From assembly GCA_024679065.1 (NCBI GenBank), contig JAGIQG010000003.1:25916001-25980000 (forward strand): DNA of 64,000 nt, read 5' to 3'. The position numbers and the translations under genes are program-made. Below the pieces are notes generated by a model. That model saw only the letters and a program-made list of their open reading frames with translations. It made no database searches and had not been told where the DNA came from. The DNA is from Sphyrna mokarran (Eukaryota). This document shows positions 1 through 64,000 of this stretch, one piece after another. Position 1 is the stretch's first letter. The number at the start of each line of letters is the position of its first letter.

Positions 1-298
1 CTCTCAAACTGCAAAACACTTGATCCAAAACATGATCCATTGACACAAATATCTGGATCATAATTGCAATTTTCACCCAATCTATGAAATTAGTACAATA
101 GAAACTGTAGACTGCAAATCAAGTATAATTATTTCATATAGGTAGATTGTTTTCATTAACCTCTTATTGTTTAATTATAAAGCCTGGAATAACTTATTTA
201 TAGCCATCCAGAATATGATGGAAATTCAGTGGTTTTAGACTATGTGCGATTTGTAAATCAACTGTTTCTGAGAATCTGAATGTTTGAAGATTTCCTAC

Positions 299-424
299 CA
301 TCACAAAGAGAAGTGTTTGTCACATTGGTCCTAAATCCAGACTGGCAACTGCAATTGAAGCTTCCAATTGTATTGCTGCATACTTGCTGACAGGTTGAAG
401 TGTTGGTTGCACATTCATCGATAT
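299..424 (-). CDS. cbEGF exon 1 ([42 protein letters not shown])
   Basis: 126 nt, cag|...|gtagga, 6 Cys, D-I-D-E-C and C-x-N-x4-F-x-C consensus. Confidence 0.85.
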
Positions 425-1216
425 CTGTAGGAAAAATGTCAATTCGTGAACATATCAGTATCAATTCAGATCTCTGGGGGTCTGCCAACTATTATTTCCT
501 AAACCATACCAGTCCCAGATAAGATTCATAAGCTCCAGCCTATGAGCTGTGGCCTGTGAAATAGCCAGCAATTTTGAGTGAGGATTGTGAAGGAACTATT
601 AACCCAAGGGACAATGCCTCTTTATTCACCCACATGCTAAGGAAAGCACTAATGCTTCATTAATCACATTTTTTGAGGTCAGTTCATATTGCTCAGTGCA
701 CACCAAAATTTGACATTTCGAAGCAGCAATGTACAGGTAAACCATCATTGCAAGCTTTGATGAAGAGGTCTGAGGTCTCAGGTAGAGTACTTTGACTAAT
801 ATATTGACTTTCTTGGTGTGAACATTCTGCTACTTCCTTATTAGGGAACCATGTTCCCTCCCCATTGATGCTCAACATCAGCAACCCAAAAAAATGCCAC
901 ATCCAGAACTAAAAAGCACTTCCATCTCTCAAACTGCAAAGCACTTGATCCAAAACATAATCCATTGACCCAAATGACTGAATCATAGTTGCAAGTCTCA
1001 GTCTATGAAGTACAATGGAATCTGTAGACAGCAATCCAAGTATAAATATTTCATACCAGCAGATTGTTTTCATTAACCTCTTATTGCTTAATTATAAAGC
1101 CTAGAAGAGCTTGTTTATAGCCATCGAGAATATAATGGAAATTGAGTGGGTTTAGACTATGTGCAATTTGTAAATCAATGGTTTCTAAGAATCTGAATGT
1201 TTGAAGATTTTCCTAA

Positions 1217-1342
1217 CATTACAAAGAGAAGTGTTTGTCACATTGGTGCTAAACCCAGGCTGACAACTGCAATTGAAGCTTCCAATTGTATTGGTGCAGA
1301 TTTGCTGACAGGTTGAAGTGTTGATTGCACATTCATCGATAT
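1217..1342 (-). pseudogene. cbEGF exon 2, open frame but 5' splice site dead
   Basis: + strand reads cctaa|cat instead of cctac|cat, so the donor is GT>TT. Confidence 0.75.
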
Positions 1343-2117
1343 CTGTAGGAAAAGTTAATTCATGAGTGTATCAGAATCAGTTCTGGCATGCTTGAGAAAT
1401 TATTTCCTTCAGCATGCCTGTCCCAGAAAAGGTTCACAAGCTTCAGCCTATGAGCTGCGGTCAGTGAAATAACCAGCATTTTCGAGTGGTAATGGCGAAG
1501 GAATCATTAACTCAAGGGACAATGGCTGTTTCTTCACCTATAATCTAAGAACAGTGCTAATGTTTCATCAATCACATTTTTTGAGGCTAGTTCGTACTGC
1601 TCAGTGCACACCAAAACTTGACATTTTTAACCAGCAATATACAGGTAAATCTACACTGCAAGCTGTGTTAAAGAGGTCTGAGGTCTCAGACAGATCACTT
1701 GGACTAACATATTGACTCTCTTGGCGTCAACATTCTGCTCTTTCCCTGACTGGGAAACCACAATATCTCCCCATTGATGTCAACATTCAGCAACCCAAAA
1801 AAATGCCACATCCAGAACTAAAAAGCACTTCTTTCTCTCAAGCACTTGATCCAAAACATGATCCATTGACCCAAATGTCTGAATCATAGTTGCAAGTCTC
1901 AGTCTATGAAGTACAATGGAATCTGTATTCAGCAATCCAAGTATAAATATTTCATACCAGCAGATTGTTTTCATTAACCTCTTATTGTTTAATTATAAAG
2001 CCTAGAAGAGCTTGTTTATAGCCATCGAGAATATAATGGAAATTGAGTGGGTTTAGACAATGTGCAATTTGTAAATCAATGGTTTCTGAGAATCTGAATG
2101 TTTGAAGATTTTCCTAC

Positions 2118-2243
2118 CATTACAAAGAGAAGTGTTTGTCACATTGATGCTAAACCCAGGCTGACAACTGCAATTGAAGCTTCCAATTGTATTGGTGCAG
2201 GTTTGCTGACAGGTTGAAGTGTTGGTTGCACATTCATCGATAT
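2118..2243 (-). CDS. cbEGF exon 3
   Basis: 126 nt, canonical AG/GT, 6 Cys, open frame. Confidence 0.85.
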
Positions 2244-3033
2244 CTGTAGGAAAAAGTCAATTCATGAGTGTATCAGAATCAATTCAGATCTCAGTGGCCA
2301 GCCAACTATTATTTCCTTAACTATGCCAGTCCCAGATAAGGTTCAGCAAGCTCCAGTCTATTAGCAGTGGCCAGTGAAATAACTAGCAATTTTGAGTGGT
2401 AATGGGGAAGAAAGTATTAACCCAAAGAACAATTCACCTATATTCAATAAAAAACGCTAATGTTTCATTTAGCACATTTTTTGAGGCCAGTTCATTTTGC
2501 TCAGTGCACACCAAAATTTGACATTTCTAACCAGCAATGTACAAGTAAACCTTCACTGCAAGGTGTGATAAAGAGGTCTGAGGTCTCAGACAGATTACTT
2601 TGACTACTATATTGACTCTCTTGGCGTGAACATTCTGCTACTTCCCTGATTAGGGAACCACGTTCCCTCCCCATTGATGTTCAACACTCAGCAACCCAAA
2701 AAAATGCCACATCCAGAGCTGAAAAGCACTTCCATCTCTCAAACTGCAAAGCACTTGATCCAAAGCATGATGGATTGACTCAAATGTCTGAATCATAGTT
2801 GCAATTCTCAAACAGTCTACAAAATAAGTACAATGGAATCTGTAGACTACAATCCAAGTACAAATATTTCATACCAGCAGATTGGTTTTATTAACCTCTT
2901 ATTATTTAATTATAAAGCCTGGAAGGGCTTGTTTCAAGCCATCTAGGATATGATGGAAATTGAGTGGGTTTAGACTATGTGCAATTTGTAAATCAATGGT
3001 TTCTGAGAAACTGAATGTTTGAAGATTTCCTAC

Positions 3034-3159
3034 CATCACAAAGAGAAGTGTTTGTCACATTGGTGCTAAACCCAGGCTGGCAACTGCAATTGAAGCTTCC
3101 AATTGTATTAGTGCAGATTTGTTGACAGGTTGAAGTGTTGGTTGCACATTCATCAATAT
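3034..3159 (-). CDS. cbEGF exon 4
   Basis: 126 nt, canonical AG/GT, 6 Cys. Confidence 0.85.
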
Positions 3160-3911
3160 CTGCAGAAAAAAGCCTATTTGTGAGTGTATCTGTGTCATGT
3201 CAGACCTCAATGATTCTTGCCACTACCATTTTATTATTCATTCCAGGCTGAGACAATGCGTAAAAGCTCCAGTGGCTAGTGGCTGAATCATCAAATTCTA
3301 GTGATAATGGTGAAGGAAAAGTAACACAAAGAGCAAAGGCCATTTATTTACTTAGGTGTATGAAAGGGAATTGTGTTTTATTAATTGCATATTTTTTGGC
3401 CCATTCATGTTAGTTAATACGCACTAAAATTCCAACTGGACGCTTCTAACCAGCAGCAGAAAAAGAGTGTGCGATACTGCGAGCTGTATAGAAACAAGAA
3501 GTGAAATCAAAAAGTTCACTCTGACCAGCATGTTGAATCTTTTGGCTTGGACATTCTGCTCCTTTTCTGATTAGGATACAACGTTATGACCACCCTTGAT
3601 GCTAAACAATGAGTAACCCAGAAAAATGGCTAATCCAAGCGTGCAAAGAATTTGATCCAAAATTCAGAAAATGTAATTGCAGTATTCTAGCTGAATATGA
3701 ATATGAATTTTCCACAATGCAAACCATACTCTGCAAACAAAATGTAATTTTTTTGTTACAGGCAGATTATTTTCCTTAAATGCTTATCATTTAATTGTGA
3801 AGCAACAGCAAGTTTGCTTTTCACAGTCTAAAACATGAAGGAGATTGAAAGGGTTTGTGTAATTCACAAATCAACGGTTTCTGAGAACTGAATGTTGGAA
3901 AGATTTCCTAC

Positions 3912-4037
3912 CATCACAAAGAGAAGTGTTTATCACATTGGTGCTAAACCCAGGCTGGCAACTGCAATTAAAGCTTCCAATTGTATTGGTGCACACTTGT
4001 TGACAGGTTGAAGTGTTGGTCGCACATTCATCGACAT
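3912..4037 (-). CDS. cbEGF exon 5 (DVDEC...)
   Basis: 126 nt, canonical AG/GT, 6 Cys. Confidence 0.85.
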
Positions 4038-4205
4038 CTGTAGAAAAAAGTCAAGTCATGAGTGTATCAGTATCAATTCAGATCTCAACGGGTCTGCCGA
4101 CTATTATTTCCTTAAAAATGCCAGTCCTAGATAAGGTTCACAAGCTTCAGCCTCTGAGCTGCAGCCAATAAAATAACCAACAATTTTGAGTGATGATGGT
4201 GAAGG

Positions 4206-4688
4206 TGCTGGGGAGGAAGGGTGAGAGGGAGGAGGAGGGTATGGGGAGGACAGGTGTCAGATCTCTTGGTAGGAGAGCATCTTAGGAATGGTGATCATAA
4301 TTCTACCTCCTTCATGATAACATTGGAAAGAGATAGGATCAGGCAAGATAGGAAGATGTTTATCTGGAGTAGGGGGAAATATGAAATCATTAGGCAGGAA
4401 ATTGGATGAGTAAACTGGAAGGAGGTGTTCTTGGAGAAAAGAATTGAAGGAAGGTGGTGGATTTTCAAGGAATGTTTGTCTGGAGCTCTGCACGACAACA
4501 TTCCAGTGAGACAAGGAGGTTTTGGTAAGTCGAGAGAACCGCGGTGCACAAAGGTTCTGATGAACCTAGTTAGGAAGAAAAGAAAGTTGTACGATAGGTT
4601 CAGGGAGCTAGGGGATGTTAAGGATCTAAAGGCATATAAGACTTGTAGAAGTGAGCTTAAAAAGGAAATTAGAAGAGCCAGAAGGGGT
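4206..4688 (+). mobile_element. CR1/HER1-like LINE ORF2 fragment (end of endonuclease and linker)
   Basis: Translates as VGEHLRNGDHNSTSF...ELKKEIRRARRG, typical of CR1 ORF2, with an internal stop; interrupts the intron unit. Confidence 0.85.
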
Positions 4689-5178
4689 CAATACTCACTA
4701 AGATTCCAACTGGAGATTTCTAACGAGCAGCAGAAAAGGAAAGCGCAATAATGCAGATTGTGAGAAAGGATGAGTTGATCAAAAAGTTCACTCTGACTAG
4801 CATATTGATTCTCTCAGCATGGACATTCTGCTTCTTTTCTGATTAGGATATCATATTATGACCACTATTGATGCTAAACAATGACTAAACCAGGAAAATG
4901 GCTAATACAAAAGTGCAAAGAATTTGATCCAAAATTCAGAAATCGTAATTCAATGTTCTAGCTGAGTATGAATTTTCTACAATGCAAACCATACTCTGTA
5001 ATCAAAATGTATTTTTTTTGTGATAAGCAGGTTATTTTCTTTAACCATTTATCATTTAATTGTGAAGCAACAGCAAGTCCTTGCTTTTCACAGTCCAAAA
5101 CATGCAGGACATTGAGAGGCTTTGTGTAATTTGCAAATCAACTGTTTCTGAGAATCTGAATGTCTGAAGATTTCCTAC

Positions 5179-5304
5179 CATCACAAAGAGAAGTGTTTGT
5201 CACATTGGTGCTAAACCCAGGCTGGCAGCTACAATTGAAGCTTCCAATTGTATTGGTGCAGATTTGTTGACAGATTGAAGTGTTGGTTGCACATTCATCG
5301 ATAT
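5179..5304 (-). CDS. cbEGF exon 6
   Basis: 126 nt, canonical AG/GT, 6 Cys. Confidence 0.85.
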
Positions 5305-6097
5305 CTGTAGGAAAAAGTCAATTCAGGAGTTTATCAGAATCAATTCAGATCTCAGAGGCCTGCCAACTATTATCTCCTCAAATATGCCAGTCCCACAGTC
5401 CCAGATAAGGTTCACCAAGCTCCAGTTTGCTAGCAGCGGCCAGTGAAATAACGGGCAATCTTATGTGGTAATGGTGAAGGAACATTAACCCAGAGGACAA
5501 TGGCTGTTTATTCAGCTATATTTTTTAAAAAGCGCTAATGTTTCATTTAGCACAATTTTTGAGGCCAGTTTGTATGGCTCAGTGCACATCAAAATGTGAC
5601 ATTTCTAACCAGCAATGTACAGGTAAATTTTCACTGCAAGGTGTGATAAAGAGGTCTGAGGTCTCAGATAGATCACTTTGACTATTATGTTGACTCCCTT
5701 GGTGTGAACATTCTGCTACTTCCCTGATTAGGGAACCGTGTTCCCTCCCCATTGATGCTCAATGCTCAGCAACCCAAAAAAACACCACATCCAGAACTAA
5801 AAAGCACTTCCATCTCTCAAACTGCAAAGCACTTGATCCAAAACATGATCCATTGATCCAAATGTCTGAATCATAATTGCAATTTTCAAACAATGTATGA
5901 AATTAGTACAATGGAATCTGTAGACTGCAAGTCAAGTATACTATTTCATATAGGCAGATTGTTTTCATTAACCTCGTATTGTTTAATTATAAAGTCTGGA
6001 AAGCTTGTTTAAAGCCATCCAGGATGTGATGGAAATTGAGTGGGTTTAGACATTGTGCAACTGTTTCTGAGAATCTGAATGTTTGAAAATTTCTTAC

Positions 6098-6223
6098 CAT
6101 CACAAAGAGAAGTGTTTGTCACATTGGTGTTAAACCCAGGCTGGCAACTACAATTGAAACTTCCAATTGTATTGGTGCAGATTTGTTGACAGGTTGAAGA
6201 GTTGGTTGCACATTCATCGATGT
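6098..6223 (-). CDS. cbEGF exon 7
   Basis: 126 nt, cag|...|gtaaga, 6 Cys. Confidence 0.85.
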
Positions 6224-7188
6224 CTGTAGGAAAAAGTCAATTCAGGAGTGTATCAGTATCAATTCAGATCTCAGGGGGTCTGTTGACCATTATTTCCTTT
6301 ACTATGCCATTCCCAGATAAGGTTCACAAGTTTCAGCCTACGAGCTGCCGCTAGTGAAATAACCAGCAATTTCAAGTAGTAATAGTGAAGGAACTATTAA
6401 CTCAAAGGACAATGGCTGTTTATTCACCTTTATCTGCAGAAAAAAGCAAATTTGCGATTGTATCTGTGTCATGTCAGGCCTCAGGGATCCTTGCCACTAC
6501 CATTTTATTATTCATTCCAGGCTGAGACAATGGATGAAGGCTCCAGCTGTTAGCCATGGCCAATGGCTGAATCTTCAATTCCAGTGATGATGGTGAAAGA
6601 AAAGTAACACAATGAGGCAGGGTCTTTTATCCACCTCAGATGTATGAAAGCGAATTGTGTTTCATTAATTGCATGTTTTTTAGCCAGTTTGCATTGCTCA
6701 ATACTCACTAAAATTCTAACTGGACATTTTCACTAGCAGCAGAAAAGGAAAGTGCGATACTGCAAGCTGTGCAGAAACAAGCAGTGAAATCGAAAAGTTC
6801 ACTCTGACTAGCATATTGACTCTCTCAGCTGGGACAGTCTGCTCATTTTCTGATTAGGATACCATATTATGACCACCATTGATGTTAAACAATGAGTAAC
6901 CCAGAAAAATGGCTAACCCAAAAGTGCAAAGAATTTGATTCAAAATTCAGAAACTATAATTGCAATGTTCCAGCAGAGTATGAATTTTCCACAATGCAAA
7001 CCATACTCTGCAATCAAAATGTAAGTTTTTGTTAATAGGCAGATTATTTTTCTTAACACTTATCATTTAATTGTGAAGCAGTAGCAAGTCCTTCCTTTTC
7101 ACAGTCTAAAATATGCAGGAATTGTGAAGGTTTATGTAATTTGCAAATCAGTTGTTTCTGAGATTTTCAATGTTTGAAGATTTCCTAC

Positions 7189-7314
7189 CATCACAAAAAG
7201 GAGTGTTTGTCACATTGATGCTAAACCCCTTCTGGCAACTGCAATTGAAGCTTCCAATTACATTGGTGCAGACTTGTTGACAGGTTGAAGTGTTGGTTGC
7301 ACATTCATTGATAT
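7189..7314 (-). CDS. cbEGF exon 8 ([42 protein letters not shown])
   Basis: 126 nt, canonical AG/GT, 6 Cys; more diverged than its neighbours. Confidence 0.8.
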
Positions 7315-8077
7315 CTGTAGGAAAAAGTCAATTCATGAGTGTATCTGTGCCATTTCAGATCACAAGGAATATTGCAACTATTATTTTGTTACTCATTCCA
7401 GGCCGAGAGAAGGATTAAAAGTTCCAGGGTCTATTAGCTGTGGCCGGTGGCTGAACTATCAAATACCAATGATGCTGATGAAGTAACAAGTACTTCAATG
7501 GATTAGGGCCATTCATTCCCGGCAATTGTTTGAAAGGGACTTGTGTTTATGTAACTGTGTTTTTTGGCCAGCTCATGTTGCTCAATACTCACTAAAACTC
7601 CAACTACCTGTTTCTAATGAGCAACGGGAGAAGAAAGTATGACACTGCAAGCTGTGCAAAAAAGAGCAGAGATCTCAAATACATTACTGTGACGAATGCA
7701 CTGACACTCTTGCCCTAATATTTTGCTCCTTGCCTGACAGGGGGCCACATTATGATCACCATTGATGCTAAACAATAAACAACACAGAAAAATGGCATGT
7801 TTCAAAGTGCAAAAAACATGCCATTGATCTAAAATTCTAAAATCACTGAACCAGCCAAATATGAATTTTCCACAACAGAAACCTTAATCTTCAATGAAAG
7901 TTTAATTATTTCTTATGGGCAGGTTATTTTCATTAACCTCTTATTGTTTAACTGTGAAGTAACATAAAGTGCAGGTTTGCAGCAGTCTTCAACATGCAGG
8001 ACTTTGGGAGAATTCAGACTTTGCACAATGTTCAAATTAACTATTTCTGACAATCTGAATGGTTGAAAATTTCCTAC

Positions 8078-8203
8078 CATCACAAAGAGAAGTGTTTGTC
8101 ACATTGGTGCTAAACCCAGGCTGGCAACTGCAATTGAAGCTTCCAATTGTATTGGTGCAGATTTGTTGACAGGTTGAAGTGTTGGTTGCACATTCATCGA
8201 TAT
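8078..8203 (-). CDS. cbEGF exon 9
   Basis: 126 nt, canonical AG/GT, 6 Cys. Confidence 0.85.
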
Positions 8204-8467
8204 CTGCAAGTAAAGTCCACCCAAGAATATATCAGTGTCATTTCAGAGAACTGGCTGTATGCCGACTGCCATTTTCTTTTCCATGCCAGTTCCAGATTCA
8301 CAAGCTATACCCTATCAGATGTGGCCAGTGAAATAACCAACAAATTCCACTCATGATGGGGAAGGAATGATTAATTCAAGCAGCCAAGGCTGTTTATTTG
8401 TCTGTATTCTAACAAAAGAATCAGTGTTTCATTAATCACATACTTTGAGGTCAACTCATATTGCTCG

Positions 8468-9022
8468 GTGGGGCCTATTGTGGGTGGATCCTGCTGCCAT
8501 TTTACATTGGGATCGGCCAGGGCTAGAAGGAGGTCAGAGATCATGGTGGATTGAGAGGAGGTGGAAGGTGGTCTGCTGTGAGGGTCTGACTCCTACGGGT
8601 GGTGTCTTCCGGGCTGAGGGAATTGTCACTGTTGGGATGGATGGTGTTGCAGACTGGGGCAATCCGGAAGGGGAGGGGCAGGACTGGCCTAGGAATGCTT
8701 GTAAGGGCCACAAGAGGGCAGTGGGCAGCTTTGGAGGGGCAGCACTGCAAGGATCCCAAGCTGGACAGCAGTAGAAGTGTGCAGCAAATTGCAGGCTGAC
8801 ATATTGGGGCCACTATACATGCACAGAGTTCTGGAACTGTCAGCCTCCAGTTTGAATAGACCTCGCCAATCCCCGAGCTTTTAACGAGACTCACAATTGT
8901 GACTTCTGCAGTGCACTGTGTGTGGGAGATTTGAGTCTGAGGTCCCACTGAAAAAACAATCATAAATTGCACGATTTTACCCACCAATTCAGCATTTATT
9001 CATTTTTGGGAGAATCTCCTCC
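8468..9022. mobile_element. GC-rich non-autonomous DNA-transposon-like insert (family 1), left end deleted
   Basis: GC-rich block ending tttttgggagaatctcctcc immediately before host attgactctcttgg; related copies at 9726, 11087, 16029, 20961 and 25895. Confidence 0.65.
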
Positions 9023-9322
9023 ATTGACTCTCTTGGCATGTTGATCCAAAATTCTGAATTCTGAATTCAAAATTCTGAATCATAATTGCAATTTCCAAAC
9101 TGTCTATGAAATTAGTGCAATGGAATCCATAGCCTACAAGCAAAGTAAAATTATTTCTTATGAGCAGGTTATTTTCATTAACCTCTTATTGTTTAACTGT
9201 GAAGCAACAGAAAATGCAAGCTCGCAGCAGCCTTGAACATGCAAGACTTTAGGAGAATTCAGACTTTGCACAATGTTCAAATTAACTATTTCTGACAATC
9301 TGAATGGTTGAAAATTTCCTAC

Positions 9323-9448
9323 CATCACAAAGAGAAGTGTTTGTCACATTGGTGCTAAACCCAGGCTGGCAACTGCAATTGAAGCTTCCAATTGTATTGG
9401 TGCAGATTTGTTGACAGGTTGAAGTGTTGGTTGCACATTCATCGAAAT
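9323..9448 (-). CDS. cbEGF exon 10 (DFDEC...)
   Basis: 126 nt, canonical AG/GT, 6 Cys. Confidence 0.85.
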
Positions 9449-9725
9449 CTGCAAATAAAATCCATCCAAGAATGTATTAGTGTCATTTCAGAGGTCTGGC
9501 TGTCTGCCAATTGCCATTTTCTTATCCATGCCAGTTCCAGATTCACAAGCTATAACCTATCAGATGTGGCCAGTGAAATAACCAGCAAATTCCACTCATG
9601 ATAGTGAAGGAACTATTAATTCAAGGAGCAAAGCTTATTTATCCACCTGTATTCTAACAAAAGGATCAGTGTTTCATTTATCACATATTTTGAGGTCAAT
9701 TCATTTTGCTTGGTGTGCATTGAAA

Positions 9726-10293
9726 GTGGGTGAGGCCTACTGTGGACAAGTCCAGCTGCCACTTTACATTGGGATTGGTCAGGGCTAGAGGGAGGTCAGA
9801 GATCATGGTGGACTGGGAGGAGGTGGAAGGTGGTTTGCTGTGGGGTCTACTTTGTATGGCTGGTGACTTCCAAGGTGAGGGGGCTCATCAAAGTTGGGGG
9901 GGTAGTGTTGGAGATTGGGGCACTTCGGAACGGAGGCATATGGGGGTTGTCGGGACCAGCTTGGGAATGCTTGTGAGGGCCACAAATGGGCCCTGGTTGG
10001 GTTTGGAGAGGCAGCATTGTGAGGGCCTCGGGTAGGCCAGCAATAGAGCTGGCCAGCAAAGTGCAGGCTAGCATATTGGGGCCACCGTACATGGGTAGAG
10101 TTCCAGAATTGTCAGTCTCTGATGTGAATAGGCCCCACCTCCCTGAACTTTTAATGATATTCACGATTGTGACCTCTGCACAGTGCACAATGTGTGTGAG
10201 ATTCAAATCTGAGCTCCCACTGAAAAACAATCATGAATTGCACAATTTTACCCTCCAATTCAGCGCTTATTCATTTTTGGGAGAATCGCCCAC
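9726..10293. mobile_element. GC-rich MITE-like insert (family 1)
   Basis: Homologous to 8468-9022; ends tttttgggagaatcgcccac|attgactctc. Confidence 0.65.
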
Positions 10294-10691
10294 ATTGACT
10301 CTCTTGGCACGAACATTCTGCTACTTCCCTGATTGGGATACCACAATCATCGTCATTGATGTTACACAATAATCAAACCAGAAAAACACCATGTCAGGAT
10401 GTGCAAGGCATTAATCCAAAACATGATCCTTTGGTCCAAAATTCTGAATCATAATTGCAATTTCCAAGCTGTCTATGAAATAAGTACAATGTAATCTATA
10501 GGCTGCAAGCCAAAGAAAATTATTTCTTATGGGCAGGTTATTTTTATTAACCACTTATTGTTTAACTGTGAAGCAACGGAAAATGCAGGCTTGCAGCAGT
10601 ATTGAACATGCAGGACTTTGGGAGAATTCAGACTTTGCATTATGTTCAAATTAACGATTTCTGAGAATCTGAATGTTTGAAGATTTCCTAC

Positions 10692-10817
10692 CATCACAAA
10701 GAGAAGTGTTTGTCACATTGGTGCTAAACCCAGGCTGGCAACTGCAATTAAAACTTCCAATTGTATTGGTGCAGATTTGTTGACAGGTTGAAGTGTTGGT
10801 TGCACATTCGTCAATAT
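10692..10817 (-). CDS. cbEGF exon 11
   Basis: 126 nt, canonical AG/GT, 6 Cys. Confidence 0.85.
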
Positions 10818-11086
10818 CTGCAAATAAAATCCATCCAAGAATGTATCAGTGTCATTTCAGAGATCTGGCTGTTTGCCAACTGCCATTTTTATACATGCCA
10901 GTTCCACATTCACAAGCTATAGCCTATCAGATTTGGCCAGTATCAGATAACTCGCAAATTCCACAGGTGATGGTGAAGAACTATTAATTCAACAGGCAAA
11001 GGTTGTTTACCCATCTGTATTCTAACAAAAAGATTAGTGTTTCATTAATCACGTATATTGAGGTCAATTCATATTGTGCACTGAAA

Positions 11087-11752
11087 GTGGGTGAGGCTCA
11101 TTGTATCATCGATATCTGTAAAAAGAAATCAATTTGTGAGTGTATCTGTGCCATACCAGACAGACCTCAGGGAATTTTACAAGTACCATTGTGGGTCCTG
11201 CTGCCACTTTACATTGGGTTGGTCAGGTCTAGAAGGAGATCAGAAATCATGGCAGACTGGGAGGAGGTGGGTAGTGGTCTGCTGTGGGGGTCTGCCTCCC
11301 AAGGGTGGTGTCTTCCAGGGTGGGGGGATCGTCAAAGTTGGGGGGATGGTGTTGGAGATTGGGGCACTTTGGAATTGGGGTGGGGGAGTGGGTGGCAGGG
11401 GGGAGTGCAGCGGGACCGGCTTGGGAATGCTTTCAGGGTCGTAAATGTGCCGTAGGTGGCTTTGGAGAGACAGCACTTTGAGAGTCTTGGATTTCGCAGC
11501 TATAGACCTGACCAGCAAAGTGCAGGCTGACACAACGGGGCCACAGTACATGCAGAGTTCCGGAATTGTCAGTCTCTCGTTGAACAAGCTCTGCCTCTCG
11601 TCCCAAACTTTCAATGATATTCACGATTGTGACCTCTGCACTGTACGGGGTATGGTCAATCCAAGTCTGAATTCCCACTGAAAAATCAAGCATGAATTAC
11701 ACAATTTTACCCAACAATTCAGCATTTATTCATTTTTGGGAGAATCACTCCC
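11087..11752. mobile_element. GC-rich MITE-like insert (family 1), higher-order repeat copy 1
   Basis: Homologous to 9726-10293; contains an ~88-nt templated insert at 11105-11192. Confidence 0.65.
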
Positions 11753-12126
11753 ATTGACTCTCTTGGCACAAACGTTCTGCTACTTCACTGACTGGAATAC
11801 CACAATCATCGCCATTGATGCTACACAATAACCAAACCAGAAAAATGCCATGTCAGGATGTGCAAGGCACTGATCCAAAACATGGTCCATTGATCCAAAA
11901 TTCTGAATCATAATTGCAATTTCCAAGCAGTTACGAAATTAGTACAATGGAACTTGTAGGCTGCAAGCAAAGTATAATTATTTTATACAAGCAGATTATT
12001 TTCATTCACCTCTTATTGTTTAATTATAAAGCTATCTGGAATATGATAGAAATTGAGAGCATGGAGGCTAAACATAATTTGTAAATCAATTGTTTACAAG
12101 AATTTGTGTTTTTGAAGTTTTCCTAC

Positions 12127-12252
12127 CATCACAAAGAGAAGTATTTGTCACATTGGTGCGAAAGCCAGACTGGCAACTGCAATTCAAACTTCCAATTGTG
12201 TTGGTGCAGATTTGTTGACAAGTTGAAGTGTTGGTTGCACATTCATCGATAT
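12127..12252 (-). CDS. cbEGF exon 12 (GSLNC variant)
   Basis: 126 nt, canonical AG/GT, 6 Cys; consensus Phe replaced by Leu. Confidence 0.8.
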
Positions 12253-13032
12253 CTGTAGAAAGATGTCAATTTGTGGTGTTTATCAGTGCTATATCGGACC
12301 TCAGGGAATCTTGCAACTACCGTTTTGTTGTTCGTTCTAGGCTGAGGGAAGGGTTAAAAGCTTCAGCTTAGGAACTGTGACCATCAAATTCGAGTGATGA
12401 TGGTGAAGAAACAAGTGGCACAGAGATCATGAGCTGTTTATCCACCTGTATTCTTAGAAAAGGGCTAGTGTTTCATGAATCACGTTCTTTGAGGTCAATT
12501 CATATTGCTCAGTGCGCACTGAAATTTGACATTTCTAATGAGCAATGGAACTCGAACTCCTGTTACTGCAAGCTGTGATAAAGAGGTCTGAGGTCTCAAA
12601 CAGATTACTATGACTAACATATTGACCCTCTTGGCATGAACATTCTGCTACTTCTCTAATTGAGAAACCACATTTCATCCCCATTAATGCTTAAAACTCA
12701 TCAACCCAAACAAATGTTGTGTCCAGAACTGAAAAACACTTCCATCTCCAGAACTGCAAAGCACTTGATCTAAAACCTGATCTGTTGATCCAAAATTGTG
12801 AGTCATAATTGCAGTTTCCAAGCAGTCTATGAAATTAGTACAATGGAACCTGTGGACTGCAAGCCAAGTAAAATTATTTCATGCAGTTTGTTTTCATTCA
12901 CCTCTTACTATTTAAATGTGAAGCCATTGTGAGCTTGTTTACAGACATCTAAAGTATGGTGGAAATTGAGAGGATTCAGAAATAGTGTAAATCAACAGTT
13001 TCAGGGAATCTGAACGTTTGATGATTTCCTAC

Positions 13033-13158
13033 CATCACAAAGAGAAGTGTTTGCCACGTTGATGTTAAATCCAGGCTGGCAACTGCAACTGAAGCTTCCA
13101 ATTGTATTGGTGCAGATTTGTTGACAGGTTGAAGAGTTGGTTGCACATTCATCGATAT
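13033..13158 (-). CDS. cbEGF exon 13 ([42 protein letters not shown])
   Basis: 126 nt, canonical AG/GT, 6 Cys. Confidence 0.85.
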
Positions 13159-13937
13159 CTGTAGGAAAAAGTCAATTCATGAGTATATCTGTGTCATTTC
13201 AGACCTCATGGGAACTTACCACTATAAATTTATTCTTTGTTTCAAGCTCAGAGAAGGGTTACAAACTCCAGCTGATGAGCCTGGGCAAGTAGCCGAACCA
13301 TCAAGTTGCAGTGATAGTAGTGAAGGAACAAGTACCTCAAGGGATTAGGGCCATTCAGCCAACTCAATTGTATGAAAGGGACTTGTGTTTCAGTAACTGA
13401 ATGTTTTTTGGCCAGCTCACATTGTTCAATACTCACTGAAATACAAACATACTTGTTTGACATTTCAAACAAGCAACAGGAGAGGAAAGAGCGATACTGC
13501 AAACTGTGTGGGAACAAGCAGTGATCTCAAACTGATCATTGTGATTAACATATTGCTTCTCTTGGTGTGAACATTCTGCTCCTTCCCTGATCACGATATT
13601 ACAATTCGACTGCCATTGACGTTAAACAATAAGCAACACAGAAAATTGGCAATTCCAGAAGTGCAAAGTGCATTTCAATGATCCAAAATTCTAAATCATA
13701 ATTGCAATGTTCTAACTAAGTATGCCTTTTCTGCAATGGAAATCACAATTTTCAAGCAAAATGTAATTATGTCTTGCTGGCAGATTATTGTCATTCACCT
13801 CTTATTGTTTAACTATGAAGCAACAGGGAGTGTTTGTTTGTAGCAGTCAAGAACATGCAGGACTTTGAGAAGGTTTAGACGCAGTATAATTTGAGCATCA
13901 CTCTTTCTGAGAATCTGAATGTTTGAAGACTTCCTAC

Positions 13938-14055
13938 CATCGCAAAGAGAAACAACTGTCACAATAGTGCTAAATACAGGCTGGCAACTGCAATTGCAGC
14001 TTCCAATTGTATTGGTACAGATTTGTTGAAGTGTTGGTTGCACATTCATTGATAT
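13938..14055 (-). pseudogene. cbEGF exon 14, 8-nt deletion, frameshift to stop
   Basis: 118 nt; reads [28 protein letters not shown]; AG/GT retained. Confidence 0.85.
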
Positions 14056-14820
14056 CTGCAGAATAAAGTCCATCCAAGAATGCATCAGTGTCTTTCAGAC
14101 GTCAGGCTATTAGCCAACAAGCCATTTTCTTATCCTTGCCAGTCCCAGATAAGGTTCACAAACTCCAGCCTATCACATTTGACTATTGAAATAACCGACA
14201 ACTGCCAGTGGTGATGGTGAAGGAACTATTGGCTCAAGGGACATGGATTGTTTATCCATCTATAGTCTAGGAGATGTATTTGCATTTCATTAATCACATT
14301 TTTTGAAGACAATTCATATTGTTCAGTGTGCACTAAAATTGATATTTGATATTTTTAATGAGTAACGGAAAAAGAAAGCACATTACTGCAAGCTGTGATA
14401 AATAGGTCTGAAGTCTCAGACGAATCGTTGTGACTAACATATTGACTCTCTTGACGTGAATATTCTGCTGCTTGAATTATTGGGATACAACTTTCCTTCT
14501 CCATTGATGCTTACAATAACCAAACCAAAAAAATGCTATGTTCAGAAGTGCAAGGCAAGGCATTTGATCCACAAGTTGATTCATTGGTCCAAAATTCTGA
14601 ACAATATTTGCAATTTCCTAGCAGTCTATAAAATTCATACAATGGAATCCATATAATTCTTTCAGACAGACAGATTATTTTCATTCGCCTCTTTATTTTT
14701 AATTATGAAGCCAGCTTATTTATGACCATCTAGAATATGATAGAAATTGAGGGAGTTAAGACTAAGCATAATTTGCAAATCAATAGTTTCCAAGAATTTG
14801 TGTTTTTGAAGGTTTCCTAC

Positions 14821-14946
14821 CATCACAAAGAGAACTGTTTGTCACATTGATGCTGAACCCAGGCTGGCAACTACAACTGAAACTTCCAATTGTATTGGTG
14901 CAGATTTGTTGACAGGTTGAAGTGTTGGTGGCACATTCATCAATAT
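14821..14946 (-). CDS. cbEGF exon 15
   Basis: 126 nt, canonical AG/GT, 6 Cys. Confidence 0.85.
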
Positions 14947-15635
14947 CTGCAGGAAAAAATCAATTTGTGAATATTTCTGTGTTATTTCGGATCTCAGGAA
15001 ATCTTGAAACTACCATTATCTTATTTGTTCCAGGCCTAAGGAATGGTAACATGCTATGGCTTACAAAACATGGCCAGTGGCTGAACGATCAAATTCCAGT
15101 GCTGATGGTAAAGGAACCAGTGTCCCTAAGAACAAAAGCTATTTGTCTACCTCAGTTGTATGAAAGGGACTGTGTTTCATTGACTGAATGTCTTACAGTC
15201 AGCTCACGTTGTTCAATGCTCACTGAAATTCAGACAGGGCATTTCTAACAAGCACTGGGAGAAGAAAAAGTGACACTGCAAATTGTGCAGAAAAGAGCAA
15301 ACACCTCAAACAGATCACTGTGATTGATATATTGGGGGCAAGTCCAGAAGTGAAAATTACATGCCATTAATCCAAAATTCCCAAATCACTATTACAATGT
15401 TGTAAATGAGTATCAATTTTCTACAATGGAAACCTTAATCAGCAATCAAAATGTAATTACTTTTTACAGACAGATTATTTTCTTTAACCTCTTACTGCTT
15501 AACTGCAAAGCAGCAGTAAGTATTTGTCCCTTGCAGCGTAGAATATGCAGGATATGCAGGATTTCGAGAGTTTAGACTTTGTGTGATTTGCGAATCAACC
15601 ATTTCTGAGAATCTGAATGTTCTAAGATTTCCTAC

Positions 15636-15761
15636 CGTCACAAAGAGAAGTGTTTGTCACATTGGTGCTGAACCCAGGCTGGCAACTGCAATTGAAACTT
15701 CCAACTATATTGGTGCAGGTTTGTTGACAGGTTGAAGTGTTGGTTGCACATTCGTCAATAT
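15636..15761 (-). CDS. cbEGF exon 16
   Basis: 126 nt, canonical AG/GT, 6 Cys; lies within ORF 15622..15855. Confidence 0.85.
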
Positions 15762-16028
15762 CTGCAAATAAAATCCAAGAATGTATCAGTGTCATTTCAG
15801 AGATCTGGCTGTTTGCCAACTGCCATTTTCTTATCCATGCCAGTTCCAGATTCACAAGCTATAGCCTATCAGATTTGGCCAGTATCAGATAACTCGCAAA
15901 TTCCACAGTTGATGGTGAAGAACTATTAATTCAAGAGGCAAAGGTTGTTTACCCATCTGTATTCTAACAAAAAGATTAGTGTTTCATTAATCACGTATGT
16001 TGAGGTCAATTCATATTGTGCACTGAAA

Positions 16029-16684
16029 GTGGGTGAGGCTCATTGTATCGTCGATATCTGTAAAAAGAAGTAAATTTGTGAGTGTATCTGTGCCATACCA
16101 GACAGACCTCAGGGAATTTTACAAGTACCATTGTGGGTCCTGCTGCCACTTTACATTGGGGTTGGTCAGGTCTAGAAGGAGATCAGAAATCATGGCAGAC
16201 TGGGAGGAGGTGGGTAGTGGTCTGCTGTGGGGGTCTGCTTCCCAAGGGTGGTGTCTTCCAGGGTGGGGGAATCGTCAAAGGTGGCAGGATGGTGTTGGAG
16301 ATTGGGGCACTTTGGAATTGGGGTGGCAGGGGGAGGGTGCAGCGGGATAGGCCTGGGAATGCTTTGAGGGTCGCAAATGTGCCGTAGGTGGCTTTGGAGA
16401 GGCAGCACTTTGGGAGTCTTGGGTTTGGCAGCTATAGACCTGACCAGCAAAGTGCAGGCTGCCGTATCGGGGCCACCGTACATGCAGAGTTCCAGAATTG
16501 TCAGTCTCTGGTTGAATAGGCCCTGCCTCTCGTCCCAAGCTTTCAATGATATTCACGATTGTGACCTCTGCACTGCACAGGGTATGGTCAATCCAAGTCT
16601 GAATTCCCACTGAAAAATCAAGCATGAATTACACAATTTTACCCAACAATTCAGCATTTATTCATTTTTGGGAGAATCACTCCC
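16029..16684. mobile_element. GC-rich MITE-like insert (family 1), higher-order repeat copy 2
   Basis: Paralogue of 11087-11752. Confidence 0.65.
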
Positions 16685-17058
16685 ATTGACTCTCTTGGCA
16701 CGAACGTTCTGCTACTTCACTGACTGGAATACCACAATCATCGCCATTGATGCTACACAATAACCAAACCAGAAAATTGCCATGTCAGGATGTGCAAGGC
16801 ACTGATCCAAAACATGGTCCATTGATCCAAAATTCTGAATCATAATTGCAATTTCCAAGCAGTTACGAAATTAGTACAATGGAACCTGTAGGCTGCAAGC
16901 AAAGTATAATTATTTTATACAAGCAGATTATTTTCATTCACCTCTTATTGTTTAATTAGAAAGCTATCTGGAATATGATAGAAATTGAGAGCATGGAGGC
17001 TAAACATAATTTGTAAATCAATTGTTTACAAGAATTTGTGTTTTTGAAGTTTTCCTAC

Positions 17059-17184
17059 CATCACAAAGAGAAGTATTTGTCACATTGGTGCGAAAGCCAG
17101 ACTGGCAACTGCAATTCAAACTTCCAATTGTGTTGGTGCAGATTTGTTGACAAGTTGAAGTGTTGGTTGCACATTCATCGATAT
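17059..17184 (-). CDS. cbEGF exon 17 (copy of exon 12)
   Basis: 126 nt, canonical AG/GT. Confidence 0.8.
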
Positions 17185-17964
17185 CTGTAGAAAGATGTCA
17201 ATTTGTGGTGTTTATCAGTGCTATATCGGACCTCAGGGAATCTTGCAACTACCGTTTTGTTGTTCGTTCTAGGCTGAGGGAAGGGTTAAAAGCTTCAGCT
17301 TAGGAACTGTGACCATCAAATTCGAGTGATAATGGTGAAGAAACAAGTGGCACAGAGGTCATGAGCTGTTTATCCACCTGTATTCTTAGAAAAGGGCTAG
17401 CGTTTCATGAATCACGTTCTTTGAGGTCAATTCATATTGCTCAGTGCGCACTGAAATTTGACATTTCTAATGAGCAATGGAACTCGAACTCCTGTTACTG
17501 CAAGCTGTGATAAAGAGGTCTGAGGTCTCAAACAGATTACTATGACTAACATATTGACCCTCTTGGCATGAACATTCTGCTACTTCTCTAATTGAGAAAC
17601 CACATTTCATCCCCATTAATGCTTAAAACTCATCAACCCAAACAAATGTTGTGTCCAGAACTGAAAAACACTTCCATCTCCAGAACTGCAAAGCACTTGA
17701 TCTAAAACCTGATCTGTTGATCCAAAATTGTGAGTCATAATTGCAGTTTCCAAGCAGTCTATGAAATTAGTACAATGGAACCTGTGGACTGCAAGCCAAG
17801 TAAAATTATTTCATGCAGTTTGTTTTCATTCACCTCTTACTATTTAAATGTGAAGCCATTGTGAGCTTGTTTACAGACATCTAAAGTATGGTGGAAATTG
17901 AGAGGATTCAGAAATAGTGTAAATCAACAGTTTCAGGGAATCTGAACGTTTGATGATTTCCTAC

Positions 17965-18090
17965 CATCACAAAGAGAAGTGTTTGCCACGTTGATGTTAA
18001 ATCCAGGCTGGCAACTGCAACTGAAGCTTCCAATTGTATTGGTGCAGATTTGTTGACAGGTTGAAGAGTTGGTTGCACATTCATCGATAT
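17965..18090 (-). CDS. cbEGF exon 18 (copy of exon 13)
   Basis: 126 nt, canonical AG/GT. Confidence 0.85.
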
Positions 18091-18869
18091 CTGTAGGAAA
18101 AAGTCAATTCATGAGTATATCTGTGTCATTTCAGACCTCATGGGAACTTACCACTATAAATTTATTCTTTGTTTCAAGCTCAGAGAAGGGTTACAAACTC
18201 CAGCTGATGAGCCTGGGCAAGTAGCCGAACCATCAAGTTGCAGTGATAGTAGTGAAGGAACAAGTACCTCAAGGGATTAGGGCCATTCAGCCAACTCAAT
18301 TGTATGAAAGGGACTTGTGTTTCAGTAACTGAATGTTTTTTGGCCAGCTCACATTGTTCAATACTCACTGAAATACAAACATACTTGTTTGACATTTCAA
18401 ACAAGCAACAGGAGAGGAAAGAGCGATACTGCAAACTGTGTGGGAACAAGCAGTGATCTCAAACTGATCATTGTGATTAACATATTGCTTCTCTTGGTGT
18501 GAACATTCTGCTCCTTCCCTGATCACGATATTACAATTCGACTGCCATTGACGTTAAACAATAAGCAACACAGAAAATTGGCAATTCCAGAAGTGCAAAG
18601 TGCATTTCAATGATCCAAAATTCTAAATCATAATTGCAATGTTCTAACTAAGTATGCCTTTTCTGCAATGGAAATCACAATTTTCAAGCAAAATGTAATT
18701 ATGTCTTGCTGGCAGATTATTGTCATTCACCTCTTATTGTTTAACTATGAAGCAACAGGGAGTGTTTGTTTGTAGCAGTCAAGAACATGCAGGACTTTGA
18801 GAAGGTTTAGACGCAGTATAATTTGAGCATCACTCTTTCTGAGAATCTGAATGTTTGAAGACTTCCTAC

Positions 18870-18987
18870 CATCGCAAAGAGAAACAACTGTCACAATAGT
18901 GCTAAATACAGGCTGGCAACTGCAATTGCAGCTTCCAATTGTATTGGTACAGATTTGTTGAAGTGTTGGTTGCACATTCATTGATAT
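18870..18987 (-). pseudogene. cbEGF exon 19, 8-nt deletion frameshift (copy of exon 14)
   Basis: 118 nt, premature TAG, AG/GT retained. Confidence 0.85.
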
Positions 18988-19752
18988 CTGCAGAATAAAG
19001 TCCATCCAAGAATGCATCAGTGTCTTTCAGACGTCAGGCTATTAGCCAACAAGCCATTTTCTTATCCTTGCCAGTCCCAGATAAGGTTCACAAACTCCAG
19101 CCTATCACATTTGACTATTGAAATAACCGACAACTGCCAGTGGTGATGGTGAAGGAACTATTGGCTCAAGGGACATGGATTGTTTATCCATCTATAGTCT
19201 AGGAGATGTATTTGCATTTCATTAATCACATTTTTTGAAGACAATTCATATTGTTCAGTGTGCACTAAAATTGATATTTGATATTTTTAATGAGTAACGG
19301 AAAAAGAAAGCACATTACTGCAAGCTGTGATAAATAGGTCTGAAGTCTCAGACGAATCGTTGTGACTAACATATTGACTCTCTTGACGTGAATATTCTGC
19401 TGCTTGAATTATTGGGATACAACTTTCCTTCTACATTGATGCTTACAATAACCAAACCAAAAAAATGCTATGTTCAGAAGTGCAAGGCAAGGCATTTGAT
19501 CCACAAGTTGATTCATTGGTCCAAAATTCTGAACAATATTTGCAATTTCCTAGCAGTCTATAAAATTCATACAATGGAATCCATATAATTCTTTCAGACA
19601 GACAGATTATTTTCATTCGCCTCTTTATTTTTAATTATGAAGCCAGCTTATTTATGACCATCTAGAATATGATAGAAATTGAGGGAGTTAAGACTAAGCA
19701 TAATTTGCAAATCAATAGTTTCCAAGAATTTGTGTTTTTGAAGGTTTCCTAC

Positions 19753-19878
19753 CATCACAAAGAGAACTGTTTGTCACATTGATGCTGAACCCAGGCTGGC
19801 AACTACAACTGAAACTTCCAATTGTATTGGTGCAGATTTGTTGACAGGTTGAAGTGTTGGTGGCACATTCATCAATAT
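19753..19878 (-). CDS. cbEGF exon 20 (copy of exon 15)
   Basis: 126 nt, canonical AG/GT. Confidence 0.85.
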
Positions 19879-20567
19879 CTGCAGGAAAAAATCAATTTGT
19901 GAATATTTCTGTGTTATTTCGGATCTCAGGAAATCTTGAAACTACCATTATCTTATTTGTTCCAGGCCTAAGGAATGGTAACATGCTATGGCTTACAAAA
20001 CATGGCCAGTGGCTGAACGATCAAATTCCAGTGCTGATGGTAAAGGAACCAGTGTCCCTAAGAACAAAAGCTATTTGTCTACCTCAGTTGTATGAAAGGG
20101 ACTGTGTTTCATTGACTGAATGTCTTCTGCTCAGCTCACGTTGTTCAATGCTCACTGAAATTCAGACAGGGCATTTCTAACAAGCACTGGGAGAAGAAAA
20201 AGTGACACTGCAAATTGTGCAGAAAAGAGCAAACACCTCAAACAGATCACTGTGATTGATATATTGGGGGCAAGTCCAGAAGTGAAAATTACATGCCATT
20301 AATCCAAAATTCCCAAATCACTATTACAATGTTGTAAATGAGTATCAATTTTCTACAATGGAAACCTTAATCAGCAATCAAAATGTAATTACTTTTTACA
20401 GACAGATTATTTTCTTTAACCTCTTACTGCTTAACTGCAAAGCAGCAGTAAGTATTTGTCCCTTGCAGCGTAGAATATGCAGGATATGCAGGATTTCGAG
20501 AGTTTAGACTTTGTGTGATTTGCGAATCAACCATTTCTGAGAATCTGAATGTTCTAAGATTTCCTAC

Positions 20568-20693
20568 CGTCACAAAGAGAAGTGTTTGTCACATTGGTGC
20601 TGAACCCAGGCTGGCAACTGCAATTGAAACTTCCAACTATATTGGTGCAGGTTTGTTGACAGGTTGAAGTGTTGGTTGCACATTCGTCAATAT
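20568..20693 (-). CDS. cbEGF exon 21 (copy of exon 16)
   Basis: 126 nt, canonical AG/GT. Confidence 0.85.
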
Positions 20694-20960
20694 CTGCAAA
20701 TAAAATCCAAGAATGTATCAGTGTCATTTCAGAGATCTGGCTGTTTGCCAACTGCCATTTTCTTATCCATGCCAGTTCCAGATTCACAAGCTATAGCCTA
20801 TCAGATTTGGCCAGTATCAGATAACTCGCAAATTCCACAGTTGATGGTGAAGAACTATTAATTCAAGAGGCAAAGGTTGTTTACCCATCTGTATTCTAAC
20901 AAAAAGATTAGTGTTTCATTAATCACGTATGTTGAGGTCAATTCATATTGTGCACTGAAA

Positions 20961-21616
20961 GTGGGTGAGGCTCATTGTATCGTCGATATCTGTAAAAAGA
21001 AGTAAATTTGTGAGTGTATCTGTGCCATACCAGACAGACCTCAGGGAATTTTACAAGTACCATTGTGGGTCCTGCTGCCACTTTACATTGGGGTTGGTCA
21101 GGTCTAGAAGGAGATCAGAAATCATGGCAGACTGGGAGGAGGTGGGTAGTGGTCTGCTGTGGGGGTCTGCTTCCCAAGGGTGGTGTCTTCCAGGGTGGGG
21201 GAATCGTCAAAGGTGGCAGGATGGTGTTGGAGATTGGGGCACTTTGGAATTGGGGTGGCAGGGGGAGGGTGCAGCGGGATAGGCCTGGGAATGCTTTGAG
21301 GGTCGCAAATGTGCCGTAGGTGGCTTTGGAGAGGCAGCACTTTGGGAGTCTTGGGTTTGGCAGCTATAGACCTGACCAGCAAAGTGCAGGCTGCCGTATC
21401 GGGGCCACCGTACATGCAGAGTTCCAGAATTGTCAGTCTCTGGTTGAATAGGCCCTGCCTCTCGTCCCAAGCTTTCAATGATATTCACGATTGTGACCTC
21501 TGCACTGCACAGGGTATGGTCAATCCAAGTCTGAATTCCCACTGAAAAATCAAGCATGAATTACACAATTTTACCCAACAATTCAGCATTTATTCATTTT
21601 TGGGAGAATCACTCCC
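20961..21616. mobile_element. GC-rich MITE-like insert (family 1), higher-order repeat copy 3
   Basis: Paralogue of 16029-16684 at +4932. Confidence 0.65.
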
Positions 21617-21990
21617 ATTGACTCTCTTGGCACGAACGTTCTGCTACTTCACTGACTGGAATACCACAATCATCGCCATTGATGCTACACAATAACCAAA
21701 CCAGAAAATTGCCATGTCAGGATGTGCAAGGCACTGATCCAAAACATGGTCCATTGATCCAAAATTCTGAATCATAATTGCAATTTCCAAGCAGTTACGA
21801 AATTAGTACAATGGAACCTGTAGGCTGCAAGCAAAGTATAATTATTTTATACAAGCAGATTATTTTCATTCACCTCTTATTGTTTAATTAGAAAGCTATC
21901 TGGAATATGATAGAAATTGAGAGCATGGAGGCTAAACATAATTTGTAAATCAATTGTTTACAAGAATTTGTGTTTTTGAAGTTTTCCTAC

Positions 21991-22116
21991 CATCACAAAG
22001 AGAAGTATTTGTCACATTGGTGCGAAAGCCAGACTGGCAACTGCAATTCAAACTTCCAATTGTGTTGGTGCAGATTTGTTGACAAGTTGAAGTGTTGGTT
22101 GCACATTCATCGATAT
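21991..22116 (-). CDS. cbEGF exon 22 (copy of exon 12)
   Basis: 126 nt, canonical AG/GT. Confidence 0.8.
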
Positions 22117-22896
22117 CTGTAGAAAGATGTCAATTTGTGGTGTTTATCAGTGCTATATCGGACCTCAGGGAATCTTGCAACTACCGTTTTGTTGTTCGTT
22201 CTAGGCTGAGGGAAGGGTTAAAAGCTTCAGCTTAGGAACTGTGACCATCAAATTCGAGTGATAATGGTGAAGAAACAAGTGGCACAGAGGTCATGAGCTG
22301 TTTATCCACCTGTATTCTTAGAAAAGGGCTAGCGTTTCATGAATCACGTTCTTTGAGGTCAATTCATATTGCTCAGTGCGCACTGAAATTTGACATTTCT
22401 AATGAGCAATGGAACTCGAACTCCTGTTACTGCAAGCTGTGATAAAGAGGTCTGAGGTCTCAAACAGATTACTATGACTAACATATTGACCCTCTTGGCA
22501 TGAACATTCTGCTACTTCTCTAATTGAGAAACCACATTTCATCCCCATTAATGCTTAAAACTCATCAACCCAAACAAATGTTGTGTCCAGAACTGAAAAA
22601 CACTTCCATCTCCAGAACTGCAAAGCACTTGATCTAAAACCTGATCTGTTGATCCAAAATTGTGAGTCATAATTGCAGTTTCCAAGCAGTCTATGAAATT
22701 AGTACAATGGAACCTGTGGACTGCAAGCCAAGTAAAATTATTTCATGCAGTTTGTTTTCATTCACCTCTTACTATTTAAATGTGAAGCCATTGTGAGCTT
22801 GTTTACAGACATCTAAAGTATGGTGGAAATTGAGAGGATTCAGAAATAGTGTAAATCAACAGTTTCAGGGAATCTGAACGTTTGATGATTTCCTAC

Positions 22897-23022
22897 CATC
22901 ACAAAGAGAAGTGTTTGCCACGTTGATGTTAAATCCAGGCTGGCAACTGCAACTGAAGCTTCCAATTGTATTGGTGCAGATTTGTTGACAGGTTGAAGAG
23001 TTGGTTGCACATTCATCGATAT
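22897..23022 (-). CDS. cbEGF exon 23 (copy of exon 13)
   Basis: 126 nt, canonical AG/GT. Confidence 0.85.
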
Positions 23023-23801
23023 CTGTAGGAAAAAGTCAATTCATGAGTATATCTGTGTCATTTCAGACCTCATGGGAACTTACCACTATAAATTTATTCT
23101 TTGTTTCAAGCTCAGAGAAGGGTTACAAACTCCAGCTGATGAGCCTGGGCAAGTAGCCGAACCATCAAGTTGCAGTGATAGTAGTGAAGGAACAAGTACC
23201 TCAAGGGATTAGGGCCATTCAGCCAACTCAATTGTATGAAAGGGACTTGTGTTTCAGTAACTGAATGTTTTTTGGCCAGCTCACATTGTTCAATACTCAC
23301 TGAAATACAAACATACTTGTTTGACATTTCAAACAAGCAACAGGAGAGGAAAGAGCGATACTGCAAACTGTGTGGGAACAAGCAGTGATCTCAAACTGAT
23401 CATTGTGATTAACATATTGCTTCTCTTGGTGTGAACATTCTGCTCCTTCCCTGATCACGATATTACAATTCGACTGCCATTGACGTTAAACAATAAGCAA
23501 CACAGAAAATTGGCAATTCCAGAAGTGCAAAGTGCATTTCAATGATCCAAAATTCTAAATCATAATTGCAATGTTCTAACTAAGTATGCCTTTTCTGCAA
23601 TGGAAATCACAATTTTCAAGCAAAATGTAATTATGTCTTGCTGGCAGATTATTGTCATTCACCTCTTATTGTTTAACTATGAAGCAACAGGGAGTGTTTG
23701 TTTGTAGCAGTCAAGAACATGCAGGACTTTGAGAAGGTTTAGACGCAGTATAATTTGAGCATCACTCTTTCTGAGAATCTGAATGTTTGAAGACTTCCTA
23801 C

Positions 23802-23919
23802 CATCGCAAAGAGAAACAACTGTCACAATAGTGCTAAATACAGGCTGGCAACTGCAATTGCAGCTTCCAATTGTATTGGTACAGATTTGTTGAAGTGTTG
23901 GTTGCACATTCATTGATAT
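23802..23919 (-). pseudogene. cbEGF exon 24, 8-nt deletion frameshift
   Basis: 118 nt, premature TAG, AG/GT retained. Confidence 0.85.
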
Positions 23920-24684
23920 CTGCAGAATAAAGTCCATCCAAGAATGCATCAGTGTCTTTCAGACGTCAGGCTATTAGCCAACAAGCCATTTTCTTATCCT
24001 TGCCAGTCCCAGATAAGGTTCACAAACTCCAGCCTATCACATTTGACTATTGAAATAACCGACAACTGCCAGTGGTGATGGTGAAGGAACTATTGGCTCA
24101 AGGGACATGGATTGTTTATCCATCTATAGTCTAGGAGATGTATTTGCATTTCATTAATCACATTTTTTGAAGACAATTCATATTGTTCAGTGTGCACTAA
24201 AATTGATATTTGATATTTTTAATGAGTAACGGAAAAAGAAAGCACATTACTGCAAGCTGTGATAAATAGGTCTGAAGTCTCAGACGAATCGTTGTGACTA
24301 ACATATTGACTCTCTTGACGTGAATATTCTGCTGCTTGAATTATTGGGATACAACTTTCCTTCTCCATTGATGCTTACAATAACCAAACCAAAAAAATGC
24401 TATGTTCAGAAGTGCAAGGCAAGGCATTTGATCCACAAGTTGATTCATTGGTCCAAAATTCTGAACAATATTTGCAATTTCCTAGCAGTCTATAAAATTC
24501 ATACAATGGAATCCATATAATTCTTTCAGACAGACAGATTATTTTCATTCGCCTCTTTATTTTTAATTATGAAGCCAGCTTATTTATGACCATCTAGAAT
24601 ATGATAGAAATTGAGGGAGTTAAGACTAAGCATAATTTGCAAATCAATAGTTTCCAAGAATTTGTGTTTTTGAAGGTTTCCTAC

Positions 24685-24810
24685 CATCACAAAGAGAACT
24701 GTTTGTCACATTGATGCTGAACCCAGGCTGGCAACTACAACTGAAACTTCCAATTGTATTGGTGCAGATTTGTTGACAGGTTGAAGTGTTGGTGGCACAT
24801 TCATCAATAT
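24685..24810 (-). CDS. cbEGF exon 25 (copy of exon 15)
   Basis: 126 nt, canonical AG/GT. Confidence 0.85.
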
Positions 24811-25498
24811 CTGCAGGAAAAAATCAATTTGTGAATATTTCTGTGTTATTTCGGATCTCAGGAAATCTTGAAACTACCATTATCTTATTTGTTCCAGGCC
24901 TAAGGAATGGTAACATGCTATGGCTTACAAAACATGGCCAGTGGCTGAACGATCAAATTCCAGTGCTGATGGTAAAGGAACCAGTGTCCCTAAGAACAAA
25001 AGCTATTTGTCTACCTCAGTTGTATGAAAGGGACTGTGTTTCATTGACTGAATGTCTTACGGTCAGCTCACGTTGTTCAATGCTCACTGAAATTCAGACA
25101 GGGATTTCTAACAAGCACTGGGAGAAGAAAAGGTGACACTGCAAATTGTGCAGAAAAGAACAAACAACTCAAACAGATCACTGTGATTGATATATTGGGG
25201 GCAAGTCCAGAAGTGAAAATTACATGCCATTAATCCAAAATTCCCAAATCACTATTACAATGTTTTAACTGAGTATCAATTTTCTACAATGGAAACCTTA
25301 ATCAGCAATCAAAATGTAATTACTTCTTACAGGCAGATTATTTTCTTTAACCTCTTACTGCTTAACTGCAAAACAGCGGTAAGTGTTTGTTCCTTGCAGC
25401 GTAGAATATGCAGGATATGCAGGACTTCGAGAGTTTAGACTTTGTGTGATTTGCAAATCAACTATTTCTGAGAATCTGAATGTTCTAAGATTTCCTAC

Positions 25499-25624
25499 CG
25501 TCACAAAGAGAAGTATTTGTCACATTGGTGCTAAACCCAGGCTGGCAATTGCAATTGAAGCTTCCAATTGTATTCGTGCAGATTTGTTGACAGTTTGAAG
25601 TGTTGGTTGCACATTCGTCAATAT
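25499..25624 (-). CDS. cbEGF exon 26 ([42 protein letters not shown])
   Basis: 126 nt, canonical AG/GT, 6 Cys. Confidence 0.85.
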
Positions 25625-25894
25625 CTGCAAATAAAATCCACCCAAGAATGAATCAGTGTCATTTCAGAGATCTGGATGTTTGCCAACTGCCATTTTCTTA
25701 TCCATGCCAGTTCCAGATTCACAAGCTATAGCCTCTCAGATTTGGCCAGTATCAGATAACTCGCAAATTCCACAGGTGATGGTGAAGAACTATTAATTCA
25801 AGAGGCAAAGGCTGTTTATCCATCTGTATTCTAACAAAAAGATTAGTGTTTCATTAATCACGTATGTTGAGGTCAATCATATTGTGCACTGAAA

Positions 25895-26551
25895 GTGGGT
25901 GAGGCTCATTGTATCATCGATATCTGTACAAAAGAAGTAAATTTGTGAGTGTATCTGTGCCATACCAGACAGACCTCAGGGAATTTTACAAGTACCATTG
26001 TGGGTCCTGCTGCCACTTTACATTGGGGTCGGTCAGGTCTAGAAGGAGATCAGAAATCATGGCAGACTGGGAGGAGGTGGGTAGTGGTCTGCTGTGGGGG
26101 TCTGCTTCCCAAGGGTGGTGTTTTCCAGGGTGGGGGAATCGTCAAAGGTGGCAGGATGGTGTTGGAGATTGGGGCACTTTGGAATTTGGGTGGCGGGGGG
26201 GTAGTGCAGCGGGACAGGCCTGGGAATGCTTTGAGGGTCGCAAATGTGCCGTAGGTGGCTTTGGAGAGGCAGCACTTTGAGAGTCTTGGGTTTGGCAGCT
26301 ATAGACCAGACCAGCAAAGTGCAGGCTGCCGTATCGGGGCCACCGTACATGCAGAGTTCCAGAATTGTCAGTCTCTGGTTGAATAGGCCCTGCCTCTCGT
26401 CCCAAGCTTTCAATGATATTCACGATTGTGACCTCTGCACTGCACAGGGTATGGTCAATCCAAGTCTGAATTCCCACTGAAAAATCAAGCATGAATTACA
26501 CAATTTTACCCAACAATTCAGCATTTATTCATTTTTGGGAGAATCACTCCC
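25895..26551. mobile_element. GC-rich MITE-like insert (family 1), higher-order repeat copy 4
   Basis: Paralogue of 11087-11752. Confidence 0.65.
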
Positions 26552-26925
26552 ATTGACTCTCTTGGCACGAACGTTCTGCTACTTCACTGACTGGGATACC
26601 ACAATCATCGCCATTGATGCTACACAATAACCAAACCAGAAAAATGCCATGTCAGGATGTGCAAGGCACTGATCCAAAACATGGTCCATTGATCCAAAAT
26701 TCTGAATCATAATTGCAATTTCCAAGCAGTTACGAAATTAGTACCATGGAACCTGTAGGCTGCAAGCAAAGTATAATTATTTTATACAAGCAGATTATTT
26801 TCATTCACCTCTTATTGTTTAATTAGAAAGCTATCTGGAATATGATAGAAATTGAGAGCATGGAGGCTAAACATAATTTGTAAATCAATTGTTTACAAGA
26901 ATTTGTGTTTTTGAAGTTTTCCTAC

Positions 26926-27051
26926 CATCACAAAGAGAAGTATTTGTCACATTGGTGCGAAAGCCAGACTGGCAACTGCAATTCAAACTTCCAATTGTGT
27001 TGGTGCAGATTTGTTGACAAGTTGAAGTGTTGGTTGCACATTCATCGATAT
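26926..27051 (-). CDS. cbEGF exon 27 (copy of exon 12)
   Basis: 126 nt, canonical AG/GT. Confidence 0.8.
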
Positions 27052-27838
27052 CTGTAGAAAGATGTCAATTTGTGGTGTTTATCAGTGCTATATCGGACCT
27101 CAGGGAATCTTGCAACTACCGTTTTGTTGTTCGTTCTAGGCTGAGGGAAGGGTTAAAAGCTTCAGCTTAGGAACTGTGACCATCAAATTCGAGTGATGAT
27201 GGTGAAGAAACAAGTGGCACAGAGATCATGAGCTGTTTATCCACCTGTATTCTTAGAAAAGGGCTAGTGTTTCATTAATCACATTCTTTGAGGTCAATTC
27301 ATATTGCTCAGTGCGCACTGAAATTTGACATTTCTAATGAGCAATGGAACTCGAACTCCCGTTACTGCAAGCTGTGATAAAGAGGTCTGAGGTCTCAAAC
27401 AGATTACTATGACTAACATATTGACCCTCTTGGCATGAACATTCTGCTCCTTCTCTAATTGAGAAACCACATTTCATCCCCATTGATGCTTAAAACTCAT
27501 CAACCCAAACAAATGTTGTGTCCAGAACTGAAAAACACTTCCATCTCCAGAACTGCAAAGCACTTGATCTAAAACCTGATCTGTTGATCCAAAATTGTGA
27601 GTCATAATTGCAGTTTCCAAGCAGTCTATGAAATTAGTACAATGGAACCTGTGGACTGCAAGCCAAGTAAAATTATTTCATGCAGTTTGTTTTCATTCAC
27701 CTCTTACTATTTAAATGTGAAGCCATTGTGAGCTTGTTTACAGACATCTAAAATATGGTGGAAATTGAGAGGATTCAGAAATAGTGTAAATCACAAATCA
27801 ACAGTTTCAGGGAATCTGAACGTTTGATGATTTCCTAC

Positions 27839-27964
27839 CATCACAAAGAGAAGTGTTTGCCACGTTGATGTTAAATCCAGGCTGGCAACTGCAACTGAAG
27901 CTTCCAATTGTATTGGTGCAGATTTGTTGACAGGTTGAAGAGTTGGTTGCACATTCATCGATAT
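27839..27964 (-). CDS. cbEGF exon 28 (copy of exon 13)
   Basis: 126 nt, canonical AG/GT. Confidence 0.85.
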
Positions 27965-28735
27965 CTGTAGGAAAAAGTCAATTCATGAGTATATCTGTGT
28001 CATTTCAGACCTCGTGGGAACTTACCACTATAAATTCGTTCTTTGTTTCAAGCTAAGACAAGGGTTACAAACTCCAGCTGATGAGCCTGGGCAAGTAGCC
28101 GAACCATCAAGTTGCAGTGATAGTGGTGAAGGAACAAGTACCTCAAGGGATTAGGGCCATTCAGCCAACTCAATTGTATGAAAGGGACTTGTGTTTCAGT
28201 AACTGAATGTTTTTTGGCCAGCTCACATTGTTCAATACTCACTGAAATACAAACTGGACATTTCAAACAAGCAACAGGAGAGGAAAGAGCGATACTGCAA
28301 ACTGTGTGGGAATGAGCAGTGTTCTCAAACTGATCATTGTGATTAACATATTGCTTCTCTTGGTGTGAACATTCTGCTCCTTCCCTGATCACGATATTAC
28401 AATTCGACTGCCATTGACGTTAAACAATAAGCAACACAGAAAATTGGCAATTCCAGAAGTGCAAAGTGCATTTCAATGATCCAAAATTCTAAATCATAAT
28501 TGCAATGTTCTAACTAAGTATGCCTTTTCTGCAATGGAAATCACAATTTTCAAGCAAAATGTGATTATGTCTTGCTGGCAGATTATTGTCATTCACCTCT
28601 TATTGTTTAACTATGAAGCAACAGGGAGTGTTTGTTTGTCGCAGTCAAGAACATGCAGGACTTTGAGAAGGTTTAGACGCAGTGTAATTTGAGCATCACC
28701 CTTTCTGCGAATCTGAATGTTTGAAGACTTCCTAC

Positions 28736-28853
28736 CATCACAAAGAGAAACAACTATCACAATAGTGCTAAATACAGGCTGGCAACAGCAATTGAAGCTT
28801 CCAATTGTATTGGTACAGATTTGTTGAAGTTTTGGTTGCACATTCATTGATAT
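28736..28853 (-). pseudogene. cbEGF exon 29, 8-nt deletion frameshift
   Basis: 118 nt; reads [28 protein letters not shown]; AG/GT retained. Confidence 0.85.
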
Positions 28854-29618
28854 CTGCAGAATAAAGTCCATCCAAGAATGCATCAGTGTCTTTCAGACGT
28901 CAGGCTATTAGCCAACAAGCCATTTTCTTATCCTTGCCAGTCCCAGATAAGGTTCACAAACTCCAGCCTATCACATTTGACTATTGAAATAACCGACAAC
29001 TGCCAGTGGTGATGGTGAAGGAATTATTGGCTCAAGGGACATGGATTGTTTATCCATCTATAGTCTAGGAGATGTACTTGCAGTTCATTAATCATATTTT
29101 TTGAAGCCAATTCATATTGCTCAGTGTGCACTGAAATTGATATTTGATTTTTTTAATGAGTAACGGAAAAAGAAAGCACATTACTGCAAGCTGTGATAAA
29201 TAGGTCTGAAGTCTCAGACGAATTATTGTGACTAACATATTGACTCTCTTGACGTGAATATTCTGCTGCTTGAATTATTGGGATTCAACTTTCCTTCTCC
29301 ATTGATGCTTACAATAACCAAACCAAAAAAATGCTATGTTCAGAAGTGCAAGGCAAGGCATTTGATCCACAAGTTGATTCATTGGTCCAAAATTCTGAAC
29401 AATATTTGCAATTTCCTAGCAGTCTATAAAATTCATACAATGGAATCCATATAATTCTTTCAGACAGACAGATTATTTTCATTCGCCTCTTTATTTTTAA
29501 TTATGAAGCCAGCTTATTTATGACCATCTAGAATATGATAGAAATTGAGGGAGTTAAGACTAAGCATAATTTGCAAATCAATAGTTTCCAAGAATTTGTG
29601 TTTTTGAAGGTTTCCTAC

Positions 29619-29744
29619 CATCACAAAGAGAACTGTTTGTCACATTGATGCTGAACCCAGGCTGGCAACTACAACTGAAACTTCCAATTGTATTGGTGCA
29701 GATTTGTTGACAGGTTGAAGTGTTGGTGGCACATTCATCAATAT
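29619..29744 (-). CDS. cbEGF exon 30 (copy of exon 15)
   Basis: 126 nt, canonical AG/GT. Confidence 0.85.
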
Positions 29745-30432
29745 CTGCAGGAAAAAATCAATTTGTGAATATTTCTGTGTTATTTCGGATCTCAGGAAAT
29801 CTTGAAACTACCATTATCTTATTTGTTCCAGGCCTAAGGAATGGTAACATGCTATGGCTTACAAAACATGGCCAGTGGCTGAACGATCAAATTCCAGTGC
29901 TGATGGTAAAGGAACCAGTGTCCCTAAGAACAAAAGCTATTTGTCTACCTCAGTTGTATGAAAGGGACTGTGTTTCATTGACTGAATGTCTTCTGCTCAG
30001 CTCACGTTGTTCAATGCTCACTGAAATTCAGACAGGGATTTCTAACAAGCACTGGGAGAAGGAAAAGTGACACTGCAAATTGTGCAGAAAAGAGCAAACA
30101 CCTCAAACAGATCACTGTGATTGATATATTGGGGGCAAGTCCAGAAGTGAAAATTACGTGCCATTAATCCAAAATTCCCAAATCACTACTACAATGTTCT
30201 AACTGAGTATCAATTTTCTACAATGGAAACCTTAATCAGCAATCAAAATGTAATTACTTTTTACAGGCAGATTATTTTCTTTAACCTCTTACTGTTTAAC
30301 TGCAAAGCAGCAGTAAGTGTTTGTCCCTTGCAGTCTAGAATATGCAGGATATGCAGGACTTCGAGAGTTTAGACTTTGTGTGATTTGCGAATCAACTATT
30401 TCTGAGAATCTGAATGTTCTAAGATTTCCTAC

Positions 30433-30565
30433 CATCACAAAGAGAAGTATTTGTCACATTGGTGCTAAACCCAGTTTAGCAATTGGCAATTGCAATTGAA
30501 GCTTCCAATTGTATTGTTGCAGATTTGTTGACAGGTTGAAGAGTTGTTTGCACATTCATGAATAT
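30433..30565 (-). pseudogene. cbEGF exon 31, 7-nt insertion, frameshift to stop
   Basis: 133 nt; reads [33 protein letters not shown]; AG/GT retained. Confidence 0.85.
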
Positions 30566-30792
30566 CTGCATAAAGAAGTCCATGCATGAATGCATGAATG
30601 TAACTTCAGGCCTCTGACAATCTGCAGTTATCATTATCTTAATGATGCCAGTCCCAGATAAGTTTCCCAAATTCAATTCAATGAACTGTAGCCAGTGAAA
30701 TAACCAGCAAATGCCGGTGGTGATGGTGAAGGGATTATTAACTCAAGGGACAAGGTCTGAGATCTCAGCTGGACTGCTATGGCTAACATATT

Positions 30793-31757
30793 GGGCCCTA
30801 TTTTAACATTTTGATTCTAAGTGCTGGGCAACTTGAAATTGGGAGTGTTTCAGATCTGACTTTTAGACCCGTTTCCAGAAGCCCTGTACTCTGCCTGCAA
30901 AAATATCAGTGATGCTGAATTGCACTGCAGAAGCTTAACGTGCCCGAGATGCTGCTGCTCCGATCGGTGCCTCCAACTGCGCATATGCAGAAAAAAAATG
31001 ACAGATTGATGATTCCCTGCCACATCTCTTTAGATAATGTCTCCCCCTGTCCCTCACAGACATTGCCCCGCCACCATAACATTACTGACCTCCTTATCCT
31101 CCCCATAACCCCAACATCCAGAGTGATCATGGGCCCCTTGCCCCACCCCCACACCAGTCTCAGGTAAAGTGGCAGTGGACCTCCTTCCCCCGACTGATCA
31201 CAGGCAGAATGGCAGCAGACCCCCTTTCACCTCCCACTGGTCATTGGCAGAGTGGCAGTGAACTCTCTTTCACCTTCACTGATCACAGGCAGAGTGGCAG
31301 CAGACCCCTCTTCTCCCTCCCCACCGATCTCAAACAGAGAGCTATCGGACCCACCTTCCCCCAGGCCCCCCCACCCAAACAATCTCACACAGAGAGCCAT
31401 CGAATGATTACCTCCTCATTAACCCTCACTGATCGACCGCCCAAATCAAATATATATGGAGCATGTCTGGTTCACGCCAATTCCGGATGGATGAACGCAG
31501 TGGTAAAGGAGGAAGGGGTGGTAAAGTTGGGTGTGTAGCCTATTAAATCAATTTAATATGATTCTATGAAATTTATGCAAATATGTTTAAATGGCCGTCA
31601 TGCCCGTTTCAGATGTAGTCTCTATCATGGCCATTTTTGGGCCTTGTTAAAGGGGGAATCAGCACGGAGGCATGCAAATTGCACTATCGCCTCACACCCG
31701 ACATTACCAAGTTTTTGTACTCAAAAATGGGTGCAACGAAATGGTAAAATTAGGCCC
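30793..31757. mobile_element. Complete PIF/Harbinger-like MITE (family 2)
   Basis: Imperfect ~19-bp terminal inverted repeats gggccctattttaacattt ... aaatggtaaaattaggccc, with 3-bp target duplication ATT on both sides. Confidence 0.8.
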
Positions 31758-32157
31758 ATTGATTCTCTTGGCATGTACATTTTGTCACTTCCCTGATTGG
31801 GAACCACATTCCCTCCCCATTAATGCTTAATACTCAGCAACACAAAATAATTCCATGTCCAGAACTAAAAAGCACCTCTTGTGTCCAAAAGTGCAAAGAA
31901 CTTGACTAAAACATGATACATTGACCCAAATTCTGAATTATAATTGCAATTTCCAAGCAGTCTGTGAAATTAGTACAATGGAACCTGTGGACGGCAAGCC
32001 AAGTATAATTTCATGCTGGCAGATTGTTTTCTTTCACCTCATTGTTTAACTGTGAAGACAGATAAGGACCTTGTTTATAGCCTCCTAGAATATGATGGAA
32101 GTTTCAGTTTACAAATGACCTGTTTCTGAGAATCCGAATGTTTGAAGATTTCCCTAC

Positions 32158-32283
32158 CATCACAAAGAGAAGTGTTTGCCACACTGGTGCTAAATCCAGA
32201 CTGACAATTGCAATTGAAGCTTCCAATTGTATTGTTGCATATTTGTTGACAGATTGAAGTATTCGTTGCACATTCGTCAATAT
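32158..32283 (-). CDS. cbEGF exon 32
   Basis: 126 nt, cag|...|gtaggg, 6 Cys; lies within ORF 32075..32305. Confidence 0.8.
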
Positions 32284-32631
32284 CTGTAGGAAAAGGTCCA
32301 TGCATGAATGTATCAGTGTCATTTCAGACCTCAGGCAATCTGCCAACTATCATTTTCTTCATGGTACCAGTCCCAAATAAGGTTCACAACCTCTAGTCAA
32401 TGAGCTGTGGCAGTGAAATAACCAGCAAATGCCAGTTGTGATAGTGAAGGAACTATTAACTCAAGAGACAAGAGTTGTTAATCCACTTGTATTCTAACAA
32501 AAGCGCCATTGTTTCATTAATTACGTATTTTGAGGCCAATTCATATTGCTCGGTACACACCGAATCTGAAATTTAACATTTCTAATGAGCAATGGAAAAA
32601 GAAAACATTACTGCAAGTTGTGATGAAAAGG

Positions 32632-32890
32632 TGTCACCCGTCTTCTGGATCCGCACATAGATTACCTCACTGATCCTTAAGAGGCTCTACTCTCTCTCTT
32701 GTTACTCTTTTGCCCCTTTTGCAAAAGAAATTCTTTGGATTCTGCTTTTCCTTGTCTCCCAAAGGAATTTCCTGTCCCTTTTTTGCCATCCTGATTTCTC
32801 TCCTAACTCTACTCCTAAGCACTCCATACTTTTCAAGGATCCACTTGATCACAGCTGCTTATACATGTCATATGCTTCCTTCTTCTTCTT
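32632..32890 (-). mobile_element. CR1/HER1-like LINE ORF2 fragment
   Basis: RREIRMAKKGQEIPLGDKEKQNPKNFF...RVTRERVEPLKDQ matches the CR1 endonuclease-RT linker. Confidence 0.8.
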
Positions 32891-33454
32891 CTTGTGTTTC
32901 ATTGATAACATTCTTTGAGGACAATTCATATTGTTCATTTCTAATGAACAATGGAACATCAAAGCCCTTTACTGCAAACTAGGATGAAGACGGCAGAGGT
33001 CTCAGACAGATCAACATGGTGAACATATTGACTCTCTTGGCATGAACGTTCTGCTGCCTTCCTGATTGGAGAACCACATTCTCTTCCCATTACACTCATT
33101 ACGCTCAACACTCAGCAACCCAAAAAATGCCATGTCCCCCAGAACTGAAAAGTAAATCCAACTCCCAATGTGAAAGGCATTTGATCCAAAACTTGATCCA
33201 TTGATCTAAAATTCTGAATCACAGTTGCAATGTTGAAGCCAAGTATGAACTTTCCACAATGAGAGCCACAAACAGCAATCAAAATGTTTCTTACAGGCAG
33301 ATTATTTTCATTAACCTCTGATTGTTTAATTGTGAAGCAACTGAACGTGCTTGTTTTCAGCAGTCTAGAATATGTTGAACACTGAAAGGGTTTAGATTGA
33401 ATGTGATTTGGAACCAACTGTTCCCGAGAATCTGAATGCTTGAAGGTTTCTTAC

Positions 33455-33580
33455 CATCACAAAGGGAAGTGTTTGTCACATTGATGCTAAACCCAGGCTG
33501 GCAACTGCATCTAAAGCTTCCAATTGTATTGGTGCAGATTTGTTGACAGGTTGAAGTGTTGGTTGCACATTCATCGACAT
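33455..33580 (-). CDS. cbEGF exon 33
   Basis: 126 nt, cag|...|gtaaga, 6 Cys. Confidence 0.85.
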
Positions 33581-34257
33581 CTGTAAAATAATGTCCAACC
33601 ATGCATGTATCAGTGTCAATTCAGACCTGAGAAAATGTTGCAACTACCATTTTCTTAATCATGCCTATCCCAAATAAGGATCATAAGCCCTAGTCAATGA
33701 ACTGTGACCACTGAAATAATCAGCAAATGCCAGCATTGATGGTGAAAGAACGATTAACTCAAGGGACATGAGCTGTTAATCCAACCTCTGTTCAAAGAAA
33801 AGAACTAGCATTTCATTTTCACATTTTTTGGGGGCAATTCATATTGATCAGTTCAAATTCACCATAATTTGATATTTCCCTGATTGGGGAATCACATTCC
33901 ATGCCCATTGATGCTCAGTACTGAGCAACCCAAAAAAATTCCATATCCAGAGCTGTAAAGGACTTCCGTGGTCATTTGGAGCACCAGATCCAAAACCTGA
34001 TCCATGGACCCAAAATTCTGAATTTCAATTCCCAAGCAGTATATTAAATAAATACAATGGAATCTGTAGACTGCAAGCCAAGTAAATTATTTCATACAGG
34101 CAGATTGTTTTCATTCACTTCTTATTGTTAAATGTGAAGTCAAATAAAGAGCTTGTTTATAGCCATCTAAAATATGATGGAAATTGAGACGGTTCAGGCT
34201 TAGTGTAATTTGCAAATCAACAGTTTCCAAGAATCTGAAGGCTTGAAGATTTCCTAC

Positions 34258-34383
34258 CATCACAAAGAGAAGTGTTTGTCACATTGGTGCTAAACCCAGG
34301 CTGGCAACTGCAACTGAAGCTTCCAATTGTATTGGTGCAGATTTGTTGGCAGGTTGAAGTGTTAGTTGCACATTCATCAATAT
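34258..34383 (-). CDS. cbEGF exon 34
   Basis: 126 nt, canonical AG/GT, 6 Cys. Confidence 0.85.
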
Positions 34384-34592
34384 CTGCAAAAAACAAATCC
34401 ATCCATGAATGTATCAGTGTCATTTCAGACTTCAGGCAATCTTCAGCTATCATTTTCTTAATAATGCCTGTTCCAGATAAGGTTCACAAGCTCTAGCCCA
34501 TTAGCTGCAGCCAGTGAAATAACCAGCAAATGCCAGTGGTGATGGTGAAGGGGCTATTAACTCAAGGGACAATGCGCTGTTTATTCACCTGT

Positions 34593-35185
34593 AAGTGCCA
34601 ACCGTCCAACGGCTCTTTGTTTGAGATCTGTGGGGGTGAGGAGGGGTGGGGGGAGGTTAGTTCACTGCCACTCTGTCTGAGATCAGTGGAGGTGGAAGGG
34701 GTCTGCTGCCACTTTGCCTAGGATCAATGGGAAGGGGTAAGAAGGTCCGCTTCCATGCTGCCTGAGAACAGTGAGGGTGATGGGGGGGCCTGCTGTCACT
34801 CTGTCTGAGATCAATGGAGATGAAAGGGTGTCCGCTGCCATTCTGCCTGAAATGAGTGGGGTCAGAGTCATCTGTTGCTATTCTGCCTGAGATCAGTGAG
34901 GGGCAAGGGGAGGAAGGGGCCATGATCGGTCTGGGTGGCATGGGGGTTGAGGAGCTAAGGGGGTCAGTAGTATTGTGGGGTGGAACAATATCCATTAGGG
35001 CCAGGAGGAGACATTATCTGACCCGGGTGTGTGCCAGGGAACCAGCATTCTATCATTTTGTTTCTGCAATTGGAGGCACCAAGTGCGTATGGTGGCACCT
35101 CAAAATGGGTCTGAAAGTCAGATCTGAAACACTCCCAGTTTCATGTCCATCTGGTACTTAGAATCAAAACGATAAAATCGGGCCC
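34593..35185. mobile_element. Harbinger-like MITE (family 2), opposite orientation to 30793-31757, one end deleted
   Basis: Ends cttagaatcaaaacgataaaatcgggccc|att, the reverse complement of the left end of the 30793 element. Confidence 0.75.
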
Positions 35186-35507
35186 ATTGTCTCTCTTGGC
35201 ACAAACCTTCTGCCACTTCTCTGATTGGGGAACCACATTTCCTCCCCATTAATGTTCAACACGCAGCAACCAAAAAAAATCTAGTCCAGAACTGAAGAGC
35301 ACCTCCATGTCCCAAAGTGCAAAGCACTTAATCCAAAATATGATCCATTGACCCATAATTCTGAATCGTAATTGAAATGTTCTAGCTGAGTATGAATTTT
35401 CCACAGTAGAATTTTCCATAATCTGCAATCAAAATGCAATTATTTCATACAGGCAGATTGTTTTCATTAGCCTCTTTCATTTACTTGTGAAGCTTTGGAA
35501 AGTGCTT

Positions 35508-37193
35508 GGTACTGATTTCGCCATTGCTACGCGAAAATGTGGTAAAGTCACATGTGAGGCCATTAACATGACCCGTGCTCGCGTCTGCGCAGATGCCCAC
35601 TTTACCAAAGCCCAAAAATGACCGTGATCTGATTCACACCCAAAATGAGTGCAATAGTGATTTAAATGTATTTGCATGCATTTAAATTGAATTAATGAAT
35701 TCCCCACCCAATTTTATAAGCATTTCCCCCTTTATCATTGCATTCAGATTCGGCACAAAACAGACCTGCTCTGTTTCAGCCGCTCTGGCTTCTGAAGAGA
35801 TAGGTTCAGCGCGCCCAATGGCTCTCTATCTCAGATCAGTGATGTGGGGGGAAGGAGGAGGGAGATGGGTCAGATCATTCTCTGGTCGGGGGAGGGCAGG
35901 AGAAAGGTCAGGTGTATCTCTAGTGAATTTGGGGAGAGAAGAGGAAGACCTGATTGTTGTCTGATGGGGATGGGAAGACAAAGGGAAGGCCAGATTGTTG
36001 TCTGGTGGAGGGGTGAGGGAAAAGGAGCCAGGTCAGATGTATCTCTGGTGCGGAGGAGGGGAGAGAGGATAGAGGCCAGATTGTTGTCTGGTGGCGGGGG
36101 AGAGAGGGAAAGGCCAGATCATTGTCTGGTGAGGGAGAGAGGCCTGAACATTCTCTGGGGACTGGGAGAGAAAGGCCTGAACTTTCAGGGGGGATGGGTG
36201 GGGCTGAGGGAGGAAGGCCTGATCTTTCGAGGAGGAATGGGTGGGACTGGGGGAGGAAGGCCTGATCTTTCAGGAGGGGAAGGGGGGTGTGGGAGGCCCA
36301 TCATTCTCTGGTGTTGCTGGGTGGGGGTGGGGGGGAGTGGAGTTAATTTTCTCCCTTCACATTTCTAATTCTGACCGTTCCTGTTATCAATATTACTTAG
36401 ATTATATTTCACTTGGCATGAATGTTGTTTTTTTTTCCCTACACCAGCAAGTTCAGAAGAAGTAGAAATTATCTTATTACCATTTCCCAAATTATCTTCT
36501 AAATTTGGAAATGCAGGTCTTAGAATTTACTGCAAGTTGGCTTTTGCTAAACACAATTGTAAACCTTGTTGAATCAAGCAACGGTTACTTGTACACACAC
36601 CTAAATGTTTCATTACACACAACTTCAGTAAAGGAGTGGACATGTACCTCAGTGGATTTTGCAAATGCAGACAGAAGGAATTTCACAGCTATAACAGTGC
36701 ACATGCACTTAATTAGTGAAACTGTCAAAATATTCAGCTGTGAGTATATGAAATATACTATGAAGGATACAGATGGAACTCTGGTGGGCGGGAGGGTGGT
36801 GGCAGGGGCAGATCGCTGCCACTTTGGGCGATCAATGTGGGGGAAAGGTTGCAGAAGGTCGCAATCAGTCTGGGTAGCGAGGGTGGGGGGTCAGTGGATA
36901 ATGGGGAAAGCTATGTTATAGGGGTGGAGGTGATGTCTGTGTGGACCATCTCTCTCAGGTTGCTTTATCTGCTCTTTGCAGTCAAGAGTGATGTGACAGC
37001 AGCGTGAATTTTAATTTCTTTTCGAACTGAGCACGCACAGTTCAAAGCTCCGATTGTTTCCAGTGCACTAAGCCCCACCTACAGCCCCACAATTTTTTTT
37101 CAGGCTCAGTATGTATGGGAGCACCTGAAGGCAAGTCGGATCTGAATTGTACCCAGATTCAGCACTTAGAATGAAAATGGTAAAATCAGACCC
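35508..37193. mobile_element. Harbinger-like MITE (family 2) carrying a ~440-bp foreign AT-rich insert
   Basis: Both ends are homologous (reverse complement) to the ends of 30793-31757; the right end is aaatggtaaaatcagaccc; the host intron resumes after it. Confidence 0.75.
36448..36739 (+). pseudogene. Foreign exon-like fragment inside the MITE (292 nt, one frameshift; possibly Ig-superfamily-like)
   Basis: Preceded by tttttttttccctacaccag| and followed by |gtgagt; phase 1-1 if a single +1 frameshift is allowed. Confidence 0.5.
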
Positions 37194-37298
37194 TTCTTTT
37201 CAGTGGCCTACGTTATGTTGGACATGGAGAGGGCTTAGATGAAGTATAATTTGTGAATCAACAATTTTCAAGAATCTGAATGTTTGAAGATTTCCTAC

Positions 37299-37424
37299 CA
37301 TCACAAAGAAAAGTGTTTGTCACATTGGTGCTATACCTAGGTTGGCAAGTGCAATTGAAGCCTCCAATTATATTGGTGTAGATTTGTTCACAGGTTAAAG
37401 AGTTGGTTGCACATTCATCGATAT
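37299..37424 (-). pseudogene. cbEGF exon 35, acceptor dead, third Cys replaced by Tyr
   Basis: Acceptor CAG>CAA; reads [42 protein letters not shown]. Confidence 0.85.
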
Positions 37425-38097
37425 TTGTAGAAACATGTCCAACCGTAAATGTATCAGTTCAATTCAGACCTGAGAAAATGTTGCAATACCATTTTCTTAA
37501 TGGTGCCTGTCCCAGATAAGGATCATAAGCCCTAGCCAATGAACTGTGACCATTGAAATAACCAGTGAATGCCAGTGAAAGAACTATTAACTCAAGGGGC
37601 ATGAGTTGTTAATCCAACTTGTGTTCAAAGAAAAGAACTAACATTTCACTTTCACATTTTTTGAGGGCAATTCATATTGTTCAGTGCGCACCAAAATTTG
37701 ATATTTCTCTGACTGCGGAACCAGATTCCCTCCCCATTGATGCTCAACACTCAGCAATCCAAAAGAATTCTATTTCCAGAACGGCAAAGCACTTCTGTGT
37801 CCAAAAGTGCAAAGCACTTGATCCAAAACCTGATCTATTGGCCCAAACTTCTGAATTGCAGTTGCAATTTCCAAGCAATCTGTGAAATCAGTACAATGGA
37901 ATCTCTAGACTGCAAGCCAAGTAAATTATTTCATACAGGCAGGTTGTTTTCATTCATCTTTTATTGTTTAATTGTGAAGCCAGGTAAAGAGCTTGTTTAC
38001 AGCCATCTAAAATATGATGGAAATTGAGAGGGTTCAAAATTAGCGTAAATTGCAAATCAATGGTTTCCAAGAATCTGAATGTTCAAAGATTTCTTAC

Positions 38098-38223
38098 CAT
38101 CACAAAGAGAAGTATTTGTCACATTAGTGCTAAATCGAGACTGGCAACTGCAATTGAAGTTTCCAATTGTATTGGTGCAGATTTATTGACAGGTTGAAGT
38201 GTTGGTTGCACACTCATTGATAG
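38098..38223 (-). pseudogene. cbEGF exon 36, acceptor dead and in-frame stop
   Basis: Acceptor CAG>CAA; TGT CAA TAA ATC. Confidence 0.88.
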
Positions 38224-39017
38224 TTGTAGAAAGAAGCCAATTTGTGAGTGTATCTGTGCCATTTTGGACCTCAGGGAATGACCATTTTGTTATTAGTTCC
38301 AGACTGAGGGAAAGGGGAAAAGCTCTAGCTTAGGAGCCGTGGCCAGTGGCTGATCCATCAAATTTGAGTGATGAAGTGAAAGAACAAATAGCACAAGGGA
38401 CATGGGCTGTTTATCACTTATATTCTTAGGAAAGGGCTAGAGGTTCATTAATCACATTCTTTGAGGTCAATTCACATTGGTCAGTGCACACTGAAATTTG
38501 ACATTTCCAATGAGCAATGGAACTGGAATGCCCGTTACTGCAAGCTGTGATAAAGAGGTCTGAGGTCTCAGACAGATCATTATGACTAATATATTGACCC
38601 CCTTGGCATGAACATTCTGCTATTTCTCTGATTGGGGAACCACATTCCATCCCCATTGATGCTTAACACTCAGCAACCCAAAAAAATTTCATGTCCAGAA
38701 CTAAAAAACACTTCTATCTCCAGAACTGCAAAGCACTTGATCCAAAACCTGATCCGTTGATCCAAAATTCTGAATCATCATTGCAGTTTCCAAGCAGTCT
38801 ATGAAATTAGTACAATGGAATCTGTAAACTGCAAGCCAAGTAAAATTATTTCATGCAGCCAGATTGTTTTCATTCACCTGTTATTGTTTAATTGTGAAGC
38901 CAGGTAAAGAGCTTGTTTACAGCCATCTAAAATATGATGGAAATTGAGACAGTTCAGAATTAGTGTAAATTGCAAATCAACAGTTTCCAAGAATCTGATT
39001 GTTTGACGATTTCCTAC

Positions 39018-39143
39018 CATCACAAAGAGAAGTGTTTGTCGCATTGATGCTAAACCCAGGCTGGCAACTGCAACTGAAGTTTCCAACAGTATTGGTGCAG
39101 ACTTGTTGACAGGTTGAAGTGTTGGTTGCACATTCATCAATAT
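39018..39143 (-). CDS. cbEGF exon 37 ([42 protein letters not shown])
   Basis: 126 nt, canonical AG/GT, 6 Cys. Confidence 0.85.
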
Positions 39144-39853
39144 CTGCAGAGAAAAGTCGATTTGTGAATATATCAGTGTAATTTCAGATTCAGGGAATCT
39201 TGCAGCTTACATTTTGTTATTCATTCCAAAGCCAAGAGAAGAATTACAAGTCCCAACTAATGAGCCATGGCCAATGGCTGAACCATCAAATTCCAGTGTA
39301 GATAGTGAAGGCATAAGTACCTCAAGGGACTAAGGTCCTTTACCCATCTCACTGTATGAAAGTGATTTGTGATTTATTAATTACATTATTTTTGGCCATC
39401 TCACATTGCTTAATACTCACTGAAATTCAAATTGGGCACATCTAATGAGCAATGAAAGGGGAAAGCGCTATTCTGCTAGTTATGTAGAAAAGAGTACAAC
39501 TCTCAAACAGGTCATTGTGACTATTATATTGACCCTCTTGGCGTGAACATTCTGCTTCTTCGCTGATCAGGATACCACATTACGACCACCATTGATGCTA
39601 AACAATAAACAACACTGAAAAATGGCAAGTCCAGAAGTGCGAAGTACATGCCACTGATCCAAAATTCTCAAATCATACTTGCAATGTTCTAGCGAGTATG
39701 AATTTTCCAATATGGGAATCAGAATCTGCCATCAAAATGTAATTATTCCTTATAGGCAGCTTATTTTCTTTACCTCTTATTGTTTAATTTTGTAGCAACA
39801 GAACTTTGCGGATCAACTGTTTCTGAAAATTTGAATGTTTGAAGATTTTTTAC

Positions 39854-39979
39854 CATCACAAAGAGATGAGTTTGTCACATTGATGCTAAATCCAGGCTGG
39901 CAACTGCAATTAAAGCTTCCAACCATATTGGTGCAGATTTGTTGACAGGTTGAAGTGTTGGTTGTACATTCATCGATGT
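39854..39979 (-). CDS. cbEGF exon 38
   Basis: 126 nt, cag|...|gtaaaa, 6 Cys. Confidence 0.8.
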
Positions 39980-40698
39980 CTGCAGAAAAAAGTCAATTTG
40001 TGAGTGTGTGTGTCATTTCAGACTGCCAGACATTCTTGCCACTGGTATTATGTTTTTTGTTCCTGCTTGAGAGAAGGGTTACAATCTCCAGTTTATGAGC
40101 TGTGGCCAGTGTCAAACCATCAAATTCCAGCGATGACGGTGGAGGAACAAATATCTCAAGGGACTAGGGCCATTTACCTACCTCAGTTGTATGAAAGAGA
40201 CTTGTGTTTCGTTAATTGCAATTTTTTTGGCCAGCTCACATTGCTTAATACTCACTGAAATTCAGACTTTATGTTCCTAACAAACAACTGAAGAGGCAAG
40301 TGCAATACTGCAAACTGCGCATGAAGCAGCAGAGGTCTCAAACGGATTACCATCACTGATGCTCAATAATCAGCAATACTAAAAAATGGCAATTCCAGAA
40401 ATGCAAAGCACTTCTGTGTCCAGAATTTCAAAGCATATACCATTGATCCAAAATTCTGAATCATAATTGCATTTTCTATGCATTCTATGAATTTACAACG
40501 TAAACCACAATCTGCTCTCAAAATATACTTATCACAGATAGGCAGGTGACTGTTATTAACTTCTTATTGTTTATTTGTGAAGCCAGAGAAATGTTACGCT
40601 TGTAGCTGTAGAATATGTTGGACTTTGTCAGGGTTTAAACTTGGAATAATTTGCGAATCAATTGTTTCTGAGAATCTGAATATTTGAAGATTGCCTAC

Positions 40699-40824
40699 CA
40701 TCACAAAGAGAAGTGTTCGTTACATTGATGCTAAATCCAGGCTGGCAGCTGCAACTGAAGCTTCCAATTGTATTGGTGCAGATTTGTTGACAGGTTGAAG
40801 TGTTGGTTGCACATTCATCAATAT
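40699..40824 (-). CDS. cbEGF exon 39
   Basis: 126 nt, canonical AG/GT, 6 Cys. Confidence 0.87.
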
Positions 40825-41206
40825 CTGCAAAGAATATATCCAATTATTCCTGATCAATTTGATTCAGGTTACGTCACATGTTTCATATCATTCTGGATAC
40901 TATAATATTAAATTTCACTGTAATTCAATAGCAATATATTTAGTTTTGCTTTTTCCATAAAAATAGTATTTGGCTACATAATACCTTCATAATTTTGGCT
41001 GAGGTTTTTTACCCTAACCAACAAATTACAGCTCCCATTTAGAGTAAGAGACAACAATATTAATTAGAATCATGGAATCACTACAGTGCGGAAGGGGGCC
41101 TTCTAATGTGTTTGTTGCAAACCATCTAGCTTTACAAAACAAACAGAGCTCATTGTAACCCATAATAATCATCAATTGAAGAGTATCTGTGCATTTTAAA
41201 ATTTGC

Positions 41207-41331
41207 TCTGATTCAAAGGAAAGTATTGGTTATGTTTGTGCTGGGGATCAGGATGGCTATTGATTCTAAAACTCCCTTTCGTATTGGTGAAAGTTTGTTG
41301 ACGAATTGATGGGTTGAACATTCATTGATGT
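41207..41331 (-). pseudogene. Heavily decayed cbEGF exon fossil
   Basis: Residual matches (caaaggaaagtattggt ... gtattggtgaaagtttgttgac ... acattcattgatg|ttgtagaaaa); Cys codons and splice sites lost; followed by a diverged intron unit. Confidence 0.65.
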
Positions 41332-42283
41332 TGTAGAAAAAAAGTCCATTTGCTGAATCAGCAAATTCTAGTGGCGATGTTGAAGGAATTCATACCTCGA
41401 TTCTATGAAAAGGACTTGTGCTTCTTTAATCATACTTGGGTAACATAATGGGTAATCACCTCATGTATTTTTTTGCACAATGTTCACTGAAATTGAAAAT
41501 GTGTGTCCCTTCCAAGAAACAGAAGAAGAAAATGCAAAATTTGAAGTTATGCAGAAATGAGCAGAGAATTCAGAAAGATCACTACCATTAATGTATTGAT
41601 CCTCTTGGCCAAGGCATTCTGTTCTTGCTATTATCAAACTAGAAGAGCAGTAATTTCTGCTCCCACATGCTTGGGGACCATAGATTCCAACTCCAATTCA
41701 ATGGACCTTTCACTGATCCATTGAATTGTCAGTCTTGTCTGATACAATTCCCTTGGCTGGCTGGACTGGAGCTTTCTGATCTATCATTCCAGTCCGAGTC
41801 AAGTTGCAACCCTGATTAATGTAAAGTCCATAAGTACAAGCACCCAGTTGATCCAAAATTCTGAATCAAACTTGCAGTTGCCTAGTAGACTATAGATGCA
41901 CTGCAATGGAAAGTGTAATTTGTTATCAAAATGTAATTATTGTAGGTCACAGATTATTGTTCTCAATCTCTTATTGTTTAATTGTGAAGCAATAGAAAAT
42001 GTTTGTTTGTGGTCATCTGGAATGTACAGGAAATGTGCTAACATTTAGCACAGTTAGATATAGTGGGCCCCCAACCATGTTTTACAGTGGTGGATGCAGC
42101 CTGCCGTTGATCAGTCATAGGATCGATGGTTCCACTGTTGTCAATCGGATTTCCAGTTACTTGCACCATCCATCAGTTGGGATACCATGACAAGAGCTCA
42201 CCAGACCACACAAACATGCTGGAAAATTGAGTATGATTCAACAATCTTCAGTTGCAGGGAATGCATGTTTGAGAATTTCCTAC

Positions 42284-42409
42284 CATCACAAAGAGAAGTG
42301 TTTGCCACGTTGATGCTAAAGCCAGGATTGCAACTGCAATTGAAGCTTCCAATTGTATTGATACAGATTTGTTGACAGTTTGATGTGTTGCTTGCACACT
42401 CATCAACAT
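42284..42409 (-). CDS. cbEGF exon 40, first EGF in transcription order ([42 protein letters not shown])
   Basis: 126 nt, tttttttgcag|...|gtagga, 6 Cys. Confidence 0.88.
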
Positions 42410-42758
42410 CTGCAAAAAAAATAGATCCAATTACCCTTTGTTTAATTTGATCCACATTAGACCATACATTTTCAATCTTACAACACCACATATTTCAAAC
42501 ACATTCTTCTGGAATCTATATTAACAATATCTTCCATTATAACTTACTGGCTTTATTGGCCATGAAATTTTTCTGTTATGTTTTACGTAAAATGTTACAG
42601 TTACTATTTAGTCAAAGCGATAACAATGTTAATGACAAGTCCAAAAATGTAAAGAAACAGCCTTTGATCAGAAATTGATAAATGTTTTAACAAACTCAAA
42701 GGAGTGTTTGCCTTACCCCCATATATACCACATTCTGCTCCTATATGATCCATTCAAT

Positions 42759-43985
42759 GGGATGATTTTTACCCATGTCAGCTATCTGCATAAATGGCAA
42801 TGTGGGCCAAAATCTCACTAGAGCCGGAAAATGAGAATCTCACCAACAAGATCTCATTTTCCAATTTCCCTAACCCCTTACCAGTGATGTAATGAGATAT
42901 CTGCCATCCTGATTTCGACTTCCACTATCCATGCCAAGCTATGCACTTCAATGCTCATTTACCCAATGTACAGAACCAATGAACCTTATAGTAATAATTG
43001 TTAACAATGTGTCAAAAAGCTTTTAAAAAGTTATTCATTCGTAACTTCCTTTAAAAAAATTATTTTACTACAACCCTAAAGAAGTGTCAATCAACCAGTC
43101 CTGTGAAGTGCCAATTGCAGAAACTGCAAGTGCTTGATACCTCTTTATCTTGCATAAATAATATTAACTTTTGAGAAATAAATCTAAGAGATAAAGCTGT
43201 CAATAAAGAAATGTTTTCTCTTGAGTACAGCTGTTTCAACAGACTAATGGATGTCTAGGAAGCAATTCTCCCAGCCCTCGACACTGCTTTTGTAGAATAG
43301 CGGCTAGGAGACTTTAGTGCCACAGCCTCCAGGCATCTCCGGCAGCCAAATTTCTGACACCCTCAGTGCTGCACCAGAAATTGGCATGGAGCTGCATAAT
43401 CCATGCAAATATGAATTTTCAAACCATTGGAATCTTATTAGTGGACCTGGGACTGAAATCACCAGGCCCACTAACCACTTGCTTCCCTCCTCCCACTTCC
43501 AAGAGTAGTTCACCTCTAGCAGGGTTTAGTATAGTGGGGAGCTGGTGGCCTGACCCTGCTGGAGTGAAGGGAAGTCAATCATGGCCCCCAGAGAGTCGGG
43601 AGCTGGGTAGGTGCCACCGAGCATTGCCCATTGGCAATGGGCAGTGCCAAGGAGGTTGGGCCGATTGGGGTGGGGGCCTGATAGGGAGGGGCCTCAGAGG
43701 GAAACTGGTTGTGATGGGAGGGGAGGGTCCTACTGCCACTCTGCATTTGGGCTGAGCGACCAGTAGGAAGGAGCTTAGCGATCAGGGCTGGCAATCGGGG
43801 TGGGAGCAGGTGGATTCAGCCAGCTGGGCAAGTCGGGGCTGCAGGGGAAAGGAGGGGTTTGGGACCGCCAATGTGGGTGCGAGGGGGTGGAGGGAGAGTG
43901 GATCAGATCAGGAAATCAGGGTTAAGGGGTGGGGGGGTGGTGGTGGTAGTTGAGGCTCACCTGGGCATGTTTGGGGGAATTGAGG
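42759..43985. mobile_element. Old MITE/DNA-transposon-like repeat with G-rich interior; right boundary approximate
   Basis: Begins gggatgatttttaccc like the other GGG-ended elements and has a G-rich interior; no clear second terminal repeat. Confidence 0.4.
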
Positions 43986-44138
43986 ACATTTGTGCTCTAG
44001 AGACATTGTGGACATTAATGGCTGTGAGCAACAAACTGCTGTTAGGTAGGTATTTTTGTTCACAACGAAGCAATGTTGTCGATCTGAACAGTCATTGTGA
44101 TTGTCATGTAGTGGCCACGAATGGTTAAGAGCTGCTAC

Positions 44139-44246
44139 CTGTATAAATTGGCCCTGATGTGACTAAAGGTATATTTCAGGCCTATAATGCTGTCATTGAT
44201 GGTTTGCAGAACAAATTGATTTCTATTGTTGCAATACTTGGTGTAG
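44139..44246 (-). pseudogene. 108-nt mucin-type exon relic with two in-frame stops
   Basis: tttttttctaacag|CTACACC...TATACAG|gtagca; the phase-1 frame reads ATPSIATIEINLFCKPSMTAL*A*NIPLVTSGPIYT. Confidence 0.5.
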
Positions 44247-44297
44247 CTGTTAGAAAAAAACAAATAAAACGGTGCGGGATACACTTCTAGAGTCATA

Positions 44298-44424
44298 GGG
44301 CGGAATTTTAGCGGCACATCTGCACAAGTTTCGCACGATTCGGCTGAAGGCCAACAGAGTATGCTGTTCTCCGAGCCGAGCCTGTGTCAGGAATCGGGGC
44401 TGACGTGCCAGTAAAATTCTAACC
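44298..44424. mobile_element. 127-bp Harbinger-like mini-MITE
   Basis: Inverted ends gggcggaattttagcggcac / gtgccagtaaaattctaacc, flanked by ata/att. Confidence 0.65.
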
Positions 44425-44676
44425 ATTGAGTCATCGCAGTTTACAGCATGGAAACATTTCATATCAGGCTGTTTTTGTGAGTCAGGAGAAGCTGGCAGCT
44501 TCACCAATAATGTACAGATAGTATACTGTTGCTCCTTCTATGTTGACAGAATGTTTGCACAGTATACATCAAAAAATGTTTCTTAGGTTTCTAATTAAAG
44601 GTCATCCTGCAATACGATTCTTTCCAGAACATAAAGCGTAAGATGTCTCATAATGACAATTTCACTTGCTTCTTAC

Positions 44677-44874
44677 CTCCTGTTGTTGAACTGATTGCTG
44701 TTGTTACAGACTCATTTGTCAATGGCTGGGTGGAACTCTCAGTAGTTGTTCGAGTTGTCAGTTCAGGTGTACTTGTTGATATTGTAGTAGATGTAAAGAT
44801 TGGTGTTGTAGTTGTTGACAGTACAGGTATAGAAGATGTCACAGCAGGAGTGCTTGAAGGTATGATTAATGAAG
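44677..44874 (-). CDS. Mucin-like PTS exon T, last before the EGF array (66 aa, ASLIIPSSTPAVTSS...TTAISSTTG)
   Basis: 198 nt, ctacacag|...GGAG|gtaaga, phase 1-1, open, strongly Ser/Thr-rich. Confidence 0.85.
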
Positions 44875-45070
44875 CTGTGTAGACAAGGCAAAACTTTAGT
44901 CTCAAAATATAACATGGCTACTTCGTACCCCGTCCCGCTTAAATAGCATGATGTTAATTCTAAGAAATGAATGATTCCCATCAAGATGTCTTTGCACTCT
45001 TGCCATTTAAACAAATTATTTCATCCCTGATCATGAGGCAACAAAATAACTGTTTTTAATTCAATTAAAA

Positions 45071-45666
45071 GGGCAGAACTCTCCATCTTGGGACTAAGTC
45101 CCGTGGCAGGTGCAGGAACATGGAATGTCTTCCATCATGGAGGCCAGTGGGAAAATAAGGTGAATCTTCCAGCTCTGACATCCATCCTGAATCCAGAGCC
45201 TGCCACAGGCATTCATCAGGTCAGTCATAACATCTGCATGCCATATTGTTCATGGCATGTTTTGCACTGCATGTTTCCCCACCAGTGTTGTAGAGATATT
45301 GACAGGGAGGGATTGGTCCTTCATTTACAGCTCAGTTGTGGATGCAGATAAGTTTCATACTGGCCTCCAGCATGTTTCCTGATATGCCATGGAGGGAACC
45401 AGCAGAAGAACACCAGGAAATTCCACTGGCAATCTAATCAATTTCTGGGCCTTCTGTCAAACTCCTTGCTTCACCTCAGCTCACCATTAACAGCAGGGCC
45501 ATAGGAAAATCTCCCCATAGACTCTGATACACCATAGTCGGCACAAGTGGAAGATCCATTCAGAAATTCATGCTGACAATAAAATCGATTTCTGGGTCTC
45601 CTGTCGAACTCAACTCACCCCTTCCACCATTGAATTCATCAACTGGACCATGGGAAAATTCTCCCC
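45071..45666. mobile_element. Degenerate MITE (45071-45516) with its right end duplicated (to 45666)
   Basis: gggcagaactctcc ... ggaaaatctcccc|atagactc; a second ggaaaattctcccc ends at 45666. Confidence 0.5.
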
Positions 45667-45751
45667 ATGGACTGTGGAATGAGATTAATTATTTTGGAAG
45701 TTCTAACAGTTAATGGCTGTTAGTCCTGGTGTACTTGTTGATGTTCATTGA

Positions 45752-46068
45752 ATAGAATACAATCAGAGAATCCCTACAGTGCAGAAGGAGGCATCTCAAC
45801 TCATCAAGTCTGCACTGACCACAATCCAACAGAGGTCCTATTCCCAGATATTTATTCTGCTAATCCCCTAAATTAAGGGTCAAGTTAGAATAGCCAATCA
45901 CCCTAACCGACACATTTTTGGACTGTGGGAGTAAACCAGAACGCTGAAGAAACCTATGCAGGGGAGAATGTGCAAACTCTACAGAGATGGTGACCTGAGG
46001 TTGGAATTGAATCCATGTCCCTGGTACTGTAAGGAGCAGTGTTAACCACTTTGCCACATGCCACCCCA
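45752..46068 (-). mobile_element. HE1-like tRNA-derived SINE
   Basis: Minus strand reads gtggttaacactgct...ggattcaattcc (A/B-box-like), gagtttgcacattctcccc and ctcccacagtccaaa, with a LINE-like tail. Confidence 0.85.
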
Positions 46069-46154
46069 AATGTTGTAGAAGATGTACAAATTATTGTAGT
46101 TGTTGAATATTTAGATGTAAAAAATGTCTCAATAGAAATAGTTGTAGAATAACT

Positions 46155-47023
46155 ATTAGATAGTGAAGAGGGGTGTTATAGTTTGCAGAGAGACTTGGAC
46201 AAGTTGCAGAGCTGGGCCGAGAGGTGGCAAATGGAGTTTAATGCGGAAAAGTGTGAGGTAATTCACTTTGGCAGGAATAACAAATGTGTAGAGTATAGGG
46301 CTAATGGTAGGACTCTTAATAGTGTTGATGAACAGAGGGATCTTGGTGTATATGTACATAGATCCCTGAAAGTTGGCAATCAAGTCGATAAGGTTGTTAA
46401 GAAGGCACACGGAGTCTTAGCTTTTATTGGTAGGGGGATTGAATTTCGGAGCCGCAACGTCATGTTGCAACTGTACAAAACTCTAGTGCGGCCGCACTTG
46501 GAGTATTGTGTACAGTTCTGGTCCCCGCGTTATAAGAAAGATGTGGAGGCATTGGAGAGGGTACAGAGGAGGTTTACCAGGATGTTGCCTGGTATGGAGG
46601 TTAGGTCTTATGAAGAGAGGCTGAGGGATTTGAGGTTGTTTTCGTTAGAAAGAAGGCGGCTAAGAGGAGACCTTATTGAAACATATAAGATGATTAGAGG
46701 TTTAGATAGGGTGGACAGTGATAGCCTTTTTCCTAGGATGGAGAAAGCTAGCATGAGGGCACATAGCTTTAAATTAAGGGGTGGTAGTTATAGGACGGAT
46801 GTCAGAGGTAGGTTCTTTACCCAGAGAGTGGTAAGGGTATGGAATGCCCTGCCTGCGTCAGTTGTAGATGCGCCAAGTTTGGTGGCATTTAAGAGGTTAG
46901 TAGACAAGTTTATGGACGAAAAGGGAATGGTTTAGGTTAGAGGGTCATTGCTTTTTCTTAATTGGTCAGCGCAACATCGAAGGCCAAAGGGCCTCTTCTG
47001 CGCTGTAATGTTCTATGTTCTAT
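46155..47023 (+). mobile_element. 5'-truncated young CR1/HER1-like LINE (RT C-terminus, 3' UTR, tail)
   Basis: Uninterrupted 250-aa ORF 46183..46935 (QRDLDKLQSWAERWQMEFNAEKC...RPHLEYCVQFWSP...); tail atgttctatgttctat; flanked by act/act. Confidence 0.95.
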
Positions 47024-47338
47024 ACTTTGATGTAGCTGTGTAAACAAAATCAATCTTTAGTCTTTAAATATAACAGGAATGTAATCTTACTTATCCAACA
47101 TAAAGTGCATGCTCTTAATCCAAACATATATAATATTGTTATTTTCAATCAGGATGCCCTTGTATTTTTGTATTGTTATTGTTCTTATTCCAGCTGTGAT
47201 TACAAAGTGACAAAATGTAATCAGTATTTAAATCAATCAAACTCTCATAGGATTGAATCATTTTCAGTACCATCAGAATGGTACCGGTCCTTGTTTTTGA
47301 ACTGATTCATGTTGCTGAACTCATTGTTGTGGACTCAC

Positions 47339-47455
47339 TTGTTAATATTTGAGTGGATCTCTCTGTAGTTGTTAGTTCTGGTGTACTTGCTGGTATTGTT
47401 GTAACAGTTGATTGTTCGGGAGTAGAAGATGTCGCAGCAGGATTAGTTGATGTAG
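47339..47455 (-). CDS. Mucin-like exon B, copy 1 (39 aa, TSTNPAATSSTPEQSTVTTIPASTPELTTTERSTQILT)
   Basis: 117 nt, tttacacag|...ACA A|gtgagt, phase 1-1, open. Confidence 0.7.
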
Positions 47456-47778
47456 CTGTGTAAAGAAAAATCAAACTTTAGTCTCAGAGTATAACATAAG
47501 CTTATTCTGAGTTCCTGTACTTAAATAGCATGATGGCAATTCTAATAAAAGTAATGTTCCATTCCGGATGTCTTTTTTATATCATGCATTTTATTACTTC
47601 AGCTCTCATTATGAAGCAACAAACTATCATCAATTCTTCATGCAATCATAACTCTGGAATGAGTTTAATTATTTTGAGAACCATTAGTCCGCAATTGCAG
47701 TTAAAGGAACAATCTGATCCTTAGTATTTCCTATTGCTGTTAGTCTGATATCTGTTGTTGAGCGTGTTATGAACTCAC

Positions 47779-47928
47779 TTGCTAAGAGCTGAGTGGAACT
47801 CTGTGTAGTTTTTACTCCAGGTGAACTTGTTGATGTTGTAGTAGATGTAAAGATTGGTATTGTAGTTGTTGATTGTACAGGTGTGGAAGATGTCGCAGCA
47901 GGAGAGCTTGTAGGAGCAGCTGATGTAG
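47779..47928 (-). CDS. Mucin-like exon A, copy 1 (50 aa, TSAAPTSSPAATSSTPVQSTTTIPIFTSTTTSTSSPGVKTTQSSTQLLA)
   Basis: 150 nt, tttacacag|...GCA A|gtgagt, phase 1-1, open. Confidence 0.7.
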
Positions 47929-48094
47929 CTGTGTAAACAAGATGAAACTTTAGTCTTCAAATATAACATCAATTTAATCTTACCTGTTCCACTTCAATTG
48001 CATTATGTTAATTTTAAAAAAATGTCAGCTGGAATTCTATAGCCCATGGAAAATCCTACCCATGGTTTTATATAATTTTTAAAAAGTAGAATAA

Positions 48095-49228
48095 TATACT
48101 TTGAGGAGAAGTTTAGTATAAAGGGTTAACAGATGGGATATGCTGATGTATGATGTAGGTGATGATGATGTATCACTGATATCAGTAAGCCATATGTTTG
48201 ACATTTGCATGAGAGGTTTGAGTTATGCCTTGGAGCAACATGCCTACTTTGTAACCTGTTTGGATGTTCTATTAATAAGTGTTAAGTAAGTATGAGAGGA
48301 TGTCAACAGTTTGCCTAAGCACCATTTCCCATGACTAGAGTGCAAGTTGGAGGATCTGTCTCAGAACACCTTTTATGGGTTGCACGATGTCTGAAATGCA
48401 AGGGAAGTGAAGATTTCCCATGAAACACTGATCAAAAAAAGATTGAAGGAAATCAAACTGTGGATACTCTAGAGTAGGAGAGAAGGATTCAGGGCACTCT
48501 TGCGGCTTTCTCAAAGGGCTCTTGGGAGAAGTTTAGAAAGCAAAAATCTTCAACATTATGGAAAACAACCAGAGCTGCATCATTCACTGCCCCATTCAAA
48601 ATCTGAGATGTCAGTGAACATTGAGATGAAGGAAAATTAAGGGCAACTTTGTGTGAGACTGGTAGGAAAAGATGCGGAATGATTTCCCATTGATCTTCCA
48701 AGAGGACTACTTTCTGTAGGCAATGATTATAAAGTCATATTTCTCACTATTTGATATGGTTCCACACCAAATTAGGAAGAATTGCTGACAATATGGAGGG
48801 GAGGTAGTCTCAGATTCTGCCATAAGAAAAATTTCCTGTAGGCAATCAACTTAGGACAAGATTTCCGCTTAAGATTCTACAGCTTCAGAAGCGCAAAAGA
48901 TTTTGTTGCGGTATCCATGCTGATTTGTTGCTCTGGAGGGAAGACTCTCACCTGGGACTGGATAGGGCTGCAATTGACTCTCACTTTTGAATTGTGTTAG
49001 CTCTTTAGCAACATGATCCTCTATAGATTCTATCTTGGACTGAAGTAAAGTCATAGAGTCGCACAGAACAATCTTACCAATAAATTCCAAGTGTCAAATG
49101 AATGTGAAAAGAGGAGACAATTGTACCCATTTCTTTCGGTGATACATCTTATGCCATTTAGTGCAAAAAATGAGGTAAAATATAATTTACACCAGTTAAA
49201 GGGGTGGATGGATTCTATTATTTCCAGA
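48095..49228 (+). mobile_element. Decayed Gypsy-like LTR retrotransposon fragment (LTR-like segment and start of pol)
   Basis: The paralogous copy at ~52290 reads DPVPFNAKNEVKCDSHQLREWMDSIIARNPA, resembling the RPVPFA..KV..EL..L...GII.P motif upstream of Gypsy RT. Confidence 0.5.
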
Positions 49229-49229
49229 A

Positions 49230-49265
49230 TAATAGCTAGAATGCTTGTAGGAACAGTTGATGTAG
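49230..49265 (-). pseudogene. Truncated mucin-type exon D (TSTVPTSILA...); copies at 52391-52424 and 56771-56805
   Basis: Shared acceptor tttacacag|CTACATCA, cut off after ~11 codons by the Gypsy-like fragment. Confidence 0.6.
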
Positions 49266-49299
49266 CTGTGTAAACAACCTGAAACTCATGGTAATTTTA

Positions 49300-50490
49300 A
49301 AGATGGCTCAGTGCATCTTCAAATTGATTTTTTATATATACACACAATGAAATATCCAACAATACAGCAATACGCTCGCTAGCTCGTACACAGGTTCCTC
49401 CCTGAGTCAGGACCTGTGTCCTTGCTCCCAATTGGCTTGGCTTCCCATGCAGCCTCTCCATAGGGTCCAACCCAAGCACATGGCCCAAACTCTTTATCCC
49501 CTAATTCCTGATTTCACCTATGAATGAAGAAAAAGGATCATCATAAATTATTGGGATGTAAGACACAACAACACATCAGAAATACCCCTTGGAAAATCTC
49601 ATCATAACGTCAATCAATCTGGAGACTTCCAAACTCTGGCGGAACGTTTAAGCTCGGTACTGGATTCCTCAGTGAATAAAGAATCCGGATGGGCAAATGC
49701 AAAAGTCAAACTCATGAATTCTGCATCAACATCCTCCTCAGTAGCTATTGTCTCCTCAGCTTTGGAAATTGCTGGACCCCTTGGCTCCATGTTAACAATA
49801 GGAATCTTTGAATCAGCAACTGGCAACCATGAGCCTGCCACAGGACACACCTGTCGGTCCATGTATCAGGCTCAATTGTTCGACTTTTTTTTACCCGATT
49901 TCCTTGTACAACATAGCAGACCAGTCCTGTACTTTCCACAATTATGCCAGCCATATCAATCCAGCTTTAAAATTCTTTGCCATGACTAAATCATCAACTT
50001 GGAATACTCTGTTACTTTCTCTTGGTTTTCTTTCCAAGAGGCTTGCCTAGCCTCCACCCTTGCTGCCAAAATTGGAAATACCAAATCTGAATGAATTCAT
50101 TGGCAATGTCCCAGTAGTTATGCAGCTAGTGTAACCCCTGTGCTTGCATTTGGCATGGTATTGTATAACAACAAAAACATGGCCAAGCTTAAAAGCTGTG
50201 GCCAATGAAATTGCTTTTCATAGGTGACTTGAACCTTTGTACAGCTGGTTCTGCTAACGCATTGAAAGCTGGATGATAAGAGACCTATTGAAGATGGTGA
50301 ATACCATTTGATGTAACAAATTTTTGAAATTCTTCTGCTGTAAATGCTGTGCCATTGTCTGACTTTAAGACTTGTGGAATGTCATAGATAGCAGAAATCT
50401 GCCACAATTTGCCAATGGTGTCTGTGGCTGTTGTAAACTTCATCAATTGGACATCCAGCTATTTAGAATGAGGATCGGCTTAGATGAGGG
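49300..50490 (-). mobile_element. Gypsy LTR retrotransposon integrase and 3' end, decayed (copy 1)
   Basis: Paralogue of 56850-58048; C-terminal ELKRSARVWKSPD motif. Confidence 0.8.
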
Positions 50491-50654
50491 GCATAGAAGA
50501 TAGAAAAACTACAGCAACAACAGGCCCTTCGACCCACAAGTTGCGCCGAACATGTTCCTACCTACTAGGCTTACCTGTGACCCTCTATCTTACTAAGTCT
50601 CTAAGATAGAGGGTTATAGGTAAGCCTAGTAAGTTAAAAAGCCCCTTGGACATA

Positions 50655-50972
50655 TGAACAGAATTATAAAATCTCTACAGTGCAGAAGGAGGCCACTCAG
50701 CCCATCAAGTCAGCACTAACCACAATCTCAAACAGGCCCTATTCCCAGATGTTTCCCCTGCTATCCCCTAACACTAGGGTCAATTTAGCATGGGCAGTCA
50801 ACCTAACCCCCACACACTTTTGGACTGTGGGAGGAAATCAGAACACCGGGAAGAAACCCATGCAGGGGAGAATGTGCAAATTCCACAGAGACAGTGATCC
50901 ATGGTTGGAATTGAACCCAGTTGCCTGGCACTGTAATGGAGCAGTGCTAACCACTGTGCTACATGCCACCCC
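50655..50972 (-). mobile_element. HE1-like SINE (copy 2), preceded by a LINE 3' tail at ~50492-50600
   Basis: Homologous to 45752-46068. Confidence 0.8.
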
Positions 50973-51066
50973 AAATGTTTTAGAAGATGTAAAGATTATT
51001 GTAATTGTTGAATATTTAGATGTAAAAATGTCTCAATAGAAATAGTCGTACGTAAATTTGATGTAG
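50973..51066 (-). pseudogene. Mucin-type exon C remnant (copy 2); further copies at 54467-54561 and 58518-58611
   Basis: Truncated by the SINE; copies 3 and 4 carry an in-frame TAA and copy 3 has lost its acceptor. Confidence 0.6.
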
Positions 51067-51368
51067 CTGTGTAAACAAAATCAATCTTTCGTCTTTAAAT
51101 ATGACATGAACTTAATCTTACTCATCCAACATAAAGTGCATGCTTTTACTCCTAACATATTTCCAATTTCCAATCAGGATGCCCTAGTTTTCTTGTATTG
51201 TTAATTGCTCTTATTCCAGGTATGATAAAAAAGTGACAAAATGTAATCAGTATTTAAATCAATCATCAACTCTCACAGGATTGAATCATTTTCAGTACCA
51301 TCAGAATGGTACCGGTCCTATTGTTTTTGAACTGATTCATGTTGCTGAACTCATTGTTGTGGACTCAC

Positions 51369-51485
51369 TTGTTAATATTTGAGTGGATCTGTCTGTAGTT
51401 GTTAGTTCTGGTGTACTTGCTGGTATTGTTGTAACAGTTGACTGTTCGGGAGTAGAAGATGTCACAGCGGGATTAGTTGATGTAG
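51369..51485 (-). CDS. Mucin-like exon B, copy 2
   Basis: 117 nt, cag|...A|gtgagt, open. Confidence 0.7.
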
Positions 51486-51544
51486 CTGTGTAAAGAAAAA
51501 TCAAACTTTAGTCTCAAGGTATAACATAAGTTTATTCTGACTTA

Positions 51545-52390
51545 TTCAAGGAGAATGGAGATTTCCCATGAAACACTGATCAAAAAAAGATTGGAGGAAA
51601 TCAATCTGTGGATACTCTAGAGTAGGAGAGAAGGATTCAGGGCACTCTTGCGGCTTTCTCAAAGGGCTCTTGGGAGAAGTTTAGAGAGCAAAAATCTTCA
51701 ACATTATGGAAAACAACCAGAGCTGCACCATTCACTGCCCTATCAAAGATTCAAAGGGCATTCAAAATCTGAGATGTCAGTGAATATCGAGGATGAAGGA
51801 ACATTGAGGACAACTTTGTATAAGACTGTTAGAAAAAGATGTAGAATGATTTCCCATTGATCTTCCAGGAGGACTACTTTCTGTAGGCAGTAGTTATAAA
51901 GTCACACTTCCACACCAAATTGGGAAGAATTGCTGAGAATATGGATATGAGGCAGCCTCAAATTCTGCCATAAGAAAAATTTCCTATAGGCAATCAATTC
52001 AGGACAAGATTGCTGTTTAGGATTCTACAGGTTCAGATGTGCTAAAGATTTGTTGCAGTATCCATGCCAATTCCTTGCTCTGGAGGGAAGACTCTTATCT
52101 GGGACTGGATAGGGCTGCAACTGACTCTCACCCCTTTGAAGGTGTTAGCTCTTTAGCAACATGATCCTCATAAGACTCTAACTTGGACTGAGGTAAAGTC
52201 ATAGAATCGCGAGTGGCAATCTTACCAAAATATTTCCAAATGCCAAATGAATGTGAAAAGAGAGAGAATTGTACCCATTTATTTCAGTGATGTGATCCTG
52301 TGCCATTTAATGCAAAAAATGAGGTAAAGTGTGATTCGCACCAGTTAAGAGAGTGGATGGATTCTATTATTGCCAGAAACCCAGCTGATA
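51545..52390 (+). mobile_element. Decayed Gypsy-like fragment (copy 2, shortened by the deletion that removed exon A)
   Basis: Homologous to 48400-49228. Confidence 0.5.
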
Positions 52391-52469
52391 ATAGCTAGAA
52401 TGCTTGTAGGAACAGTTGATGTAGCTGTGTAAACAAGATGAAGCTTGTAGTAATTTTAACCATGACTCA

Positions 52470-53668
52470 TTGTGACTTCAAGCAATAATTGAATTTTTTT
52501 ATACATATACAATGAAATATCTGACAGAACGGCAATATGCTCGCTCGCTCAAACACAAGTTTCTCCCTGAGCCAGGACCTACGTCCTTGCTCCAAACTGG
52601 CTTGGCTTCCCATGCAGCTTTACCACAGGCTCCAATCCAAGCATATGGTCCACATTCCTTACCCCCTAACTCCAGAGTTCAGCTATGAATGGAAAAAAAG
52701 GACCATCATTAATCATAGGTATTTAAGACACAACAACACATCAGGGATACCCCCTGGAAAAACACATCATAAAGTCAATCAATCTGGAGACTTCTGAACT
52801 GGGGAGGGGAACGTTTGAGCTCGGTACTGGGCTCCTCAGTGAATAAAAAATCCGGGTGGGCAGATGCAAAAGTCAATCTCATTAGTTCTGCGTCAACATC
52901 CTCCTCGGTAGTTAATGTCCCCTCAACTTTGGAAATTGCTGGTCCACTTGGCTCCATATTAATAATAGGAATCTCTGAATCAGCAACTGGCAAACATGAG
53001 TCCTCCACAGGACACACCAGTTGGTCCATGTATCAAGCCCAACTCTCCTTCTAATTGTCGACTTTTTTTTTTACCCAATTTCCTTGTACAACGTAGCAGA
53101 CCAGTCCTGTTGTTTCCACAATTTTACCAGCCATTTCAATCCAGCTGTAAAATTCTTCACCATGACTAAATCATCAACTTGGAAAATTCTGTCAATTTGT
53201 CCTGGTTTTCTTTCCAGGAAGCTTGCCTAGCCTCCACCCTTGCTGCCAAAATTGGAAGTACCAACTCTGAATGGATTCATAGGCAATGTCGCAGTAGTTA
53301 TGCAGCTGGTGTAACCCCTGTGGTTGCATTCAGCATGGTATTGTATGACAACAAGAAACATGGCCAAACATAAAAGCAGTGGCCAATGAAATTGCTTTTC
53401 ATAGATGACTTGAACTTTTGTGCAGCTGGTTCTGCTAACACATTGGAAGCTAGATGGTAAGGGACCTACTGAAGATGGTGAATACTGTTTGATGTAACGA
53501 ATTTTTGAAATTCTTCTGCTTTAAATGCTGTGCCATTGTCTGACTTTCAGACTTGTGGAATGTCATAGATAGCAAAAATCTGCCACAATTTGCCAGTGGT
53601 GATTGTGGCTTGTAGACTTCATCAATTGGACATCCAGGCATTTAGAATGAGGATCGGCCTGGATGAGG
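52470..53668 (-). mobile_element. Gypsy integrase and 3' end, decayed (copy 2)
   Basis: Homologous to 56850-58048. Confidence 0.8.
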
Positions 53669-53821
53669 AACATAGAACATAGAAAAACTAAAGCACAAAC
53701 AGTCCCTTCAGCCCACAAGCTGCGCCGACCATTCCCCTACCTACTAGGCTTACCAATATCCCTCTATCTTACCAAGTCCCTAGTGCTTCTTCAAAATCTC
53801 TTAAAAGATTCTTGGACATAT

Positions 53822-54466
53822 GAATAGCATCATAGAATCCCTACAGTGCAGAAGGAGGCCACTCAGATCATCAAGTCTGCACTGACCACAATCCCACATA
53901 GGCCCTATTCCCAAATGTTCATCCTGCTAATCCCCTAACACTATGGTCAATAAAGCACGGCCAATCAACCTAATCCACACATTTTTGGACTGTGGGAGAA
54001 AGCAGAGCTCCCAGAGGAAACCCATGTAGGGGAGAATGTGCAAACTCCACAGAGACCAGCCCATGGAAAATCCTGCTCATGATTTCATATTGTTGTTAAA
54101 ATGTAGAATAATATACATTGGGGAGAAGTTTAGTATAAAGGGTTAACAGATGGGATATGCTGGTGTATGATGCAGGTGATGATGATATACCACTGATATC
54201 AGTAAGCCATATGTTTGACATTTGCATGAGAGGTTCGAGTTATGCCTTGGAGCAACATGCCTACTTTGTAACATGTTTCGATGTTGCATTAATAAGTGTT
54301 AAGTAAGTACCAGAGGATGTCTACAGTCTGCCAAAGCACCATTTCCCATGACTAGAGTGCAAGTTGGAGGATCTGTCTCAGATCAACTCCACCCGAGGTT
54401 GGAATTGAACTCACGTCCCTGGCGCTATGTGGGAATAGTGCTAATCACTTTGCTACATGTCATCCC
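53822..54466 (-). mobile_element. HE1-like SINE (copy 3) interrupted by a ~330-bp insert (54057-54390)
   Basis: SINE halves flank a copy of the sequence seen at ~48040-48365 and ~55548-55876. Confidence 0.8.
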
Positions 54467-54869
54467 AAATGTTGTAGAAGATGTGAAAATTATTGTAGTT
54501 GTTGATTATTTAGATGTAAAAAATGTCTCAATAGAAATAGTTGTAGAATAATTTGATGTAACTTTGTAAACAAAATCAATCTTTAGTCTTTAAATATAAC
54601 ACAAACTTAATCTTACTTATCCAATATAAAGTGTATGTGTTTAATTCTAACATATATAATATTGTTATTTCCAATCAGGATACCCTTGTATTCTTGTGTT
54701 GTTAATTATTCTTACGCCAGCTGTGATTACAAAGTGACAAAATGTAATCAGTATTTAAATCAATCATCAATTCTCACAGGATTGAATCATTTTCAGTACC
54801 ATCAGAATGGTACTGGTCCTATTGTTTTTGAACTGATTCATGTTGCTGAACTCATTGTTGTGGACTCAC

Positions 54870-54983
54870 TTGTTAATATTTGAGTGGATCTCTCTGTAGT
54901 TGTTAGTTCTGGTGTACTTGCTGGTATTGTAACAGTTGACTGTTTGGGAGTAGAAGATGTCGCAGCAGGATTAGTTGATGTAG
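54870..54983 (-). CDS. Mucin-like exon B, copy 3 (in-frame 3-nt deletion)
   Basis: 114 nt, cag|...A|gtgagt, open. Confidence 0.7.
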
Positions 54984-55306
54984 CTGTGTAAAGAAAAATC
55001 AAACTTTAGTCTCAGAGTATAACATAAGCTTATTCTGAGTTCCTGTACTTAAATAGCATGATGGCAATTCTAATAAAAGTAATGTTCCATTCCGGATGTC
55101 TTTTTTATATCATGCATTTTATTACTTCAGCTCTCATTATGAAGCAACAAACTATCATCAATTCTTCATGCAATCATAACTCTGGAATGAGTTTAATTAT
55201 TTTGAGAAACAACAGCCTGCAATTTCAATTTAAAGGACAATCTGATCCTTAGTATTTCCTATTGCTGTTAGTCTGATATCTGTTGTTGAGCGTGTTATGA
55301 ACTCAC

Positions 55307-55456
55307 TTGCTAAGAGCTGAGTGGAACTCTGTGTAGTTTATACTCCAGGTGAACTTGGTGATGTTGTAGTTGATGTAAAGATTGGTATTGTAGTTATTGA
55401 TTGGACAGGTGTAGAAGGTGTTGCAGCAGGAGAGCTTGTAGGAGGGGCTGATGAAA
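55307..55456 (-). CDS. Mucin-like exon A, copy 3, with a replacement acceptor
   Basis: Original acceptor deleted; gactacag|TT TCA TCA GCC restores a 150-nt phase 1-1 open exon ending A|gtgagt; weak pyrimidine tract. Confidence 0.45.
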
Positions 55457-55599
55457 CTGTAGTCTTTAAATATAACGTCAGTTTTATCTTACCGGTCCCA
55501 CTTCAATTGCATTATGTTAATTTTAAAAAATGCCAACCGAAATTCTCCAGTCCATGGAAAATCCTGCCCATGATTTCATATTGTTGTTAAAATGTAGAA

Positions 55600-56770
55600 T
55601 AATATACATTGGGGAGAAGTTTAGTATAAAGGGTTAACAGATGGGATATGCTGATGTATGATGCAGGTGATGATGATATAGCACTGATATCAGTAAGCCA
55701 TATGTTTGACATTTGCAAAAGAGGTTCGAGTTATGCCTTGGAGCAACATGCCTACTTTGTAAGCTGTTTAGATGTTGCACTAATAAATAAGTGTTAAGTA
55801 AATATCAGAGCATGTCTACGGTTTGCCAACGCACCATTTCCCATGCTTAGAGTGCAAGTTGGAGGATCCATCTCAGAACACCTTTTATGGATTGCATAAT
55901 GATTGAACTGCAAGGAGAATGAAGATTTTCCAGTGAAACACTGATCAAGAAAAAAGTGAAGGAATTCAATTTGTGGATACTCTGAAGTAGAAGAGAAAGA
56001 CCAAGGAACTTGAGGAACTTGTGCTTTTCTCAAAGAGCTCCTGGGAGAAGTTTCAGAAGAGCAAAAATCTTCAACATTATGGAAAACAACCAGAGCTGCA
56101 CCATTCACTGCCCTATCAAAGATTGAAAGAGCATTCAAAATCTGAGATGTCAGTGAACATCGAGGATGAAGGAAAATTAAGGGCAACTTTGTGTAAGACT
56201 GTTAGGAAAAGATGTAGAATGATTTCCAATTGATCTCCAGGAGGACTACTTTCTGTAATCAGTGGTTATAAAGTCACACTTCTCTCTATCTGATATGGTT
56301 CCACACCAAATCGGGAAGAATTGCTGAGAATATGGAGCTGAGGCAGCCTCAAATTCTGCCATAAGAAAAATGTCCTATAGGCAAGCAATTTAGGACAAGA
56401 TTGCTGTTTAGGATTCTACAGCTTCAGGTTTGTTGCAGTATCCACGCTGATTTCTTCTTCTGAAGAGAAGACTCACATCTGGGACTGGATAGGGCTACAA
56501 CTGACTCTCACCCCTTTGAATGTGTTAGCTCTTTAGCAACATGATCCTCTATAGATTCTAACTTGGACTGAGGTAAAGTCATAGAATCACGAGGGGCAAT
56601 CTTACCAAAATAATTGCAAGTGCCAAATGAATGTGAAAAGAGGAGAGAATTGTACCCATTTATTTCAGTGATGTGATCCTGTGCCATTTAATGCAAAAAA
56701 TGAGGTAAAGTATGATTCGCACCAGTTAAGGGAGTGGATGGATTCTATTATTGCCAGAAACCCAGCTGAT
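55600..56770 (+). mobile_element. Decayed Gypsy-like fragment (copy 3)
   Basis: Homologous to 48095-49228. Confidence 0.5.
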
Positions 56771-56849
56771 AATAGCTAGAATGCTTGTAGGAACAGTTGA
56801 TGTAGCTGTGTAAACAAGATGAAGCTTGTAGTAATTTTAACCATGACTC

Positions 56850-58048
56850 ATTGTGACTTCAAGCAATAATTGAATTTTTTTATACATATACAATGAAATA
56901 TCTGACAGAACGGCAATATGCTCGCTAGCTTGAACACAAGTTCCTCCCTGAGCCAGGACCTACGTCCTTGCTCCCAACTCGCTTGCCTTCCCATGCAGCC
57001 TTTCCACAGGGTCCAACCCAAGCACATGTTCCACACTCCTTACCCCCTAACTCCAGAGTTCATCTATGAATGGAAAAAAAGGACCATCATTAATTATAGG
57101 TATTTAAGATACAACAACACATCAGGGATACCCCCTGGAAAAACACATCATAAAGTCATGCAATCTGGAGACTTCCGAACTCAGGGGGAACATTTGAGCT
57201 CGGTACTGGGCTTCTCAGTGAATAAAAAATCCGGGTGGGCAGATGCAAAAGTCAAACTCATTAATTCTGCATCAACACCCTTCTCAGTAGCTAATGTCTC
57301 CTCAACTTTGGAAATTGCTGCTCCGCTTGGCTCCATATTAACAATAGGAATCTCTGAATCAGCAACTGGCAAATATGAGTCCGCCACAGGGCACACCAGT
57401 TGGTCTATGTATCAAGCCCAACTCTCCTCATCTGTTCAACTTTTTTTTTACCCGATTTCCTTATACAACATAGCAGAACAGTCCTGTTGTTTCCACAATT
57501 TTTCCAGCCATTTCAGTCCAGCTGTAAAATTCTTCACCATGACTAAATCATCAACTTGGAAAATTCTGTCACTTTGTCCTGGTTTTCTTTCCAAGAAGCT
57601 TGCCTAGCCTCCACCTTTGCTGCCAAAATTGGAAATACCAACTCTGAATGGATTCATAGGCAATGTCGCAGTAGTTATGCAGCTGGTGTAACCCCTATGG
57701 TTGCATTCGGCATGGTATTGTATGACAACAAGAAACATGGCCAAGCATAAAAGCAGTGGCCAATGAAATTGCTTTTAATAGATGACTTGAACTTTTGTGC
57801 AGCTGGTTCTGCTAACACATTGGAAGCTGGGTGGTAAGGGACCTACTGAAGATGGTGAATAATGTTTGATGTAACAAATTTTTGACATTCTTCTGCTGTA
57901 AATGCTGTGCCATTGTCTGACTTTAAGACTTGTGGAATGTCATAGATAGTAAAAATCTGCCACAATTTGCCAATGGTGTCTGTGGCTGTTGTAGACTTCA
58001 CCAATTGGACATCCAGGTATTTAGAATGAGCATCGGCCTGGATGAGCA
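56850..58048 (-). mobile_element. Gypsy integrase and 3' end, decayed (copy 3)
   Basis: ORF 57843..58097 LIQADAHSKYLDV...KSTTATDTIGKLWQIF...SDNGTAFTAEECQKF matches an rve integrase core. Confidence 0.88.
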
Positions 58049-58201
58049 ACATAGAACATAGAAAAACTACAACACAAACAGTCCCTTTGGCCCACAAGCT
58101 GCGCCGACCTTATTCCTACCTATTGGACTTAACTGTATCCCTCTATCTTACTAAGTCCTATGTACTTCTCCAAAAATCTCTTAAAAGACTCTTGGACATA
58201 T

Positions 58202-58517
58202 GAACAGAATCATAGAATCCCTACAGTGCAGAAGGAAGCCACTCAGATAATCAAATCTGCACTAACCATAATCCCACATAGGCCCTATTCCCAGATGTTT
58301 ACTCTGCTAATCCTCTAACACTAGGGTTAATATAGCATGGCCAATCAACCTAACCCACACATTTTTGGACTGTGGGAGAAAGCAGAGCTCCCAGAGGAAA
58401 CCCATGTAGGGGAGAATGTGCAAACTCCATTGAGACTGTGACCCAAGGTTGGAATTGAACTCAGGTCCCTAGTGCTGTAAGGGAATAATGCTAATCACTG
58501 TGCTACATGTCACCCCA
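58202..58517 (-). mobile_element. HE1-like SINE (copy 4), preceded by a LINE 3' tail (catagaacatagaa) at ~58050
   Basis: Homologous to 45752-46068. Confidence 0.8.
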
Positions 58518-58904
58518 AATGTTGTAGAAGATGTGAAAATTATTGTAGTTGTTGATTATTTAGATGTAAAAAATGTCTCAATAGAAATAGTTGTAGAATA
58601 ATTTGATATAGCTGTGTAAACAAAATCAATCTTTAGTCTTTAAGTATAACATGAACTTAATCTTACTTATCCAACAAAATGTGCATGCTTTTAATCCTAA
58701 CATATCCAATCAGGATGCCCTTGTATTTTTGTATTGTTAATTGCTCTTGTTCCAGCTGTGATTACAAAGTGACAAAATGTAATCAGTATTTAAATCAATC
58801 ATAAACTCTCACAGGATTGAATCATTTTCAGTACCATCAGAATGGTACCGGTCCTATTGTTTTTGAACTGACTCATGTTGCTGAACTCATTGTTGTGGAC
58901 TCAC

Positions 58905-59021
58905 TTGTTAGTACTTGAGTGGACCTCTCTGTAGTTGTTAGCTCTGGTGTACTTGCTGGTATTGTTGTAACAGTTGACTGTTCGGGAGTAGAAGATGTCG
59001 CAGCAGGATTAGTTGATGTAG
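58905..59021 (-). CDS. Mucin-like exon B, copy 4
   Basis: 117 nt, tgcacag|...A|gtgagt, open. Confidence 0.7.
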
Positions 59022-59344
59022 CTGTGCAAAGAACAATCAAACCTTAGTCTCAGAGTATAACATAAGCTTATTCTTACTTCCTGTACTTAAATAGCATGAT
59101 GGCAATTCTGACAAAAGTAATGTTCCATCCAGGATGTCTTTTTAATATCGTGCATTTCATTATTTCAGCTCTCATTATGAAGCAACAAACTATCATCAAT
59201 TCTTTATGCAATTATAACTCTGGAATGAGTTTAATTATTTTGAGAACCATCAGTCTACAATTTCAGTTGAAAGAACAATCTGATCCTTAGTATTTCCTAT
59301 TGCTGTTCGTCTGATATCTGTTGTTGAGCGTGTTATGAACTCAT

Positions 59345-59494
59345 TTGCTAATAGCTGAGTGGAACTCTGTGTAGTTTTTACTCCAGGTGAATTTGCTGAT
59401 GTTGAAGTAGATGGAACGATTGGTATTGTAGTTATTGATTGTACAGGTGTAGAAGATGTCACAGCAGGAGAGCTTGTAGGAGCGGCTGATGTAG
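59345..59494 (-). pseudogene. Mucin-like exon A, copy 4: acceptor intact, no GTGAGT donor
   Basis: Reads GCA AAT GAG instead of GCA A|GTGAG; the frame runs on to a stop at 59250. Confidence 0.5.
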
Positions 59495-59857
59495 CTGTGT
59501 AAACAAGATGAAACTTTAATTTTCAAATATAACATCAGTTTAATCTTACCTGTCTCACTTCAATTGCATTTTGTTAATTTAAAAAAAAATGTCAGCTGGA
59601 ATTCTCCAGGCCATGGAAAATCCTGCCCATGGTTTCATATTATTGTTAAAAAGTAGAATAATATACGTTGGGGAGAAGTTTAGTATAAAGGGTTAACAGA
59701 TGGGATATGCTGATGTATGATGCAGGTAATGATGATGTATCACTGATATTAGTAAGCCATATGCTTGAAATTTGCAATAATCAATTCTTCATGAATCATA
59801 ACTCTGGAATGAGTTGAATTATGTCCCATGAACAGACCTGCAAGTCTTTATGCAGTC

Positions 59858-61520
59858 TTAGAACATAGAACATAGAACATTACAGCACTGTACAGGCCCT
59901 TCAGCCTTCAATGTTGTGCCAAACTATGTCCAATCCCAAGATCAAGCTATCCCACTCTCTATAATTCTGGTGTGCTCCATGTGCCTGTCCAATACCCACT
60001 TAAAAGTTACTAAAGTGTCCAACTCCACTATCACACCAGGTAGTCCATTCTACACTTCAACCACTCTCTGAGTGAAGAATCTACCTTGGATATCCCTCCT
60101 ATATCTCCCACTATGAATCTTATAGTTATACCCCCTAATAACAGTTACATCCACCTGATTAAATAGTCTCTGCATATCCACTCTATCAATTTCCCTCATC
60201 ATCTTATAAACCTCTATTAAGTCACCTCAGATCCTCCTCCACTCTAAAGAGAAAAGCCCTAATTCTCTCAACCTTTCCTCATAAGACCTATCCTCCAAAC
60301 CAGGCAGTATTCTGGTAAATCTCCTCTGCACTCTTTCCAATGTTTCCACATCCTTCTTATAGTGAAGTGACCAGAACTGAACACAATATTCCAAACATCT
60401 GGTATAGTTGCAGCATGACTCCATGGCTCTTAAACTCAAACCCCGGTTAATAAATACAAACAGATTATAAGCCATCTTCACAACTCTATCCACTTGAGTG
60501 GCAACCTTTAGAGATCTGTGGATATGAACCCCTAGATCTCTCTGTTCCTCCATATTCCTCAGGACCATGTCATTGACCCTGTAATTTGCATTCAAGTTTG
60601 TCCTATCAAAATGAATCGCCTCACACTTATCAGGGTTAAACTCCATCTGCCACTTTTGGCCCAGCTGTGCATCATATCTGTCTCTTTGCAGTCTGCAAGA
60701 GCCTTCATCCACTATTTCACCAATCTTGGTGTCATTAGCAAATTTAGTAACCCACCATTCAGTCCCCTCTTCCAAGTCATTGACAAAAATTACAAATAGC
60801 AGAGGACCCAGCACTGACCCCTGTGATACCCCGCTAGTAACTGGCCTCCAGTCTGAAAATTTTCCTTCCACCATCACCCTCTGTCTGTTACTTATCCAAT
60901 TGGCCAAATTTCCTTCTATCCCATACATCCTTATCTTCTTCATGAGCCTACTATGGGGAACCTTATCAAATGCCTTACTAAAATCTATGTATATGACATC
61001 AACTGCTCGACCTTTATCCACTTAGTTACTGCCTCAAAGAATCCAATCAAATTTGTGGGGCAGGACATACCCCTCATGAAACTATGCTGGCTATCCCGGA
61101 TTAAACTGCATCTTTCCAAATGGTCATAAATCCTATCTCTCAGTACCCTTTCCATTAACTTAGCGACCACTGAAATAAGACTAACTGGCCTATAATTATC
61201 AGGCTCATTCCTATTTCCTTTCCTGAAGAGAGAAACAACATTCCCCACCCTCCAGTCCTCTGGCACAATCCCTGTGGACAATGAGGACCCAAAGATTAAA
61301 ACTAAAGGCTCCACAATCTCATTCCTTGCCTCCCAAAGTACCCTAGGATGTATCCCATCTGGCCCAGGGGAATTATCCACTCTCAGGTTTTTCAAAATTG
61401 TTAATGCATCTTCCCTCAGAACATCTACCTCCTCCATCCTATCGGCCTACATCACACACTCATCCTCAAAAACATGGCCTCTCGCCTTAGTGAAAATTGA
61501 AGAAAAGAAAAGTGAACACT
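59858..61520 (-). mobile_element. CR1/HER1-like LINE, 5'-truncated, frameshifted reverse transcriptase
   Basis: SPGPDGIHPRVL, NYRPVSLISVVAK, YIDFSKAFDKVPH, SGVSQGSVLGPLLF, KFANDTK; (ttctatg)n tail at 59860-59880. Confidence 0.95.
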
Positions 61521-61589
61521 GAAGAAAAGAACACTGAAGAAAATAATTTCTTTATTATTATATATCATGCAATTTCTGTAATAAAAGTG

Positions 61590-64000
61590 ATCGCCCCTTA
61601 GGTGGCACTATAATATGAGCCTTCCACAATAACATATCATTCTCACACATTTATCTCATCCAATAAGGTCTAATTTGCTCTGACTTATCACCATCTTTGT
61701 ATTAGTATTTGCTTTTAACAACACTGGGTGCTTCTCAGTCCAAGTTTTTATATGAGTAGCTGAGACAAGCGATGTCTCTATCAGGTGTAGCAGCAACACT
61801 ATTTCTTGTGGCATAGGTGCTTTTTGTGGCAGAGGGAGATAGCTAAGCATGTTGATATTTGATATTTGCATTCCTGACCTCTGTTGAAAAGAGTAACTGT
61901 GCACAGCTAGCGCTACAGTCCATCTCTGCACTCTCGCAGAGAGAGGCTTTGATGGCACTTGTTTATCCTCTTGGAATAAACCCAACAACAGCTTGTGATC
62001 TGATAGTGTAGTGAAATGTCTACCATATATATTGATGGAACTTCTTCATCATACCGCCAGACTTTGTTTGTCAGTCTGAGAATACTTCCCCTCAGCATCT
62101 GATAAGGCTCTTGAAGCAAATGCAATTGGCCTCTCTACTCCATCTGAATCTTGTGGGACCGTACTGCTCCCACACCAATGATGATGCATCACAGCTAACT
62201 ACCAATGGTCTGATTGGATCAAAGTATAAGGCATGCTTTACTTTAGCAAATGCCTCTTTTTGTGCTTCTCCACATTCCCATCATTGATGTTTCTTCAAAA
62301 GCTGATGAAGTGGGACTAAAATTGTAGATACATTGCAAAAGAACCTGCTGTAATAATTCACCATTCCAAGGAACAATTTTATCTTCAATACACTTCTAGG
62401 CCATGGTACTTCCTTAATTGCTCGTACTTTATCCTCCAAAGGATGTAAGCCTTAAACATCAAGCCTGAACCCAGGTATATAACTTAATGTACATGGAATG
62501 TACATTTCTTTCATTTCAAACAGATGCCCACCTCTTTGAACTTTTTACAAGCTTCTCTAAGTTTGCCCCGTGTTCCTGAGAGGATGCTCCCATTATTAGG
62601 ATGTCATCCAGCTACATCACCACTTTAGGAATACCCTGTAATAAACTTTCCAATGTACACTGGAAAATGGCACATGCCAATGAGACTTTAAAAGAAGAAC
62701 AGTATACACTGATATAACCCTTTATTGATGTTGATGATAACTAACTACTAAAGTTCATGCAACTCCAGCTGCCGGTAGTATGGTAGCAAATGTGGTCTCA
62801 TACAATATAAATATAAATACATGGTCTCCTTGGTGTACTTAGGGCCCCCTGCAAATTTGTTGTAGAGATCCGCAAGTCACAAATTGGGGTATCTATCCAT
62901 CTAAGCTCCTCTGTTCACAGGTAATTTATAATCCCTGCAGATTCTAAGTGTGGTTTTAGAATAGGGGCTATGCGTGCAGCCCATTCAAAAAACTTTACAG
63001 GTTTTGTGACACCTAAGTCTTCTAATTTTCCAAACTCCGCTTCTACTTTGTGATGAACTGCATAATACACAGCACAAGCTTGAAAAAAATCAATGCTTTG
63101 CCTCAGGGTTCAAATAAATTTTGGCTTTGGTTTCTTTTATTTGTTCCAGTTCCTTTTGGAAAACCTCAGATTATCTGCACAGTAGTTCTTGAAAACTTCC
63201 ATCCCAAATATTCAATATCTCTAACCAGTCTAATTTTATCTGCTTCAACCAATCTCAAACCATGAGACAAGGTCTTTGACCCTCAATCACTAGAAAAGGT
63301 AGTTGTGCTGTTTGGTTTTTGTATGATACTGTATCTGTAACTGACTTTGCTGACTTCAATGTCTCTTCTGTATACGTAGACAAATTGGCTGCTGAATCAC
63401 TCAGTCCCATGGATTGCAGTCCTTTTTGAATGTATCAGATTGCTTGCTCCCCTATGGCTATGGCCACAGCTTCTGTGCCATCTCCCATTTTAAGAAACCT
63501 GTCGCCGACCATCAAGGCTATTTCTATTGGAGGCAATTTATTAACTATGACCTGGTTTACAGTATACAATTGTTGGGTTTATCATCCAGTTTCTTTAACA
63601 GAATTAAACTAACCATTGCTTTTTTTTAAACATGTTCTGTCCTGAGATTTTCATTTTGCTACATGCTTGTAAATGACACTTTCTTTTATAATGGAAATAT
63701 ATTAATTTCTGCACTGGCGTGTTTCTTGGGAGTGCTCTTTCATACATTGAAAACAAACTTCCACCTCTAGTGTTATACTCCTCTTCTCAAGCTGTTCCTT
63801 ATAGCAGCCATTTCCCACCACAAACGGTTTACCTCATTGGGCATGCCTTGTAATTCACTTACACTCTGCTCAGTGCATTTAACCTCATTTCCACAATTAT
63901 TTCTAAAGAGATTTTAGTCTCAGCCAGCAGTTTTTTCTGTATTGAGAGGCTGTTGATTCCACAGGCCAAATAGTTACTTAGCATTTTCCCCAAAGCTGGT
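61590..64000 (-). mobile_element. Decayed Gypsy LTR retrotransposon gag-pol (gag, protease, RT, RNase H), continues beyond the window
   Basis: LACGINSLSIQKKLLAE (gag, ~63920-63970); EAELEKLEDLGVTKPV..EWAA; VM*LDDILI (YLDD motif with a stop, ~62600); SARVQRW...LSYLPLP (end of RNase H). Confidence 0.9.

Follow-up and report, generated by a model that had tools for sequence, protein, structure and literature searches.

A birth-and-death array of cbEGF exons in a shark gene that looks like a truncated offshoot of the MUC4 cluster

The Sphyrna mokarran gene described here, part of which lies in the 64,000-nucleotide stretch of DNA that was analysed (the window), begins with a signal exon and PTS (mucin) exons, continues as a long array of single-domain cbEGF exons, and closes with a 41-codon end exon, all units being on the minus strand. 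It looks like a truncated offshoot of the MUC4 cluster rather than an EGF-TM7 or MUC13/HEG1 protein, and this MUC4-cluster origin is what is new. We consider it probable that this truncated gene, likely of that descent, encodes a secreted glycoprotein of up to ~2,850 residues and that its dead exon copies are spliced around. The full array comprises 85 EGF units (57 intact, 28 dead) and spans ~105 kb, continuing 62 kb beyond the left edge of the window; units 42-85, the end exon, two further PTS exons and the signal exon lie outside it. The giant gene of the original prediction is thus real but larger than noted then, when at least 40 EGF exons were counted. Within the window there are 41 units, a decayed one (41331-41210) having been overlooked; the 32 intact exons and the 8 broken ones, five of which keep AG/GT, were confirmed (Table 1). 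Retroelement remnants also occur within the gene.

Table 1. Positions of the features of the EGF-array gene that lie in the window
Feature	Position	Strand	Description
cbEGF exon array, units 1-41 of 85	299..42409	-	126-nt phase 1-1 exons; Pfam EGF_CA
Unit 40	1217..1342	-	donor lost; frame and six Cys intact
Higher-order repeat, ~4.93 kb	10435..30759	.	four copies of five EGF units, 97.5-99.8% identical
Unit 28	13938..14055	-	repeat copy of 118-nt dead exon, AG/GT kept
Unit 23	18870..18987	-	repeat copy of 118-nt dead exon, AG/GT kept
Unit 18	23802..23919	-	repeat copy of 118-nt dead exon, AG/GT kept
Unit 13	28736..28853	-	118 nt, 8-nt deletion, stop, canonical AG/GT
Unit 11	30433..30565	-	7-nt insertion (133 nt in total) with an internal stop; AG/GT canonical; first exon needing skipping
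Unit 7	37299..37424	-	acceptor lost, five Cys
Unit 6	38098..38223	-	acceptor lost, internal stop
Unit 2	41210..41331	-	decayed, both splice sites lost
PTS region, entire	44246..59494	-	duplicated blocks of 3.5-4.4 kb with 16 candidate units, of which 10 are dead
PTS exon	44677..44874	-	198 nt, ancestral donor intact
PTS exon	47339..47455	-	117 nt with internal CAA|GTGAGT donor (inferred)
PTS exon	47779..47928	-	150 nt with internal donor (inferred)
PTS exon	51369..51485	-	117 nt with internal donor (inferred)
PTS exon	54870..54983	-	114 nt with internal donor (inferred)
PTS exon	58905..59021	-	117 nt with internal donor (inferred)

An intact unit is a phase 1-1 exon of 126 nt that has both AG and GT, keeps its frame open and encodes six Cys, and the unit scores 43.1 bits against Pfam EGF_CA (cut-off 27). 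The calcium consensus of cbEGF domains consists of the six Cys plus D/N-x-D/N-E, an Asn and an aromatic residue. E3, the six Cys and N17 are invariant in all 57 intact units and F22 is present in 53 of them, and the units show this consensus as well as a one-residue linker. The sequon at N7 is found in 57/57 and that at N36 in 53/57; each unit has 2-4 sequons, the copies being recent and near-identical, and the 57 intact exons represent 47 distinct coding sequences. For the unit, the signal exon and the end exon alike, the top-scoring matches among the best 40 candidates scored all fall at this locus. By analogy with fibrillin-type cbEGF repeats, which are stretched into rods by calcium (PMC7545174), the array would bind calcium and form a rod. 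Tandem cbEGFs are common to both, whereas no TB/hybrid domains were found in the shark gene, LTBP2 queries for TB (8-Cys) domains giving no non-EGF match. An AlphaFold model of the homologue P0005 alone (single sequence) reached a pLDDT of only 40 and was unusable.

Six of the 16 in-window PTS units can be spliced in frame, so that the dead share, originally put at about half, is somewhat higher; the candidate at 44246 is doubtful, being without a homologue. The ancestral donor survives only in exon 44874-44677, and the other five rely on the internal site. The phase 1-1 rule, stated earlier for every exon, is correct for the EGF exons and is predicted rather than observed for these five of the six usable in-window PTS exons. 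Usable PTS exons number 8 in all and encode 388 residues with 53-65% P/T/S, and the gene thus has the signal peptide and N-terminal PTS part by which MUC4 is recognised.

The neighbourhood also points to MUC4. The EGF-array gene lies directly upstream of two MUC4-like genes of the NIDO-AMOP-VWD-EGF-TM type, which share the strand of the array and are found 140-560 kb downstream of it, in an 864 kb region that contains no N. Their post-VWD EGF exons, likewise of 126 nt, share 24/41 and 22/41 residues with unit 31, against 14-17 of 41 for 7 other EGF exons sampled from these genes, and they group with the array units in a tree built on 43 columns with moderate support (81/88, the key branch not being starred). 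Three alike signal exons ending in [YH]GQ occur in the 864 kb, belonging to the EGF-array gene, to the gene after it and to the far MUC4-like gene, and 53 kb beyond the TM exon of the last there is a TNK2-type GTPase-binding match; in human, TNK2 adjoins MUC4. The likeness to MUC4 and MUC4-like proteins (e.g. frog XP_066462113) therefore covers the cluster, the strand, the N-terminal PTS, the signal exon and the post-VWD-type EGF, but in the array gene no NIDO, AMOP, VWD or TM was found and one EGF is multiplied 85 times: the frog query matches the two downstream genes and nothing in the span of the EGF-array gene.

This cluster takes the place of the affinity with EGF-TM7 or MUC13/MUC3/HEG1 proteins that had been suggested. 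Reading of the flanks, as originally proposed, revealed the signal exon but no SEA, GAIN/7TM or TM exon. Queries for GAIN/GPS and 7TM (the GPS-bearing P0001 and P0003, and the AGRE1 protein P0031), which are distant and of limited sensitivity, gave no non-EGF tblastn match in 464 kb. EGF-TM7/ADGRE receptors (CD97, EMR2) do have cbEGF exons, and ADGRE5 is the best PDB sequence match, as expected of a generic cbEGF; in the shark gene, however, no GAIN/7TM exon was found, the EGFs follow the mucin part, and the neighbourhood is a different one. A SEA HMM had no match at the locus, although it also misses the presumed SEA exon of the neighbour. No convincing TM exon was found between the array and the next signal exon, the TM exon of the neighbour used as a query having significant matches only to the two MUC4-like TM exons. 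The product is therefore likely to be secreted, without a membrane anchor, as judged from the exons present.

The end exon was also considered as a first SEA half, which was not borne out, with 23% and 9% identity and a profile probability of 0.1 against the presumed SEA exons of the neighbours; it does not align with that of the adjacent gene. A search of 1.8 billion proteins returned only the catshark protein and one spurious archaeal match, and there was no usable Atlas match; the exon may resemble a C-terminal module, without a name, that secreted lectins of teleosts carry. The nearest EGFs are those of catshark (88-93% identical) and skate (78%), which supports the earlier description of an elasmobranch-type glycoprotein. 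Catshark XP_072330233-42, XP_072330229-32 and GCB77993.1 and skate XP_078266272 have, between them, the signal, the PTS and the like EGF type, and the catshark models with matching parts share the 41-residue end exon and stop there without a TM segment. They differ in having 0-3 EGFs, as counted in the gene models. FN3 and a different EGF type are present in the catshark gene whose end exon is the closer one (81%).

The state of the dead units indicates how copies are lost. A splice site is gone in 22 of the 28, which are plain intron, and canonical sites are kept in six, tracing back to three events; the five in the window represent two, as four of them share one 8-nt deletion spread by the 4.93-kb repeat. 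Splice-site state is tightly associated with frame state (57/6/6/16, Fisher p=4e-8; p=2e-8 with the repeat collapsed). Among units of 126 nt that keep both sites, none shows a missing Cys or a new stop, although 55 single-base routes lead to one or the other, against 12 hitting AG/GT. The original view that the gene can be full length only if exons are skipped accordingly stands for some canonical-site exons alone. Full length requires skipping there because the intact exons just downstream of the 118-nt dead exon are unchanged while that exon and the introns have diverged. The 118-nt exon carries 6 bases absent from every intact unit and so has long been dead while its neighbours stayed intact. 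Units 11, 13, 18, 23 and 28 have acceptor scores of 19-23 and donor scores of 17.1 (intact means 21.5 and 15.7), and among canonical dead exons only unit 48 has a weak donor; with such ordinary scores, the visible sites do not explain the silencing. Alternative sites offer only weak rescue, e.g. a CCT|GTATTT donor that would leave 78 nt of the 118-nt exon in frame.

Purifying selection acts on the intact EGF exons. The comparison of intact with broken exons proposed earlier gave, under a codon model, an omega of 0.49 for the 47 distinct intact exons (2dL 27.2 versus omega=1) and 0.83 for 21 distinct dead exons (2dL 1.4). Removing the Cys codons gives 0.64 (p=0.002) for the intact and 1.01 (p=0.93) for the dead exons. 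An omega of ~0.5 represents weak constraint, seen along the entire array. Across the four repeat copies, variable sites number 0/378 in intact exons, 94/3,878 in introns (p=3e-4) and 5/118 in the dead exon (p=7e-4), one copy supplying most of them. As one copy dominates in this way and the intact exons also lack synonymous changes, gene conversion may contribute to the lack of variation.

An unlikely explanation, though the strongest of the rivals, is that EGF and PTS exons are included stochastically or by regulation, giving many length isoforms, and that transcripts with dead exons are destroyed. All exons are symmetric with near-identical splice sites, and leaky inclusion would account for the tolerance of five in-window dead exons that score like intact ones. 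There are precedents: the chicken Muc13 PTS domain consists of one-repeat exons, with recombination and splicing proposed for its length variation (Lang et al. 2006, PMC1552070), and Xenopus FIM-C.1 is described as a secreted mucin with Cys-rich modules that is highly polymorphic via alternative splicing (PMC7177656). However, Muc13 has SEA and TM with PTS cassettes, whereas the cassettes here are mainly cbEGF and a third are dead, and FIM-C.1 has at least five TFF modules and no EGF array. Automated catshark models place the PTS boundaries differently, and one isoform, X6, is without the EGF exon, but these are gene models of a 1-2 EGF gene. By hand calculation, with five dead exons included at equal probability p, only (1-p)^5 of transcripts would survive, i.e. 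3% at p=0.5, and 33% at p=0.2 with ~11 EGFs each. Intact exons are, moreover, selected across the whole array, and three extra copies of a dead exon are more easily tolerated if it is specifically silent. Since this exon was copied three more times and never purged, we infer that constitutive silencing is favoured over free combinatorial splicing.

It is improbable that the gene died recently, having been functional during array growth and now being silent or ended at unit 11 after seven EGFs. The dead units (28/85 EGF, 10/16 in-window PTS), the retroelement remnants with a near-intact LINE 1.8 kb past the end exon, and the AG/GT kept in six frameshifted exons would fit such a history. Against it, the signal exon, the end exon and 57 units are all intact, selection lasted into the 4.9-kb repeat period downstream of dead exons, and the 118-nt exon died long ago beside neighbours that did not. 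A long decay as a pseudogene, the alternative originally raised, is ruled out by the contrast in omega and the invariant 378 sites.

The 3' end is uncertain, since the end exon has a good phase-0 donor, and a search downstream found no further coding exon. A conserved block 1.7 kb past it was rejected as a last exon, as it recurs elsewhere, also inverted at 86%, and is taken to be a repeat. It is very improbable that the downstream MUC4-like gene uses the array as an optional 5' extension, in which case the last EGF, of phase 1, would skip the end exon and join PTS exons further on in a giant membrane-anchored mucin. The strand is shared and the phase compatible, and from -95 kb to -201 kb the near MUC4-like gene is without a signal exon of the kind found in the other genes, so that the small gene at -87 kb may be its 5' end. 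The catshark A-type end exon follows an FN3-EGF pair that in Sphyrna belongs to the MUC4-like gene; these parts are thus rearranged between species. The transcript would, however, cover ~550 kb, poly(A)-type hexamers lie downstream of the end exon, where catshark models end, and 25 kb beyond the array the promoter-signal exon block occurs a second time, with 71% identity over 300 nt, the next gene beginning 24 kb past the end exon. That an assembly error inflates the copy number is hardly credible: two 4.9-kb copies are 99.8% identical, but the remaining pairs are 97.5-98.7% identical, the 47 distinct coding sequences and the gap-free 864 kb speak against it, and a few units at most could be affected.

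Under the favoured reading, a partial MUC4-like copy would have retained the signal, the PTS and a single cbEGF exon of 126 nt but not FN3, NIDO, AMOP, VWD or the membrane anchor, and unequal crossing-over would have multiplied the EGF exon together with its intron. As every exon is phase 1-1, a copy losing AG or GT would drop out harmlessly and then decay, whereas a point change breaking a still-spliced exon would be purged; the few frameshifted copies with AG/GT still in place are probably silent in most transcripts, the rest being lost to nonsense-mediated decay. The predicted product has ~390 O-glycosylated residues, then up to 57 cbEGFs forming a rod that calcium stiffens and that bears 174 N-glycan sequons, and lastly a short tail, and might serve as a component of mucus or jelly.

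With exons symmetric and duplications recent, length isoforms or alleles are conceivable. We think it doubtful that the length of a MUC4-derived secreted mucin is fixed here at two levels, by germline birth and death of single-domain exons and by per-cell combinatorial inclusion of 57 near-identical cbEGF exons; if so, it would yield calcium-stiffened, N-glycan-coated rods of a few to 57 domains, and old frameshifted exons would be built-in NMD filters biasing output. Mucin length control through exon cassettes is already published, which limits the surprise. As an example of exon birth-and-death evolution within one gene, the array is unusually clean: with 85 copies, live beside dead, exon loss becomes measurable (mostly splice-site loss), and the array poses the question of how a full-strength frameshifted exon is silenced among near-identical neighbours. 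As catshark and skate models have so few EGFs, proteomics on existing gene models could miss the product. The locus suggests that the MUC4 cluster is expanded in the shark and may include a secreted mucus protein that is rich in N-glycans and has no VWD domains.

The array gene lies on the minus strand and was followed beyond the window through 864 kb of DNA containing no N, with the numbering extended past the window ends (genome position equals number plus 25,916,000, negative values lying to the left). The window contains 41 EGF units, each a copy of a cbEGF exon and numbered in gene order, and 32 of these are 126-nt phase 1-1 exons with AG and GT sites, an open frame and six cysteines. The original prediction of 32 intact exons is thus borne out, while its total of 40 becomes 41 through an extra decayed unit at 41331. 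Its eight broken units, five with AG/GT, are all real, and four of these five represent a single 8-nt deletion within a 4.93-kb repeat present in four copies of 97.5-99.8% identity. The whole array comprises 85 units, 57 intact and 28 dead, and the unit scores above the cut-off for Pfam EGF_CA. There are 174 N-glycan sequons in the EGF part; sequon N7 is conserved in 57/57 intact units and N36 in 53/57. Units 66-84 (-34,317 to -53,877) form older 3' subfamilies with shorter introns, in which the basic substitutions K16 and R35 abolish some sequons.

Positions of the array gene's exons and of neighbouring genes (G000:C882, contig JAGIQG010000003.1; other numbers in extended window numbering)
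Feature	Position	Strand	Remarks
Signal exon	starts 89,126 (G000:C882:26,005,126)	minus	69% identity to catshark N-terminus
PTS exon, 201 nt	68,017-67,817 (outside window)	minus	intact
PTS exon, 150 nt	65,102-64,953 (outside window)	minus	via internal donor
Units 42-85	-383 to -62,137	minus	25 intact, 19 dead
End exon	-63,820 to -63,941 (G000:C882:25,852,059-25,852,180)	minus	41 codons, after last EGF
Small paralogue (next gene)	G000:C882:25,821,150-25,828,530		between array gene and MUC4-like genes
Nearer MUC4-like gene	G000:C882 ~25,455,000-25,715,000	minus	dozens of PTS exons, FN3
Far MUC4-like gene	G000:C882 ~25,294,000-25,438,000	minus	

A codon model gave an omega of 0.49 for 47 distinct intact exons (2dL 27.2 against omega=1) and 0.83 for dead units (2dL 1.4), the latter from 21 distinct sequences representing 23 of the 28 dead units (52, 54, 62, 64 and 76 were left out as poorly aligned). 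The comparison of intact with broken exons thus places the intact ones away from the value near 1 that the original prediction had named as its refutation. With Cys codons removed the values are 0.64 (p=0.002) for intact and 1.01 for dead units, and omega stays below 1 both in the in-window intact units (0.52) and in units 66-85 (0.57). Thirteen positions, chosen post hoc as invariant in the 57 intact units, are altered in 44/245 cases in 20 dead units. Splice sites and frame are both preserved in 57 units and both lost in 16; six retain the sites with a broken frame and six the frame without a site, so that the two losses coincide (p=4e-8). Fifty-five single-base routes abolish a Cys or create a stop and 12 hit AG/GT, yet no unit shows Cys or stop damage alone and four show AG/GT damage alone (hand estimate (12/67)^4 = 0.001). 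This suggests that point damage to spliced exons is purged and that exons die mostly via splice-site loss.

The claim that dead exons must be skipped is supported by the 4.93-kb repeat, each copy of which carries one 118-nt dead exon (units 13, 18, 23 and 28). Among the four copies, variable sites number 0/378 in intact exons, 94/3,878 in introns and 5/118 in the 118-nt exon; the three inner introns alone vary at 36/2,316 sites (p=0.007). As two of the three intact exons compared lie directly downstream of the 118-nt exon, their invariance indicates that constraint persisted after its death, which is hard to explain unless this exon is skipped. One copy supplies most of the differences, the intact exons also lack synonymous changes, and gene conversion may contribute to their uniformity. 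The splice-site scores of the 118-nt exon resemble those of intact exons, and its tripling without purge suggests that it is specifically silent. Such tolerated copying would be more in keeping with a long isoform that is largely fixed than with free exon combination.

About half of the mucin exons had been considered dead, which holds in outline: among 16 in-window PTS candidates, in-frame splicing is possible for six. One of these uses the ancestral donor and five require an internal CAA|GTGAGT site. In four copies of the internal-donor exon, 9/114 sites vary versus 53/336 in the flanks (p=0.04), and this lower variability of the shorter exon lends mild support to use of the internal donor. 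The end exon has a phase-0 donor, and open reading past it reaches a stop after five codons; Pfam gives no hit over the cut-off for it, and the C-terminus of catshark XP_072330232 shares 81% identity with it. With all usable exons, the predicted product has ~2,850 residues (26 signal-exon, 388 PTS, 2,394 EGF and ~46 tail). The flanks, proposed earlier as the place for signal-peptide and GAIN-7TM/TM exons, yielded the signal exon; imperfect scans found no TM, GAIN or 7TM exon between the array and the next gene's signal exon at -87,476.

The most similar proteins are gene models from catshark and skate. The catshark models have a signal, PTS, the same end exon and no TM, but only 0-2 EGFs of the array type (one isoform model lacks the EGF exon), and the skate model has three, in contrast to the 85 units here. 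A neighbouring catshark model used as query recovered FN3-EGF exons that lie to the left of the window, at distances of 296 and 561 kb, and belong to a pair of MUC4-like genes sharing the array gene's strand. Both contain many PTS exons, FN3, NIDO, AMOP, VWD with GDPH, EGFs and a TM exon; in Pfam searches with single exons VWD and fn3 exceeded the cut-off, NIDO fell just under it and AMOP was weak. NIDO-AMOP-VWD and GDPH are features of MUC4. In the nearer gene one PTS exon is 663 residues long, and a single TM exon follows two complete NIDO-AMOP-VWD sets; this locus may represent a doubled MUC4 or a pair of genes. In the far gene, acidic, Tyr-rich PTS exons of alternating types show a possible sulfotyrosine-like pattern. 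A domain of TNK2 type is found 53 kb past that gene's TM exon; in human, TNK2 likewise lies near MUC4. Unit 31 matches the 126-nt post-VWD EGF exons of these genes at 24 and 22 of 41 residues, versus 14-17 for seven other sampled EGF exons, and a tree on 43 columns clusters the post-VWD exons with the units (support 81/88). The signal exons of the array gene, the next gene and the far MUC4-like gene all end in [YH]GQ and have the same intron phase. The small paralogue has signal, PTS and an end exon with an in-frame stop, and no EGF; as a phase-1 donor precedes this stop, the nearer MUC4-like gene may have its 5' end here. The MUC4 cluster is the probable origin of the array gene, which nevertheless falls outside the MUC4, ADGRE and fibrillin families, as their defining domains were not found in it.

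Directly upstream are LRR exons of 168-171 nt (contig positions ~26,044,000-26,064,000, minus; 26,113,000-26,124,000, plus), which by eye look like NLR (NACHT-LRR) genes. Decayed LINE/LTR-type remnants, likewise named by eye, occupy window positions 59865-64000, 46160-47023, 49800-50450, 53000-53650 and 57300-58000; the PTS unit at 47035 is interrupted by one LINE, and duplication of the PTS blocks carried along an integrase-like remnant (by eye). Another LINE (-67,534 to -65,777), 1.8 kb after the end exon, is 98% identical to a copy 63 kb away and was therefore inserted recently. A further EGF exon cluster lies at G000:C1104 ~84,031,000-84,054,000; hits on a second contig (C1077:14,605-19,676) match it.

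A literature search of main texts, few of them from subscription journals, turned up no description of the array gene. In chicken Muc13, PTS exons hold one repeat each, and the authors of that work propose that length is controlled via recombination and splicing (PMC1552070). A 2016 survey, recounting its authors' earlier work, names Xenopus as the deepest-branching lineage carrying a Muc4-like protein (PMC4948705). The term 'EGF' is absent from the main text of a shark skin proteomics paper (PMC10707392), and shark skin mucus glycans are O-linked for the most part (PMC10532229); skin is therefore not favoured as the site of an N-glycan-rich protein.

Beyond the structure, selection and neighbourhood of the array gene, which are established here, we infer that a MUC4-like gene was partially duplicated and that its EGF exon multiplied through unequal crossing-over. 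Symmetric exons would then have been harmlessly lost by splice-site mutation, and the few frameshifted copies silenced. Tandem cbEGFs of fibrillin form rods when extended by calcium (PMC7545174). The array gene is real and unusual and appears to work like an exon-cassette mucin; its predicted product would be secreted, with an O-glycosylated head followed by a rod that is stiffened by calcium and dense in N-glycans.
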